From: an uncultured archaeon
GTDB taxonomy: Archaea; EX4484-52; JAADEF01
Assembly: GCA_964407715.1 (NCBI GenBank)
Contig: CAYOWP010000003.1
Location: 28,316 to 92,315, forward strand
Direction of reading: 5' to 3'
Length of the DNA: 64,000 nt
Shown here: positions 1 through 64,000 of the stretch, one piece after another
Layout: each line of letters begins with the position of its first letter
Position numbering within the stretch: the first letter of the stretch is position 1
Translations under genes and position numbers: made by a program
The notes under the pieces: model-generated
Seen by the model: only the letters and a program-made list of their open reading frames with translations
Told to the model about the DNA's origin: nothing
Databases searched by the model: none

Positions 1-245
1 GTATCAAATCTTTGATGCATAATGTCTATAGTAACTCCTCTTTCCCTTTCTTCCTTCATTCTATCCATCAGAAATGCAAATTTAAAACTCTCTTTCTTCA
101 ACTCCTTTGCTTTTTCCTCTATCTTTCTCATTTCCTGTTCAGGAATATTACCAGTGTCCCATAACAACCTTCCAACTAATGTTGACTTTCCATGATCCAC
201 GTGCCCTATTGTCACCAAGTTTATATGTGGTTTCTCTGCTGCCAT
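1..245 (-). CDS. tuf: Translation elongation factor EF-1alpha, N-terminal part (runs off the window start)
   Basis: Manual translation from ATG at 245: [28 protein letters not shown]...[10 protein letters not shown], containing G1 and switch I motifs; not in the ORF track. Confidence 0.97.
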
Positions 246-332
246 GTTTATTCACCTCTCTTGGAAATAATTAATGTACGGATATAAACATAATAAATAA
301 TAAAATTTTAAAAAAGTAACGGTAAATAAAGG

Positions 333-608
333 TCAATCTATTTTAATTCTCTTTCCTATCTCTATTCCTAAAGATTTAAAACTTTCAATTATTTTTTTGT
401 TATCATTTAAAGCATTCTCAGGAATCTTCTTTTCTGGGATAGGAATAACATGTTTGATATTTGTTTTTTTGTTTTTGATGATTTTTTCATTTAGAGGAAT
501 GCCTATTATTAAAAATTTATCATCTATCTTTTCTTTAACAAAACCATAATATCCAGCAAATCTCCCATTTAACTTCACAACCACTTGCCCAATATCCATA
601 AATCTCAC
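333..608 (-). CDS. rpl14e: 50S ribosomal protein eL14
   Basis: KOW-like IGQVVVKLNGRFAG and NIKHVIP; conserved position after eL34. Confidence 0.85.
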   Translation of the reverse strand: MRFMDIGQVVVKLNGRFAGYYGFVKEKIDDKFLIIGIPLNEKIIKNKKTNIKHVIPIPEKKIPENALNDNKKIIESFKSLGIEIGKRIKID

Positions 609-613
609 CTTTT

Positions 614-889
614 TTATTCAATCAACTTTGCAATGGCATTTATAATTCTCCTCTTTAATCCTCTTGGAGATAAAACTCCTCCATAATATCTTGTTGGTCT
701 TTTCTCAGTCTTCGAATAATTTCTCAAATCTCTTTTTCTTCCATATAGTGTGCCATTTAATATCTCACCTGTCTCTGGGCAATGCATCTTAGATGTCTTT
801 GATTTTCTAAATATTATCCCAACAACCCCAGAAGGCAATCTTCTTTTCTTAATACGCCACTTATTTGTCCTTAAATGCCTCTTTACCAT
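614..889 (-). CDS. rpl34e: 50S ribosomal protein eL34
   Basis: RRLPSG, SKTEKRPTRYYGGVLS motif. Confidence 0.92.
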   Translation of the reverse strand: MVKRHLRTNKWRIKKRRLPSGVVGIIFRKSKTSKMHCPETGEILNGTLYGRKRDLRNYSKTEKRPTRYYGGVLSPRGLKRRIINAIAKLIE

Positions 890-924
890 TCCAAATCACC
901 ACATGATAATTTATTTTTAATGAA

Positions 925-1371
925 TTAATACTCCAATTTTAAAAGTTTTTTTATAAGAAAAGAAAACAATATTGAGTAAAATATATACAACCATATCCAC
1001 GAGATATCGCTTCCAACAAACAGCATCTTAAAAGGCAATGCAAAATGCACATCTCCTATAACCTTTTTAAGATAATAATATAGTGGTAGCAAAAACAAAA
1101 GGTTGATCATCATGGTTTTAAATGTCAATCTGAACTGTTCATTAAGCAAAGAATATTGCTCATTCAAAAGGTCTTTGTATTTCTCAGGATCCTTCTGAAA
1201 GTCTTTATGCTTCATTTTTTCTCTCAATTTCTCCATTCTCTCTTTTAAATTTTTCATCTTATGATGATCCAAAGTAAACTTCATAACCAAATTGCTAAAT
1301 AATGAAACTAAAAAAGCAATCACGGTTAATGTAACTATAGGGGAATAAATCATGTAAAACATTTGCATCAC
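925..1371 (-). CDS. EMC3/TMCO1 (DUF106, Oxa1 superfamily) membrane protein
   Basis: TM, coiled-coil, TM, WxxLY layout; usual position downstream of secY. Confidence 0.85.
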   Translation of the reverse strand: MMQMFYMIYSPIVTLTVIAFLVSLFSNLVMKFTLDHHKMKNLKERMEKLREKMKHKDFQKDPEKYKDLLNEQYSLLNEQFRLTFKTMMINLLFLLPLYYYLKKVIGDVHFALPFKMLFVGSDISWIWLYIFYSILFSFLIKKLLKLEY

Positions 1372-1372
1372 C

Positions 1373-2791
1373 TCACTTTATAAATCTCCTCAATAGGGAA
1401 GGCATTTCCTCTATGTTGTATTGCACTATAAGCTCATACATATTGTGAGCAATCATAACCGCTAACAATAATCCAGTACCGCTTGTTAAAGCTCCAAGGA
1501 GATCAGCAAACGCAGCAAGTAATCCTACAAAGCCACCACCAAGAACTGTTAAAGGAGGAATATATCTCTCCAAAACCTTTTCCATCACCCTTGGATCACG
1601 TCTAAATCCTGGAATTTGCATTCCTGCATTTACAATTTGATTCGCAACACTTCTAGCATCCATTCCAGATGTATTAACCCAAAATACAGCAAAGATAACA
1701 CTAAAGATTATCATATACAAAGTATAAGACAGTGCTCTCAAGGCTTCTGTCATGGATATGTTGGAAGTGAATACATCAATGATAAATGTTCTTGGAGGTG
1801 TTAAATAATAGACAACTCCTCCTATAGGTTGGCCGTTAGCAGAGAATGATCCAAGCAAAGAGATTCCACGATTATACAACATTTGACCCCACAATTGAAG
1901 ATTTATAAGAAGCGCAGACGCCAAGATTACAGGCATATTGCTCGTGTAGATAAACTTTAATGGCCATTTTCTACCAAAACCACGAAAACTTGACAATACC
2001 AAGGGAATCTCAACCCTCAATGATTGTGCATATACTACAGAGATAAAAATAATAAGAGTTGTTAAAAGAGGAATTATATATGCTGATATAAACACAGATA
2101 TATTCTCAATACCATTAACAATGCTATATATTATTTGAGGAATAACTCCAACAAATCCTTCTCCCACTCTTGTAAAACTAAAAGATCTTATAAATAATCC
2201 TTTAGATACTCCTGCCAAAATAAATAAAGATACTCCAGAGCCAATACCCCACTTTGATATGAGATCATCCAAGTAAATAATTATAATACTTCCCAATGCA
2301 ACCTGAAAGATAATGAATAAGCTCCATTCTAAGGTTGGAATCTCAGGTTTTAATGCACCAAAAACCACCATGGAAGTGCTCTCTAAAAAGGAAAATATTA
2401 TAGCCAAAAGTTTCTGCATACCTTGAAACCATGCTCTTCCTTCGAATGTATTGAGATCAACCTTAATTAATCCAGAACCAACGAGAAGCTGCATGATAAT
2501 ACTTGCCGTAACTATAGGTCCAATACCTAACATGGCAAAAGTGCCCATTGCAGCACCAAAAATTATAGAAATCTGCTCAAAATATGCAAGAGATTCTGAT
2601 GATACACCAATGAGAGGTAAATTGGACAACATAAAGTATATGATCAGAGAAATCAAAGTCCAAACAAGACGCTCCTTAAATATTACCTGCCTTTCTGGAT
2701 ATCTTATTGTCGGAATATAATTCAATATCTCACTAAACATCATCCCCATATATGAACCCTCTTTTCTTATAATCATCAAGAAAAGGATCAA
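1373..2791 (-). CDS. secY: Preprotein translocase SecY (true start probably about 15 codons downstream)
   Basis: LGIGPIVTASIIMQLL, KWGIGSGVSLFI, IYTSNMP, IPGFRRDP. Confidence 0.98.
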   Translation of the reverse strand: MILFLMIIRKEGSYMGMMFSEILNYIPTIRYPERQVIFKERLVWTLISLIIYFMLSNLPLIGVSSESLAYFEQISIIFGAAMGTFAMLGIGPIVTASIIMQLLVGSGLIKVDLNTFEGRAWFQGMQKLLAIIFSFLESTSMVVFGALKPEIPTLEWSLFIIFQVALGSIIIIYLDDLISKWGIGSGVSLFILAGVSKGLFIRSFSFTRVGEGFVGVIPQIIYSIVNGIENISVFISAYIIPLLTTLIIFISVVYAQSLRVEIPLVLSSFRGFGRKWPLKFIYTSNMPVILASALLINLQLWGQMLYNRGISLLGSFSANGQPIGGVVYYLTPPRTFIIDVFTSNISMTEALRALSYTLYMIIFSVIFAVFWVNTSGMDARSVANQIVNAGMQIPGFRRDPRVMEKVLERYIPPLTVLGGGFVGLLAAFADLLGALTSGTGLLLAVMIAHNMYELIVQYNIEEMPSLLRRFIK

Positions 2792-3279
2792 GATTCCGCA
2801 ATAGCATTTCCTTTAACATTTACATTTATACCATTATTTTCAAGATATTCCTTTGCCTTATCTGTGATATTATAAACAGATATCTCTATCTTATATCCTT
2901 TGTATTCGCTATTTATTCCTTCAAATGATTTCTGATATATTATTTTCACATCTTTATCAAAGGATAAAGCAATCACCTTGTTTTTATCATCAATAGAGCC
3001 ATCATAAAGATGAACAATATCTCCTAACTTTTCCAAGAGGATTCTCGTAGTGATGACATCCTTCTTTTTATATTTTGCAAGAGGTGTTTTAAACCCTCTT
3101 TTTCCAATCATATATCCCTTAAGCATTAAACCAATCTTTTTATGCTGTCCTTTTTTACCTGATCCTGCCAAACCCTTTCCTCCTCTACTTCCCTTGCCTC
3201 TATGTTTCTTTGAACTTCCATATCCATATGTCCTTGATCCTCTTCTCTTTATAACTTTTTTCCTAAATCTTACAACCAT
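2788..3279 (-). CDS. rpl15: 50S ribosomal protein uL15
   Basis: RGSRTYGYG...HRGKGSRGGKGLAG. Confidence 0.95.
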   Translation of the reverse strand: MVVRFRKKVIKRRGSRTYGYGSSKKHRGKGSRGGKGLAGSGKKGQHKKIGLMLKGYMIGKRGFKTPLAKYKKKDVITTRILLEKLGDIVHLYDGSIDDKNKVIALSFDKDVKIIYQKSFEGINSEYKGYKIEISVYNITDKAKEYLENNGINVNVKGNAIAES

Positions 3280-3728
3280 TATAAATCACCATGTTGTCTC
3301 CTCGGAAACATTCTCTCAATTAATGATTCTATGTCCCTTCCCATATATCCCAATGCACCGCCTTGGGCATAGGTGTATTTAATTCCTCTTCTCCCCCATC
3401 CTTTTCTTGGAGGTTGAAGACGATATAAATTTTCATCTTCCTTAGTAGCGTATTTCTCTATGGTTTCTATGAATTTATCGCTAACCTCTCCCCATGTAAC
3501 ATAATCTTTTACCTTTTTAATCATACCTCTTATCACAGGATCATCTTTATATATCACTAAATGATTAGGTTTGGTTAACTTTAATCTCCTTAAAGTGTTC
3601 TCTATATCTTCTCTAACCCCAACCCTGCCTCTAACCCTTATTATAGCAATTTTCATATTTGTGGTCTGCTTATTTTTAAGATTTTCCATATTTAACTCCC
3701 TCATATTATTTTGATAAACCCTCAACAA
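3279..3728 (-). CDS. rpl30: 50S ribosomal protein uL30 (true start likely downstream)
   Basis: IAIIRVRG, GMIKKVKDYVTWGE, RLQPPRKG, GGALGY. Confidence 0.95.
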   Translation of the reverse strand: MLRVYQNNMRELNMENLKNKQTTNMKIAIIRVRGRVGVREDIENTLRRLKLTKPNHLVIYKDDPVIRGMIKKVKDYVTWGEVSDKFIETIEKYATKEDENLYRLQPPRKGWGRRGIKYTYAQGGALGYMGRDIESLIERMFPRRQHGDL

Positions 3729-4452
3729 TACCTAAATCCTTCTTAACATCCTCTGGCACTCTTATTTTTGCAAGATTTTTCAAAGCATTAAAAACAGCAT
3801 AAATATGATTTATTCTTGTACGTGTCTGCCCAAACGATTGCATCCACACATCCTTAATGCCTGCTAAAGATAGAACTTTCTTAACCTCTGAAGATGCCAC
3901 TAATCCAAGACCTCTTGGACCAGGAATTAGCTTTACTCTCACGGATCCTGCTTTACCCTCAACCTTAAAAGGAATTGTATGATTCCCATGACAATGACAT
4001 TCCCAAGAACCACAGCCACGTATAATGGGTGTGATATTTAACCTTGCCTTTTTTGCTGCTTTTATTATTGTTTCTCTTGCATCCTTTCCCTTTGCATATC
4101 CTATCCCTAAATATCCATCCTCATTTCCTACTACAACCATTGCATGCAAACTTCTTTTTCTTCCAGATTTGTGCATTCTCACAGTGGATCTTATAGGAAT
4201 TCTCTTAATACCTCCTCCTTTTCCAGAGCTACCTCCAATAAGTATAATTTCCTCTTTTAAATCTGGTAAAAGAATATCAACAATCTCTGGCTCACGGATT
4301 ATATATCCCTTCTTGAAAACCTCCTCTATATTTGTTATCTCTCCATTATACACTTTCCTACCTAATTCTGTCTTTGGAACCCATGTCTTCAATATCCTCT
4401 CAACCTTATTAACTTCTATTTGAGGTACATCATTTTCTGTCAATCCAATCAC
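3706..4452 (-). CDS. rps5: 30S ribosomal protein uS5
   Basis: WVPKTELGR, RGCGSWEC, GSVRVKLIPGPRGLGL. Confidence 0.97.
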   Translation of the reverse strand: MIGLTENDVPQIEVNKVERILKTWVPKTELGRKVYNGEITNIEEVFKKGYIIREPEIVDILLPDLKEEIILIGGSSGKGGGIKRIPIRSTVRMHKSGRKRSLHAMVVVGNEDGYLGIGYAKGKDARETIIKAAKKARLNITPIIRGCGSWECHCHGNHTIPFKVEGKAGSVRVKLIPGPRGLGLVASSEVKKVLSLAGIKDVWMQSFGQTRTRINHIYAVFNALKNLAKIRVPEDVKKDLGIVEGLSK

Positions 4453-5001
4453 CTATTTCTTTTTACTCTTGCTCTTTTTAAAAGATTCTTCTATTTTTTT
4501 CTTTATCTCCTCAAATCTTTTTGATATCTCCTTATTCAAATACTTCTCTATATGTGTTCCTTTTAATCTCTCCTCATCAGGTAAAATACTTGGATCATGG
4601 GGTATATATACTCCAGCATCAAGTACTCCTTTGACCAAGGCATATATTCTACCTTTTCTATGAGGCTTTCTTAATCCAACATCCAAAATAACCTCCTCAA
4701 TACCCTTCTCCTTTGCCAAGTGTCCAAGAACATATCCTGTAAGATACGCAGATGGCAAATTCTTAACATTATACTCCCATCCATATTTCCTTCTTAAAGA
4801 TGAGGAATTAAACTGGGCCTCTGTAATATCTCCTTCAGGATGATATCTTACAATCTGCGCTATAAACTGTGTATTTGTTATTCTCACCACTAACCTCGGT
4901 TTATTCGACATCAAATATGCCAACCTCTTCCTATAGTTTGTCTTTCCTTCCCTTCTTCTCCTAAATGCTAAAATATAACCTGCATGTGCCATACCAATCA
5001 C
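4453..5001 (-). CDS. rpl18: 50S ribosomal protein uL18
   Basis: RRRREGKTNYRKR, PRLVVR, NLPSAYLTG. Confidence 0.97.
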   Translation of the reverse strand: MIGMAHAGYILAFRRRREGKTNYRKRLAYLMSNKPRLVVRITNTQFIAQIVRYHPEGDITEAQFNSSSLRRKYGWEYNVKNLPSAYLTGYVLGHLAKEKGIEEVILDVGLRKPHRKGRIYALVKGVLDAGVYIPHDPSILPDEERLKGTHIEKYLNKEISKRFEEIKKKIEESFKKSKSKKK

Positions 5002-5101
5002 CCCTCATGTTATGATATCTTTTAGATGCTTCTTAACAATACACAACATACATATAAAAAGTAGAAAATTTTTTAAATTTAACGGTCATTTTTCCTTTAA
5101 A

Positions 5102-5360
5102 GGCATTGTCCAATAATTCTTTATTGTTAAGCGGAAACATAACCTCTCAAAGAAGCGTATGAGAGCAGTTAACCCTTTGAATAGGGCTATGCTTCCCGTT
5201 AACAAATTGTCCAACAATTTTTTAATGAGGATTTGTTAACGAAAAAATTCGTTCTTATCATTGCATTAGCTCTCTAAGGTTTGCTGCTCTGATGCGCTTC
5301 TTTAAAAGGCTATTTTTCCGCTTAACAAATTTTGTTAATAGGGAATTATTGGACAATGCC
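5102..5360 (+). mobile_element. MITE-like element copy M1 (two-module form)
   Basis: TIRs GGCATTGTCCAATAATTC / GAATTATTGGACAATGCC; flanks tcCTTTAAA / gaCTTTAAA (7/9 direct repeat). Confidence 0.85.
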
Positions 5361-5405
5361 GACTTTAAAATACAGCAAATCTCGTAAGAGCTAAAGTTCC
5401 TTAAA

Positions 5406-5479
5406 AGCGAGGGGCGGGATTTGAACCCGCGTAAATGGGGTCTGCAGCCCCACGCCAAACCGGGCTAGGCGACCCTCGC
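5406..5479 (-). tRNA. tRNA-Cys(GCA), intronless, CCA not encoded
   Basis: Acceptor GCGAGGG/CCCTCGC, anticodon loop CT-GCA-GA, T-loop GGTTCAAATCC, discriminator U. Confidence 0.96.
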
Positions 5480-5539
5480 ATCCTCCATATCTCTATAGAG
5501 ATAAAGGATAGAACAAAATTTTAAAAATTTTTAATCGAT

Positions 5540-5630
5540 TTGTTAACAAAAAATTTGGTTAACGAAAAAGATCACTATTATCAAAGATTTTGCAGCATGC
5601 TAACCCCTCTTAAAGGTTATTTCCATTGAC
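5540..5630 (-). repeat. Degenerate partial hairpin module, reverse orientation
   Basis: TGGTTAACG...TTTTGCAGCATGCTAACC...GGTTA is the reverse complement of the array unit right arm. Confidence 0.7.
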
Positions 5631-5720
5631 GATATTTATTTTAAAATAAAGAAATTTTTAAAATTTTTAAATCTAAAAATTACTATGAGATGTTCAAAAT
5701 TATTATAAGGTGGTCCTAAT

Positions 5721-6458
5721 ATGAGAATCTTAGAGGAAAAATCAGCAAAGGATAAGGAATTAGTGATCAGTTTAGGTGGAAGTGTAATAACAAAAGATAA
5801 CTATAGCAATGTGGACAAAATCCTTTCCCAATTACTAACCTTATCACGAAAATATCATCTGTTTGTGGTTACTGGCGGTGGTACATTGGCAAGAAATTTG
5901 ATAGAAATCGTCAAAAATAAAAATAATATGTCATATAAAAAATACTACACACCCAAAAAAATAGAATCCATGAAGGAATATATATTGGATGAGATAGGAA
6001 TCGCAGCCACTCATTTACATGCAAAATTGTTTGCTGCGCTTTTAGGGTATAAAAAATATCCTGTACCACCTCAAATAAAAAATGCCATTAATTTAAGGAA
6101 TCATTACAGAATTGTTTTTATGGGAGGCACATTACCAGGAAGATCAACTGACACAGTTGCTGCAGAATTAGCAGCAAAAGTAAAAGCAGAATGCTTAATC
6201 AATGTAAGTGATATAAAAGGAGTATACGATAAGGATCCTGACAAGCATAAAGATGCAAAGCTTTTAAGGAAAATATCATATGAAGAATTATGGAAAATTA
6301 TAAAACATTATCCTCAATCACCAGGTGAATATAAGCTCTTTGATCACAAAGCATTAGAAATCGTTAAAAAACATAGAATACCTGTCAAGTTCGTTCATTT
6401 TGAAGATATCTCAAACTTTGATGATGATAATATAGGGACATTGGTTTGTAATAGCTAA
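5721..6458 (+). CDS. pyrH: UMP kinase (archaeal type)
   Basis: ISLGGS, VTGGG.LAR, MGGTLPGRSTDTVAA, GVYDKDP. Confidence 0.93.
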   Translation: MRILEEKSAKDKELVISLGGSVITKDNYSNVDKILSQLLTLSRKYHLFVVTGGGTLARNLIEIVKNKNNMSYKKYYTPKKIESMKEYILDEIGIAATHLHAKLFAALLGYKKYPVPPQIKNAINLRNHYRIVFMGGTLPGRSTDTVAAELAAKVKAECLINVSDIKGVYDKDPDKHKDAKLLRKISYEELWKIIKHYPQSPGEYKLFDHKALEIVKKHRIPVKFVHFEDISNFDDDNIGTLVCNS

Positions 6459-8209
6459 TGAGTTGAAAGTCCTACATCAACATTAAGTTGTTTACAGATA
6501 ATTTGAAGATTGATTATAGCAGGTATTTTTTTCACATCTAAATCTCCCCAATCCATCTTTGCCTCATCAACAACATCTTCAAATTCAATTTTCACTCCTG
6601 TCATTACATACCCTGGAGGACATTGAAGTGTATTTACTGCTTCATCTTCTATCCTATAGGGTGATATTATTCTATTATCAGTAAGCTCAACTTGCTTAGA
6701 AATGGCAATTTCTTTACATTCAAATTTACCATCTTTATAAACCAAAACCTCTCCATCAGAGCAGGAAGGTTTACGGATGAAATTATATTCTACCCAATCC
6801 TTAGATGCCATACCTTCCATTTTTAATTTCTCTATTAGATTACCATGGCTTATAAGTCGTGAAGATAGACCAGCATAACTATAGCATTCATATCCATCAG
6901 ATGTTTTTACCACTACTCCATCACTTCCACAATTAATTCCTTTATCAATGATTTCTTTTTTGCTTACACATTCAAATTCATTTGAGTTCACATCATAAAC
7001 CAAAACATCTCCATCTGAGCAGGATGTTTTTACTACAACTACTCCATTATCTTTTAAACGATGTAATAAATTGGAATATGTCTCACATGAAATATCCGCA
7101 TTCTCATTAAAGCCTTTCATAATACCATTATAGCACTTCTTATTCTTAAGTTTCTCCACAATCTTATCTCTCACCATATCATCAAAATATTTGCACTCTA
7201 CTATCAAATTACCACTACTATCTCTTCTAAGTAGCAAAACATTATTCTCATTGCTTTCACACATAGAAACTTGAATAAACCCCTTTTCTTTTAAGTAGTC
7301 CTCTATCTCATTCTTAACATATGGTGTAAGACCCTCAAGCACTATGCTTTCCTTATCATCAAGCTCAGACAAAATTGCTTGGATTTTATCCCATAACAAT
7401 GTATTCGAACTCTTTAAATCATTAATATCTAATATAGCATAAGTTAATGATTCATTAACTCTATCTAATGTTGAAATTACATCTTTTGCTTTAATCCCAT
7501 TAACATAAAAAGTATCGTTAGCATATGAAGAAAAGGAGGCATAGCCAACCTTTAAGTTATCATATGTGATAGAGGGATCTATTATAGGAATGTCTGAAAT
7601 ATTTGATCCTATCATATGCCCATTTAATGAAACTGCATCTATTCCAAGAGAGCAAATTCCATTTATACAATAGTTCTTTAGATTAATCAAGTTTAAAAGA
7701 TCCTCTTTATTAATTCCAATCAAATTATATGCATAATATGAGGAATTGACATTCAATAGATTCTCCATTAGACTTATTTGCTCTTCTACAATGGATCTTA
7801 CAGCATCCTCATCTAAAGAATTTGTATTTTGAGGTAATATATCGCTCCAAGAAGATATGCATTCCCCATTTAAACATAATTTTTTAAAGTTTGACTTATA
7901 GCTTGGGTCAATATAATAAGAAGGATTATCAAGATCCACAATCTTTCCAACACCATAATAAAGAAATAATACTCCTTTTAAGGTTCCTCCGTTTATTTTA
8001 AGGAAATCATTAGCATTATACCCTCCTAATTTTTCTGCATTATCTACTATACCATTCCTGTTCTCATCAATTGAGACATCAGATTCGCTGTTGATTGCTA
8101 TTTGTTGAAGAGGCAACCAGTTTTGTGTTTTATCAACAAGAGCATATGCAAAAGAGAAAGTAAATAAACCAAACAACATAATCATAACCACATATCTTTC
8201 TGTTCTCAT
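6455..8209 (-). CDS. Secreted Cys-rich repeat protein, putative adhesin or fibre
   Basis: Signal peptide; YYIDPS...LCLNGECISSW; repeated SCSDG(D/E)VLVY...FEC; C-terminal CPPGYVMTG. Confidence 0.6.
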   Translation of the reverse strand: MRTERYVVMIMLFGLFTFSFAYALVDKTQNWLPLQQIAINSESDVSIDENRNGIVDNAEKLGGYNANDFLKINGGTLKGVLFLYYGVGKIVDLDNPSYYIDPSYKSNFKKLCLNGECISSWSDILPQNTNSLDEDAVRSIVEEQISLMENLLNVNSSYYAYNLIGINKEDLLNLINLKNYCINGICSLGIDAVSLNGHMIGSNISDIPIIDPSITYDNLKVGYASFSSYANDTFYVNGIKAKDVISTLDRVNESLTYAILDINDLKSSNTLLWDKIQAILSELDDKESIVLEGLTPYVKNEIEDYLKEKGFIQVSMCESNENNVLLLRRDSSGNLIVECKYFDDMVRDKIVEKLKNKKCYNGIMKGFNENADISCETYSNLLHRLKDNGVVVVKTSCSDGDVLVYDVNSNEFECVSKKEIIDKGINCGSDGVVVKTSDGYECYSYAGLSSRLISHGNLIEKLKMEGMASKDWVEYNFIRKPSCSDGEVLVYKDGKFECKEIAISKQVELTDNRIISPYRIEDEAVNTLQCPPGYVMTGVKIEFEDVVDEAKMDWGDLDVKKIPAIINLQIICKQLNVDVGLSTH

Positions 8210-8224
8210 TTATCTTACCTCCTT

Positions 8225-8767
8225 CTATTGCTCTCCTATATAATCATTATATAAATTATTACAAATATATTTTTTGTCTTTATCTGGTAATATAGAACAT
8301 TTATTTTGGTGTGTTGTGATAGAAAAATATAATACACAACCCAATATATATGACTCCTCTCCATATGCTTTAATATTTAAACATTCCGCAGGATCTTTTT
8401 TATTAAGAGCTTTAAGGGTATAATAATGGGCTATACATGCCTTTCTATAATCCTCTTTCTTTATCCTTTGGCATATATCTATGGTATTTTTATTCTCCAT
8501 CTCACTATAGATTTCCTGGAGATAGCGTACCTCCTCTATCGGAGATGTGAAAGATACTTGCGATTCCTTTTTAATTTCATTATTTCTGAGCGTGTCGTTT
8601 ATATCATTAACTATATTATGAGATATAATCAAAGAAGTTCCAATAATACATCCAACCATAAAACATAGCACCACATAGAAGACAAATCTCTTTTGATCTT
8701 CTTTTTCCATAAATAGAATATATTTGTGACAATAGAATATATATTTTGATATCTTAACCTCTAACAT
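8225..8767 (-). CDS. Membrane-anchored protein with Cys-pair helical repeats (likely true start MEKED near 8710)
   Basis: N-terminal TM; three C..I...C repeats. Confidence 0.6.
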   Translation of the reverse strand: MLEVKISKYIFYCHKYILFMEKEDQKRFVFYVVLCFMVGCIIGTSLIISHNIVNDINDTLRNNEIKKESQVSFTSPIEEVRYLQEIYSEMENKNTIDICQRIKKEDYRKACIAHYYTLKALNKKDPAECLNIKAYGEESYILGCVLYFSITTHQNKCSILPDKDKKYICNNLYNDYIGEQ

Positions 8768-8768
8768 T

Positions 8769-8916
8769 GGAATTGTCCAATAATTTTTTAATGAGAATTT
8801 ATTAACGAAAAAATTCGTTCTTACAATCGCATCAGCTCTACAAGGTTCGCTACTCTAAGCGCTTCTTTAAGAGGCTACCTTTCCGCTTAACAAATAGAGA
8901 ATTATTGGACAATGCC
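8769..8916 (+). mobile_element. MITE-like element copy M2 (short, one-module form)
   Basis: GGAATTGTCCAATAATT...AATTATTGGACAATGCC; flanks TCTAACATt / TCTAACATc (8/9). Confidence 0.85.
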
Positions 8917-8925
8917 TCTAACATC

Positions 8926-10812
8926 TTAATAACATCTCAAAATCTTATTCCTTATAGGATGATCTGATAGCTTATCTTTCACTCCACAAGTAGTCTCAAC
9001 TATTATGTCTTTTATCTCATTACATAGTATATTGCAAGGTATCCTAAAAATACCTATTCCTCCAGGATGTAAAACATATACCTTCGAGAGATTTGTATAG
9101 CATACCTTCTTATAATCATTGCTATAGATGGTTATGTTCTTTATCCCTGCTCTTTCAGAAAGTATATTCCTTATCCTTACTTTATATCCCTCAGAAGATC
9201 CAGAGATATTCATAGAAGTGATTATTCCTCCATGAGAATCTGCTCTATATGTGATTGGAACTATACAAGGTACTATACCAAAGCATTTATTGTTAATATA
9301 ACCTAAAATGTAAGAGGTTATATCTGCACTTGAGCTTTCATTAAAGAATCCCTCATGCTTCCATACCAATTGCTCACCAACATAGATTTTTGGATTTAAA
9401 GGATATGTTTTTGATAATGCCAAAGGATAATAATCTACATTTCCTGATGCTATTGTATAAGGGGAATCGCATATCCCATCATGATTCGCATCATCGCAAG
9501 TTTCTGAGTAACCATTTCCTGAAGGCGTAGCATACACATTACCACCAATGAAAGGTCTCCCCACTATGTTTGGTCCAAGTTGTAGGGAGGTGTTCCAGTG
9601 GTTTGATGAAGAAGAAATATAAATGTTGTTTGTATTATTAAGGAGGTTATTGTAAAAGAAATTGTTATCTGTTGAGTATAGATAAATCCCATATCGATTA
9701 TATGATATAATTGAGTTTGTTAGGATATTTTGAGATGAATCAGACCAAAAGTAAATTCCTTTAATACCATTATTATTAGCGGAAATATTAGTGATGATAT
9801 TATAAGATGAGTCTGAAAGAAAAGATATCCCAGTAAGATGATTATTATTAGCAGAGATATTAGTCATCTTGTTATAGGATGATTCCCACAGATAGAGTCC
9901 ATACCAACGGTTATTATTAGCAAAGATATTAGTAATTTTATTATAGGATGAATCCTCAACACGTATTCCATCTCGATTCCAGCGTGAATCTATATTTCTT
10001 AATGTTGAGTTATTTGTTCCAACAATTAAGATACCATTGTTGTTTAAGATATCTGATCCCTTTATGGTAATATTAGTAAAGTTGCTACAGTCAGCATTAC
10101 ATAAAATTAATTCAGAAAAGATTTTATTTGAGATATTTATAGGAGAATTATAATACATTATAGGTCTGTTTCCTGATCCTTTTGCATTGATTATTACACT
10201 AGAACACGAAGAAGGATACTCAATCATAATATCCCACATTCTATTCTCCTGAGCGATAATATCAGTAAGAATATTATCTGAAGACCCAGAAAGCTCAATT
10301 CCATGCCAATCGTTATTATTAACTGTAATATTAGTGAGAGTATTAGAAGATGATCCTGAGAGAACAATTCCATGCCAATCGTTATTATTGGCTGTAATAT
10401 CTTCCAAGGTATTATATGAAGAAGTGGAGAGGTAGATACCATACCAATCATTGTTTTTACTCACAACATTCTCTATCTTGCTATCATGAACTCCATTATC
10501 GAAGTAAATTCCATGATAAAATTCTTGGATTTCACAGTTTCTTATGGAGATGTTGCTTAAGGAGCCGCTTGCATATACACCATAAGTCTCCTCTGTTTTG
10601 TTTCCATCAATCATATGCCATTGACAATCCAAAATCACATTGGAGGTTGTGATGTTAAAACACGTACTACTAGAGTTCCAAATATCGGTTGTGAGATAAT
10701 ACACACCAGGAGAGGAAATGGTGGTGCAGGAGTTGAGAGAGGTGGCTGCATAGGAAAAAGGTAATGTGAAAAGTATGAGTAAAAGCATCGCGATGAACAA
10801 TAGATATCTCAT
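8926..10812 (-). CDS. Secreted NosD/CASH parallel beta-helix protein with a pilin-like C-terminal domain
   Basis: Signal peptide; repeated NN.(W/Y)GI.L..SS.N.L.NI; GGNVY..P.G.GYS..C.D.N.DGICD.PY...DYYPL; C-terminus resembles the pilin globular half. Confidence 0.85.
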   Translation of the reverse strand: MRYLLFIAMLLLILFTLPFSYAATSLNSCTTISSPGVYYLTTDIWNSSSTCFNITTSNVILDCQWHMIDGNKTEETYGVYASGSLSNISIRNCEIQEFYHGIYFDNGVHDSKIENVVSKNNDWYGIYLSTSSYNTLEDITANNNDWHGIVLSGSSSNTLTNITVNNNDWHGIELSGSSDNILTDIIAQENRMWDIMIEYPSSCSSVIINAKGSGNRPIMYYNSPINISNKIFSELILCNADCSNFTNITIKGSDILNNNGILIVGTNNSTLRNIDSRWNRDGIRVEDSSYNKITNIFANNNRWYGLYLWESSYNKMTNISANNNHLTGISFLSDSSYNIITNISANNNGIKGIYFWSDSSQNILTNSIISYNRYGIYLYSTDNNFFYNNLLNNTNNIYISSSSNHWNTSLQLGPNIVGRPFIGGNVYATPSGNGYSETCDDANHDGICDSPYTIASGNVDYYPLALSKTYPLNPKIYVGEQLVWKHEGFFNESSSADITSYILGYINNKCFGIVPCIVPITYRADSHGGIITSMNISGSSEGYKVRIRNILSERAGIKNITIYSNDYKKVCYTNLSKVYVLHPGGIGIFRIPCNILCNEIKDIIVETTCGVKDKLSDHPIRNKILRCY

Positions 10813-10821
10813 GTTATCACC

Positions 10822-11154
10822 TTAATAAGGTATGGGTGTTAAATCTATGGTGACTTCAACATTGCTATTGTTTAGGGTTAGATTGAAAGTACTTTCCTCA
10901 TATGCTTTGTCATGGAGAAAAGTTTTGTTGATATAGCTCTCTAATTTGTCTACTACTCCATAAGTTACTTTTTGGATGGAGACTTTTACTTTATCGCAGT
11001 TAACAGGTAAGTCCTGTTTTTCTGCTGATTCTGAGATGCTCCTTATGAATGATTTGAACCACCCACTATATAGCGCAGCTATAGCAGTAACAAACACAAC
11101 AAGAAGCACAGCTGAGATGGTTATGGATACTGCTTTTTTTGTTTTAGTTCTCAT
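10822..11154 (-). CDS. Archaeal type IV pilin-like protein, N-terminal half only
   Basis: Class III signal KKA-VSITISAVLLVVFVTAIA, amphipathic helix, conserved Cys, then ends early. Confidence 0.75.
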   Translation of the reverse strand: MRTKTKKAVSITISAVLLVVFVTAIAALYSGWFKSFIRSISESAEKQDLPVNCDKVKVSIQKVTYGVVDKLESYINKTFLHDKAYEESTFNLTLNNSNVEVTIDLTPIPY

Positions 11155-11194
11155 AAAGAGTAATTATGTATCATAAAGGTTTATAAAGATTTTG

Positions 11195-12502
11195 TTATAT
11201 CCTATATCTTGCGATATTCCATAACAATCTAAGTGCTATATCATATGCGCTCTCTCTATATGAGAGATTATTTTTTTGTGCATAGAAACATACTTTCTTA
11301 GAGATATTTATCATATGATTTTCAAGACGTTGGAGTGTTTTGTGTCTGCTCCACCTTTCCCATGATCTATTCTGAAGCCATTCATAATAACTAACCACAA
11401 CACCACCGCCATTTGCTAAAATATCAGGGATTATTATTTTGTTCCTTTCCTTAAGTATGTTATCAGCGGTATAAGTTACTGGCCCATTTGCTATTTCCAA
11501 TATCATCTCTGCCTTTATGTTATCTGCGTTTCTTTTAGTTATCTGGTTTTCTGTTGCTGCCAATACAAGCACATCCACATTCATCTCAAGCAATTCCTCA
11601 TTCTCTATGATTTTATATTCTTCATTATTATGTACAAGATTCAGTTGCTCTTCTGAGGAATAATCCTTTATATATTTTCCTCCCCTCTTATACTTATAGA
11701 GATTCTCTACATTTATTCCCTTCTCGCTATATATTGCACCTGAGGAATCTGAGATCCCAACTATTTTATATCCGCTCTCCGATATATATCTCGAAAAATA
11801 ATATCCTACATTACCAAAACCCTGAACTGCAATTTTGATTTTATCTTTTGGCTTATTGATATGTTTCTTAATAAAATACTCAAACACATATCCTGCTCCA
11901 TATCCTGTTGCCTCCCTTCTTCCAGGTATACCATAAAGAGAAATTGGTTTCCCTGTCACAACCCCAGGCTCAAATTTGCCAGAGATTCTGGAGTATTCAT
12001 CTACTATCCATGCCATTACTTGCTCATCGGTATACATATCAGGGGCAGGAATATCTTTATCAATACCTATTTGATCAGCAATTGCACGTGTAAAGGATCT
12101 TGTTAAATTTTCCAATTCCCATTTTTCAAGTTCTTTTACGTTAACTATTACACCCCCCTTTGCACCCCCAAAAGGAAGTTGATGAAGAGCATTTTTCCAT
12201 GTCATTATGGCAGCAAGACCTATTATCTCATCAATATTTACATAAGGTGAAAACCTTATTCCTCCTTTTCCAGGGCCTAATAGATCACTATGCAAAACTC
12301 TATACCCTTTGAATAATCTTATCTCATGGTTTCTCAATCTTACTGGAAAAGAGACCTCTGTAACCTTTTTTGGATTTCTAAGAAAATTTCTCTTTTGCTC
12401 ATCAAATTTCGCTCTATCAAATGTATCCTCTTGAAAGTTGGTTACGCTATACAACAAATTTTCCTCATTTATGATTTTCTCCATATCTCCCTTAAGTGTC
12501 AT
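11195..12502 (-). CDS. gdhA: Glutamate dehydrogenase
   Basis: GPGKGGIRF, MTWK, GGAKGG, DIPAPD, ATGYG, QGFGNVG, PDILANGGGV. Confidence 0.95.
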   Translation of the reverse strand: MTLKGDMEKIINEENLLYSVTNFQEDTFDRAKFDEQKRNFLRNPKKVTEVSFPVRLRNHEIRLFKGYRVLHSDLLGPGKGGIRFSPYVNIDEIIGLAAIMTWKNALHQLPFGGAKGGVIVNVKELEKWELENLTRSFTRAIADQIGIDKDIPAPDMYTDEQVMAWIVDEYSRISGKFEPGVVTGKPISLYGIPGRREATGYGAGYVFEYFIKKHINKPKDKIKIAVQGFGNVGYYFSRYISESGYKIVGISDSSGAIYSEKGINVENLYKYKRGGKYIKDYSSEEQLNLVHNNEEYKIIENEELLEMNVDVLVLAATENQITKRNADNIKAEMILEIANGPVTYTADNILKERNKIIIPDILANGGGVVVSYYEWLQNRSWERWSRHKTLQRLENHMINISKKVCFYAQKNNLSYRESAYDIALRLLWNIARYRI

Positions 12503-12553
12503 ATAAGAATTTAAAAAGTTAGTTTTCTCAGCTTTTCTTACATCTCCTCATAG

Positions 12554-12907
12554 CTATAGCAATTTTAGATCTCCCGTGATTTCATCTATCTCTCTCTCAT
12601 AATATGGGCCAATTCCAACCGCGGTATAATCTGGAGCTTTAAGTTGAGTCTTAGCAGCATCTTTTATTATACATGTCGGAAGTCCTCTTTTTCTTGCCAA
12701 TTTATATACCTCAATAAGTTTTTCTTTGCTATTGACTTTAAGCACTATTTTCTCAGCACCTTGTGAGAGCCATCTCTCACGTATTTTCTTGCATGACTTT
12801 AAGAATGCACAAAGAGATGCATGGGCAACTTGTGATGCTATTTTTCCTTTTCCCATCTTTAAATCCACTCTAACCACTATAACCTGTTTCAACAGCTCCT
12901 CTACCAT
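12554..12907 (-). CDS. pth2: Peptidyl-tRNA hydrolase 2
   Basis: DLKMGKGKIASQVAHA, KIVLKV, TAVGIGP, ITGDLKLL. Confidence 0.95.
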   Translation of the reverse strand: MVEELLKQVIVVRVDLKMGKGKIASQVAHASLCAFLKSCKKIRERWLSQGAEKIVLKVNSKEKLIEVYKLARKRGLPTCIIKDAAKTQLKAPDYTAVGIGPYYEREIDEITGDLKLL

Positions 12908-12919
12908 ACCAATACTCCC

Positions 12920-14479
12920 CTAACCCAAAAAATCCTTAACAAAGAATTCTCTTGTATGCAAATCAATAATAGTAACCTTTCCGGGGTTTGCCTTATGCCC
13001 AACTCTATCCTGAAATGTAGTTTGAGATTGCCATGTACTTGAAGATATTAATGTGACTCCTTTATAATTTGAAACATCATGGCTGTGAAGATCTCCAGAA
13101 GCAAATATATCAGGAACAATATCTATCACATGCATATCTATTTTCTTAGGTGCTATCAATGTTGAACCATAAATAGGTGCAAGATGTCTCCTCTTAAGGA
13201 GCTCTCTTATAACTACAGTTGGCTTATCCCTTGCTACTTTCCTTATCTCTGTAATAGCATCTATCATTGCATTGAAACTATATCCATGATATAGCAAAAC
13301 CTTTACCTCTTTTTCATCATCTTTCAATCCAATCAGGCATGGATTCGTTTCTAAATGAATATTCTTCATTTTTGCTGCCTCAGGAATCAATTTCTCTGTA
13401 AGAGGAGGTTGTGGTTCTGCTAACCTAACAGCATCATGATTTCCAGGGATGACTATTACCTGGATATGCTCAGGAATCTTTAGAAGAAAATCCTCAAATG
13501 CCTTATATTGATCATAAATATTGGTAATTTCAAGCTCATTTATTTGCTCTGGATAAATGCCTATTCCATCCACGTTATCCCCTGCAATAAATAAGAACTT
13601 TAAGCGGGAAGCCAACTCATCGCCACTTTTTAACCATTTAAAGAATTTATTCATTATATCTTTAATAAAAAGTTTGCTGCCAAAATGAAGATCAGAGATG
13701 AATGCTGCAGTTAGAGGAACATCAAGCTTTGCTATATTATCAGAGGAAGGCATGGGTATGTCAGGATATAAAATATTGCTGATTATAAAATTACCCTTTG
13801 AATTTACCTTTCCCTTAAATGCTAATACATCATCATTAACAATATTTTCTGCCTCTTTTTTTATTTCTTCGCGAGGTATTGCAAGAATGCGATCAGTCTC
13901 ATCCTCTATTATAAATCTCAAGAATCCGCTACGAGAGAGAAGTTTTTCTCTAACGATTGCTATTACTGTCACTTCCCTATCCCTCATATTATTTCTTTTT
14001 AAATTCTCAATACTCACAACATTCCTAACCCCATTCCTTTGCAAAAGTAATGACCTCAACTTCCTATATCTATCATTAAAGTACTCAATAAAGTTTTGTA
14101 CTGTAATCTTGGACTCATAATCTGTATTTAGATTCCATATCTTGTTAATCTCAACACTATAATTCTTTGCCTCATAATACATTGATGCCCTTATGATTTC
14201 TATTTTCTCCGCAATATCTCTTTTTATGCTCTCCAATTCCTCTTCTATCATATCGCGGGTAATGATGGTATCGTGATATTTCCTTATAATAAAAATAAAC
14301 TTATCTTTTTTTGACTCATGCATTAGCATGTATTCAACAGCATCTTTTGTAATAAGAAGATTTCTTTCGAGGGAAATCTCAATTATTTGATCTATGAAAT
14401 CCTTATTTGTTTTATGATGCTTATCATAATAAACATCATCAGAGTTCTGAATAATCTCAGAAGAAGAATTTGTATCCAT
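12920..14479 (-). CDS. polD1: DNA polymerase D small (exonuclease) subunit DP1
   Basis: OB fold plus SDLHFGS, GDNVDGIGIYP, PGNHD, YHG, RRHLAP. Confidence 0.95.
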   Translation of the reverse strand: MDTNSSSEIIQNSDDVYYDKHHKTNKDFIDQIIEISLERNLLITKDAVEYMLMHESKKDKFIFIIRKYHDTIITRDMIEEELESIKRDIAEKIEIIRASMYYEAKNYSVEINKIWNLNTDYESKITVQNFIEYFNDRYRKLRSLLLQRNGVRNVVSIENLKRNNMRDREVTVIAIVREKLLSRSGFLRFIIEDETDRILAIPREEIKKEAENIVNDDVLAFKGKVNSKGNFIISNILYPDIPMPSSDNIAKLDVPLTAAFISDLHFGSKLFIKDIMNKFFKWLKSGDELASRLKFLFIAGDNVDGIGIYPEQINELEITNIYDQYKAFEDFLLKIPEHIQVIVIPGNHDAVRLAEPQPPLTEKLIPEAAKMKNIHLETNPCLIGLKDDEKEVKVLLYHGYSFNAMIDAITEIRKVARDKPTVVIRELLKRRHLAPIYGSTLIAPKKIDMHVIDIVPDIFASGDLHSHDVSNYKGVTLISSSTWQSQTTFQDRVGHKANPGKVTIIDLHTREFFVKDFLG

Positions 14480-14516
14480 AAAGTTATTTAAATTACAATA
14501 AATATTTTAAAAGATT

Positions 14517-15326
14517 ATGGCGACAAAAAGAGGAAGTATAAAAAGGAAAGCATTAATCTTTGAGATATATTTTTATATATTGGCATTTCTCTTTACAATT
14601 GCATTAGCAATGCTTTATTATATCACGAGTCATCCACCAACAAGTGATCATCATGTCAGAATCATAAATGTATTTTCCAAGGAAATTGGGACATTTAAAA
14701 TACCTACAAGCGAAATAATAGGATATTCTTATCTAAAAATACCTGCTGTCATGAATAATAGCAAACCTGTATATGTTATAGCAAAAATGTTTATAACTCC
14801 AGGTAGCGGAAACATATTTATTAATATAAAGGATACGCTATTAGGTGAGGATACGCAACATAGTATAAGAAAAGCTATAAGATATGCCTTACAGCATGAA
14901 AAAATACCTCAAAACATATATGACTTTTATGTAAACATAGAAAGTGATGCATCTGTCTTAATAGGCCCAAGTGCTGGTGGGTCTTTTGGAGTATTATCTA
15001 TAGCAGCATTAAGAAATAAAATGCCAAGACAAGATGTCATGATGACAGGGACTTTAAGTAAAGATGGTAGAATAGGATTAAGCGGGAAAATATATGAAAA
15101 GGCATTAGCATCAAAGATAAGTGGTGCAAAAATCTTCTTAGTGCCAAAAGGACTAAGCAAAATTGAGAAAGTTGATGTACAAGAAGAATGTGACTATTAT
15201 GGAGGTAAAAGATATTGCGAGGTTATTGAGTATATAAACATAAAGGATTTGGCAAATGAGACAGGTATGGAGGTTCATGAAATAGAGACATTAGATGATG
15301 CACTGAAATATTTTGGAATAGAATAA
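14517..15326 (+). CDS. Membrane-anchored Lon-type (S16) protease domain protein, no ATPase
   Basis: GPSAG catalytic Ser, MTGT, I.EK catalytic Lys. Confidence 0.85.
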   Translation: MATKRGSIKRKALIFEIYFYILAFLFTIALAMLYYITSHPPTSDHHVRIINVFSKEIGTFKIPTSEIIGYSYLKIPAVMNNSKPVYVIAKMFITPGSGNIFINIKDTLLGEDTQHSIRKAIRYALQHEKIPQNIYDFYVNIESDASVLIGPSAGGSFGVLSIAALRNKMPRQDVMMTGTLSKDGRIGLSGKIYEKALASKISGAKIFLVPKGLSKIEKVDVQEECDYYGGKRYCEVIEYINIKDLANETGMEVHEIETLDDALKYFGIE

Positions 15327-15372
15327 GATTTAAAATATCCAAAAATTATATTTAATTATTTAAGGTGATAAA

Positions 15373-15639
15373 ATGCCAGAATTTGAAGGATTAGATAGAG
15401 GATGGAAACAAGCAAAACATAGGGGAAAATCCACAATGGTCACTTGTGGGTTTTGCGGAAGACAGTTCCCAAGATTCAAAGCATTCGTTATTTACAGGGG
15501 TTTTAGGATAACAGACCCCGCTCTAAAGAGATTGCTTGATAAGAAAGTATTTACTGGAGGATTTGATAGAAAAATGTATGTATGCCCAAAATGCGCAAGA
15601 TTCTATGGTGTGGTACAAAAAGGTAAGAATAAACTGTAA
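15373..15639 (+). CDS. rps26e: 30S ribosomal protein eS26
   Basis: RG...V.CxxCGR..PR.KA...D..L...L...K.Y.CxxCA...GVV pattern. Confidence 0.85.
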   Translation: MPEFEGLDRGWKQAKHRGKSTMVTCGFCGRQFPRFKAFVIYRGFRITDPALKRLLDKKVFTGGFDRKMYVCPKCARFYGVVQKGKNKL

Positions 15640-15652
15640 ATGAGGGATAAAT

Positions 15653-16024
15653 ATGGGAATCATCACGTTATCTTATGCAACACAGGATATGAAAGTTAAA
15701 CAAACAATTGAGGAAATAGAAAATAAAAAAGTAAGAGTATCTATTTATAGGATTTATAGTGATGGAGATATACATGAATTATGTTTTGATACATATGCAG
15801 AAAGCTTAAAAGATTACATGAAAAATCTAATCAAATATATTGAGTTTGAGATAAAGGAGATAGAAAAAATCAAAGAATTCTCAATAACTTATTCCTCTAA
15901 AGAGGGTAAGATTACATATAAAGCACAAAAAGATATTCGTGATGCTCTACAACAAATATATACTAAAATCACATCTGAATCACCTAAGAAAATCTATAAC
16001 CTAAAAAGATACTATAGAAGGTGA
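15653..16024 (+). CDS. Hypothetical protein
   Basis: 123-aa ORF within an operon, preceded by RBS-like GAGGG. Confidence 0.6.
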   Translation: MGIITLSYATQDMKVKQTIEEIENKKVRVSIYRIYSDGDIHELCFDTYAESLKDYMKNLIKYIEFEIKEIEKIKEFSITYSSKEGKITYKAQKDIRDALQQIYTKITSESPKKIYNLKRYYRR

Positions 16025-16031
16025 TAATAGT

Positions 16032-17000
16032 ATGGTAAGCGTAAATGAGGTGTGGACAGAGAAATATAGACCAAAAACTTTAAGCGAAATTGTTGATCAA
16101 GAGCATGTAATCAAAAGGTTAAAAGCATTTGTTGAAGAAAAAAACATCCCAAATTTATTATTTGCTGGCCCTCCAGGAACTGGTAAAACCACAACAGCAA
16201 TAGCATTGGCAAGGGATCTTTATGGTGAAGAATGGAGACACAACTTCTTAGAGTTAAACGCATCTGATGAAAGAGGAATAGATGTTGTGAGAGGAAAAAT
16301 AAAGGATTTTGCAAGAACAAAACCAATGAATGTAGATTTTAAAATCATCTTTTTAGATGAGGCTGATGCTCTAACTCAGGATGCGCAACAGGCATTAAGG
16401 AGAACCATGGAAAAATACGCGAATATCACGCGATTTATACTCTCATGTAACTACTCCTCCAAAATAATCTCTCCTATTCAATCGCGATGTGCAGTATTTA
16501 GATTTAAACCTCTTCCAGATGATGCTGCGAAAGGATTGCTTAAAAGAATAGCGGAAAAGGAAGGTGTAGAGGTGAATGACAAAGCTCTTGATGCATTAAT
16601 AAATCTTTCTGAGGGAGATTTAAGAAAAGCAATCAACATACTTCAATCACTTGCTATATTACATAAGGCAATTAATGAGGATGCTGTATATGAATTAGCA
16701 GCATCTTTGAAGCCAAAAGAGGTTGAGGAAATCATAACCTTGGCTATGAATGGCAAATTCACAGAGGCAAGGGAGAAACTATTGCGCCTTATGGCTTATA
16801 GAGGTATGTCAGGAAGTGATGTAATAAGAGACTTCCATGCAGCAGTAAGAAACTTGGACATAGATGAGAAGTTAAAGATAAAGCTTATAGATAAACTTGC
16901 AGAATATGAGTTCCGCATATCTGAAGGTGCAAGTGAGGATGTGCAAATCGAAGCCATGCTTGCTCAATTCGCTTTAATTTCATCCCAGCAAAAGGAATGA
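16032..17000 (+). CDS. rfcS: Replication factor C small subunit (no intein)
   Basis: WTEKYRP, GPPGTGKT, ELNASDERG, LDEAD, SRC. Confidence 0.98.
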   Translation: MVSVNEVWTEKYRPKTLSEIVDQEHVIKRLKAFVEEKNIPNLLFAGPPGTGKTTTAIALARDLYGEEWRHNFLELNASDERGIDVVRGKIKDFARTKPMNVDFKIIFLDEADALTQDAQQALRRTMEKYANITRFILSCNYSSKIISPIQSRCAVFRFKPLPDDAAKGLLKRIAEKEGVEVNDKALDALINLSEGDLRKAINILQSLAILHKAINEDAVYELAASLKPKEVEEIITLAMNGKFTEAREKLLRLMAYRGMSGSDVIRDFHAAVRNLDIDEKLKIKLIDKLAEYEFRISEGASEDVQIEAMLAQFALISSQQKE

Positions 17001-17006
17001 TGCCAA

Positions 17007-17549
17007 ATGTCAAAAAAGATAATCGCTGAGATAACTACAAATAGAAATTTCAAATTTGATAAAAATGCAATGTTCAATGCATTGATCAAAACAAGCCATA
17101 TGAAAAGTAATGAATTGAAGATCTCGCTCGAGATAAACTCTCCAAAGTTTGATTCCCTATTAATTCATCTTATAGAGAAGCAACCCCGTGAGAAACTTGA
17201 AATTTTATATCCAGTCAATATAAATGAAAATAAAGGCGGCAATTTAAGATGGATCAAATTGAATTTTATATTTTTTGTTTTTAATCCTCAGACAAAGGTT
17301 AATATCACGCCTATATTAAGTACATCACATAATAACCTAAACAAGGAAGTGCATATACGAAAGGTAATATTTTGTGAGTCATCAAAACATAATATTCATT
17401 TTTCTATTAAATATCTCCATGACTCAATAAGAGAAAACACAATTTTTGAAGAATCTTTTATAGATTTACGTGAGTATAAAGATGTAAAGGATATCATCTT
17501 CCAAGACTATCTTTCTTATGTGCATCCAAACTCTCAAAAACTTCCATAA
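17007..17549 (+). CDS. Hypothetical protein
   Basis: 180-aa ORF following rfcS; 3' overlap with a convergent GT gene. Confidence 0.5.
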   Translation: MSKKIIAEITTNRNFKFDKNAMFNALIKTSHMKSNELKISLEINSPKFDSLLIHLIEKQPREKLEILYPVNINENKGGNLRWIKLNFIFFVFNPQTKVNITPILSTSHNNLNKEVHIRKVIFCESSKHNIHFSIKYLHDSIRENTIFEESFIDLREYKDVKDIIFQDYLSYVHPNSQKLP

Positions 17550-18642
17550 GTTTGTTTAGATGGTTACGAGCTGAAAAAATCTTGCTCAACTTATCTAATT
17601 TATTTATTTTAGCTTTCCTTGTTCTGATTTCCTTTAAAATTCTTTGGAAATCTCTCTCATTTTCAAAAAAATATATATCTTTGCTATCAATAACCCTTGC
17701 TAATTCCTCAACACCTCTATTTCTATACGCTATAACAGGCACTCCCAATTTTAAAGATTCCAAAACAATAAAAGGTATGCCCTCATAATTACTTGGTAAA
17801 ACTATACATAAAGCATTAGCTACAAGATTCCTCAACTCTTTTTTGTTTTTCTTGCCTAAAAAAAGAATCCTATCACCATAAGGAGAAAGTATCTTCTCAT
17901 AAACTTCTCTTAAATACCCATCACCCACAATATATAACTTAATATCGCTATTCAATAAGCAGTTAAGATAACATTTAATCAATCTATCCAACCTTTTTAA
18001 AGAGATTATTCTTCCAACAAAAAGCAGATATTTTTCCTTTTTTCTAGTTGTTATCCTGCTCTCTGGCAGATTGATGAAATTTTCTATAATCCTTATTTTA
18101 TCAGGATTGATTTTGTAATATTCAATTAATGTGTTTTTGAGATGTTTTGCAGGTGTAATTATCATTAATGCCCTCTTAAATATCAGATATGATAGCAATC
18201 TCCTAATTATCCCATGCTTTGTGTGATATAGAAACTCCTCATAAGGCACAGAAAAAATCTTTTTATCATAATAACTCTCATATGCCCAATCTCCAACAAA
18301 CCTTAGGAGATATCTTTTAAACGATAAAAAACATGATAATCCGCTAATACCAACATCCTGAGCATACACTATCTTATTCTTAGACATCTTTCTTATGAAA
18401 TATGCCATAATCAATATCCTTATAGGATAACTTATTTTTGTGCTATTAAAGTATACTTTCCTCAAGAGATAATACTTCTTTCCATTTTCTATTCTAACCT
18501 CAGATCTTGTTGTATTATAGAAATTAAATGAAAGAACCTCGATATTTTGGAGGTGCTTTGTTAAAAAATCTACATAGTTGCTTACTCCTCCTATTTCTGG
18601 GAATACAATACCAGACACAACTAGAACATCTCTTTTTGTCAT
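17494..18642 (-). CDS. Glycosyltransferase family 4
   Basis: FPEIGG, FVGRI...K, PSNYEGIPFIVLES. Confidence 0.9.
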   Translation of the reverse strand: MTKRDVLVVSGIVFPEIGGVSNYVDFLTKHLQNIEVLSFNFYNTTRSEVRIENGKKYYLLRKVYFNSTKISYPIRILIMAYFIRKMSKNKIVYAQDVGISGLSCFLSFKRYLLRFVGDWAYESYYDKKIFSVPYEEFLYHTKHGIIRRLLSYLIFKRALMIITPAKHLKNTLIEYYKINPDKIRIIENFINLPESRITTRKKEKYLLFVGRIISLKRLDRLIKCYLNCLLNSDIKLYIVGDGYLREVYEKILSPYGDRILFLGKKNKKELRNLVANALCIVLPSNYEGIPFIVLESLKLGVPVIAYRNRGVEELARVIDSKDIYFFENERDFQRILKEIRTRKAKINKLDKLSKIFSARNHLNKLMEVFESLDAHKKDSLGR

Positions 18643-18663
18643 AATTGAGTTCCTCTTACATTA

Positions 18664-18867
18664 TCATTGCTTCTTTGCTTTAGTACCTCTTTTTATTGGC
18701 CTGAGTTTTTTATAACCACACTTTCTGCATCTTGTTTTATGAGGTTTTGTGGTTCTTATTCTGGCATTGCATCTCATACATATATAAACATTCTTATACA
18801 TTCTATCCAAAACCTCTTGAGGAATCATACCTGCCATTTTGATCACCAAGAATATTTTTAAATACAT
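18664..18867 (-). CDS. rpl40e: 50S ribosomal protein eL40 (likely start MAGM near 18837)
   Basis: ICMRCNAR...CRKCGYKKLRP. Confidence 0.92.
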   Translation of the reverse strand: MYLKIFLVIKMAGMIPQEVLDRMYKNVYICMRCNARIRTTKPHKTRCRKCGYKKLRPIKRGTKAKKQ

Positions 18868-18908
18868 ACCGTTAATTTTAAAAAATTTAAGAGATTTAAA
18901 TTAGTGTA

Positions 18909-19181
18909 GTGATGATTATGAAAGAGGAAAGGATAAGAGGAAAGGAGCTATTGGGCAAGATGGTCGTTAGTGATGAAACTGGTAGAAGCTTTGGAAAGGT
19001 CGGGGATTTCTCTTTTATTGCAGAGACAGGTGAGCTTCTCAATTTAGTCCTTGTAGAGCCTACAAAGATAGTGTCTGAGCTAAACCTGAATGTAGATGAG
19101 AAAGGAAGAATCTTAATCTCCTTCTCTGCTGTGAAGTCCATAGGCGATTTTATTATAGTAAGTGAAAAGGACATCTATTAG
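18909..19181 (+). CDS. PRC-barrel domain protein (CdpB-like family)
   Basis: LLGKMVV...G..FGKV.D...TGEL...I.F.AVKSIGDFIIV. Confidence 0.85.
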   Translation: MMIMKEERIRGKELLGKMVVSDETGRSFGKVGDFSFIAETGELLNLVLVEPTKIVSELNLNVDEKGRILISFSAVKSIGDFIIVSEKDIY

Positions 19182-19919
19182 TTATTTTTTTATTTCCCAT
19201 ATCTTTGCTATCTCCTCCTCATAAAACTCCATATTTGCGGGAATAACAATACACTGCGCATAATCATCCCAATACTTAACCTCTTTTTTTAAAGAACTCA
19301 ATTTTCCATACAGAATCTTTTCTTTTTCCCCTCCTAATCCATAGCAAACGAATATCTTTTTATTAGTTAATTCAGGAAGATAGCGTGATATAAGATCCAA
19401 TGCATCATAGCACCTAAGATGTATATCCAATAAAACCAAAGAGTGTAAATTGCTCTTATAATTGTTTCTTATGTTCTCAAATGGTGTTTGAGGATATGTA
19501 GGAAAGCTTTCTGGATGAGGTAAAGAAACAACTCTACCAAATCTATATAATGAGAGACCTGTTTTTGCAATAGATGTAAAGATAGATGAGCCATGAATTA
19601 CCTTGCATTGCACGTTTTTTTCATAACACAATCTAAGAAAATACACATGTGTAGTTGCGCTGAGAATGTCTCCTTGTGCGCATAAACATATATCTTTTAT
19701 AGAAGCTTCATCAACAATCTTCTCAGCCATGTTCTCCACTTCCTCACGTGAAAGCAAGATTACTTTTCTCCCTAAGCATCTCTCCAAGGATTCCTTAGAA
19801 TGCAAAGTATTTGAGGTATATCTCTCAAAATATACTTTATCCGCTCTTGTAAGAATATCATATGCTCTCAAGCTCATATCTTTAACATCCCATATGCCTA
19901 AGGATACCAAATAAAGCAT
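19182..19919 (-). CDS. dph5: Diphthine synthase
   Basis: MLYLV.LG, ERYTS, GD..SATTH, GLSLYRFG, LHSLVLLDI. Confidence 0.93.
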   Translation of the reverse strand: MLYLVSLGIWDVKDMSLRAYDILTRADKVYFERYTSNTLHSKESLERCLGRKVILLSREEVENMAEKIVDEASIKDICLCAQGDILSATTHVYFLRLCYEKNVQCKVIHGSSIFTSIAKTGLSLYRFGRVVSLPHPESFPTYPQTPFENIRNNYKSNLHSLVLLDIHLRCYDALDLISRYLPELTNKKIFVCYGLGGEKEKILYGKLSSLKKEVKYWDDYAQCIVIPANMEFYEEEIAKIWEIKK

Positions 19920-19968
19920 AATCTTAGATATCCCAATAAAAAATTTAAAAAGAATAAAAAGTGTGAAA

Positions 19969-20021
19969 GTGGAGGCTCATCGTGTACTCATCGGAAATGC
20001 CTTTCCTCACTTACCTCCATC
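19969..20021 (-). other. Structured 3'-UTR element with C/D-like (K-turn-like) motifs, followed by a U tract
   Basis: TGGAGG/CCTCCA stem enclosing GTGAGGA, a GGAAA/TTTCC hairpin and two CGATGA motifs. Confidence 0.4.
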
Positions 20022-21101
20022 TTAAAATGTATCTGCAATAACAGTCAAATAACCTGTATATCCTGCTGCAACAACTCCATAAGGCACACGTGTTTCTATT
20101 TGCATAACAATTCCTTGCCCTGGCAACAATCCTTGCGATGGATTGCTCGTGCTGAACACATATCCATTATTGCTTAACAAACCATCTGCTCCTGATGGTA
20201 TTGCATCTCTATTCCACTTCACCAATCTTACATGACTACAATCGCCTGATATTAACATCAAATATTCCTCTCCTGATACAGGATATTCAACAGCTCTTGT
20301 TGGATACACATATCCTGTTGTTGCATCATAGCTAGTATATTTTATAACGATTTCATCTCCATCCCTCAAATTGATATCTCCAGTATCAGTTACATTGTGT
20401 GGTTCATTTGGATTACCTAATACCAACCAAATAGGTGTTGTGGTTGAGGCTGCCGAACATGGTGAAGTAGGATCAGTAGCATTTATTGCCCAGAAATACT
20501 CCTTGTTAGCAAACCTCAACCTACCATAACTTACAGTGTTAAGTGGTGTGTTTAAATACACCAATTCCTTGGATTCATTAAACTCAATCCTATCCACATA
20601 GCTCATACTATTATTGTATGTAGGTGCATTTCCTTTACTCTTTATCCATGTTACATTTACAGCAATCCAGTTTCCTGGATCATAATATGATGCAAAACCA
20701 CTACCAAATGGATTCTGTGCTGGCTGTGTCACATTTAGCCATACATGGGTTATATTTGTTGAACCCATGTTCTCAATTTCAAAGGAACTTAACTGGACTG
20801 CATCATTTGTTCCATCTGTCACATTGTATACCTTTCCTATGCTTCCTGGATCCAGCAATCCGAAATCCATATTCTCTGGTGTAATATCAATAATTGTCTT
20901 TTGATTTATGCTCACCTCAATCAAAGATTCGTCTGCAGAATATGTTGCATTTGAAAAGCTTCCATATACAAGAGCGCCTTGCTTATAAGCAATACCAATT
21001 ATAAACAAAAAGCCTATAAGCAAAGCGCTCACTACTCCTATACCCAATTTCGCCTTTTTATATCTCGAAGCCTTCTTTAAGTTCAACCACATTTCCTCCA
21101 T
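20022..21101 (-). CDS. Secreted surface or S-layer-like glycoprotein
   Basis: N-terminal TM, many NxS/T sites; paralogous to the adjacent gene (IEN.GS.NIT..W.N...P...PFG.G....YD.GN; VPYGV). Confidence 0.7.
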   Translation of the reverse strand: MEEMWLNLKKASRYKKAKLGIGVVSALLIGFLFIIGIAYKQGALVYGSFSNATYSADESLIEVSINQKTIIDITPENMDFGLLDPGSIGKVYNVTDGTNDAVQLSSFEIENMGSTNITHVWLNVTQPAQNPFGSGFASYYDPGNWIAVNVTWIKSKGNAPTYNNSMSYVDRIEFNESKELVYLNTPLNTVSYGRLRFANKEYFWAINATDPTSPCSAASTTTPIWLVLGNPNEPHNVTDTGDINLRDGDEIVIKYTSYDATTGYVYPTRAVEYPVSGEEYLMLISGDCSHVRLVKWNRDAIPSGADGLLSNNGYVFSTSNPSQGLLPGQGIVMQIETRVPYGVVAAGYTGYLTVIADTF

Positions 21102-21140
21102 ATTTCCTCACCTCCACTTTCAATTCATAATTGATCATGA

Positions 21141-22133
21141 TTATTCAGTTCTTACGAAAACAGTTAGTTTTCCCTGCTTTACTGGACCATAGGGTACGCC
21201 ATAAGGCACGTATACTTGTATATATGCCTTAGCCACCCCTCCAGGATAAACATATGTCCCATTCAAAAAATAGCCATGGTTAATTTGACTGCATATTGAG
21301 GTATCAGCACCAGGGAGATCAGCATTGTATCTATTGAAAATCACCTTTGAGCAATCCTCAGGTATTACAATACAGTATTTATCAGTTCCATTTACATCAA
21401 CTAATGCAACCCCATAGTAATCAAGAAGATACTTTACTGGCGTAACTAATATAGCAGAGTTATCTGTTAAGTCAGAATCTCCTGTGTCTTCTTGAGTTTT
21501 TGGGGTATCTGAAATATAAAAATTGCCATAACTACAATTTTGACCACCTGCTAATGTATTAAATTCCCAAAAGTATTCATAAGAATTATTCCTAAATCTT
21601 CCAAAGATTATTCCATAAAGATATGAGCTGTCATTTATTGCCTTATGTGTCTTAACATACATGGAATCTGATTCAGGATACTCAACTCTATTCACAAAGT
21701 AAAATTTGGAAGAATCATTAGAAAGTACAACAAAATTTCCTGCATCATATTTATCTGGATCCCCTGTTCCAAATGGAAAAGAAGAAGGATATGTAGCATT
21801 AAACCATATAGAAGTTATGTTCACTGATCCAATATTTTCAATCCATATTGCCTCATAATTGTTTTCCTCTAAGGAGCTGTCACCAACACCTCCGGGAGGA
21901 ACATTACTCCATGCAAGTTGTGATGGATTGATATCAACCAAACTTACCTGAGAAACATTAACAATTATTGTGATGGTATCGTTTGCGGTATTTTGTGCAT
22001 AAGAAAGAAAAGATCCTGCTTTAAAAATCATAAATAGATAAATTGAACCAATCAAAGTTCCCAATACATAACTCCACAAAAATACCTTCTTTTTTCTTTT
22101 TAGATAATTATAACTAGGTCTTCTAACACTCAT
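21141..22133 (-). CDS. Secreted surface or S-layer-like glycoprotein (tandem paralog)
   Basis: Same motifs as 20022..21101. Confidence 0.7.
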   Translation of the reverse strand: MSVRRPSYNYLKRKKKVFLWSYVLGTLIGSIYLFMIFKAGSFLSYAQNTANDTITIIVNVSQVSLVDINPSQLAWSNVPPGGVGDSSLEENNYEAIWIENIGSVNITSIWFNATYPSSFPFGTGDPDKYDAGNFVVLSNDSSKFYFVNRVEYPESDSMYVKTHKAINDSSYLYGIIFGRFRNNSYEYFWEFNTLAGGQNCSYGNFYISDTPKTQEDTGDSDLTDNSAILVTPVKYLLDYYGVALVDVNGTDKYCIVIPEDCSKVIFNRYNADLPGADTSICSQINHGYFLNGTYVYPGGVAKAYIQVYVPYGVPYGPVKQGKLTVFVRTE

Positions 22134-22373
22134 GTTTTATCTCCCTTCTTGTCTTATCTCCCTTCTAAAAATGAAAAATAAAAATAAAAGCAAATTACTT
22201 CAATGCCTGAACGGGGTGGTGGATACCAATATCAATAAAATAACCATTATACGGTATTATTAGATATGTCCTCAGAGAATATATATGCTTTTCTATACTT
22301 AAGTTGTGAAAATATAACTACATAAAAAGATATTGATATAAAAAGATATCGAGATATCTTTCTTCTTAGTATA

Positions 22374-23252
22374 TCATGGATACCTTTCTAATATCTCGAA
22401 ATCTTCCATTTTTCCATCGCTATCTCTGTCAACTCCTTCAATAATTATGTATGCTTCATCACGGCTCATAATTTCATCATAAATGGATTTAAATGCATTT
22501 ATTGAGATTTCTGTAGAAATTATGTTAATACCGCTCAAAAGAACATAAGGCACTTTATTAGCGATAATCTTGCATATAAGAGCCATGCTCTCTTCATTAT
22601 ATTGATTTTTTGTGATCGAAGATCTTATACCTCTATAATGCACTTCCTCATCATAATATACTTTCATCTTTTTGTTTAATTTATAAGTGAGCATATTGGT
22701 TAATGGACCTCCTATCACAAAAACATATGTTCCATCTTTAATATCTTCCTCACTGAATAAAGTATCAAAAGTAACATCTATGTTCCATCCTTTGCTTCCA
22801 AGAAAACTTCCCAATACACCTGCTAAATATCCGTCTCTTGCACGAAGATTGAACTTGCCATGTGCATCTGGGGATCCAACCACTATAATTCCACGAAGCA
22901 ATGATCCTTCTGAAATAGGTGCCTTGCTTTTAAATTCATCATTGAGAAATAAAACGAGTGCATCTGCATCAAAGGAATATCTTTTCTCCTCAAAATTTCT
23001 TATACGAGTCTGATTTTTAAGATGCACCAATCTTGCTTTTTCTAGCTTTCTAAGGTGGTAATATATTGAGAAAACGTCCTCCTTCATTATAGATGCTATT
23101 TCTTCTCCTGATAATAACTCATGCTTAGATAGCAGTTCTAAGATTCTTATTCTTTTAAGATTTGAAACCTCCTTTATCTGTGCCTCATCAATTATCTTCC
23201 CTCTAAATACATACCTTTTCCCCTTCTCCTCATAATAAAAAAGATTTGCCAT
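22374..23252 (-). CDS. ArsR-like wHTH regulator fused to an S-layer-type alpha/beta domain
   Basis: RIRILELL...EIA...IYYHLRKLEKARLV; C-terminal IVVGSPD.HG and IGGPLTN. Confidence 0.75.
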   Translation of the reverse strand: MANLFYYEEKGKRYVFRGKIIDEAQIKEVSNLKRIRILELLSKHELLSGEEIASIMKEDVFSIYYHLRKLEKARLVHLKNQTRIRNFEEKRYSFDADALVLFLNDEFKSKAPISEGSLLRGIIVVGSPDAHGKFNLRARDGYLAGVLGSFLGSKGWNIDVTFDTLFSEEDIKDGTYVFVIGGPLTNMLTYKLNKKMKVYYDEEVHYRGIRSSITKNQYNEESMALICKIIANKVPYVLLSGINIISTEISINAFKSIYDEIMSRDEAYIIIEGVDRDSDGKMEDFEILERYP

Positions 23253-23315
23253 ATCATTTAAATTTATTTTTAAACATTTTAAATATTTTTATGTTTAGAA
23301 GTTTAGAATCAAATC

Positions 23316-23990
23316 ACCTTTAAAAAAAGGTTAGTTGCTTCAATGCGGTTTTGATAGCAATATTTCCCGTTAACCATGTTCTTATTTTGGAAAATATGGT
23401 TAAAGGGAAGCATACCATCTCAATAGCGCGTTAGAGCAGCTAACCTTTCTAATGGATTAGTGAGCAGCTAACCTTTAATTAGGTTAGTATGCTGCAATGT
23501 GGTTGTGAAAGCGATATCTTCCCGTTAACCATATCATTTATTTTAAAAAATGGTTAAAGGGAAACATACCTCTCTCATTCAGCACATTAGAGCAGCTAAC
23601 CTTTTTATGCGGTTACCATGCTTCAAGACCTTAGTGATAGACGATTTCTTCCCGTTAACCATGTTCTTATTTTGGAAAATATGGTTAAAGGGAAGCTTAC
23701 CCCATCAACAGCACATTAGAGCATCTAACCTATTGCAAAGGGTTACCATGCTACAAAACCTTTGTGAAAGAGATTTCCTCCCGTTAACCATATTTCAAAA
23801 TAAAAATTTGGTTAACGAAACACCTACCCATATACCCAAAGCGCATTACAGCATCTAACCTGTTTAAGCGGTTAGCATGCTCTAAGAGCTGTGGTAATAA
23901 GGGAATTCTTCCTGTTAACCATTTTAAAAATGGTTAGCGAGATATATACTAATTCATTTTGCGTATCAAATCATCTAACCTTTCTAAGCA
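23316..23990 (+). repeat. Tandem array of ~120-150 bp hairpin modules (4 complete, 2 partial)
   Basis: Repeated GGTTAA.GGGAA.CATACC...GCAGCTAACC...GGTTA.CATGCT.CAA...CCCGTTAACC separated by AT-rich linkers. Confidence 0.92.
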
Positions 23991-24072
23991 GACAATAAGA
24001 ATAAAATTTATATATAGTTGGTTTTGTTAATATATTATTATAATTGGGTTCCGAATAGGAGGTGAAGGAAGG

Positions 24073-24654
24073 ATGGGACATAAAATATTATGGCATCCTG
24101 CGAAGTTTATAGATGAGAGAACAAAGAAAGATTTTGCAAGAGATGGCTATTGGTTCAGTTTATGGAGCAGCATAATTGTAGGGCTAACAGTAATCTTGTT
24201 ATCTCTAATATTTACAAAAAGCGGATATTATGTAGAAGAGCTAACAATAAAAAAAGGGATAGTCATTTTTCTTGTATCATTCTCAGTGTATTATCTTTTA
24301 AACATATTGAGCGCATTTCTCACCCGTGAAATTGTTGGAATGCTAAAAAAGGATATTCTCTTTTATAAAGCATTAGCTGCAGTATCATATCCTTATTTCC
24401 TTTTAAGTGTTGGCTTTGCATTAATGACAATCTTCGCGATTTTCCCTGGAATCAATATACTAACCCCTATAATAGGGATAATATTCATTGCAAGAAGTTA
24501 TGGAATCTATATTAGATTTTTACATGAATATGCTAAGTTGGACAATATAGAGGCATATGTTGCAAGTGTTATCCTGATAAGTGCATTAACATTTGGATTC
24601 ATCATTGGAGTAAACATCTTATCTGCTGTTCCAGGAAATGTATTTGGCATGTAA
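24073..24654 (+). CDS. Yip1-like 5-TM membrane protein
   Basis: ILWHP..F start and five hydrophobic segments. Confidence 0.6.
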   Translation: MGHKILWHPAKFIDERTKKDFARDGYWFSLWSSIIVGLTVILLSLIFTKSGYYVEELTIKKGIVIFLVSFSVYYLLNILSAFLTREIVGMLKKDILFYKALAAVSYPYFLLSVGFALMTIFAIFPGINILTPIIGIIFIARSYGIYIRFLHEYAKLDNIEAYVASVILISALTFGFIIGVNILSAVPGNVFGM

Positions 24655-24718
24655 GATGATTTAAAATAAGAGAAATCACTATAAAAACGCGAAGAGATAT
24701 CAAACTTTGAAGTATTGT

Positions 24719-27292
24719 TTATCTATATTCCTCTCCCCTCCATTTATCAAGTCTTCCCTTTTCACGAGCAGCGCTACCCAAAAATGTATGTGTCTCCTCT
24801 GGATGAAGAAGCATACCCTCAAGTGGATCATATGCATGCTCTATAATTACTCTTTTTTGCTCAGCAAGTAATGCCTCATTTATACCATAGAACTCTGGTG
24901 GTAATTTATCTGGAGGAATATCATTCTCCAAAGCAATCACCATATTCCTAAACACTAATGCACTTTGATAAATCCCATAACTCCCCATTTCCCATATAAA
25001 ATATGCATCCTTCATACCCTTCTGCCTCAAAAGATACATCCATTCGTATAATGTATACATCTCCTCATTTAACATAAACAACGGCCCATGTTGCCCACCA
25101 TAGGGTCTTGGAGCATTAACATGTAGCATCCTTATATACTTAGCCTCTCCATCATCTAATGTTTTCATATCTTCAACAGGGTCTATTAAATTAAGGGAAA
25201 GATGCTCAAAATCCATAGTATAAGCAAATAAATCCTTATATGGTCCTTGAGACCTTGGAATGATATCCTTATCAGGATTCTCAAGCAATTTTGATGCATA
25301 TTCAACTACGCTCTTAATTAGTATTATATGATCCTTTGCTTTCATAATTCTCAATCTACCTACTAAGCTCTCTCTAGAAGGCTGGTCAGTTTCTATAAAC
25401 ATCATAATTGGCTTTCCATCTGTTTTGCTTCCACCACGTTCTATATAATCCCATACACTATCATTATTAAATCTAACACCTTCAATATTAAGGGCCCCTA
25501 TTTTATATAACCACTCTGGTAATGTATCCATCGCCCACTCATCCTTAATAAATAAATGCCCTTGGATGTATTTTGCTGCTACTGCAGTAACAATATCCTC
25601 AGCAATCTGCAATGGTGTTCTTTGCTCCTTTGTGTAGATATAATCCTGAAATTCTCTTGTATATTTGTTAAGCCTATCCTTAAATGGCTTCTCTCCCATC
25701 CCATCAACATATTCATAGAAATCCTTCATTCTTTTGAACCCAAAATTTGTAGCTAAGATAACATCATCTGGGTCATATGCATCATCTATCTTAGTTTCGT
25801 ATCTTTTTCCAACGATTTCTTGCCATAAGTAATCCTTATACTTATACATAAATTTAGCTGTTAAGATATATGCAACCTCCTCGCTTGCTTCACATCCTTT
25901 AATTACTGTCCAATATTCAAATGCGTCATCATAATCCATTCCTGATCGCGTAACAATATATAATGCTCTAAGTGCTTTTCTCTCCATGTGTGTTATATCA
26001 AACTGGTAATATTCTTTATGTGTACCAGAAGATGCAATCTCCATTTCTTTTGAGTTAACTAGATTTGTTAGATGAATTTGTATAGTATGGATATTCAATC
26101 TATCTATATCCTCTGTTACAGGGTCAAATTCTGGAAGTATCCTTGGTAATAAGTTCCTTAATATTCCAAACTCCTCTGGTGCAAGAGATAACATGTGAAG
26201 TTTATCAGTGGTATCAACTTTCTTTGCTTTCTTTTCTATATCTTCTAATATCTCAATACTTCTTTCTAATATGCTCTTACTATCTTCCAATCTCTTCTTA
26301 TCTTCCTCTGATATTCCTTTTCTCTGTAGCATCTTAATAACATTCAAAAGATCCTTCTTTAATGCCTCTTTATGGTCTTCTATATTCTTAATCATTCTCT
26401 TTATATAATATCTCAAGATTTTCTTTCTAACATTCTCACGAAGCTCCTGTGCTCTCTTTATTCCCTCATCAAAGCTATCAAAATAATAGAAGTAAAGTCC
26501 TATTTCTGGTTCAATAGCCTGACCTCTCATCTCAAAAAATATACTTAGGAATCTTGCCTTAAAATAATCCTTAAACCTAAAATTCTTTAGAGGTTTGTAT
26601 ATTTTTCTATAGCATGGATCAACAAAATAATTATATGTTTTACCTTCAAATATTGTTTTTTCCTCTCCATCCAATTGCTTTATCCATATCCCCAAAGGAA
26701 TACCTGTGTATGAAAAAAGCTGTCCTCTCATATAATATCTCTCCTCTCCTGAAATACCAAACACTATATTAGGTCTTGGAGAGGAAGATGAGTGAAATAA
26801 AAAATATTTTGCTCCTAATATATCACCAGCCGCATATGCTGATCTCTGTATGCTTCTGTGATGTAATGTCCATTGATTTGCATATGCTATACATAAATCC
26901 ACGCCTGCCTCTCCAACAACAGGAGCATGTAATCCAACTTCCAATCCCTGATATCTCTTTGCCTCTTCTATCATCTTCCAGAGATATCTCTCGTTAATTT
27001 CTGATATTGCCTCAAAGTCTAATTGAATAAATTCAAATCCATAAAGTGCACCTTTCATATATTTTCTCATTAATCCCAAATCCTTAAATCCTTCAGGGGA
27101 TCTTTTTATTTGAGCAAATCCAGGAGTTACCCCAATTATATATCCCACAGGTCTATTGAGATCATCCCATCTCTTTTCTTTTTTATAATATAACCAATTA
27201 AAATCTATCTTTGCATTTTGATCTTTACTTCCTTTCTCCTGCTCTTTCTTGTTTTTATTTTTTTTATTGAACAAAAAGGAAAAGATACCCAT
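24719..27292 (-). CDS. Large xylose-isomerase/AP-endonuclease-2-like TIM-barrel protein with big helical insertions
   Basis: Ordered metal-ligand motifs GLHAP, FHSS, IETD, DFEH, LHVN, QH.P, IWE. Confidence 0.6.
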   Translation of the reverse strand: MGIFSFLFNKKNKNKKEQEKGSKDQNAKIDFNWLYYKKEKRWDDLNRPVGYIIGVTPGFAQIKRSPEGFKDLGLMRKYMKGALYGFEFIQLDFEAISEINERYLWKMIEEAKRYQGLEVGLHAPVVGEAGVDLCIAYANQWTLHHRSIQRSAYAAGDILGAKYFLFHSSSSPRPNIVFGISGEERYYMRGQLFSYTGIPLGIWIKQLDGEEKTIFEGKTYNYFVDPCYRKIYKPLKNFRFKDYFKARFLSIFFEMRGQAIEPEIGLYFYYFDSFDEGIKRAQELRENVRKKILRYYIKRMIKNIEDHKEALKKDLLNVIKMLQRKGISEEDKKRLEDSKSILERSIEILEDIEKKAKKVDTTDKLHMLSLAPEEFGILRNLLPRILPEFDPVTEDIDRLNIHTIQIHLTNLVNSKEMEIASSGTHKEYYQFDITHMERKALRALYIVTRSGMDYDDAFEYWTVIKGCEASEEVAYILTAKFMYKYKDYLWQEIVGKRYETKIDDAYDPDDVILATNFGFKRMKDFYEYVDGMGEKPFKDRLNKYTREFQDYIYTKEQRTPLQIAEDIVTAVAAKYIQGHLFIKDEWAMDTLPEWLYKIGALNIEGVRFNNDSVWDYIERGGSKTDGKPIMMFIETDQPSRESLVGRLRIMKAKDHIILIKSVVEYASKLLENPDKDIIPRSQGPYKDLFAYTMDFEHLSLNLIDPVEDMKTLDDGEAKYIRMLHVNAPRPYGGQHGPLFMLNEEMYTLYEWMYLLRQKGMKDAYFIWEMGSYGIYQSALVFRNMVIALENDIPPDKLPPEFYGINEALLAEQKRVIIEHAYDPLEGMLLHPEETHTFLGSAAREKGRLDKWRGEEYR

Positions 27293-27395
27293 ATAATTAT
27301 AGATATATCCTTGGGATAAATATATTTTTGGTTAACTGAGAGAGTAGTCTCTTATATTAGCAGATATCTTCTCAAAATAAGCAACATTTGATCTT

Positions 27396-27953
27396 CTAAA
27401 CAGGTATCTTTACACATCCCTGTTCTTGACAAAGAGTAAGTAAATAATTAACAGCATATTTATTTCCTAATATCACCCCATTAGGTAGTTTACAAAATGA
27501 ATATTCGTTATTAAGGTATATTTTCTCACCTTTCATATTGTCACACATCTTTTTTTCATATTCCTTTCCCATGAAATATCCATTTTTCTCTTGTGAGTCT
27601 GTAGGATATCCCTTTATTAAAATTAAAGTCCCATTTCTTAATATGCCAAATAATAATGGTACTCCTCCATCCCATTTGTAACCATAATGATCCTCTAAAT
27701 ACTTAGCATATTCACTTCCATCTTCTATTTTTACAACAGAAATACTTGGATATTTATCATGCATATCTTCCAGATAAGACATCATATAATGACAGTGAGG
27801 ACAAAAAGAAGAATAAATGAGATAGATGACACTACCATTGACATTTTCTTCATTTTCTTTTGGTAAGTTTTCCTCATTAACACAACCAGATAGAAATATA
27901 AAATTAACCAATAAAAACACAATGGATAAGTTAAGAATATCTCTTTTCTTCAT
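27396..27953 (-). CDS. Thioredoxin/glutaredoxin-like lipoprotein
   Basis: Lipobox LSGC, CPHC, cis-Pro GVP. Confidence 0.8.
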   Translation of the reverse strand: MKKRDILNLSIVFLLVNFIFLSGCVNEENLPKENEENVNGSVIYLIYSSFCPHCHYMMSYLEDMHDKYPSISVVKIEDGSEYAKYLEDHYGYKWDGGVPLLFGILRNGTLILIKGYPTDSQEKNGYFMGKEYEKKMCDNMKGEKIYLNNEYSFCKLPNGVILGNKYAVNYLLTLCQEQGCVKIPV

Positions 27954-27965
27954 ACTTCTCTCACC

Positions 27966-28619
27966 TTATATCATGAAAAATACAGCAATCAATAGCAGAC
28001 CAGCTATTAAATGCAAATATCTTATATTTTTTTCTCTCCACATAAGAATCTTTCGTGGCATTGTACCAAATCCTATAATCAAAGTAATAAGTATCATAGG
28101 TAATACAAAAATCAAGTTATAATATGCTAAATATATAAATTTGGACAATGAGAATCTCATCAATATCAATGCACTAAGATAAGGTCCTGAAGAACAAGGC
28201 AACAATAGAAGAGAGCACAACATAGCTACAGGAATAGCCATAAAAGGACTTGTAGTAGCTTTTATAACTTTCTGCGCTATTGGTCGAAAACGCATAGGCA
28301 TCTCCATAGCTATAAAGCCAGGTTTATATCTGAAGTATGCCTGTATTTCCATAAAAATCATTACAAGCAATAGAATTCTCAATATCCACTTAAGTATGCT
28401 TTCCATTCCTATCACATATATTATGCTTAAAATCCCAAGACCATAAAGAAAGTACATAACATATATTGTCAATGTGAAAAATATACCTCCTATTATTGCA
28501 CTTCTCCTTCCTTTAGTTATTAAAAGAGCTGATAGTAAGAGAGCTTGCACTGCTATCGTACAAGGATTAACTGCATCAACCAACGCAAGAAGAGTAATAT
28601 TCAAAAATTCATCAAACAT
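27966..28619 (-). CDS. CcdA/DsbD-like transmembrane disulfide transfer protein
   Basis: DAVNPC and LPCSSGPY, YNLIFVLP. Confidence 0.85.
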   Translation of the reverse strand: MFDEFLNITLLALVDAVNPCTIAVQALLLSALLITKGRRSAIIGGIFFTLTIYVMYFLYGLGILSIIYVIGMESILKWILRILLLVMIFMEIQAYFRYKPGFIAMEMPMRFRPIAQKVIKATTSPFMAIPVAMLCSLLLLPCSSGPYLSALILMRFSLSKFIYLAYYNLIFVLPMILITLIIGFGTMPRKILMWREKNIRYLHLIAGLLLIAVFFMI

Positions 28620-28753
28620 ATATAAAATTCCCTCTTATGCTATTTTAAAAAATTTTTTAATAACCTCATCTAAAAACTCTCTTTTTCTCTAAAAAATAAA
28701 GTAGCAATATATTCGTAGAAGCAACATCATCTTAACTAAAATTTTTATTAAAA

Positions 28754-29600
28754 TGGTTAACGAAAAGCAAATCTTGTCAATAGCACATTACACCAGCTAA
28801 CCTCAAAAAAGGTACCATGCTACAAAGCCTTCGTTGGAGGAATTCTTCCTGTTAACCATATCTCTTAATCTCTTAAAAAATAAAAAATTGGTTAACGGGA
28901 AACATAATCTCTTCATTCAGCATATTGAAGCAGCTATCCTTTTTAGAAAAGGTTAGCATGCTACGAAGCATTTGTGAGAGCGATATCTTCCCGTTAACCA
29001 TTATTTTAAAATAATTGGTTAACGGGAAACATACATTATCATAAAGCCATATCAGAGCAGCTAACCTTCAAAAGATGGTATCATGCTCCAAACCCTTTGG
29101 TAAGGCGATATCTTCCCGTTAACCAATTATTATTTTAAAAATTTGGTTAAGGGAAAAATAGCCAATTCATTTAGCATATCAGAGCATCTAACCTTCTTAA
29201 CCGGTTAGAAAGCAGCTAACCTTTAAAAGAGGTTAGCATGCTGCAAAACCTTTCGGAGAGATATTTTCTCCCCTTAACCATATCATTTATTTTAAAAATG
29301 GTTAAGGGGAACCATACCTTTCTCCTTCAGCATATTGAAGCAGCTAACCTCATGAAGGCGTTTTGAAAGCAGCTATCCTTTTTAGAAAAGGTACCATGCT
29401 GCAAAGCCTTTCTGAGAGCGATATTCTCCCATTAACCAATTTTTATTTTTTTTTTAAAATTAGTTAACGGGAAAACATACCTCATCGAGAACCACATTCC
29501 AGCAGCTATCCCTTTTTAAGAGGTTAGTGAGCCTCTAACCTTTCTAAGCAGTTATCATGCTACAAAGCCTTTGGTAATAGCGATTTTCTTGCGTTAACCA
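28754..29600 (+). repeat. Tandem array of 6 hairpin modules
   Basis: Units near 28755, 28890, 29017, 29145, 29300 and 29462, each ending TTAACC. Confidence 0.93.
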
Positions 29601-29670
29601 GTTTTCATTTATTTATTGGAGATAATTGAAAGAGAAACTTTTTTAAATCCAAAAAATATATGGAAATATT

Positions 29671-29730
29671 AGCGATGATTAAGCCGTCCCAGGATGATAA
29701 AAAGATGATTATTTAGGGTAGCTCATGAGC
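29671..29730 (+). ncRNA. Probable C/D-box guide sRNA 1
   Basis: C GCGATGA, ~15-nt guide, D' ATGA, C' AGATGA, ~16-nt guide, D ATGA; TATA-like TTTTAAAT about 25 nt upstream. Confidence 0.65.
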
Positions 29731-29764
29731 AGTACAATATCTTTTTCAAGAAATCTCATTAAAA

Positions 29765-29824
29765 AGGGCGATGATTAAAAGACCGTAAGATGATGTGTGA
29801 TTATGTGAACACCCAATGAGCCCT
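29765..29824 (+). ncRNA. Probable C/D-box guide sRNA 2
   Basis: Terminal stem AGGGC/GCCCT; C GCGATGA, guide, D' ATGA, C' TGTGTGA, guide, D ATGA. Confidence 0.7.
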
Positions 29825-29867
29825 CTTAACAATATTTTTAAACACAAATTAAGGATAAATATATTAT

Positions 29868-30602
29868 ATGGCATTGCCTAAAAGACAAATAAAAGATGAA
29901 GAGCAAAGAAAAATTTTTGGAAAGATTTTTGATAATTTGGTAATCCAGGATCTCTTTAAATTAAAAGCAAAGGGCATATATGATACCTATGGAGGACTCT
30001 TAGAAGAGGGAAAAGAAAGCAGAATACTCTTGGTTTATAAAGATGAAGAGCCAAGAATTATAAAGATATACAAAATAGAAGCCGGGAACTTTAAAAATAT
30101 GCTTCGATATCTTGAAGGAGATGAAAGATTTAAAAAGATTAGAGAGAGAAGGAGAGATATAATATATGCATGGTGTAAAAAGGAATATCATAATCTACTT
30201 ATAGCAAAAAAAGTTGGTATATCTTCACCAGAACCTTATGATTATATTCATAATATAATTGCTATGGAGATGCTCGGAGAAAATGCTCCATATCCGCAGC
30301 TTAAGGATATCGTATTATCAAAACCTGAAAAAGTTCTTAAAAATATATTATCTCAAATTGAAATCTTACTAAAAAAAGGAAAACTTGTACATGGAGATAT
30401 AAGCGAGTTTAATATTCTTATAGATTCAAAAGAAAGACCCTATTTTATAGATTTTGGTCAAGCAGTATTAACATCACATCCATTTGCCAAAGAATTCCTT
30501 AAAAGAGACATAAAAAATTTAATAAATTATTTTTATAAAGAATATAATATTGAAAATGATGCTGATGAAATATATGCAAGGATGTGTAACGGTGTATTTT
30601 AA
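29868..30602 (+). CDS. rio1: RIO1 serine kinase/ATPase
   Basis: GKES, IKIYK, W..KEY.NL, VHGDISEFNIL, IDFGQAV. Confidence 0.95.
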   Translation: MALPKRQIKDEEQRKIFGKIFDNLVIQDLFKLKAKGIYDTYGGLLEEGKESRILLVYKDEEPRIIKIYKIEAGNFKNMLRYLEGDERFKKIRERRRDIIYAWCKKEYHNLLIAKKVGISSPEPYDYIHNIIAMEMLGENAPYPQLKDIVLSKPEKVLKNILSQIEILLKKGKLVHGDISEFNILIDSKERPYFIDFGQAVLTSHPFAKEFLKRDIKNLINYFYKEYNIENDADEIYARMCNGVF

Positions 30603-31147
30603 TGAGTTCTTATGAGATTGTATTCTCGGTACCCGAGGATAGAATAGGTGTATTTATAGGTAAAAAAGGAGAGACAAAGAGAATGTTAGAGAATTCTCTT
30701 GGTGTAAAGATAAAAATTGATACGCAAGATAGCAAAGTCATATTCATATTGGATCACGAAGATCCTTTAAAAGAGGTTAAAATACAAGATATCATGGATG
30801 CCATATCTCATGGCTTTTCTCCAGAGGTTTCATTGAATCTATTAGATGATAGATATGTACTCTATAAAATAAATTTAAGGGAAATATATGGAAAAAACAA
30901 TAAAAAGACCATTACAAGATATAAAGGCAGAGTAATAGGTGAAAAAGGATCATTTAAAAGGAAGATAGAAGAATATACCGATACTAATATATCTATCTAT
31001 GATGACTATATTTATATTATAGGTAAATTAGAAGATGTATTAACTGCAAAAGAGGGAATTGAAATGATTTTACAAGGTGCAAAGCATTCATCAGTGATTT
31101 CCTTTTTTGAGAAAAAAGCTTTTGAAAAAAATCTCATGTTAAGATGA
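30602..31147 (+). CDS. KH-domain pre-rRNA processing protein (Dim2/Pno1)
   Basis: RIGVFIGKKG, AI.HGFSPE, KGRVIGEKG; follows rio1. Confidence 0.92.
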   Translation: MSSYEIVFSVPEDRIGVFIGKKGETKRMLENSLGVKIKIDTQDSKVIFILDHEDPLKEVKIQDIMDAISHGFSPEVSLNLLDDRYVLYKINLREIYGKNNKKTITRYKGRVIGEKGSFKRKIEEYTDTNISIYDDYIYIIGKLEDVLTAKEGIEMILQGAKHSSVISFFEKKAFEKNLMLR

Positions 31148-31157
31148 GGCGAATTAT

Positions 31158-31988
31158 ATGGCTAAAAAAGAAATATTTTCATTTTGGGGTCCTGTGATTG
31201 GAGCATTAAAAAATAAAAAAACAGCATTATATTTTGGATTGGCATTTGGAATTATTCAAATTCTTATCTCTCTAATCCTCTCTACGCATTATAGCTCTAT
31301 AGCTATGCTTGCTATAATAATTCTCTTTATTCTCTATATTTTATTGGATATAATGTTTTTAGGTGTCTTGGTCTCGTACATTCATCTACTAATGAAGAAA
31401 AAATCATATGTATCTTTGGACGATGAAACTCTAAATCTTAGAGATGTTTTATCAAAAGGTTTTGGTGCTTTTATTGTTAGTCTTATATGGGGAATATTAA
31501 TAGTAGCAATTGGTGGAATCGTTATAGTGGCACTTTTTAGCTTACTCTTTTTTATTTTGCAATTATTAATCTCAACTCCCTCATTACTAATGCTCAGCGG
31601 TTTATCTGCTCTATTATTAATTATCCTCATTTTAATGGGTATAGGAGGATATTATCTTCACTTCCTTATTAACGCATATTATTCCCTAAACTTCCGCGTT
31701 TCTGATGCTCTTAAATTCAAAGAGATAATACGTAAAGCATTTAGCGAAAAATATCTTGTTGTGGTATTAAAGTCTATTTTAATGGGCATCTGCATTATGA
31801 TTGTATTATCTCCTTTTATGATGGGATATTCAACATTTGAAAGCACACCTTATAAAGAGAATTTTTTAAATAACATTTTAAATATATTTCTTTTATTAAT
31901 ATCTTCAATTATAGGTGTATTTTCATCCTTTATTTTTTCCTATTATTCATTTGAAGGATATGAAAGGACAAAAAGTAGCATGTCATAA
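31158..31988 (+). CDS. DUF4013-like membrane protein
   Basis: Multiple TMs; KG..AFIVSLIW and DALKFKEI patterns. Confidence 0.55.
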   Translation: MAKKEIFSFWGPVIGALKNKKTALYFGLAFGIIQILISLILSTHYSSIAMLAIIILFILYILLDIMFLGVLVSYIHLLMKKKSYVSLDDETLNLRDVLSKGFGAFIVSLIWGILIVAIGGIVIVALFSLLFFILQLLISTPSLLMLSGLSALLLIILILMGIGGYYLHFLINAYYSLNFRVSDALKFKEIIRKAFSEKYLVVVLKSILMGICIMIVLSPFMMGYSTFESTPYKENFLNNILNIFLLLISSIIGVFSSFIFSYYSFEGYERTKSSMS

Positions 31989-32002
31989 GAAGGTGAGTTT
32001 TA

Positions 32003-32311
32003 ATGGCTGAACACGCATTACAGATAAAACCACCTGAAGATGTCGTATTGGTTGTGATGGGCAAAAGCGGCCAACAATTTGAGTTGCCTGCTGGCAAATT
32101 CACATTAATAACATTTGATTATGAAGGAGATACATTGATATTTGAAGGCAAAACTATAAAACAAATAGCAACGCTAAAAACGATTTCAGATATGTTCTGG
32201 ATGATATTGTCACTAACAGCAAAAGGTTTTGAGGTCAAACCTAATGAGCCTCTCGAAATCTTAAAAAAAGTTTTAAATGAAAATACCTCTCAAAAGAAGA
32301 AGGAGCAGTGA
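32003..32311 (+). CDS. Hypothetical protein
   Basis: 102-aa ORF with RBS AGGTGA. Confidence 0.6.
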   Translation: MAEHALQIKPPEDVVLVVMGKSGQQFELPAGKFTLITFDYEGDTLIFEGKTIKQIATLKTISDMFWMILSLTAKGFEVKPNEPLEILKKVLNENTSQKKKEQ

Positions 32312-32895
32312 AAGAAATGGTAGAGAAATGTAAGAATTGCGGTTATAAAATTAGTAAAGATTGGCATTATTGTCCACGATGTGGTTTTTGTATTGATAGA
32401 TGGTATGATAAGATCAATTTTGGACTTGATGAAATAATAAATCATATTATCAGAGATATTCAGAATGTTCTATTCAAGAATGTGCTCAAAATAGATATAA
32501 AACCTCTCAACATAGAGGTTTCTTCTCAATCCCCTTCTACTCCACTTCACAAAGGCGCATATACGAGCAAGATGAAAAAAGAAAATAAAGAGCCTTCCAA
32601 ATTCATAAGAAATGTAAAGGAAATCGTAGAGCCAGAAGCAAATATAATAAAAGGAGAAGATTTCACAGAGGTTGAGATGGATGTTAAAGGCGTAAAAAGC
32701 ATAGATGATGTGTTTATTGTGCTATATGACAACTCCGCTGAGATCAGAGCATATACAGAAAACAATGAAAAAATGTATTTTAAGATTGTTGAGATTCCTC
32801 CATATGCAGATGTTGCAGACAAAGTTCTAAAGAAAGATGGTAAACTAATCTTAAGATTTGAAATAATGGATTATTATGATGAAGATAGCCATTAA
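32308..32895 (+). CDS. Zinc-ribbon plus Hsp20/alpha-crystallin-like protein
   Basis: CKNCG...W.YCPRCG; C-terminal EP...VEMDVKGV...DGKLILRF. Confidence 0.7.
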   Translation: MKEMVEKCKNCGYKISKDWHYCPRCGFCIDRWYDKINFGLDEIINHIIRDIQNVLFKNVLKIDIKPLNIEVSSQSPSTPLHKGAYTSKMKKENKEPSKFIRNVKEIVEPEANIIKGEDFTEVEMDVKGVKSIDDVFIVLYDNSAEIRAYTENNEKMYFKIVEIPPYADVADKVLKKDGKLILRFEIMDYYDEDSH

Positions 32896-32902
32896 AAATA
32901 GG

Positions 32903-34042
32903 TTAGCTATTTATTATGCTAATTATCGCATTCATATAATTCTCTACTGCTCTCTGAGTAGTCATCTCATGGAGCTTATGTTGATAAATAGTAGGTATTT
33001 GTAATGTAATTCCTCTCACGTTAACTCCATTCTGAAGTAATCTTCCCAATTCTGTTTTCCCTTCTTTTTTATCATAAATCTCATATGGAATGTTGTTATT
33101 CCTTAAGATTCTTACAATGTCTGAAACAAAATTCTGATCATACTCGCTAAGTGCATCTCTACTTCTGATTATCACCTCTCCTTCCTCAATCTTATCTTTC
33201 TCTTCTTTTCTATACGGACGTGTATCCAACACGATTAAAGGAACATCCTGAGTTTTGAGAATTTCCTCATAGAAATGCTTAAGGCACTTCCAACTTTCAC
33301 CTATCTCTTCACGAGTTGTGAATATCAAGGAAATCTTTTCTCTAAATAAAGAAGCATATTTTTTATCTTTAAGTAGAGCAAGAATAACTGAGATCGATAT
33401 AGCATTATCAATTTGTCCATATATGTATCCTGTTGGTGAAATAATAAGAAATGGTTCAAAGGCAACTGGAGTATCTTCTCTCAGTTTATCCTTTTTTTCA
33501 AACCATTGAACATAATAAGCGAGAGTTAACTTTATCCTATTATCATCTATATATGTTATATACTTTGGCGAACATGTACCTAGCAGTTTTCCTCTTGCTA
33601 AGATCTCTCCAGTTAATGGATTATAAGCATACACTTTCTCATTAGTATATCTATTACAAATCTCCCTAATGGAATAAGGAGAAATTGTGTGAGATCTTGA
33701 AAACTCATCTTTATCAAATACAACAGCATCTTCATCAACAACATAAAATCCATGTCTATCTGTATGAATAGAGAATACTATCTCTGGTCGGGATGTGAGA
33801 ATTGGGATTTTAGCAGGAATGTTATCAACTTCTGGAATTCTTAGAATGCCGTATACTGTCTCCGGTCGGGAAGGTAAAGCATAGAGATATTTTATTTCTT
33901 CTTTTTCAGTTATCCTACATTCCTGGTAGTTTCGTTTTATATCCTTATAGATGGATCTCAATAATACATCTTCATATTTCACAACACATGGAGTATTAAT
34001 TATTTCTTTAAGGATTTTCTCAAATTGTCTCTCCTTTTTCAT
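32903..34042 (-). CDS. M42/M28-like metallopeptidase
   Basis: HTDRHG, GQIDN, TREEIG, LDT, late His. Confidence 0.7.
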   Translation of the reverse strand: MKKERQFEKILKEIINTPCVVKYEDVLLRSIYKDIKRNYQECRITEKEEIKYLYALPSRPETVYGILRIPEVDNIPAKIPILTSRPEIVFSIHTDRHGFYVVDEDAVVFDKDEFSRSHTISPYSIREICNRYTNEKVYAYNPLTGEILARGKLLGTCSPKYITYIDDNRIKLTLAYYVQWFEKKDKLREDTPVAFEPFLIISPTGYIYGQIDNAISISVILALLKDKKYASLFREKISLIFTTREEIGESWKCLKHFYEEILKTQDVPLIVLDTRPYRKEEKDKIEEGEVIIRSRDALSEYDQNFVSDIVRILRNNNIPYEIYDKKEGKTELGRLLQNGVNVRGITLQIPTIYQHKLHEMTTQRAVENYMNAIISIINS

Positions 34043-34101
34043 ATTCCTTTATTATAAAATTCAGTAAATTTTAAAAAATTAACGCATATAAACACATTCA
34101 A

Positions 34102-34364
34102 GACATTGTCCAATAATTCTTTATTGTTAAGTGAAAACATAACCTCTCACAGAAGCGCATGAGAGCAGTTAACCCTTTGAGTAAGGCTACGCTTCCCGTT
34201 AACAAATTATTTTGAATAGATAAAAATTGTTAACGGGAAGAAATCGCTATTACTACAGGTTTTGTAGCATGTCATCTTTAAGGTTCGCTACTTTAATGCG
34301 CTTCTTTAAAAGGTTACTTTTCCGCTTAACAAAATTTGTTGATATGGAATTATTGGACAATGTC
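34102..34364 (+). mobile_element. MITE-like element copy M3
   Basis: TIRs GACATTGTCCAATAATTC / GAATTATTGGACAATGTC; perfect 9-bp TSD CACATTCAA (34093-34101, 34365-34373). Confidence 0.92.
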
Positions 34365-34373
34365 CACATTCAA

Positions 34374-34911
34374 GAGTCATATTACAGCAGATAACCTTTT
34401 TTTGGCATATTACTTGCATTAACTAAACTCTTTATTTGGAAAATGGTTAAGGTAAAATATTCTCTCAATCAAGCACATTAGAGGGCAGATGATCTCTCTC
34501 TGAAAAATGATAGTGCGAGAAAAAACCTTCATAATGAGATCCTTAATAATTTTAGAATTTATTTTATAAAATCTGGTTAACAGGAAAATATCGCTAACAT
34601 AAAGATTTTGCAGCATGGCATCTTTTTAGGTGGTTAGCCGCTCCAATGTAATTGCTTTAGTGGTATGTTTCTCGTTAACCAAATTTTTATTTTGAAAGAT
34701 GGTTAACGCGAGGAAATCGTTTTCACAAAGGCTTTGCAGCATGCTAACTTTTTTTGGTTATCTGCTTTTGATATGGATCATCTCCTGTTTAATAAAATTG
34801 GTTAAGAAAAATTTAATCTCCTTCTTAGGAGTATTACAGCAGCTAACCTTTTTTTAGCAGGTTATCATGCTGCAAAAACTTTCGTAATAATGTTTTTTTC
34901 TTCTGTTAACC
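34374..34911 (+). repeat. Mixed-orientation hairpin-module array (degenerate forward, two reverse, one forward)
   Basis: Reverse units near 34575-34680 and 34701-34790; forward unit near 34800-34910. Confidence 0.85.
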
Positions 34912-35005
34912 AGTTCTATCTTATTAAGATTCTATTGGAGCGGAAGAAAATTTTTAAATAAAATAAATAAAATCAATAATTATAAATATATTTGAATTTT
35001 CTTTT

Positions 35006-35089
35006 GTCGGGGTCGCCTAGCCTGGTATGGCGCCAGCCTGCTAAGCTGGTTCCCGTAAGGGATCGAGGGTTCGAATCCCTCCCCCGACG
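35006..35089 (+). tRNA. tRNA-Ser(GCT) with long variable arm, CCA not encoded
   Basis: Acceptor GTCGGGG/CCCCGAC, CCAGC-CTGCTAA-GCTGG, variable arm TCCC-GTAA-GGGA, GGTTCGAATCC. Confidence 0.96.
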
Positions 35090-35096
35090 TTTTTTG

Positions 35097-35254
35097 GGCA
35101 TTGTCCAATAATTTTTTGATGAGGATTTGTTAACGAGAAAATTCGTTCTTACAATCGCATTAGCTCTACAAGGTTCGCTACTTTAATGCGCTTCTTTAAA
35201 AGGTTACTTTTCTGCTTAACAAAATTTGTTGATATGGAATTATTGAACAATGCC
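35097..35254 (+). mobile_element. MITE-like element copy M4 (short form) at the tRNA-Ser 3' end
   Basis: TIRs; perfect 9-bp TSD CGTTTTTTG (35088-35096, 35255-35263). Confidence 0.92.
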
Positions 35255-35308
35255 CGTTTTTTGAGATTTGCAATAATCCTTTTAAAAAATATTTTTTAAG
35301 ATAATAAT

Positions 35309-36358
35309 ATGCAATTCAACGTGGTTATGCTCGGCTCAGATGACTCTGCAATAAGGAAAGAAAGTTATTTTAGGAAAGTTCTCCTACATTTAAGAGAATA
35401 TTGGAAAAGCATTCTTCTCCTCGTTCCATCTAAAGAAGGTAAGAAAGGATTTTATAAAGTAACAGATGGAGTATGGTATTATTATTTTCCTTCTTTCTTT
35501 CATCTTCTCCTCTTTGCATTGAGCAGACATAAAATAAAAGCAAAATTGATTATCACAATGGATCCTTTTTTGTATGGTCTTGTAGGCATGCTATTAAAAC
35601 ATAAAAAACTTAAATTGGTTATGGAATTACATTCGCAAAATCTTTTTAATAAAAAGTGGTTACAATACAGAAGAAGAAATCTGTTTTATCACATACTTGC
35701 AAGGTTAATACTACCTAGAGCAGATAAGATTAGAAGCGTATACTATGACAAAAAAATATTTTCTCTTTATAAAGATAAGATAGAGCTCGTACCTTCAAAC
35801 TATACTGATACTAAGCTTTTTGTTCCAAACATAAATGAAAAAGAAAAGGAATATGATGTAATCTATGTTGGTAGATTTCATCCAGAAAAAAATATAGAAT
35901 ATCTTTATAACATAATAAAACAACTAAACGAAAAAAAATATAGATGTTTAATCATTGGACGAGGATCTCTAAAGTATAAAATCATGTTACTGTCTGCTGG
36001 TTGTGAAATGATAGAATGGGTTCCACAAGATGTTCTTGCAGAGTATTATAAAAAATCAAAAGTTCTAATATCCACCTCATACAACGAAGGTGGGCCACGT
36101 ACGGTATATGAAGCATTAGCATGTGGTTGTTTGGTCGCTATAACACCAACAGGTTTAGCAAGATTAACAATAGAAAAGCATCCATGTTGCGGAGAAATTA
36201 TAAGTGGAGAAAATCTAAAAGAAGATGTACAGAAAATACAGCAACTTATTAAGGAATATCCAAAAAGAGCAAAGAAATGCGCCCACAATATAAGAAAAGA
36301 GTTGAATTATAAAAAGCAAATCAAAAGATATGGCGAGTTTATTAAATCTCTTTTATGA
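35309..36358 (+). CDS. Glycosyltransferase family 4
   Basis: YVGRF..EKN, STSYNEGGPRTVYEALACG. Confidence 0.9.
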   Translation: MQFNVVMLGSDDSAIRKESYFRKVLLHLREYWKSILLLVPSKEGKKGFYKVTDGVWYYYFPSFFHLLLFALSRHKIKAKLIITMDPFLYGLVGMLLKHKKLKLVMELHSQNLFNKKWLQYRRRNLFYHILARLILPRADKIRSVYYDKKIFSLYKDKIELVPSNYTDTKLFVPNINEKEKEYDVIYVGRFHPEKNIEYLYNIIKQLNEKKYRCLIIGRGSLKYKIMLLSAGCEMIEWVPQDVLAEYYKKSKVLISTSYNEGGPRTVYEALACGCLVAITPTGLARLTIEKHPCCGEIISGENLKEDVQKIQQLIKEYPKRAKKCAHNIRKELNYKKQIKRYGEFIKSLL

Positions 36359-37366
36359 TTTTTCAATTATTTTCTTTTCTATAATTGACCTTAATATTCC
36401 TCCATATTTTTCAAATATTTCTTTATTTGGAAAAGCAATAAACTCTATGTCTCTATTGAGTGGAATAATTTTTTGATTCCAAAAGGTCTCTTCTTTAAAA
36501 TCTTTACCAACCACTACCCCACCTAATTTTTTAATAAGATATGCTGCAGGTACATCATATGGATGTGCGCATAACATCTCAATGCTTGAATTTGCCTTTA
36601 TACTTGGCCTTATATCTACTATCATGGAAAGTTTTCCTTCTATCATCCCTATCATTTGCCCTGCAGTAGTGAGGTATTGCTCATTAAATAATTCCTTTTT
36701 ACCAAATCTTTTTTTGACTTCTTCATAAAATTCATCTGCAATAGTTGCCGTGTATCTATAAGGATAAAAGGGAGCAACGAAACATATATGAGTATGCTCT
36801 ATATCCCTTACGCTATTATTTTCCATTTTCTTTGATTTCCAATTTTTGGGAGAGTTTATCTCTTCATAAGGTTGTTTTAAGATGTTGTAGATATATTTTG
36901 TTGGTTCTTTATTTTCAGATACCACAATAAACTCATAGATACACTCACGAGATGTCGGTAGTCTTCCCAATGCTACTCCCTTAATATCGCTAAGAGTGGT
37001 CTCTTTTCCTTTCCATTCTCCCCATGCAAATATAAAATATGCTGCTCTTTCATCTCTCATTAACTCTCTTGAACCGTCAACTGGATCAATAAGCACAAAA
37101 TATTTCGCATTTTCACGAATTGGATAGGAATAATGCTCCGAAAGTATATTAAGGTCATTATATTTTCTATACAAATCATTCAAGTGTCTTCTATAAATAT
37201 TATCTATTATAGTATCAATTCCATAAGATACATCGCAACTTCCTATGGTATAAACTTTTCTTATATCATTATCCTCATTTTGTATCTTTCTTAACTCTTT
37301 AATAGCATCCACATACATCTTAAATGCCACATCCTCTAATTCTCCTTCAATATCCATCTCTTCCAC
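36353..37366 (-). CDS. Atypical inositol-monophosphatase (FIG) family protein
   Basis: DVSYGID, SE, IDPVDGSR, QYLTTAGQ, DIRP, AHPYD. Confidence 0.75.
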   Translation of the reverse strand: MEEMDIEGELEDVAFKMYVDAIKELRKIQNEDNDIRKVYTIGSCDVSYGIDTIIDNIYRRHLNDLYRKYNDLNILSEHYSYPIRENAKYFVLIDPVDGSRELMRDERAAYFIFAWGEWKGKETTLSDIKGVALGRLPTSRECIYEFIVVSENKEPTKYIYNILKQPYEEINSPKNWKSKKMENNSVRDIEHTHICFVAPFYPYRYTATIADEFYEEVKKRFGKKELFNEQYLTTAGQMIGMIEGKLSMIVDIRPSIKANSSIEMLCAHPYDVPAAYLIKKLGGVVVGKDFKEETFWNQKIIPLNRDIEFIAFPNKEIFEKYGGILRSIIEKKIIEKS

Positions 37367-37677
37367 CTCTATTCTTTTCTATATATAATATTGTTAATGC
37401 AGATGCTACCCAATGGGCAGGCACCCATTTTGGAGTTTTTCCAGTTATCCAATACTTCTCAATATCCTTTCTTTCCACTACTCTTTTTGGAATTTTATCT
37501 ATACATCTCCTCTAATCCCTCTAACCTATCTGCATTCTTCAACATGTTCTCCCTCATTACAAATAAATTCTTTATATTATCTAAAAGATTAAATTTAAAA
37601 ACTTTACTAAAATGAAATAATAAAATTATCGAGATCTACAACAGAAAAGAGGTAATTTATTTTAAGGGTGAGAGTAA

Positions 37678-40158
37678 ATGGAACTCGAAAGAAAGGCGAG
37701 GATATTTATATTTTTGATTATAATGTTAATGATACCTATAAAGAATACTCTTGCTATTTCTTCAGATTCAAATACTTTAAATTTATTTTTAGATGAATAC
37801 TCTATAGAATTATGCCCCTATACTACAAAAATGATTACTGGATTTGTTGAAAATAATGGAAATCAAAATGTTGAAGTAAAGTTATATTCCAATAGCAAGT
37901 GGATTACAATTGCTCAAGATTCTTTTGTTTTATCTCCTCATGAAAAGAAATACATCAATATCTTTATAACTCCAACCGATGAGGCAAGAGTTGGAGAATA
38001 TAGAGCAAAGATATATGCTTATACAACCCAGGAAGAAGATGTGGAGGAGATAACAATAAATATACTAGATTGTAATGAAATTTCTTTAGATATTGAGGAT
38101 ACAACTATAGATGCTTGTATTGGGGATCATTTGAAGATACCATTCTACATAAAAAATGAAGGAAAGGTCACAGAGTATGTTACTTTGAGTGTTGACAAAG
38201 GAAAACTTGATTTTTATGAGACGGTATTGGATAGCTATGAAAGTGATAAAAACTTCCTCTTTTATAAAGTAACAAAGGATTATGATGTAATTACTCTAAA
38301 GGCAACCTCTAAGAATAGTTTTGCAAATGCAGAAAAAAAGATATATATAAATGGTAGAAATTGTTATAACTTTGACATTACGGTAATACCTCAAAGTGTA
38401 GATATATGTATGAAGGATTATGCTGTCTTCGATATCTATCTAAGAAATACGGGAGAGGAAGAGGACACAATACACCTAAAAGCATCTTCAGGAATATTAT
38501 CAAAGAATGTCATAACTTTAGAACCTGAAGAAGAATACATAGTAAAATTAAAAGTTAAACCGAACAAAACAGGAGAGAGTGCAGTGAAGATAGAAGCATG
38601 GGATTCAGTAAATTATCAATTTAGAGACATTCAAATAACAGGAAAAAGATGTAGCAACAATGCAATGATAATTGTTCCTGAAAGTATGGATGTATGCAGA
38701 GGTTCAGCAGCTAGATATATAATAGGAATAAGGAATTTGGGAGAGGTAGATGAGAGTTTGGAGATAACAAGTAACATTGGAGAATTTGATGAATCTGAAG
38801 TAGAAATAGAGCCGGGTACAACAGTCTATAGAGAAATATATATAAATACGGATGATATGGATTATGGTACACATGAAATAAAAATAAACTTAACAAAAAA
38901 TGAGAGAGTTATAGATAGTATCACAGCGACATTAAATGTTAAGAATTGTTATAATGGAGAAATATATACCCATTATAAGATTGTTAAAGCATGCAAATTT
39001 ACGCCAAGTAGACCTATAGATGTAATTGTAAAGAATACTGGTGAAAAAGAGGAAACATATACCTTAAAAGGTATGTTAGGAAGCTTTAATGTCCAAAGGA
39101 TAAAGTTATCTCCAGGAGAAGAAATTGTAGTGAAATATAGAGTGAATATTTCCCAAGATATTGCAGAGGGTATTGTAGAGGATATACTATCCTTGAAAGG
39201 AGATCATATGAATAAAGAGAAAACAATTAAATTGGATGTTGAGGTATTAAAGGAAAATATGTGTTCTAATTTTAGCGTAAAAATAGAACCTGAAAGAATC
39301 TATGCCCAAGAATATAAAGGATATATATACAGAATAAAAATAAAAAATAACGGATATGCGGAAAATACATTTACAGTCAAATTAGATGATGACTATGGAA
39401 TAATATATATAGAACCAAAGAAAATAACTATTGATAGTGGTGAAGAAGGTGTTATATTCCTATATGTGGCACCACATTCCAAGCTTCCAAATAAAGTATA
39501 TGAGATAAAAGGAAAAGTGATAGATAAATTTAATAATGAAAAGAATTTCATGGCATTATTGGATTTAAATGTAGAAAAAACCTACTTTATTGAAGGAGCC
39601 CAAGAAGATAAAATCATTACAAAAGTAAAAAATTTGGATAAAGAGAAAACATATTATGTAAGTAAAGACAATGCTACAACCTTAGAGATAGAATATATTA
39701 TGGAAGGAAGAAAAGAAAAAGAAGAGATATTGTTTGTAGGTGGAAGTTTCATTATACAAATAGGGGATGAGCTATACGAAGATAAAAATCCCGAAATTGG
39801 AAAGAGAACTTATATATTAAAAGCTAATAATAAGACATATAGAATAACAATAAAATTTGTGTATGTGGATAACGCAAATAGCGAATATAAATTCAAAATA
39901 GAAGATATAACAATAGAAAAAGAAAGGAAGCAGCTTTATCCTCCTATTGAGACAGAAAAGAAAAAAGAAGTCCTATGGAAGAACTGGAGAATATTGATAC
40001 CTATATTCGTATTATTTATAGGGATCGCGCTTATATGTTATGATTTAATTTTTGCAAGATGGAGCAGCAGAAAAAAAGAGAACAAAAAGAAAAGGAGTAC
40101 CAAGAAGGAAGCAAAAAAGAAAGAAATAGAAAAATTAAAGAAAATAATCGAGAAATGA
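37678..40158 (+). CDS. Large surface protein with tandem Ig-like (CARDB/NEW3-type) domains and a C-terminal TM anchor
   Basis: Signal peptide; repeated I.N.G...E...L.PGE motifs with Cys pairs; TM plus Lys-rich tail. Confidence 0.8.
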   Translation: MELERKARIFIFLIIMLMIPIKNTLAISSDSNTLNLFLDEYSIELCPYTTKMITGFVENNGNQNVEVKLYSNSKWITIAQDSFVLSPHEKKYINIFITPTDEARVGEYRAKIYAYTTQEEDVEEITINILDCNEISLDIEDTTIDACIGDHLKIPFYIKNEGKVTEYVTLSVDKGKLDFYETVLDSYESDKNFLFYKVTKDYDVITLKATSKNSFANAEKKIYINGRNCYNFDITVIPQSVDICMKDYAVFDIYLRNTGEEEDTIHLKASSGILSKNVITLEPEEEYIVKLKVKPNKTGESAVKIEAWDSVNYQFRDIQITGKRCSNNAMIIVPESMDVCRGSAARYIIGIRNLGEVDESLEITSNIGEFDESEVEIEPGTTVYREIYINTDDMDYGTHEIKINLTKNERVIDSITATLNVKNCYNGEIYTHYKIVKACKFTPSRPIDVIVKNTGEKEETYTLKGMLGSFNVQRIKLSPGEEIVVKYRVNISQDIAEGIVEDILSLKGDHMNKEKTIKLDVEVLKENMCSNFSVKIEPERIYAQEYKGYIYRIKIKNNGYAENTFTVKLDDDYGIIYIEPKKITIDSGEEGVIFLYVAPHSKLPNKVYEIKGKVIDKFNNEKNFMALLDLNVEKTYFIEGAQEDKIITKVKNLDKEKTYYVSKDNATTLEIEYIMEGRKEKEEILFVGGSFIIQIGDELYEDKNPEIGKRTYILKANNKTYRITIKFVYVDNANSEYKFKIEDITIEKERKQLYPPIETEKKKEVLWKNWRILIPIFVLFIGIALICYDLIFARWSSRKKENKKKRSTKKEAKKKEIEKLKKIIEK

Positions 40159-40188
40159 CATACCATAGATTCTCAAATGGAATATCAT

Positions 40189-40890
40189 TGGTTAACGGGA
40201 AAAATAACCTCTCTCTTTGGGTATTGAAGCGCCTAATCCTTTTGAAAGAGGAACTATGCTGCAAACCAAAGTGTAGAGTGATATCCTCCCGTTAACCATT
40301 TTTTATTTGGAAGATGGTTAAGGGAGACATTCCTTATCAATAGCACATTAAAGCAGCTAACCTTTCTAACCGGTTAGGAAGCAGCTAAACCTTTTTAAGT
40401 GGTTAGCATGCTGCAAGACCTTCTGGAAAAGCGATTTCCTCCCGTTAACCAAAATTTTTATTTTTTGAATTGGTTAACTGGAAGCATACCCAATGAACAA
40501 GCCATAGCAAAGCAGCTAACCTTTTTAAGCGGTTTAGAAGCAGCTAAACCTTTTTGGAAAGGATGCCATGCTGCAATATCCTTTGTGTTAGCGATTTCCT
40601 CGCGTTAACCAGATTTTTATTCAAAATAATTGGTTAACGGGCAGCATACCTTGTCAAGAAAGCACATTACAGCAGCTAACATTTTTAAGCGTTTTGGAAG
40701 CAGCTGACTATCTCATGGGAAGTTAACATGCTCAAAGATCCACTGTAATGGTTATCTCTTCTGTTAACCTTTTCTTTGAAATAAAATAAAGATCTGTTTA
40801 AGTGGAATAATAACAAATGAATGAGCCATCCTATAGCAGTTAATCTTTCTGAGCAGATAGGAAATAGCTATCCTTGTTAATAAGTTGCCA
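40189..40890 (+). repeat. Tandem array of hairpin modules (4 plus 1 degenerate)
   Basis: Units near 40190, 40316, 40472, 40632 and 40796. Confidence 0.92.
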
Positions 40891-40914
40891 AATTTATCAA
40901 TACCTCAATTGCAT

Positions 40915-41221
40915 GGCATTGTCCAATAATTCTTTATTGTTAAGCGGAAACATAACCTCTCACAGAAGCACATGAGAGCAGTTAACCCTTCATAGCGATT
41001 ATGAAGCAAGTAACCTTTCAACAATGTTAACCTGCCCCAAAACCCTTTGAATAGAGCTACGCTTCCCGTTAACAAATTGTCCAATAATTTTCTGATGAGG
41101 ATTTGTTAACGAGAAAATTCATTCTTACGATTGCATTAGCTCTATAATGTTCGCTACTTTAATGCACTTCTTTAAGAGGTTACTTTTCCGCTTAACAAAT
41201 AGAGAATCATTGAACAATACC
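40915..41221 (+). mobile_element. MITE-like element copy M5 (longest, two-module form)
   Basis: Left TIR intact, right TIR GAATCATTGAACAATACC; 17-bp direct repeat CAATACCTCAATTGCAT at 40898 and 41215. Confidence 0.85.
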
Positions 41222-41276
41222 TCAATTGCATTAAACCTCAAAAATATAAATTAGCGAAGAGATAATAAAAATATTT

Positions 41277-41783
41277 ATGGAACTTCCATCATCTTTTTTG
41301 CTGGGTGCTATAATTACCATTTTGCTTATATTGGCATCATTTATCGTTGGTTATCACATCATCAATGAGATAGGTTCTTTTTATGGATATAAAAAAGGAG
41401 TGGATTTGTATCAGGAAATTTCAAAACTTGTAAATTACATGTACTATCAAACGGAGGGGTCTTCAAAGATCGTTACTATACCTCTAACTCCAAATGATGA
41501 AATTCTATGTTTAATAAACTATGAGGATGTGGAGTCGTACGCGGAATCTGCTAATTATCTGCGAGATTATGATAGAAAGTATTTAAAGGAAATAATACCA
41601 GAAGAAAATTTAAAAAGAGATATTCCGATAAATATGTATTATCACAGGCGAAATCATCAGCCACAGGTATATAGCATAAAATATCTACGACCAGAGCATA
41701 CCTTCTGTCTCAATAAAACCTCAGAATTATATTTTGAGAATAAAGGATATTATATTACTGTAATGCCTGTAATAGAGAAATAA
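41277..41783 (+). CDS. Hypothetical protein with an N-terminal TM (possible minor pilin-like)
   Basis: Hydrophobic N-terminus, helix, then GSSKIV. Confidence 0.55.
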   Translation: MELPSSFLLGAIITILLILASFIVGYHIINEIGSFYGYKKGVDLYQEISKLVNYMYYQTEGSSKIVTIPLTPNDEILCLINYEDVESYAESANYLRDYDRKYLKEIIPEENLKRDIPINMYYHRRNHQPQVYSIKYLRPEHTFCLNKTSELYFENKGYYITVMPVIEK

Positions 41784-41796
41784 ATTATTGATTAAA

Positions 41797-43188
41797 TTAA
41801 GAAGAGGCAAAATACCTCTTACCTTTATTATCTTTGCCTTCTAAGGTTGCATTATCCAATTTTAAGTCGCCTATGACAGATATCTTCGGTATTATCTCAT
41901 ATCTAAAAATCCTCACTTCTCCTGGTTTTAATGTACCTATTCTCCATTCAATTATATATCCAGTCTTTGTTTTATGTATCTTAGAAGGTTTTGGAAGTAT
42001 GGAAGATTCATCTATATTAAAGATTCCTTTAATATGATCTCTTAATATCACCTCTTTTAGCTCCTTCATTTTATGATTTGTTATCTTTAAAATGATGTTA
42101 TATCTATGTCCTTTGATATAGAACTCTTTTATAATCTTTGGTGATGTAAAGGAAACAAATAGCAATACAAGTAAAGTGAGAAGAATAAGTAGGATCACAT
42201 ATAATATCCAATAATTAATCTGAATTCCAAAGGTACATTCCTCATTTACATCAAGATCACAAAGAATAACATAGCGGCCATTCTTCTTTATAGGACTCAT
42301 ACCCTTAAAATTATATATCCATATAAATCCTCGTGTTCCAACATCATAGGTATATGTAACAGGAGTATTTCCCTTATTGATTACTTTCATTTCGATATAT
42401 TTATAGAATGCATTTTCTTTAACATTAGAGTATTCCTTTACATTAAAAGTCCTTTTAACTTTAAAAGTATGTCTATTTTCATTTATCTTTTTTCCTCTAT
42501 CATCATATATCTCTACAATTATCTCATAGTTTCCTGGTTTTCTTTGTGGATCCACATGAATATCAGCAACAATAATATCTGATTCACCAACATTTAATGA
42601 AATTGGCTCATATTTTCTATAAAATCCAATTTTAGGCACTTTTATTATTACTGAATATTTTTCAGCATCTAGTTCACCAATATTTGATATGTGAACATAT
42701 ATTGTTTGGGTTTTATTTGCTTCTATTTCCGGAAACTTTACTCCAATCTTAGTAATATCTAAAAGAGGTCTATCGAGAATATAAAGAGATTTTTTAATTG
42801 TTGCTAATACTTCTTTTGTTATGGAATTTTTTACATATACATAGAAATAATATCTCCCTCCTTTAACTAAAGAAGGAATAGTTATCTCCATATCCGTCTT
42901 AGCTGTAGAATAAGGAGATATATGAATAGGATTTTTATTCCACGTAAACCATCCTTCTCTTCCTAATGCATAAATATCTATGTACACATCTATAGATGCT
43001 GAGTTATTATTCAATATAGATATATTTCCTTTAATTATATCCCCTGGATAAATCACATCTCTATCCAAGTTAACTTCTAATATTAAATTTTCTGTTGATG
43101 TGGATTGTGCAAATACAGATGGAAAGATAATAAAACACATAATTAAGAAGATATTAATATATTTCCGGATATTTATATCACAAACCAT
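41797..43188 (-). CDS. Surface protein with Ig-like/CARDB domains, a TM and a C-terminal DUF11-like domain
   Basis: Signal peptide, I.N.G motifs, PGNYEI, TM, W.IG.LKPGE. Confidence 0.75.
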   Translation of the reverse strand: MVCDINIRKYINIFLIMCFIIFPSVFAQSTSTENLILEVNLDRDVIYPGDIIKGNISILNNNSASIDVYIDIYALGREGWFTWNKNPIHISPYSTAKTDMEITIPSLVKGGRYYFYVYVKNSITKEVLATIKKSLYILDRPLLDITKIGVKFPEIEANKTQTIYVHISNIGELDAEKYSVIIKVPKIGFYRKYEPISLNVGESDIIVADIHVDPQRKPGNYEIIVEIYDDRGKKINENRHTFKVKRTFNVKEYSNVKENAFYKYIEMKVINKGNTPVTYTYDVGTRGFIWIYNFKGMSPIKKNGRYVILCDLDVNEECTFGIQINYWILYVILLILLTLLVLLFVSFTSPKIIKEFYIKGHRYNIILKITNHKMKELKEVILRDHIKGIFNIDESSILPKPSKIHKTKTGYIIEWRIGTLKPGEVRIFRYEIIPKISVIGDLKLDNATLEGKDNKGKRYFASS

Positions 43189-43294
43189 ACATTATTCTAA
43201 AAATTATAAATATTTAAAATATTTCGTTTATAACTTCTAAATGATAATACGCCAGAGAATAAAAAAGTTATCTTATCAAAAAAGCAACTCATGA

Positions 43295-43525
43295 CATGTT
43301 GCCCAATAATATATTTTGAAAATTTTGTTAACGGGAAACAATGCTATTCAAAAGATTTTAGAGTATGCTATCTTTTTCAATGGTTACCTGCCGTACAGTA
43401 TGTTTTTAATATGCCTATGTCTCCCCTTAACCATTTTTATCCTTTTTAATTTGGTTAATGAGAAACTTTCGCTTTCACTAAGGTAGTGCGGCATAGTAAC
43501 CTGGTTAAAAATATTGGACATCACT
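43295..43525 (-). repeat. Degenerate TIR-like-bounded element holding two reverse-oriented array modules
   Basis: TTGCCCAATAAT ... ATATTGGACA ends; internal GTTAACGGGAAA...CCCCTTAACC-linker-GGTTAA. Confidence 0.65.
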
Positions 43526-43579
43526 ATATCAAAAATTTAAATTAAAAAATATTTAAATGCGTGTAAAATAAAAAATTTT

Positions 43580-45565
43580 ATGGTTCTTACATATAAAGAA
43601 ATAGTAGATAAATTAGACATAATAGAGAGGATATCATCTAAAATGGAAAAAACCCAAATATTAATAGAAATGCTCAAAAAAGCTGAAGAAGAAGAGATGG
43701 AATATCTAATTCTTTTCGTGCTTGGGAGAGTATTTCCAGAGCATATCACAAAAGAAATAGGCATAAGTCAAAACTTATTAATGAGGGGAATATCAAAAGC
43801 ATATGGATATGACATAAAAGAAATTGAGAATCTATGGAAAATAAAAGGAGATATAGGTAAAGTAGCAGAAGAAATCTCGCATAAGAGGAAGCAAACATCT
43901 TTATTGATATCAGGAATAACTTTAAAAGAGATAATAGAAACATTAAGAACAATAAGTAATCTTGAGGGAGAGGGGAGCATTGATAAGAAGATCAGCTTGG
44001 TTTCAGGATTGTTTATGAAAGTAAAAGGAAATGAAGCAAAATACATTGCACGATATATTTTAGGTGATATGAGGATTGGTGTAGCAGAAGGTATTGTAAG
44101 AGATGCCATAATAGGAGCATATTTCTCACAATTTTATTGGCTCTCACTATTCACAACCCAAAATGTTGGCGTAACAGATGAGTTCATACTTAAATACTGG
44201 AAAAATAAAAAATTTCTGATTTCTAAAGAAGCAGAAAAAGGAGGAAATATAATAGCATTAATAAAGAAAATTGCTAAAGAAGTAGTAACTCTATCTGAGA
44301 ATGAAATTAAAAATATTTCTTCATTTCACTGGTCCAAAATGGATATTGATGTAGTGATAGTAGCATCATCTGAGCTCGGGAACATATTAAGAGAAAAATA
44401 CACGAAATTATTAGATGAAAGTTATGCTTTGATTAATGATTATCCTGAAGTAGCAAAGATAGCATATAAGGAAGGAGAAGAAGGTCTAAAGAAAATAATA
44501 CCAATTATATTTAGACCCTTAAGAGTGATGCTTGCGCAGAGAGCTCATAACATAGAGGAAGCTTTTCAGATAGTTGGCAGACCTGCTGCTTTTGAATATA
44601 AGTTTGATGGATTTAGGGTACAAATACATAAAAAGGGCAAAAAAATAGAGATTTACACAAGAAGATTAGAAAATGTGACAAAGCAATTCCCAGATATCAT
44701 AAAATATGTGCAGGAGAACATCAAAGCAGAAGAATGTATAATAGAAGGAGAAGCAATAGGATATGATCCAATGACAGAAAAATGGCTTCCTTTTCAAAAG
44801 GTATCCCAGAGAATACGCAGAAAATATAATGTTGAGGAAATGGCAAAAAAGATACCTGTTATGGTTCATCTTTTTGATATAGTATATCTAAATGGAAATA
44901 AACTTATATATCACTCATTTAAAGAAAGAAGGGAAATGCTAAGGAGCATTGTAAATGAGGTTCCAAAGCAGATAATGCTTGCAAAACAAATAATTACTGA
45001 TAAAGTTGAGGAAGCCCAAAGGTTTTATGATGAAGCACTCAAGAAAGGTAATGAGGGAATCATGGCAAAGAATCTAAATGCCCCCTATGAGCCAGGATTA
45101 AGAGTAGGAAATATGATAAAGATAAAACCTACATTGGAAACACTTGATTTAGTGATTGTAGGAGCAGAATGGGGAGAGGGCAAAAGAACAGGATATCTCA
45201 GCTCATTTGAATTGGCTTGCATTGATGAAGATACAGGAGAATTTCTAACTATCGGAAAGTTAGGTACAGGAATAAAAGAGAAAGCAGAAGGAGGAGGAGT
45301 TAGTTTTGAAGATTTAACAGAGCTTCTCAAACCACACATTGAAAAAGAGGAGGGAAGAATTGTAAAAATAAAACCATCTGTTGTTGTGGAAGTTGCATAT
45401 GAAGAAATTCAAAAATCACCTCACTATACATCAGGATATGCATTAAGATTTCCACGACTAGTAAGCATAAGAGATGATAAGTCACCACATGAAGTAGATA
45501 CAATTGAAAGAGTTGAAAAAATATATGAGATACAAAGAGGAAGAGGATCCAATAAAGTTGCTTGA
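43580..45565 (+). CDS. lig: ATP-dependent DNA ligase with an ~80-aa insertion
   Basis: EYKFDG, EGE, FDI, EGIMAK, K.K, LRFPR. Confidence 0.97.
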   Translation: MVLTYKEIVDKLDIIERISSKMEKTQILIEMLKKAEEEEMEYLILFVLGRVFPEHITKEIGISQNLLMRGISKAYGYDIKEIENLWKIKGDIGKVAEEISHKRKQTSLLISGITLKEIIETLRTISNLEGEGSIDKKISLVSGLFMKVKGNEAKYIARYILGDMRIGVAEGIVRDAIIGAYFSQFYWLSLFTTQNVGVTDEFILKYWKNKKFLISKEAEKGGNIIALIKKIAKEVVTLSENEIKNISSFHWSKMDIDVVIVASSELGNILREKYTKLLDESYALINDYPEVAKIAYKEGEEGLKKIIPIIFRPLRVMLAQRAHNIEEAFQIVGRPAAFEYKFDGFRVQIHKKGKKIEIYTRRLENVTKQFPDIIKYVQENIKAEECIIEGEAIGYDPMTEKWLPFQKVSQRIRRKYNVEEMAKKIPVMVHLFDIVYLNGNKLIYHSFKERREMLRSIVNEVPKQIMLAKQIITDKVEEAQRFYDEALKKGNEGIMAKNLNAPYEPGLRVGNMIKIKPTLETLDLVIVGAEWGEGKRTGYLSSFELACIDEDTGEFLTIGKLGTGIKEKAEGGGVSFEDLTELLKPHIEKEEGRIVKIKPSVVVEVAYEEIQKSPHYTSGYALRFPRLVSIRDDKSPHEVDTIERVEKIYEIQRGRGSNKVA

Positions 45566-45627
45566 AGTTGTTCTCGGAAAATATCGTTAAATAATGTTTT
45601 TAAACCTATCTATTCACATTTTATATT

Positions 45628-46752
45628 ATGCGTGTAGGTATGGCTGAGCTGAGGTTATGTGATGGATATGTACCTCACTATAAAGAAATGGTTATGATTG
45701 CAAAACCTCTTATTAAATTGATGATTGATGATATTGGCATAAAAGAAACAATAAAGCGATTCTCTGATCCTTTTTGGTTTCAATCTCTCGCATGCGCTTT
45801 GGGATTTGAGCATAATTACACGGGAGCCACCACAGTTACTTTAAAAGCAATAAAAGAAGCATTCAAAGATGAGAATGATATCTTTATCTTGGGTGGAAAA
45901 GGTAAAAATGCACTTCAAGTTCCTTATGAGTTATCAGAATTAGAGAAAAAAGGGATGCTAAATTCAAGGATGAGAGATATCTTAGAGAGAATCTCTAAGG
46001 AAACAGCAAAAGCAGACAATTCTCTTTTACAAGACTCTTATGATCTCTATTTTCACACTGTTATTACAGATGGAAAAAAGAATTACGCTATAATAAATCA
46101 AGGAATGAACGACAAAGAGATGTTGGTTAGACGATATCATTGGCTTAATCCTTTAAGTTTTGAAGATAAAAATTTCAGAAGTATAATAAATAACATATCA
46201 TTGGATTTGCAGTCAAAAGAGAGCAAAGATATAAAAAATGCTATTGTTGACATAGTTAAAGATGAATCACCAGAGAAAATTGTTAAAAAAGCACTTTTGC
46301 TCTCTAAACATTATGAGCTTTATAAAAAGGGCTTGAAGCCCTTATATATAAGCAAGGAAGAACAAGAATTTTTCAAAAAGATAAGTGTTGTACCTTATTA
46401 TTTAAATTTTCCAAGAAAGATGAATTATGAAGCCATAAAAATTGCGCATGAATGTGCACGCGAGTTTAAGGATGTAGCCATGATGGAAAACATAGGTAAA
46501 TCAACATTAAGAGGATTAGCATATCTATCAGCATTAGTATATGGAAAGGAAATCTCCTGGGAAAAACCACAAAGATATTGTTATGCTTTTGGAACTAAAG
46601 CCGGAAAGCCATGGTATGTTGAAAGAGAAGCAATGAAAAAAGCTGGAAAATATCTTATGGAACTTATAAACGCTTCAGAAATAAAAAGAGAACAAAAGAA
46701 AGAAATCTTTAAAAGATTAGCAAAAATAACACAAAAACATTTCAAGTTCTAA
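45628..46752 (+). CDS. DUF763 family protein
   Basis: G.AEL.L..G.VP, RFSDPFWFQSL, GGKG, AKAD...QD.Y.LY.H, QGMN, RRYHW. Confidence 0.85.
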   Translation: MRVGMAELRLCDGYVPHYKEMVMIAKPLIKLMIDDIGIKETIKRFSDPFWFQSLACALGFEHNYTGATTVTLKAIKEAFKDENDIFILGGKGKNALQVPYELSELEKKGMLNSRMRDILERISKETAKADNSLLQDSYDLYFHTVITDGKKNYAIINQGMNDKEMLVRRYHWLNPLSFEDKNFRSIINNISLDLQSKESKDIKNAIVDIVKDESPEKIVKKALLLSKHYELYKKGLKPLYISKEEQEFFKKISVVPYYLNFPRKMNYEAIKIAHECAREFKDVAMMENIGKSTLRGLAYLSALVYGKEISWEKPQRYCYAFGTKAGKPWYVEREAMKKAGKYLMELINASEIKREQKKEIFKRLAKITQKHFKF

Positions 46753-47969
46753 TGAAGATATTCTATCATTACCTCTAACCAATCTTTCACTAATCTGGTA
46801 ATCATAAAATGCTCTCTTGCTTTTTTGTTTGCTTCTATTCCCATTTTATTTCTCAATTCCTCATCTTTTAATAGCAAATCGCTTCTCTCAGCAAAACCTT
46901 TATAATCATATGGGTCTAATAAGAATCCATTGATCCCATCATCAATTTGTAATTTTATGCCTCCAACTTTACTTGCAATAACGCTCTTATATTTGTACAT
47001 GGCCTCACTTACAACTAGCCCAAAACCTTCTTTTATGGACTTTTGAATGATTATATCGCTTCTTCTTTGAACAGCATTTACTAAAAGCTCATCATTAACG
47101 GATAACGCAAAAATACTTCTTTTGTATTTGCTCTTGTTAATTCTCTCTAACACCTCTTTATACACCTGTGATCCTTCAGGATCATCTGTCGCCTCATTTC
47201 CCAAAATAATAAGTTGTAAATCTTTATGTTTTTCTTTTACCATCTCAAATATATCTATCACTCCTACAGGATCCTTCCATCTGTCATATCGCGAAACCTG
47301 TGCCATTATAGGTTTTGATATATTAATCCCAAATTTTGTAAGAATTTCCTCACATTTCTCTTTACTTATAAAAGTATTTTTTGGTTTAAGTGGATCAATA
47401 GCAGGCATTATTACCTTAGTTTTCTTGTTATTGAGATCATGATTTGAATATTCCTTTGAGGAAACAATAATGCCATCATAATTCCTGATTATCTTAAGCA
47501 TTTTATTCCAAATTTTTTTGTTTGGTGAGGAAAGGTCTATATGCAATCTTGAAATCCATGGTACAGAATGTTTATGATACAAAATTAAAGGTAATGGTTG
47601 TGGATCATGAACCACAATTAAATCGTATTCCTCTTCATTTATAGATTTTGCAAATATTTCATTCATAGTGAAGTAATAGTTCCACTCTTCATCAGTTATT
47701 GTAATATCTCCACCATGTAATGCATTATGTATCTTTTTTGTAATAGTAAAAAATGTTTCATTTCCTGGGATCACTGCCCATTGTACCTTAACATTTAAAT
47801 CATTAAAAAGCGGAAGATAAGAGCTTATGAGCTCTGCTACTCCTCCTCCTATACGCGTAGAATTTATCATCAATATCTTTTTACCTTCAATAAGTTTTGC
47901 CAATTCTTTTAATTCCTCGATCTTTTCTTTCCCTACAATGTTCCCATATTCCTCTATGTTAATAATCAT
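46749..47969 (-). CDS. treT: Trehalose glycosyltransferring synthase (GT4)
   Basis: INST..GGGVAE, HDPQP, R.HID, QVSRYDRWKDP, QKS.KEGFGLVVSEA. Confidence 0.9.
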   Translation of the reverse strand: MIINIEEYGNIVGKEKIEELKELAKLIEGKKILMINSTRIGGGVAELISSYLPLFNDLNVKVQWAVIPGNETFFTITKKIHNALHGGDITITDEEWNYYFTMNEIFAKSINEEEYDLIVVHDPQPLPLILYHKHSVPWISRLHIDLSSPNKKIWNKMLKIIRNYDGIIVSSKEYSNHDLNNKKTKVIMPAIDPLKPKNTFISKEKCEEILTKFGINISKPIMAQVSRYDRWKDPVGVIDIFEMVKEKHKDLQLIILGNEATDDPEGSQVYKEVLERINKSKYKRSIFALSVNDELLVNAVQRRSDIIIQKSIKEGFGLVVSEAMYKYKSVIASKVGGIKLQIDDGINGFLLDPYDYKGFAERSDLLLKDEELRNKMGIEANKKAREHFMITRLVKDWLEVMIEYLH

Positions 47970-48060
47970 TCTTATCTCCCTAATTAATTATTTAGGTACT
48001 GATAAAATATATCTTAATATTTAAAAGAATAAATAATTTTAGGTTAAATTTATATGTTTG

Positions 48061-48318
48061 GGCTTTGTCCAATAATTCTTTATTGTTAAGCGGACACATA
48101 ACCTCTCACAGAAGCGCATGAGAGCGGTTAACCCTTTGAATAGGGCTATGCTTCCCGTTAACAAATTGTCCAATAATTTTTGATGAGGATTTGTTAACGA
48201 GAAAATTCGTTCTTACGATTGCATTAGCTCTACAAGGTTTGCTGCTCTAATGGGCTTCTTTAAAAGATTACTTTTCCGCTTAACAAAATTTGTTAATAAA
48301 GAATTATTGGACAATGCC
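48061..48318 (+). mobile_element. MITE-like element copy M6 (no TSD evident)
   Basis: TIRs GGCTTTGTCCAATAATTC / GAATTATTGGACAATGCC. Confidence 0.85.
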
Positions 48319-48333
48319 TAAGGCTTATGTTAT

Positions 48334-49167
48334 ATGATAAAATATTTTAAAAGTGAAAAATACATCTTTATTATGTTGAGAGAGAATTCGTGGAAGTATA
48401 AGAAGAAATTCAAAGATTTTGAGATCACATCTTATGGAGCTCTCTTTTTTAAAGAAAAAAGAAAAAAATATTTAGTTGTTGGGGATCTCCATTTAGGTCT
48501 TGAGGAGGCATTGCGGTTGAGCGGAATTGCAATACCAAAAAAACAAATTTTAAACATCAAAAAAGCCATTTCATCTTTAGCAAAGTTGTATGGTTATGAT
48601 ATCACCATAATCTTTAATGGTGATATAAAACATGAATTTGGTGGATTAACCTATGAAGAGAAAAAGGATATAGAGAGCTTAATCTCCTATATCCTCGAAA
48701 GATTTGAGGATCTCATTGCAATAAAAGGAAATCATGATAATTTTGTCATCCAATTGCTAAAAAGAAAAGGAATAGAGCTAATTGATTATTTTGAAACAAA
48801 AAAGTTTCACATTGAGCATGGACATAAAGAAATGGATCTCAAAAATATTAACAAGCATATTGTTATATCACATGAGCATCCTGCAATAACATTGAGAGAT
48901 GATGTCGGTGCATCCATGAAAATAGATTGTTATCTTATCCATAAAGATATTCATGATAGATATATAGTTGTCTTACCCTCATTTAGCGCATATTCTTCAG
49001 GATTAGATATATTAAGAATCTCAAATAGCGACATTGACACAAACATAATCAGAGAAATAGGTTTAGAGAAATTTGAGATTTATGGCATAAATAAATATGA
49101 CAACGAAATTCTATATTTTGGTAAAGTTAAGGAATTAAAAAATATCATAAATGAGATTATAAGATAG
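48334..49167 (+). CDS. Calcineurin-like metallophosphoesterase (start probably near 48373)
   Basis: GDLHLG.E, NGDIKH, KGNHD, HGH, SHEHP, LPSF. Confidence 0.9.
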   Translation: MIKYFKSEKYIFIMLRENSWKYKKKFKDFEITSYGALFFKEKRKKYLVVGDLHLGLEEALRLSGIAIPKKQILNIKKAISSLAKLYGYDITIIFNGDIKHEFGGLTYEEKKDIESLISYILERFEDLIAIKGNHDNFVIQLLKRKGIELIDYFETKKFHIEHGHKEMDLKNINKHIVISHEHPAITLRDDVGASMKIDCYLIHKDIHDRYIVVLPSFSAYSSGLDILRISNSDIDTNIIREIGLEKFEIYGINKYDNEILYFGKVKELKNIINEIIR

Positions 49168-50284
49168 ATTTAAGCACCTCTACCAACTCGCTATGAGGTA
49201 TATTCGTCACTATAGCATTTCCTTTAATATGTGACTTTGCAATAGCATATCCCTTAGATTCTATCTTCTCCTTAATCCTCTTTATGGATGGCAATGGAAT
49301 CTTATATGCCTTACCTATTGAGGGTAAATCATAATAAAAACCATCCTTGATTGAGTATTCTTCTTTTAATCTTTCTAATATCTTAATAGTTTCCTGTGAA
49401 TATATCCTGCTATGCTGCTTCGCCTTTTCTATCATCTTCTCAATAAACTTACTCTCCCCAAGATTCTCTGCCCATATTAATCCAACACTTCTATATTTTT
49501 CCTCATGCCTATTATATGAATAAAACTTCTCTTGCTTCTCATTAAAATGTAAAAACTTGAGTTTTTTTATGTTGTCTTCTGCAGATGATTTATGTTTATC
49601 TATCTTAACAATCACCCTCACATAATGCTTATGAGATATACTCACTAATGGAATAATTCCCTTATCAAATTTAGCAAAACTTTCTGCTATACTTTTTAAT
49701 GCAACCCTTAGAGCAATCTCCCCCTTAGGAGTATATTTTTTATCATGCCAAACACCATACCTCCTTAAAGCAGTGCGGGGATAAGTACCTGAGAGAACTG
49801 CCGTATCAGTAAATGTAACCATTGCTAACCCTTTATTTGATACACATCTACCCAACGCCTCTAAATAGTATGCAGGAGAACCAAAAGGATCAAGATCAAC
49901 AACATCTCCTTCAAACCTGTAGATGTGCATAAGAGCACCAGCATCCTCATTATATATCTTTATTTTTACTCTTTTTTGGAGATGATTGAGATCAACATTC
50001 TCTTTTAATATCTCTATGGAATCTGGATTAAGGTCATTAAAAACAACTTCCCTCACCTTTGAGCATTCTATAGCATATCTAATTCCCCTAATACCGCTTG
50101 ATGCCATCACATCAAGAACCATTACATCTCTTCCAGTTTCCTCAGTAAATACCTGCACTGCAAGAGAACTTATATCGCGATTTACTCTCATTTGCGGATT
50201 ATAGAATACCTTGTCAGATTTCTTTATTTCTCCAGGAAAAATGTATATCTCTGCTGAGCCTTCTCTCACCTTTGTTTTTACCAT
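49157..50284 (-). CDS. trm1: tRNA (guanine26-N2)-dimethyltransferase
   Basis: VFYNP.M..NRD, SGIRGIRY, DLDPFGSP, T.TD. Confidence 0.95.
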   Translation of the reverse strand: MVKTKVREGSAEIYIFPGEIKKSDKVFYNPQMRVNRDISSLAVQVFTEETGRDVMVLDVMASSGIRGIRYAIECSKVREVVFNDLNPDSIEILKENVDLNHLQKRVKIKIYNEDAGALMHIYRFEGDVVDLDPFGSPAYYLEALGRCVSNKGLAMVTFTDTAVLSGTYPRTALRRYGVWHDKKYTPKGEIALRVALKSIAESFAKFDKGIIPLVSISHKHYVRVIVKIDKHKSSAEDNIKKLKFLHFNEKQEKFYSYNRHEEKYRSVGLIWAENLGESKFIEKMIEKAKQHSRIYSQETIKILERLKEEYSIKDGFYYDLPSIGKAYKIPLPSIKRIKEKIESKGYAIAKSHIKGNAIVTNIPHSELVEVLKSIL

Positions 50285-50319
50285 AATTAGTGATATAAAA
50301 AAGGAATTTTTAAATCATT

Positions 50320-51564
50320 TCATCTTTTTTTGATAATTAAACCATAATGCAACTCTTTGAGCGGATATGGAGCTATTCTAACCTTTACATTTTTTTCTCC
50401 AGGATGGGCTATAGTTTGAGTTTTATTTTTTCTAAGAATCTCCATAATTTTTCCACGATACTCATCTTTCGGGGTAATAATTTCTACATTATCACCTACA
50501 GAGATTTGATTCTTAATATCACAAATCATGATCCCTTCTTCTTTATTATATTCCTTTATTTTCCCAACATATAAATGAGTTTGTTGTGAAGATGTTGTGT
50601 TATAATTCTGAAGTTCTTTTTCACAAGTAGTTATGGGCATGTCTATAAAAGATGTTATGAATCCTCTATTAGATGCCTTTTTCAATTCCTCTAAAAGCTC
50701 TAAATATGGTATCTCCTTTCCTTCCTTTAACAAATCCAATGCCTTCCTATAAACCTTCGTAACAAGTGAAACATAATATTCTGTTTTATTTCTTCCTTCT
50801 ATCTTAAAAGATACAATACCGGCATCTGCCAATTCCTTTATATGCTCTATCAAACATAAATCCTTAGAGTTTAAGATATATGTGCCATGTTCATCTTCCT
50901 CCATAGGTAAAACCACTCCCGTCTCTATCTCTTCCAAATATACTCTATACTTCCATCTGCATGGCTGTGAGCATACGCCGAGGTTTGGATTTCGTTTGGA
51001 TAAATATGCTGAAAGCAAACATCTCCCAGAGTATGCCACGCATATACTTCCATGAACAAAAAATTCCAATTCCAAATTAGGCACATAGTTATGAATTTCC
51101 TTAATCTCCTCAATACTTAACTCGCGAGCAAGAATTATGCGTTTTACCCCTTGTTTATACCAATATTTTGCAGCAAATTTATTGGTCACATTAGCTTGGA
51201 CAGAGAGATGTATTGGAATGTCAAAGTTATCTTTGACTATCATGAAGATACCTGGATCAGAGATTATAAATGCATCTGGTTCATAAGAGTATAGGATATC
51301 CAACTTTTCCAAGAGTTGATGCTCATCATATCCACGCGGATATATATTAGCGGTGATATATACTTTGTTGTTCCTATCATGCGCATATTTGATTGCCTTT
51401 CCAATGTTTTCCAATGTGAACTCGTTCTCTCTAGCTCTCAAAGATAGTGATTTGATACCTAAATAAACAGCATCAGAGCCATATGCTATTGCATATCTCA
51501 TTTTCTCAAAATTTCCTGCTGGGCTCAAAAGCTCAAGATTCTCATACATAAATAAAGAAATCAT
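50320..51564 (-). CDS. U32 peptidase-family protein, TrhP/YegQ-like (tRNA hydroxylation)
   Basis: ELLSPAG, HLSVQAN, LARELS, HGSICVAYSGRCLLS...N.G.C.QPCRW, KIEGR. Confidence 0.88.
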   Translation of the reverse strand: MISLFMYENLELLSPAGNFEKMRYAIAYGSDAVYLGIKSLSLRARENEFTLENIGKAIKYAHDRNNKVYITANIYPRGYDEHQLLEKLDILYSYEPDAFIISDPGIFMIVKDNFDIPIHLSVQANVTNKFAAKYWYKQGVKRIILARELSIEEIKEIHNYVPNLELEFFVHGSICVAYSGRCLLSAYLSKRNPNLGVCSQPCRWKYRVYLEEIETGVVLPMEEDEHGTYILNSKDLCLIEHIKELADAGIVSFKIEGRNKTEYYVSLVTKVYRKALDLLKEGKEIPYLELLEELKKASNRGFITSFIDMPITTCEKELQNYNTTSSQQTHLYVGKIKEYNKEEGIMICDIKNQISVGDNVEIITPKDEYRGKIMEILRKNKTQTIAHPGEKNVKVRIAPYPLKELHYGLIIKKR

Positions 51565-51603
51565 TTGTCATTTTTAAAATGTTCTATTAAAGCATGCTCC
51601 ATT

Positions 51604-51760
51604 GGCATTGTCCAATAATTTTTGATGAGGATTTGTTAACGAGAAAATTCGTTCTTACGATTGCATTAGCTCTACAAGGTTTGCTGCTCTAATGGGCTTC
51701 TTTAAAAGATTACTTTTCCGCTTAACAAAATTTGTTAATAGAGAATTATTGGACAATGCA
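51604..51760 (+). mobile_element. MITE-like element copy M7 (short form)
   Basis: TIRs; flanks tgCTCCATT / caCTCCATT (7/9). Confidence 0.85.
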
Positions 51761-51808
51761 CACTCCATTCAATAAACATTTAAAAACATTAATGGCATTT
51801 AATATATT

Positions 51809-52180
51809 ATGCGAGAGATCGTGGAATACTTAAAAAAAGAATTAAAAGATAATTTAATTGCGATTATCCAATTTGGATCAAGCATCAATAGTGACAAATA
51901 TGAAGATATAGATTTAATGATTGTAACTGAAAAACCTGTAGAAATAAAATTCCCTGATAAATTAATTAAGAAGTACAGAGTATCTCCGTTATTTCTTACA
52001 AAAAAGGATTTTGCTATAAATTGCATAGAAAAATCTCCATTATTTGTAGGGATGCTCTTAAGTGGTTTCAAAATTCATTATGGAACTAATTTCGTATATA
52101 AATGGTTACCTGCTTTAATTAACAGAATGAATAGATATGACGTTTTATATCATAAACATGGGGTGAAAAGATGGACATAG
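51809..52180 (+). CDS. Minimal nucleotidyltransferase (MNT) antitoxin
   Basis: FGS...DID motif; paired with HEPN. Confidence 0.85.
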   Translation: MREIVEYLKKELKDNLIAIIQFGSSINSDKYEDIDLMIVTEKPVEIKFPDKLIKKYRVSPLFLTKKDFAINCIEKSPLFVGMLLSGFKIHYGTNFVYKWLPALINRMNRYDVLYHKHGVKRWT

Positions 52181-52593
52181 AGTTTGCTAAGACATTTATG
52201 AAAAAATCTGCAGAAGATTTAGAAAGTGCAAAAATACTTTATGAAAAAGGCATATATAGCAATGCCTTATACTTCGCACAACAAGCAGCGGAAAAAGCAG
52301 CAAAAGCATTATTGATACTCTACGGAAAATATGTTCCGGAGCATTTAATCAGTGATGTGGTGATGAGTTTAATTAATGAAGTAAGCGAAGAATTAGAAAA
52401 AAAGATAGAGAGAATAGCAGAGATATTATTTAGATTGGAAAAATATTGGTTAAAGTCCAGATACCCTTTAAAAAAAGGAAATAAGATATGGGATCCTACC
52501 AAAGAATATTCAAAAAAAGAAGTTTCTGAATCCATAAAGATGGCAAAAGAAGTGATATCTACAGTAGAGAGTATAATTAGTGATGTGGAGTGA
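52171..52593 (+). CDS. HEPN domain protein (toxin partner)
   Basis: EDLE.A..L...Y..A.Y.AQQAAEKAAKA, H, SRYP. Confidence 0.9.
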   Translation: MDIEFAKTFMKKSAEDLESAKILYEKGIYSNALYFAQQAAEKAAKALLILYGKYVPEHLISDVVMSLINEVSEELEKKIERIAEILFRLEKYWLKSRYPLKKGNKIWDPTKEYSKKEVSESIKMAKEVISTVESIISDVE

Positions 52594-52620
52594 AAAAATA
52601 TCCTCTATTACCTCCTAAAT

Positions 52621-53706
52621 CTAACTAATCAAAACCTCCTCATACACCTTCTCCAAATCCTTAGAAACCTTTTTAATATCGAATTTGTTGAGATGTTCTT
52701 CTATGTTTTTATAAACTACTCTCTGATATTTCTCGAGGTTGTGGATGATATCATAAAGAGATCTGGCAAAGCACATATAATCTCTTTTATCACAGAACAC
52801 TCCATGCTTGCCAATAACCTCATCTAAAGGTTTAATATTTGAGGTGAGAATAACTATTTTTCTTGTAGATAGAGCCTCTATAAAAACTAAACCAAATCCC
52901 TCATATTGAGTTGGCAAGAAAAGAATATCCATTTTCCCATATTCCTCATAAATATTACTAACAAACCCTTTGAGATTGATTTTTATTCCTTTCTCTTCGA
53001 GGTTTGGAGCTACTTTTGCTATCATCTCATGATAAGGCCCATCACCATACACATTTACAATAACTTTCTTGCGTGGTTTTTTCATCTCAATTAAAGTTCT
53101 TAGAAATACATCAACACCTTTCTGATGAACTAATCTACCTACAAAACCGATCACAACCTCTTTCTTCTTATGTCTCTTTTTGCCTTTCACAACATAAGAG
53201 AAATCCAATCCATAATATACTACAACAACCTTTTTACTTTTAAATCCCAAGGTATTAAGAATATAATTTCTGACATGATGTGTTATTGCTATTATTCTAT
53301 CAACAAAAGGATACAAAATATATTTATGAAAAATAATATCCACAAGCCAATTAAGAAAATCACTTTTTCTAAATGCCCAAAAATCTACATCTCTATTCAC
53401 CACAACCTTTGCCCTAAAAAGAAGTTTCAAAAGAAGAGCAAAAAATTCTGCTTTATACAATGTAGCATGCACAATATCTGGTTTGAACAGATTGTAGTAT
53501 GCTATAATTTTTGCAAAACCTCTCAATGAAAAAGAAGATTTAATCACTTTAATTCCTTTATTTTCCAATTCCTCTTTGGAATTATCAGTTCCTGCAAGAT
53601 ATATCAGAGTAATTTTATGTGATGAAGAAAGATTCTTTAGATACTCTCTTATACTTGCCTCTGCGCCTCCCCCCTCTAAAAATGTTGATAATCTTAGAAT
53701 CCTCAT
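52621..53706 (-). CDS. Glycosyltransferase family 4
   Basis: GGAE, VGRL..QKG, YEGFGLVFIEA. Confidence 0.92.
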   Translation of the reverse strand: MRILRLSTFLEGGGAEASIREYLKNLSSSHKITLIYLAGTDNSKEELENKGIKVIKSSFSLRGFAKIIAYYNLFKPDIVHATLYKAEFFALLLKLLFRAKVVVNRDVDFWAFRKSDFLNWLVDIIFHKYILYPFVDRIIAITHHVRNYILNTLGFKSKKVVVVYYGLDFSYVVKGKKRHKKKEVVIGFVGRLVHQKGVDVFLRTLIEMKKPRKKVIVNVYGDGPYHEMIAKVAPNLEEKGIKINLKGFVSNIYEEYGKMDILFLPTQYEGFGLVFIEALSTRKIVILTSNIKPLDEVIGKHGVFCDKRDYMCFARSLYDIIHNLEKYQRVVYKNIEEHLNKFDIKKVSKDLEKVYEEVLIS

Positions 53707-53717
53707 TAACTCAACCT

Positions 53718-54212
53718 CTAAATAAGTGTGCCTTCATATTTACATATCTCTCCTTTATCTTCTAGCGATTTAGAAAAATAAATCGATTTATCGAGACACT
53801 CTGAAATAATTGCGAAGCTTCTAAATTCATCACATGATGTCAAAGATAACTTTCCGCTACAATTTAAGCTAAACCACCTGCTCTCTCCAGGTTTCAATGA
53901 AACATGATCAGGAATAATGCACTCTCCAGAGGAAGTGTATATCTCAAATCTATTAATTGGATATCTCTGGCTTCCCTTATTTGTTACAAATACATTGACC
54001 ATCTCTGAGGATTTAACAATAATTAGTGTATCTAATTTAGCCATCACTTGCGAGCATGAAACAGTATCGCTGTATCTCTCATCCGTCTTTTCTTTTGATG
54101 AAGAAGAAAAGTGATTCGTCCAAGAAAGAAAGAAAACACCAATAATTACTACCAAAGTTATCATAATCACTTCTGCAACTACAGGAGATATAGCTCTTCT
54201 TAACCTTCTCAT
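53718..54212 (-). CDS. Archaeal type IV pilin
   Basis: Class III signal RRA-ISPVVAEVIMI. Confidence 0.88.
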   Translation of the reverse strand: MRRLRRAISPVVAEVIMITLVVIIGVFFLSWTNHFSSSSKEKTDERYSDTVSCSQVMAKLDTLIIVKSSEMVNVFVTNKGSQRYPINRFEIYTSSGECIIPDHVSLKPGESRWFSLNCSGKLSLTSCDEFRSFAIISECLDKSIYFSKSLEDKGEICKYEGTLI

Positions 54213-54278
54213 ATCAATCCCATTATAACAATATTAAAAAGAAAATTAAAAATAAAAACAATTAATCTCCCTTTATGC

Positions 54279-54755
54279 TTATTCTGAAGGATATTTATAT
54301 ACATCAGAGGAACCACAATCTGAGGCTACTCTAAGAGTGTATGCAGACTTATTCACAGATGTACATGTTGTTATAGGAGTAAACACTACCATTCCTCCTG
54401 CACTTACAGTTACTCCTGTAAATGATGTATTAGCATTGCATATATTTCCTGCATCATCATATAGAGTCACGGTAGTAATCCTTGCATCTGCACTTCCAAG
54501 ATTCTGTAAGAATACCGTAACATTTCCATCATTATCAATTTTTACATCCACAATATCTAAAATTTGTTTTGCACATTCCACTGTGGTAGAGGTATCAGTA
54601 CCCGCTTTCTCTGTTGTTCCCTTTGTATATTCTGTCATCCAATTCAATACCACTGCACCTATTGCTACTGTGAAAACGATCAATAACACTGCTGCAATTA
54701 ATGGAGATACTCCTTTTAACATTGACCTGTATTCCACTTTCATCACCTCTCTCAA
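54279..54755 (-). CDS. Archaeal type IV pilin, probable major pilin (likely start 54743 or 54722)
   Basis: KG-VSPLIAAVLLIVFTVAIG. Confidence 0.92.
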   Translation of the reverse strand: MREVMKVEYRSMLKGVSPLIAAVLLIVFTVAIGAVVLNWMTEYTKGTTEKAGTDTSTTVECAKQILDIVDVKIDNDGNVTVFLQNLGSADARITTVTLYDDAGNICNANTSFTGVTVSAGGMVVFTPITTCTSVNKSAYTLRVASDCGSSDVYKYPSE

Positions 54756-54798
54756 CTATTATAATAATTAATATATTCGTATCATATATATATAATTT

Positions 54799-56439
54799 AT
54801 GGTCATCCGTGGAGTTCTAAGAAGAAAAATAATAGAATTTAAAGAATACAAAGAAGCAATTCAAAAAGAAGTTGAATCATTTAGAATAGTGGATAACAAA
54901 CACATAAACATCTTAGAGAGTATTAAAGATACAAAAAAAGAAATAAAAAAGATAAATATCAAATATTCATTGATTCCTCCTTTCGCGTACGCTAACATAT
55001 ATTGGGACGAAAAAGAAAAGGATCTTATATATAGAGTAATAGAGCCTTCATTGGAAGGAAATGAAAAAGAAATCTATGAAAAAATAAAGGAGAATTTAAC
55101 TCATTATTTGGATATTGATATAAACAAACTGAAAACCAGAGAAGAGCAATTGAAATATCTAAAAGAGAAGGTTGTTAAATTAATGGAGGATTTAGGAATT
55201 CAACTAAAACCAGGACAATTCACAAGGATAATGTATTATATCTATAAAACCTTCATAGGTCTGGATAAAATAGAGCCTTTGATGCATGATCCTCTTATTG
55301 AGGATATTGGGTGTGATGGTATCGGAATTCCTCTTTATCTTACCCACAAAAAGTTTGGTAATCTAAAAACAAACATAGTATATGATGATGCATCTGAACT
55401 TGAGGAATTTATCATAAAATTAGCAGAAAAATGTGATAGATACATATCATATGCAGAACCTTTATTAGATGGTACACTTCCAGATGGATCAAGAGTCAAT
55501 GCCACACTTTCAAGTGATGTAACAACCCATGGGCCAACATTTTCTATAAGAAAATTCGTTAGGATTCCATATTCTGCTTTGGATTTATACCGTTTAAAAA
55601 CAGTATCTATAGAGGCATTGGCATATTTATGGTTTGTTATTGAACATAAGGTCAATATTCTAATTGCTGGAGGTACTGGAGCTGGTAAAACAACAATGCT
55701 CAATGCATTAGTTGGTTTTATACCTCCAGAAGATAAAATTATCTCTATAGAGGATACAAGAGAGCTCAGATTACCTCATGAAAACTGGATTCCAGCAGTG
55801 GTTAGAACAGGATTTGGAATAGAATCAAAAACAGGAGAAAAGTATGGTGAAATTACAATGTTTGATCTCCTGAAGGAAAGTTTCAGGCAGAATCCAGATT
55901 ATGTGATAGTAGGAGAGGTTAGAGGTAAAGAAGCATCTGTGTTATTCCAAGGTATGGCATCTGGACATCCATCCATAGGAACTATTCACGGTGGAAGTAT
56001 AGATGATATCATCAAAAGAATAGAAACGCCTCCTATTAGCTTACCACCAGAGCTAATAGAATCTCTTGATTTGATACTTATTATGAGTCATGCATTGCAA
56101 TTTGGTAAAAGTTTTAGAAGATTGAAGAAAGCATCTGAATTAATCGATATAGATAGAGCCACAGGAAGAGCACATGTAAATGATGTGTTTGAATGGGATC
56201 CTGCGAAAGATGAAATAATAAAAAGAAATAGTTATCTACTACAAAAGATAAGTAGTGAATATGGTTTACCATTATATGAGATAGAAAAGGAAATCCATCA
56301 AAGAGAGGAATACCTTAAGTGGTTAGACAAAAATAATATAACTAATTTCTTTGAGTTCTCAAAATATATAAGCTTATATCATAAAGATAAAGAAAGTGCA
56401 CTTGAGCTGATAAAAGAAGGGAAACTCCTGTCATCTTAG
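54799..56439 (+). CDS. Type IV pilus assembly ATPase (TadA/FlaI/VirB11 family)
   Basis: LPDGSR, GGTGAGKTT, IEDTRE, RQNPD..IVGEVRG, GH...TIH. Confidence 0.95.
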   Translation: MVIRGVLRRKIIEFKEYKEAIQKEVESFRIVDNKHINILESIKDTKKEIKKINIKYSLIPPFAYANIYWDEKEKDLIYRVIEPSLEGNEKEIYEKIKENLTHYLDIDINKLKTREEQLKYLKEKVVKLMEDLGIQLKPGQFTRIMYYIYKTFIGLDKIEPLMHDPLIEDIGCDGIGIPLYLTHKKFGNLKTNIVYDDASELEEFIIKLAEKCDRYISYAEPLLDGTLPDGSRVNATLSSDVTTHGPTFSIRKFVRIPYSALDLYRLKTVSIEALAYLWFVIEHKVNILIAGGTGAGKTTMLNALVGFIPPEDKIISIEDTRELRLPHENWIPAVVRTGFGIESKTGEKYGEITMFDLLKESFRQNPDYVIVGEVRGKEASVLFQGMASGHPSIGTIHGGSIDDIIKRIETPPISLPPELIESLDLILIMSHALQFGKSFRRLKKASELIDIDRATGRAHVNDVFEWDPAKDEIIKRNSYLLQKISSEYGLPLYEIEKEIHQREEYLKWLDKNNITNFFEFSKYISLYHKDKESALELIKEGKLLSS

Positions 56440-56460
56440 ATCCAAATAGAGAGGTGGAAT

Positions 56461-57483
56461 ATGTTAAAAGAGGAATTTAATGAAAACAATAACTTTTCAG
56501 AAAATGATGTGATTAAATTATTACAAAAGAAAAATTTGATATCTCCCAAAAGGAAAATGAAAACTGCTGAGGATAATATCTTCTATAAGATTATGCTTGT
56601 AATGAGAGCTTCATCATTGAAGCCACTCGCAATAAATGTATTCTATAAATTCACGAAGATTTATCCTCCTTTTTTTGAGCCATTAAGAAATGCCATCATA
56701 AAAAGCGGATTAGAAATAGATCCACAACTCTATATTGGATCCTTATTTATGATATCCACATTTACCTCTACAATCTTAATGGGTATCCTTATGGGATTGT
56801 ATGCTGCAAGAGAATTCAATATTATAATCTTAGTTTCTGGTATAATGCTATCCCTTATCTTCCCTATCATAATAATTGTTACTGCAGGTTATGTTTATCC
56901 TTTTTATCTTGTAAATAAAAGAGAAAAAAGCATAAAAAACAATATTCCTTTCATGCTGAACCATCTATATGCTATCTCCTATGCCTCATTATCTATCGAA
57001 AGAGCATTTAGAATGCTTATAGAAATGGGAGAATATGGTGAGCTTAATAAAGAAATTGAGAAGATACTTAAAAGGATTGATGTATTTGGCGATGATGCAA
57101 TAAAGGCTATAAGATATGTAGCATCCAATACTCCTTCTGAGGATTTAAAATCTGTCTTATTTGGTATATTATCCATCATAGAAAGTGGTGGGAATCTAAG
57201 AGAATATTTAGCAGAAAAAAGTCAATATGCTTTATTTACATATAGTTTAGAAAGGAAGAAATATCTTGAAGCTTTATCGACTTATGCAGATATTTACACG
57301 GCTATCTTAATAGCAGCTCCATTATTCCTAGTTGCAATTCTTGCTGTAATTAATGTAATTCCAGAAAGTAAAATTCTTGGAATGGAGCCTATAACCCTTA
57401 TGAAAGTTGGAACTTATGTTTTGATACCAATAGTTAACCTTATATTTTTAGGATTTTTAACACTAACCCAACCAGAAATATAA
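56461..57483 (+). CDS. Type II secretion F (TadC/FlaJ-like) platform protein
   Basis: YGEL..E...I...I..FG.D, TPS, SGGNL. Confidence 0.9.
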   Translation: MLKEEFNENNNFSENDVIKLLQKKNLISPKRKMKTAEDNIFYKIMLVMRASSLKPLAINVFYKFTKIYPPFFEPLRNAIIKSGLEIDPQLYIGSLFMISTFTSTILMGILMGLYAAREFNIIILVSGIMLSLIFPIIIIVTAGYVYPFYLVNKREKSIKNNIPFMLNHLYAISYASLSIERAFRMLIEMGEYGELNKEIEKILKRIDVFGDDAIKAIRYVASNTPSEDLKSVLFGILSIIESGGNLREYLAEKSQYALFTYSLERKKYLEALSTYADIYTAILIAAPLFLVAILAVINVIPESKILGMEPITLMKVGTYVLIPIVNLIFLGFLTLTQPEI

Positions 57484-57517
57484 TAAGCCATAAAATATTA
57501 ATGGTTGCGTGATATAA

Positions 57518-58408
57518 ATGGAAAGAACTGTAAGAGAGGAAATAGAATATTTAAAAAAGAGAGAAAGTTTTTATGAAAAAATAAAGGAGATAGACTGGAA
57601 TTTTATATCTATTGTCACGGCATCAACTTTCTCAGCAGCATTTTTAATATCTATAAATATATTTTACATAAGGAATTTAGAAATACCAGGTAAAGTGTTT
57701 TTCTCAAATGTTATAAATATAATTGCATTGACTTTATTCTTAATTCCGCCAACCATATATAGATATACCAAGTATTTGAATATGAAAGAAATTGAGGAAA
57801 AATTCCCATTATTTATGAGAAATGTAGTTGAGGGATTAAGGAGTGGAATGGATTTGCAAAAGGCATTTATTTATGCTGCACGAAGTAATTATGGAGCACT
57901 TGATCCATATATAAAGAAACTTACTTATGAATTATCATGGGGAATCTCTTTTAATAGAGCAATTCTTAATTTCGCTAAAAGAATAAAAAATCCTCTAATA
58001 ACAAGAGTGATAGCAACAATTCTTGAGGCATATAGATCAGGAGGAAATTTGGCAGATGTTATGGAAGCTGTAACAAGATCAACTTTTGAAATTGAAAAAA
58101 TAAAAAAAGAAAGAAGTGCAAGTATACATGGACAAATGGTCCAAGGATATGTAATCTTCATAATTTTCTTAGGTGTAATGGTTGGATTAACACGATTTCT
58201 TATACCGGCTATCTCACAGTCCTCCCCAGAAGGTATAGTGATAAATGCAGAAGAATATAAAAGGATATTTATGCATTTAGCAACGATTCAAGGCATATTT
58301 GCTGGATTAGCTATAGGTAAATTGGCAGAAGGTAGAATCTCTGCAGGTTCAAGACATGCTATAATTCTATCCTTAATTGCATATAGCGTCATGAGCATAT
58401 GCGCATAA
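57518..58408 (+). CDS. Type II secretion F (TadB/TadC-like) platform protein
   Basis: FP.F.R...E..RSG, SWG, SGG....V, IQGIFAGL.IG. Confidence 0.9.
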   Translation: MERTVREEIEYLKKRESFYEKIKEIDWNFISIVTASTFSAAFLISINIFYIRNLEIPGKVFFSNVINIIALTLFLIPPTIYRYTKYLNMKEIEEKFPLFMRNVVEGLRSGMDLQKAFIYAARSNYGALDPYIKKLTYELSWGISFNRAILNFAKRIKNPLITRVIATILEAYRSGGNLADVMEAVTRSTFEIEKIKKERSASIHGQMVQGYVIFIIFLGVMVGLTRFLIPAISQSSPEGIVINAEEYKRIFMHLATIQGIFAGLAIGKLAEGRISAGSRHAIILSLIAYSVMSICA

Positions 58409-58412
58409 CAAA

Positions 58413-58769
58413 TTAGTTTTCATCAATCAAAGAAAAAATGCTCATTAAAACAACTGCTATACTTGTTGTTGAAATCAAATAGAGATATAACAAGCTGAAT
58501 ATCGTGCTGGTAATATTTGCTAATGATAGCACAAGAGATATTGCATTCATACTTAAGATTATAGATAAATATTTAATAATAATCCATTTTAATTCATGTG
58601 CATATATTATATTTATCACTGCAACTATTATTCCCAATATAAGCGAGCCTATAAAAGCCCATATATTGTTTATCTTAAACAAAGCCAACAAAAAAGAAAT
58701 TACGATGGCAATAGCATATATCCAAAAAGGTATAGAAACATTTCTATCCTCTTTCTTTCTCTCTCTCAT
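58413..58769 (-). CDS. Small 4-TM membrane protein
   Basis: Four hydrophobic segments. Confidence 0.55.
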   Translation of the reverse strand: MRERKKEDRNVSIPFWIYAIAIVISFLLALFKINNIWAFIGSLILGIIVAVINIIYAHELKWIIIKYLSIILSMNAISLVLSLANITSTIFSLLYLYLISTTSIAVVLMSIFSLIDEN

Positions 58770-58827
58770 ATTTTAGATTATAAATAAAATGAATTTTTTA
58801 AATTTTTCGGTATAATCTTGTAATCAG

Positions 58828-59125
58828 AGCATTGTCCAATAATTCTCTATTTGTTAAGCTGTTAAGCGGAAACGTAAACTCTCACAGAAGCGCATGAGAG
58901 CAGTTAACCCTTCATAGCGATTATGAAGCAAGTAACCTTTCAACCATGTTAACCTACTCCAAAACCTTTTGAATAGGGCTATGCCTCCCGTTAACAAATT
59001 GTCCAATAATTTTTTGATGAGGATGTGTTAACAAGAAAATTTATTCTTATAATCGCATTAGCTCTACAAAGTTTGCTGCTCTGATGCGCTTCTTTAAGAG
59101 GTTACTTTTCCGCTTAACAAAATTT
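58828..59125 (+). mobile_element. MITE-like element copy M8, right TIR missing
   Basis: AGCATTGTCCAATAATTCTCTATTTGTTAAGC left end, TGTTAAGC tandem duplication, both internal modules present. Confidence 0.8.
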
Positions 59126-59160
59126 TATTGATAATCAAAAATCATGTAAACTTTTTGGAA

Positions 59161-59710
59161 AAGTTACATCAGAACAGCTAACCTTTTTTTAGGAAGTTAC
59201 CTCACCGTGAAGCCTTTGTGAGAAGCGATTTCCTCTCGTTAACCAAAATTTTTATTTTTTGAATTGGTTAACGGGCAGCATACCCAATGAATAAGCCATA
59301 GCAAAGCAGCTAACCCTCACGATAGCGTTTGTAAAGCAGCTAACCCATTGCAAAGGTTACCATGCTGCAATGTGCTTTGGAGAGCGATTTCCTACCGTTA
59401 ACCAGTTTTTATTATTGGTTAAGGGGAAGCATACCATCTCAAAGCACATATTACAGCAGCTAGCCTCTCTGAGGGGTTACCATGCTGCAATGTGGTTGTG
59501 AAAGCGATATGTTCCCGTTAACCATATTTTTAAAATAAAAAATGGTTAAGGGGAAGCATACCTCTTTCATTCAGCGTATCATAGCAGCTAACCTCTCTGA
59601 GGGGTTACCATGCTGCAATGTGCTTTGTGTTAGCGATTTTCTCCTGTTAACCAGTTTTTATTATTGGTTAAGTTAAAGCATATCCATATAAGAAAGCATC
59701 TCGAAGGAGT
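59161..59710 (+). repeat. Tandem array of hairpin modules (3 complete, 2 partial)
   Basis: Units near 59266, 59417 and 59543 with degenerate edge units. Confidence 0.92.
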
Positions 59711-59800
59711 CAAACCTTATACCTATTCACACCAAAAATTCCCCCAAATAAATTAATTTTTTAAAATCATTATTATCTTTAATTTTTTTAAGGTGAAATT

Positions 59801-60052
59801 ATGCCTACTAAATTGAAATCGGCAGCAAGGTTTGGGGCGAGATATGGATTAAAAATAAAAAGAGAGGTAGCAAAAATAGAAAAACTTTCAAGGGCAAAAC
59901 ATGAATGTCCAAACTGCTTTAAAAAATCATTAAAAAGAGAAGCTGCAGGAATATGGGTATGCAAATCATGCGGATATAAAATGGCTGGTGGAGCATATCA
60001 GCCGTTTACTGATGCATCAAAAATTATGGAAAGAATATTCAAGAACATTTAA
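59801..60052 (+). CDS. rpl37ae: 50S ribosomal protein eL43 (L37Ae)
   Basis: RFGARYG, CPNC, R.AAGIW.CKSC, AGGAY.P. Confidence 0.96.
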   Translation: MPTKLKSAARFGARYGLKIKREVAKIEKLSRAKHECPNCFKKSLKREAAGIWVCKSCGYKMAGGAYQPFTDASKIMERIFKNI

Positions 60053-60070
60053 TGCGAGGTGATAAAAGAT

Positions 60071-60211
60071 ATGGCGTTATATGTCTGTTTTCATTGCAGA
60101 ACCGAGATAGATATCAAAGATGTAAATCAAAATATTGTATGCCCAAAATGTTCTGGAAGAATATTCTTTAAGCAACCTCCATCAGTAAGAAGAAGAATAA
60201 AAGCAGAATAA
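60071..60211 (+). CDS. rpoP: RNA polymerase subunit Rpo12 (P)
   Basis: Manual translation MALYVCFHC...IVCPKCSGRIFFKQPPSVRRRIKAE (46 aa, too short for the ORF track); RBS GAGGTGA; conserved position after L37Ae. Confidence 0.93.
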   Translation: MALYVCFHCRTEIDIKDVNQNIVCPKCSGRIFFKQPPSVRRRIKAE

Positions 60212-60218
60212 CAAAAAT

Positions 60219-61268
60219 CTAATCTTCAAAATCATCCACAATCACATAAGGTATAGGAGATAAAAAACTGAAATTACAATGAAAGTTATATGCTCCAACA
60301 TTCAAAAATGTTAATGTATCTCCTATCTCAATATCATTTTCAAAGCATGCTGAATATCTAAAAATATCTAAACTGTCTAATGTGTTCCCTTTAATAGTAT
60401 AGCAATATTTGCCATTTTGGCTCTCTTCCAAGATAGGCAACCTATGATGTAAAAGATATGTATCCATATAGGCATTGTATATGGAAGCGTTAACAACCAA
60501 TGTTTTCTCATATTTATTTATCACTTTAACCTTCAACCTCACAGAAGGTGCGGCAATATATCTTCCAGGTTCCATCACCAACTTTATATTTAAATCATTA
60601 AGTTTTTTTCTAAAGATATCAATATTGTAAAATATATATTTGAGATCCGGCTTTGAATTTATATATTTCCATGGTATTCCACCACCTATATTAACATATC
60701 TTATATCGTATTTTTTAAGGAAATTCTCACTAAACATATCAAAAAAATCCTCAAAGATATACCACTCACCAATATTTTGAGTTCTCTTGTGGAAATGCAA
60801 TCCAAGATTATACTTATTTGAGAGATCATATCTTTTAATAATGTCCTCAATTTTTTTCCAGGAAATACCATAAACAAAGTATTTACCCGTATAAAATGTA
60901 TGTTCCCTATATTTCACCCTGATATAGATGTCTTCAACATCTCCAACAGAAATAACCTTTTTTAAATCATTCTCATTATCAACGATAAATTTTTTAATTC
61001 CCTTATCAAGTATTTTTTCAATTTCTTCTTTTGATTCGGAGTGTACATAGTATAGGCTTTTCTTTAAAGTATCCTCATCCAAATCTCGAAGACTATTGAT
61101 GTGATTCAAGCATAAACCAATTCCATCATTCATCTTTGTAATCAGTTTTCCTATAAAAGGATTCGTCTTATGTGAGTAAAATACAATATCCGATCTCCGC
61201 TTTAGATCCCATATTCTTCTTTTTATCTCTTTTTTGCTTACAATAAAAAAGGGTTCTTTATATTTCAT
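60219..61268 (-). CDS. PLP-dependent group IV (Orn/DAP/Arg-type) decarboxylase
   Basis: YSHKTN (PLP Lys), HFH, NIGGG, EPGR, GAY. Confidence 0.85.
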   Translation of the reverse strand: MKYKEPFFIVSKKEIKRRIWDLKRRSDIVFYSHKTNPFIGKLITKMNDGIGLCLNHINSLRDLDEDTLKKSLYYVHSESKEEIEKILDKGIKKFIVDNENDLKKVISVGDVEDIYIRVKYREHTFYTGKYFVYGISWKKIEDIIKRYDLSNKYNLGLHFHKRTQNIGEWYIFEDFFDMFSENFLKKYDIRYVNIGGGIPWKYINSKPDLKYIFYNIDIFRKKLNDLNIKLVMEPGRYIAAPSVRLKVKVINKYEKTLVVNASIYNAYMDTYLLHHRLPILEESQNGKYCYTIKGNTLDSLDIFRYSACFENDIEIGDTLTFLNVGAYNFHCNFSFLSPIPYVIVDDFED

Positions 61269-62391
61269 AAAACAAAATTTGATTCATAAAAATTTAAAAT
61301 ATTGCAACATAAAGAAACATATGGTTCACATAACCTCGCCGCCAGATATAATAGTAAGTTCCAAAAATCCTAAAAAAATAATATTAGCAAGTAATTTCTC
61401 ATATAACCTGAATCTTTTAAGCAAGTACAAAGATTTAAGCTATCAATTAAAATTAAACGAGATAAAGAAGTTCTTATATTTCAGAAATAAATTTGATTTT
61501 GGAATAGGAGAGATAAATCCAAAGGATAAAAGAAACTTAGAGAAATTACAGTTTATGATTATGAGCAAAACAGCACCAGAAATAGAAGTAACTCTAAAAA
61601 GAAAAATATATAACAAACAAATCGAGGATAATTTACCCCCTTTTAAAATATCTTATCTCTTTAAAAACATAGAAGATATTGATAACATAAAAATTCCAAA
61701 GCATGTAGAGAAGGTATATTATGACTATGATTTGAAAGCAATAGATGGAATGCTATATCTTTATAAGAAAGGATATGATATAGAAAATATCTCACGATAT
61801 TTAAGTATGGGCATATTGGGAAAAGAAGCAAATAGAAGGATCATACCTACAAAGCATGCCATTAGCGCATCTGATAGTTATATCGCAGATAAAATGATAA
61901 AAAACATAAGAACATACGAGATTTTGGATGAAATATATCTCTTTTATGGGGAACATTATGATAATCACTTCACAATTCTTTTTCTTCCAAGAGAATTCTC
62001 CTTTGAGCTAATTGAAATTATAAGATACAAATCTCATCCAATTATCAAAGCAGACTATGAGGACTTTTATGGAAGAAAAACATATGCTGAAAACACAGGC
62101 GGTGGTTATTATGCCATAAGATTTGGAATAACAGAATATTTAGAACACTTAAAAAAGCAAGCATCAGTGGTGGTGGTAAGGGATATAAAGCCATCATATT
62201 ACATGTCCTTAGGGGTGTGGGTATTAAGAGAGAGCATAAGAGAAATCACATCAAAAAAATTGCCAAAGCGTTTTAGCAATATAAATCTTGTTCTTGAATA
62301 TTTAAAACAAAAAAGTGAAGCTATGGTGTATAAGAAGCTATCAAAAAGCTTTGTGATAAGGAGCTTTATCAAACAACGTAAGTTATTTTGA
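61234..62391 (+). CDS. nreA: Nre-family DNA repair protein (likely start 61321)
   Basis: SPP, RRIIPT..AISA.D, DYE.F.GR..YA....G.YYA.R, Y...LGVWVLRE; terminal PIP-like QRKLF. Confidence 0.85.
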   Translation: MLTIKKGSLYFIKQNLIHKNLKYCNIKKHMVHITSPPDIIVSSKNPKKIILASNFSYNLNLLSKYKDLSYQLKLNEIKKFLYFRNKFDFGIGEINPKDKRNLEKLQFMIMSKTAPEIEVTLKRKIYNKQIEDNLPPFKISYLFKNIEDIDNIKIPKHVEKVYYDYDLKAIDGMLYLYKKGYDIENISRYLSMGILGKEANRRIIPTKHAISASDSYIADKMIKNIRTYEILDEIYLFYGEHYDNHFTILFLPREFSFELIEIIRYKSHPIIKADYEDFYGRKTYAENTGGGYYAIRFGITEYLEHLKKQASVVVVRDIKPSYYMSLGVWVLRESIREITSKKLPKRFSNINLVLEYLKQKSEAMVYKKLSKSFVIRSFIKQRKLF

Positions 62392-62409
62392 GAAGGAAAA
62401 TTCTATTCT

Positions 62410-63807
62410 CTAATATAGATATGCATTAAGATAATAAGCATTCTCTCCTTTTAATTTGAAGTCCTTCTCAATTATTTTTTCATCTTTAATTATTTTCACA
62501 TGATAATTGGAAATCTTTTTGTTTAACATAAATTCTATCTCGTATTCTATCTTTGAAGCGTAATTATATATATTAAGAGAAGGTATTTGTAAGTTCTCAT
62601 ATAACCTTACATTATTAAATTCCACATGCTCTATATTGCGCGGAAGATAAAAAGCGTGAAAAACTTTGCCACTATTGCTTATCTTTATATTTAAAAATAG
62701 TTTATTAAATGCTCTAATAAAAAGAAACATCATCTCAACAATTTTATTTTCTGATTTAAGTTTATCAATCAAAGAGAAGTTTATTATATCATAGAAAGTG
62801 TTCGAGAATGTCTCTAAGAGATTGTATCCCTCACGATAATGTCCCTCATCTATTAATTTATTAGATAAGAGCAAAGTATGATATAAGCTCCTACCAAGGA
62901 TATTCTCATCAGCCCCTTCCATCCATGAAACCTTTTTTCCTTGTAAATCATCTACAAAAATTTTCATATCCTTAGATAAGGATTTTTCATATTCTTTAAG
63001 AAGTTTTCTATTTATTCTGCGATACAAATAATAATCTCGCAATACCTCATAGAACTTATTTGAGAAAATAGCATGCTTTAAATATGCGTAAAAGTAATTA
63101 TATATTCTCTTTATTGAAGTATTGTTAATATCAACTATTTCTTCTTTTTGTTCAACTGGAGAAAATATAAGATATGCGCTATCATATCTATCAATATCAT
63201 CAGAGATATAGAGGTCAAGCACAGGTATGTCCTTATTTAATGTGGTTTTTAATGTTGCTATATGTTTAAAAATGTTTTTATCCTTTGTGATCTTTATGTT
63301 CTTATCATATTGCCATTCCATCTTGATTTCCTTTCCTGGAGTTCCTATAAGTATTTCCTTATTGCAAACACCATCTCTTAAAGAAATAATCAATGCATCA
63401 CGAAGATCATCATATGATACCTTTATAGTTTCTTCTTTTTCTGCACTCATCTCAATAAAAACATCCACAGATACAGGAATATTCCTCTTTGAATAGGAAT
63501 AGTCAGAAACCTCTAAGGATATATTTGCAATATCTCCCTTAACATTGGATAACATCCTAACCTTCATATTTCTCTTGTGATCTCTTATGAATTCCATAAG
63601 TGTTGAAAGCAAATATGACTCATAATACTTTAATGAATTATTTGGATATGCTGTATCGAATACATTGAATTTCAAATAAATCTTAATTCCATTATTAAAT
63701 TGGATTACAACATAATTATTATTGAAATCTGAATATACCTTCATATAAGATGCTATAAATAATATCTCCTCAGATTTCAAAGATACTTTATTTTTTATGA
63801 TTACCAT
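62410..63807 (-). CDS. Hypothetical protein
   Basis: 465-aa ORF, no recognisable motif. Confidence 0.6.
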   Translation of the reverse strand: MVIIKNKVSLKSEEILFIASYMKVYSDFNNNYVVIQFNNGIKIYLKFNVFDTAYPNNSLKYYESYLLSTLMEFIRDHKRNMKVRMLSNVKGDIANISLEVSDYSYSKRNIPVSVDVFIEMSAEKEETIKVSYDDLRDALIISLRDGVCNKEILIGTPGKEIKMEWQYDKNIKITKDKNIFKHIATLKTTLNKDIPVLDLYISDDIDRYDSAYLIFSPVEQKEEIVDINNTSIKRIYNYFYAYLKHAIFSNKFYEVLRDYYLYRRINRKLLKEYEKSLSKDMKIFVDDLQGKKVSWMEGADENILGRSLYHTLLLSNKLIDEGHYREGYNLLETFSNTFYDIINFSLIDKLKSENKIVEMMFLFIRAFNKLFLNIKISNSGKVFHAFYLPRNIEHVEFNNVRLYENLQIPSLNIYNYASKIEYEIEFMLNKKISNYHVKIIKDEKIIEKDFKLKGENAYYLNAYLY

Positions 63808-63865
63808 AATCTAATATTTAAGATAAATGAAAATATATATTTTAAATTTGCCAATTCGAAAATGC

Positions 63866-64000
63866 CCTCCTCACAAGATATCAAAAGGTTATGTACTGCA
63901 AATCCTTTGTAAGAAGCGATTTCATATAGTTAACCAAAATTTTTATTTTTGAAATGGTTAACGGGCAGCATACCTTATCCATAGCATATTACAGCAGCTA
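63866..64000 (+). repeat. Start of another hairpin-module array, truncated by the window end
   Basis: CTGCAA...AGCGATT...GTTAACC-linker-GGTTAACGGGCAGCATACC...GCAGCTA. Confidence 0.88.

Follow-up and report, generated by a model that had tools for sequence, protein, structure and literature searches.

The window, as the whole stretch of 64,000 nucleotides analysed here is called, carries a dispersed family of repeat units. The motif GGTTAANGGGAA, counted at up to one mismatch, occurs 38 times in it, against a mean of 1.02 and a maximum of 5 after shuffling (none of 100 shuffles reached 38). Tandem Repeats Finder (TRF) reported arrays with periods of 128-130, 155 and 160 at 23.4, 29.0, 40.3 and 59.4 kb, and a covariance model recovered 32 distinct repeat places in the window (E <= 0.001). 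These are divided into 22 of a main type, the one described in the original prediction, and 10 of a related, TGTTAAC-ended type (at 5.1, 34.1-34.3, 35.1, 40.9-41.2, 48.2, 51.6 and 58.9-59.1 kb). All eight loci first claimed for the main type are real, each holding repeat units according to nhmmer and the covariance model, although the ten TGTTAAC-ended places were missing from that list. On the opposite strand, too, each unit is matched by the model, with a lower score. The main-type loci are the following:

5557..5619, minus strand: partial main-type unit adjoining tRNA-Cys (nhmmer piece, below the reach of the covariance model at E <= 0.001)
23317..23980, plus strand: array of 4 full units (starts 23398, 23552, 23683 and 23810) in a gap of divergent genes, with a lone right half at its start and a lone decayed left half at its end (nhmmer and covariance model, placing units at 23317-23920; TRF)
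28755..29599, plus strand: array of 6 units, half of them short (103-110 nt) and half long (135-138 nt, carrying an extra inner module), in a gap of divergent genes (nhmmer, covariance model)
34575..34911, no single strand: upstream of tRNA-Ser, three units of differing orientation (-, -, +) (nhmmer, covariance model)
40190..40769, plus strand: array of 4 units, 1 short and 3 long, downstream of an 826-aa ORF (covariance model; TRF with period 160 and inner period 29), with further decayed units beyond
43327..43432, minus strand: solo unit in a gap of divergent genes, upstream of a DNA ligase gene (covariance model)
59266..59652, plus strand: array of 3 units, 1 long and 2 short (TRF, covariance model)
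63956..64000, plus strand: start of a unit truncated by the window end (covariance model positions 1-47)

The TGTTAAC sub-type units lie inside elements of 115-390 bp with terminal inverted repeats (TIRs) of about 16 nt and target duplications of 9-10 bp, in the manner of a MITE. The elements of this kind in the window are:

5103..5359, plus strand: MITE with ends GCATTGTCCAATAATT and two inverted TGTTAAC sub-type units (TIR search, covariance model)
8770..8915, plus strand: TIR pair 146 bp apart (C3:37085-37230) with a 9-bp direct repeat, a member of the MITE family missed by the unit models
34103..34363, plus strand: MITE of the 5103..5359 type with the 10-bp direct repeat CACATTCAAG (TIR and flank comparison)
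35098..35253, plus strand: short MITE (one unit) a few bases past tRNA-Ser, with the 9-bp direct repeat CGTTTTTTG (TIR and flank comparison)
40916..41230, plus strand: MITE-type units adjoining the 40.2 kb array, with the left-end TIR in two copies and the right end decayed (TIRs, covariance model; right boundary by eye)
48062..48317, plus strand: MITE with two units (TIR search)
51605..51759, plus strand: short MITE (one unit; TIRs, covariance model)
58829..59119, plus strand: MITE-type units with left-end TIR copies, immediately upstream of the 59.2 kb array (TIRs, covariance model)

Exact flanking direct repeats of 7-11 bp accompany 16 of 45 TIR pairs, compared with 3 of 2000 mismatched controls, and the 94-nt units at 48192-48285 and 51634-51727 are identical. 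This TIR-bounded sister element is clearly mobile. Genome-wide, TIRs stand on both sides of 30 of the 118 loci of the family; among the 45 arrays exceeding 350 bp, 39 are without a TIR on either side. Around solo TIR-less main-type units no target duplication was seen by eye, and the search for an autonomous partner found no TIR pair 0.6-3 kb apart.

A consensus built from 26 units reproduces the unit grammar first proposed. The elementary building block is a half-repeat of about 50 nt, starting with GGTTAAC and ending with GCTAACC, and a unit of about 108 bases is made of two such half-repeats, inverted, around a spacer of about 12 nt. When the right half is reverse-complemented, its consensus agrees with that of the left half in 38 of 51 aligned columns; the score of this inverted alignment is 22, whereas 200 shuffles gave at most 3. 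The grammar holds, but not the single form of some 105-140 bp that went with it, about 40% of the units being a long form of 130-139 nt in which the inner module, of about 29 nt, is present one extra time: among 167 oriented units, 88 measure 100-109 nt (one inner hairpin) and 65 measure 130-139 nt (two). Units are placed head to tail and joined by A/T-only linkers of about 21 nt, in good accordance with the predicted 11-33 nt (11-32 nt measured), so that two kinds of spacer, the inner one of about 12 nt and the linker, alternate along the arrays. The linkers have an A+T content of 92.7%, against 69.7% in other intergenic DNA, and the T-run precedes the A-run in 87 of the 91 that have both.

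Conservation within the unit is very uneven. Between pairs of units, the arms are 79.5% identical, the two variable segments (V1 and V2) 48.2% and the loop 43.8%, compared with 26.9% for random sequence of equal composition; over whole units the mean is about 65%. The units are old, and GGTTAA/TTAACC is retained in 110 of 111 of them. Segment lengths are tight: among 111 units, 73 share a V1 of 23 nt and 68 a loop of 12 nt. This hints at a constraint on spacing, and indels in the variable segments are rare.

The predicted complementarity of outer and inner arms holds at the level of the consensus, with 78.4% of cells paired; shifting the partner by 1-3 columns leaves no more than 43.5%. The two variable segments had been described as facing each other; however, V1 and V2 of one unit are not complementary (mean duplex energy -7.95 kcal/mol in the same unit and -8.08 kcal/mol across units) and represent homologous, diverged positions of the inverted halves. 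Self-pairing of a half-repeat is limited to its 5-nt ends, GGTTA/TAACC, and local folding of its variable part reveals no hairpin excess (-1.44 against -1.26 +/- 0.20 kcal/mol in column shuffles). Furthermore, the covariation expected of a structured RNA was absent from both alignments, pairing being no better than in column-shuffled controls. For 26 units, with the structure specified in this analysis, 78.4% of cells pair, compared with 79.0 +/- 0.5% in shuffles, 467 of 500 of which equal or exceed the observed value; for 111 units, the figures are 81.86% and 81.69 +/- 0.25%, with 128 of 500. The covariation scores are 0.077 against 0.080 and 0.1001 against 0.1031, respectively, and RNAalifold returned -1.09 kcal/mol with compensatory change at none of its five predicted pairs.

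In the whole genome, the family comprises 118 non-redundant loci, all strictly intergenic, and occupies 38,214 of 854,509 bp (4.47%), in arrays of up to 946 bp whose edges fade into degenerate copies. Repeated DNA makes up about 9% of a 180-kb sample of the genome and about 2% in sampled relatives, which bears out the earlier remark that the repeat load is unexpectedly high. Divergent gaps are occupied most often (49 of 138, or 35.5%, compared with 14 of 139, or 10.1%, of convergent and 8.8% of co-directional gaps; Fisher odds ratio 5.5, p 4.5e-13). A large part of this excess is perhaps simply due to the greater length of divergent gaps, since per kb of non-repeat intergenic DNA it falls to about 1.6-fold (1.69 against 1.06 and 0.99). 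In co-directional gaps, the units, in the orientation chosen here, are antisense in 12 arrays and sense in 3, and mismatches that would be G:U on the complementary strand (A:C on the given one) number 268, against 187 on the given strand; taken together, these two asymmetries faintly suggest a role for one strand in single-stranded form. The history of the units is mosaic: the two halves of a unit share their nearest relative in only 4.5% of the 111 cases, the identities of the two halves are weakly correlated (rho 0.13), and the nearest relative lies in the same array for 7% of units (1.5% by chance).

In the other genomes searched the family is almost absent. DNA searches found it in none of 40 relatives and the covariance model in none of 41 other genomes of the order, contrary to what a conserved element would show; a 77-kb sample of a same-genus genome contains no dispersed repeat family, no viral contig carrying the family was found, and species-representative genomes gave only 3 single matches, in unrelated bacteria. 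The only two metagenome contigs found with it, L012 and L013, are both more than 99% identical to the present genome. In L013, an independent contig that matches the 23317..23980 array with 99.7% identity, all 4 differences from the present genome are inside arrays; in L012, 14 of the 16 substitutions listed first are inside arrays, as is a gap roughly the size of one unit (a 130-bp difference in offset). Such differences between two assemblies of the same population suggest ongoing change in the arrays, or else assembly error. At the Rfam gathering score the window contains two tRNAs only, and the repeat is without a match; nothing appears on the arrays between 23 and 42 kb even at E <= 1.

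A linked HUH/RAYT, IS110-like or IS256 enzyme, proposed as a possible partner, was not found in the assembly, which is 92% complete. Six families were searched in it (Y1/RAYT, DDE_Tnp_1, TnpB, IS256, IS110 and rve), all with 0 matches. The RAYT profile (PF01797) had no match in this genome, the same profile being positive in 6 of 14 named genomes used as control, and neither had that of the IS110-type (DEDD) recombinases (PF01548).

The claim that the family is undescribed stands in that it matched nothing, but the kind of element is already known. REPINs are described in PMC3116915 as inverted REP doublets that form hairpins and are found in tandem clusters. Like the REPINs and the BIMEs, or mosaic clusters of REPs, of proteobacteria (PMC3116915, PMC2817692), the archaeal unit is an inverted doublet of a shorter repeat, able to form a long hairpin, and it shares with them its strictly extragenic position and high copy number. 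As in BIMEs, two variants in alternating orientation and two alternating types of spacer build tandem clusters. On the other hand, a REP is an imperfect palindrome of 20-40 nt, while the archaeal half-repeat has about 50 nt and is not a stable palindrome. Furthermore, PMC3733652 gives a GTAG (or CGTC) tetranucleotide as the end tag of REPs, and this tag is absent from the archaeal consensus and from the terminal 10 nt, on either strand, of all 111 units. The archaeal family also differs from REPINs and BIMEs in its host, in its longer arrays (up to 946 bp) and share of the genome (4.5%), in neighbouring units that are not near-identical copies and, as regards the REPIN-RAYT system, in the absence of a RAYT from the 92% complete assembly. 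The suggested REP/BIME likeness fits the inverted half-repeats, alternating spacers, intergenic position, high copy number and mobile sister element, but does not extend to strict REP/RAYT membership, tag and RAYT both being absent.

By architecture, the BOX elements of Streptococcus pneumoniae are also similar. PMC3049150 describes them as boxA-boxB(n)-boxC, the count of boxB modules being variable, and the archaeal unit likewise has paired outer modules around a variable number of inner modules (here 1 or 2); both are lineage-restricted and vary in module number between genomes (here between two assemblies). In the archaeon, however, whole units are repeated head to tail, and its loci prefer divergent gaps; by contrast, it is between convergent genes that PMC3049150 finds BOX, RUP, SPRITE and IS elements over-represented. 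With MITEs the family shares the TIRs and target duplications of the TGTTAAC sub-type and, in the main type, inverted outer arms of 12-13 nt; in contrast to MITEs, most long arrays are TIR-less, solo main-type units have no target duplication visible by eye, and no matching transposase was found in the assembly among the six families searched.

The family is probably, though by no means certainly, a lineage-specific, non-coding and non-autonomous palindromic DNA repeat, similar to BIME, REPIN and BOX elements and reshuffled by recombination. It would have spread as DNA. The TIR-bounded relatives would have been moved by cut-or-copy transposition, with an enzyme acting in trans whose gene is not in the present assembly, and unequal crossing-over, slippage and gene conversion between the common GGTTA(A/G)C cores may have enlarged and reshuffled the TIR-less arrays. 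Such reshuffling would explain the nearly independent histories of left and right halves. Since the arms are conserved far above the rest without compensatory change, it is presumably their sequence that a mobilising enzyme or DNA-binding protein recognises, and not an RNA fold. If transcribed, a unit with its A-run and T-run flanks could serve as a two-way hairpin terminator. A guide function is not needed to explain the data. Several observations run against this reading: none of the six enzyme families searched in the 92% complete assembly supplied a mobilising enzyme, solo TIR-less units have no target duplication visible by eye that would speak for transposition of the main type, and GGTTAA/TTAACC is kept in nearly all of these old units, which a purely selfish, dead family would not do. 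The divergent-gap preference, the tight segment lengths and the strand asymmetries also count against it.

Alternatively, the element, mobile in origin, may since have been domesticated by the host, its units offering protein-binding sites (four GGTTA(A/G)C per unit) or a cruciform or terminator that insulates or shapes the gaps of divergent genes. BIMEs in E. coli are bound by IHF, gyrase and Pol I. This use by the host, a less probable reading, is favoured by arms conserved without compensatory change, by the tight lengths, by the high occupancy of divergent gaps and by linkers with the A-run/hairpin/T-run geometry of a two-way terminator. However, the divergent excess is small per kb, divergent genes need no terminators between them, and one would expect to meet a useful element in relatives, whereas none of the 41 genomes of the order carries it and the 77-kb same-genus sample has no dispersed repeat family. 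Moreover, no candidate binding protein emerged, the 10 repeat-flanked proteins being housekeeping or of unassigned function.

It is improbable that the family is inert debris of an old transposon burst, in neutral decay without constraint or activity, as the lack of an enzyme in the genome, of covariation and of copies in relatives and the degenerate array edges could suggest. Neutral decay should strike all columns alike, yet arms and variable parts differ widely in identity, GGTTAA/TTAACC persists in 110 of 111 units and variable-part indels are rare; identical pairs exist among MITE-type copies and the arrays differ between assemblies of one population (if not by assembly error).

Least of all is a guide-RNA array to be expected, in which each unit would give a bulged hairpin RNA of about 110 nt, with a guide pocket formed by its two variable segments, as in H/ACA or bridge RNA. 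On either strand, single units do form better folds than their shuffles (8 folds, z -3.3 to -6.7), the variable segments keep their length between conserved arms, the A/T linkers could conceivably hold archaeal TATA-like and oligo-T signals, and the G:U asymmetry and orientation bias point the same way; but 18-22% of stem cells are unpaired and uncompensated. The likeness to CRISPR, H/ACA sRNA and IS110 bridge-RNA arrays is an outward one, of paired conserved arms with less conserved segments between them: variable parts that still share 48% identity are diverged homologues and not acquired guides or unrelated inserts. Nor did targets appear. The longest exact matches of variable segments to the non-repeat part of their own genome average 12.8 nt for V1 (11.9 in shuffles) and 11.9 nt for V2 (11.4), none reaching 18 nt, and against rRNA loci of relatives the longest is 12 nt, shuffles reaching 14-15 nt. 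The structured-RNA reading of the original prediction has thus failed on covariation, conservation, Rfam, an IS110, IS256, TnpB or HUH partner and target matches. Its fullest form is just as doubtful: a new, lineage-specific and working guide or decoy array, recognised by sequence and preferring gaps between divergent promoters, whose linkers would act as promoter and oligo-T terminator and whose product would be a hairpin RNA of about 110 nt or a cruciform, with the four GGTTA(A/G)C arms held by protein and the two length-constrained, fast-evolving segments as recognition pocket.

Archaeal symbionts with small genomes are thought to be streamlined. As a palindromic DNA repeat, the family stands in contrast to this, 4.5% of one small archaeal genome consisting of a single modular element with no recognisable transposase. 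Its divergent-gap preference and lasting arm conservation are unusual. In practical terms, such arrays break or scramble metagenome assemblies: two assemblies of one population disagreed here in how long the arrays are and in their sequence, and one contig duplicates another. Finally, the family offers a clean natural case of how REPIN/BIME-like repeats originate and persist outside bacteria, how they persist without a RAYT, and how their arms are conserved amid the drift of everything else.

The repeat family dispersed over the window is real. With at most one mismatch allowed, the window contains 38 copies of the 12-mer GGTTAANGGGAA (1.02 expected) and the whole genome 429. Tandem Repeats Finder (TRF) reported array periods of 128-130, 155 and 160 in the window. 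A genome-wide HMM search, with a model made from 8 units of the window, gave 558 matches, which correspond to 411 non-overlapping pieces spread over 123 loci, and a covariance model detected 32 distinct places within the window (E <= 0.001). The eight loci listed in the original prediction (5.55, 23.3, 28.75, 34.4, 40.2, 43.3, 59.2 and 63.9 kb) were all recovered by the HMM or the covariance model. Moreover, two independently assembled metagenome contigs carry two of the arrays at >99% identity, and the arrays are therefore not an artefact of a single assembly.

The window belongs to contig C3 of an assembly that comprises 16 contigs (898,521 bp, 31-35% G+C); its completeness has been rated at 92%. 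Positions 262-43957 of contig C9 are a 100% identical reverse-complement duplicate of positions 7161-50856 of contig C8, a redundancy of about 44 kb that leaves a non-redundant size of about 855 kb; as a duplicate, C9 was excluded from most genome-wide tallies (loci, lengths, linkers, terminal inverted repeats, gaps and orientation). Without it, 118 loci cover 38,214 of 854,509 bp (4.47%), 45 of the arrays are longer than 350 bp, with a maximum of 946 bp. Repeated DNA amounts to 9.3% in a sample of the studied genome, compared with about 2% or less in samples of three relatives. The assembly includes genes of archaeal type (ATP-dependent DNA ligase, RIO kinase, a Hef-like DEAD/ERCC4 helicase-nuclease and diphthamide synthase). 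Since no SSU or LSU rRNA gene was found in this 92% complete assembly, we can only infer that the host is a small-genome, DPANN-like archaeon; both genes are present on a single contig in G001, a genome of the same genus, and the nearest relative is distant (RIO kinase identity 63%). Outside the repeats, some palindromic hexamers are strongly avoided genome-wide (GTCGAC, 0 observed vs 63 expected; CGATCG, 2 vs 63; GACGTC, 2 vs 63; ACTAGT, 12 vs 290), which may be due to restriction-modification systems or to CTAG and CG avoidance. GTTAAC was rejected as a restriction-modification site, being at 0.49 of expectation outside the repeats and unremarkable among palindromes.

The consensus of 26 units reads GGTTAACGGGAAnCATACC ... 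AGCAGCTAACC, spacer, GGTTAsCATGCTGCAA ... AGCGATTTCTTCCCGTTAACC. When the left half was aligned with the reverse-complemented right half, 38 of the 51 aligned columns agreed (score 22); the direct orientation scored 6, and the top of 200 shuffles 3. The halves are thus homologous in inverted orientation, and the unit is an inverted doublet of a half-repeat of about 50 nt. By the same alignment, the two "variable segments" (V1 and V2) singled out in the original prediction turn out to be equivalent positions in the left and right halves that have since diverged. The half-repeat starts with GGTTA and ends with TAACC, giving four such sites per unit, because of which RNAalifold is able to pair any GGTTA with any TAACC. 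Among 167 oriented units, 88 measure 100-109 nt and 65 measure 130-139 nt, the inner module being repeated once more in the long form (TRF period 29). The linkers span 11-32 nt (20-23 nt in 82 of 145) and contain 92.7% A+T, as against 69.7% in the remaining intergenic DNA; of the 91 linkers with both a T-run and an A-run, 87 have the T-run first. With these A/T-rich linkers and ordered runs, the unit flanks therefore resemble a two-way hairpin terminator. As had been predicted, the units have no constant reading frame: periods of 128-131 and 155-160 break it, and protein coding was rejected, the ORFs that overlap arrays being only short and isolated.

Whichever strand is taken, single units fold better than their shuffles (z -3.3 to -6.7) because the consensus is palindromic, and this is no evidence of a selected fold. 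The covariation proposed as a mark of structured RNA gave no signal in three tests, run without the long units. Across units, RNAalifold yielded -1.09 kcal/mol and no compensatory pairs; the specified hairpin had 78.4% of paired cells vs 79.0 +/- 0.5% when the 3' letters were shuffled among units (the observed value was equalled or exceeded in 467 of the 500 shuffles), with a covariation score of 0.077 vs 0.080 in shuffles; and 111 genome-wide units (simple units of <=115 nt, identical copies and 13 units of a deletion sub-type having been removed) were 81.86% paired vs 81.69 +/- 0.25% after shuffling (128 of 500 at least as high). Also rejected was a long hairpin whose facing variable segments would pair, with duplex energies of -7.95 kcal/mol within units and -8.08 between them, so that complementarity is no greater within than between units. 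A cloverleaf-like form with a local hairpin for each variable segment, which a few units suggest by eye, showed no excess over column shuffles. The variable segments share 48% identity between units, compared with 27% for random sequence of equal composition. In all these respects they are unlike the two sides of a structured pocket.

Between-unit identity is 79.5% in the arms, 48.2% in the variable parts and 43.8% in the inner spacer; GGTTAA/TTAACC is retained in 110 of 111 units, and lengths are kept as well (V1, 23 nt in 73; V2, 18 nt in 64; spacer, 12 nt in 68 of the 111). Conserved arms and kept lengths, together with the lack of covariation, show that sequence and spacing are under constraint but pairing is not. 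The units are also mosaics. In 4.5% of them the left and right halves share one nearest relative, the identities of both halves correlate with a rho of 0.13, and for 7% of the units the nearest relative comes from the same array (1.5% by chance). As nearest relatives are rarely found in the same array and the halves are discordant, the arrays are not recent tandem duplications; the halves would have been reshuffled genome-wide, most simply via recombination or gene conversion at shared cores. Between metagenome contig L013 and window 22691-24002, all four differences fall within arrays. Between L012:4570-7743 and contig C11:1-3076, 14 among the first 16 listed substitutions do so, and a gap of about one unit lies inside an array, the offsets differing by 130 bp. 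These array differences between two assemblies of one population (a one-unit length change, clustered substitutions and an indel of 2 nt in a linker) may reflect either genuine heterogeneity or mis-assembled repeats.

A sister element of the repeat is a true MITE. Its ends, GCATTGTCCAATAATT (terminal inverted repeats of ~16 nt), gave 126 matches at <=2 mismatches, and the units enclosed between them, one or two per element, are of a sub-type with TGTTAAC ends. Exact flanking direct repeats of 7-11 bp, mostly 9-10 bp and taken as target-site duplications, accompany 16 of 45 end pairs, against 3 of 2000 mismatched controls.

MITE copies in the window
5103-5359, MITE
8770-8915, MITE
34103-34363, MITE
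35098-35253, MITE, a few bases past the 3' end of tRNA-Ser
48062-48317, MITE
51605-51759, MITE

MITE ends bound 30 of the 118 loci at both termini and a further 20 at one terminus, and 39 of the 45 large arrays are without them. Neither an autonomous copy nor transposases of the six families searched (Y1/RAYT, DDE_Tnp_1, TnpB, IS256, IS110 and rve) were found in the assembly (92% complete); the linked HUH/RAYT, IS110-like or IS256 enzyme envisaged in the original prediction was thus not encountered there. Two 94-nt MITE-type units (window 48192-48285 and 51634-51727), 3.4 kb apart, are identical. Main-type units have a mean identity of about 65%, and the MITE sub-type looks much younger than the main type.

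Every locus is intergenic. With gene contexts taken from crude ORF calls (>=90 aa, greedy), repeats occupy 49 of 138 divergent, 38 of 431 co-directional and 14 of 139 convergent gaps (divergent vs all others, Fisher odds ratio 5.5, p 4.5e-13), an excess that per kb of non-repeat spacer is only about 1.6-fold. In this preference the archaeal repeat is opposite to the pneumococcal BOX, RUP, SPRITE and IS elements, which one account describes as enriched between convergent genes (PMC3049150). Because the arms are conserved, the spacing is kept and divergent gaps are favoured, a role of the arrays as DNA used by the host is retained as a reading, albeit an unlikely one.

The ten candidates for a RAYT-like enzyme gene flanked by repeats (HAD hydrolase, Hef-like helicase-nuclease, diphthamide synthase, NIF3, winged-helix protein and unknowns) were rejected. 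An ArsR/HTH_20-type winged-helix regulator (window 22374-23252, minus strand) directly adjoins the 23.3 kb array, and a winged-helix protein on contig C6 (11124-11852) has arrays on both flanks; with one repeat locus per ~7 kb, such adjacency is probably due to chance.

Window ORFs adjoining arrays and without a Pfam family at E <= 0.001
24719-27292, minus strand, 857-aa ORF
27966-28619, minus strand, 217-aa ORF
41277-41783, plus strand, 168-aa ORF
41797-43188, minus strand, 463-aa ORF with a weak CARDB match (E 0.006)

Conservation in relatives was not observed: a DNA search detected the family in none of 40, and a covariance model in none of the order's 41 other genomes. Species-representative genomes gave three single matches only, deemed chance, and no viral contig carried the family. 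Furthermore, an analogous diverged family was sought and not seen in samples of three relatives (G001, 77 kb; G003, 25 kb; G005, 193 kb). Literature searches on DPANN and MITEs, archaeal intergenic palindromic tandem repeats, archaeal RAYT/REPIN and DPANN intergenic hairpin repeats turned up no title or opening of an abstract that describes such arrays in these archaea.

The reading of the units as guide RNAs is very improbable. It is weakly favoured by two signals of an RNA-type role, namely 268 would-be G:U mismatches on the complementary strand vs 187 on the given one and, in co-directional gaps, a 12-to-3 majority of arrays with units antisense rather than sense to the analysis orientation (43 arrays were scored over all gap types). 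The variable segments, matched as guides through a k-mer index to the organism's own genome, had longest matches averaging 12.8 nt (V1) vs 11.9 in mononucleotide shuffles; in relatives' rRNA loci, the figures were 9.3 vs 8.8 nt. Nothing long was found in either, and the small excess has been put down to natural k-mer content. In the Rfam search of the window, the repeat matched no known family at the gathering score, nor did the arrays between 23 and 42 kb at E <= 1. An uptake-signal-like role for GGTTAANGGGAA was dismissed by reasoning, as this 12-mer occurs inside units only.

The REP/BIME-like DNA element, the other option of the original prediction, is the best-supported kind, with its MITE relative, and fails as a strict REP/RAYT member, because the GTAG/CGTC tag is lacking, no RAYT was found in the host assembly and the half-repeat, unlike REP, is not a short palindrome. 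On balance, the family would seem to be a modular palindromic DNA repeat confined to this lineage and of the REPIN/BIME/BOX type, which has been spread and reshuffled as DNA and whose arms are kept by sequence recognition.
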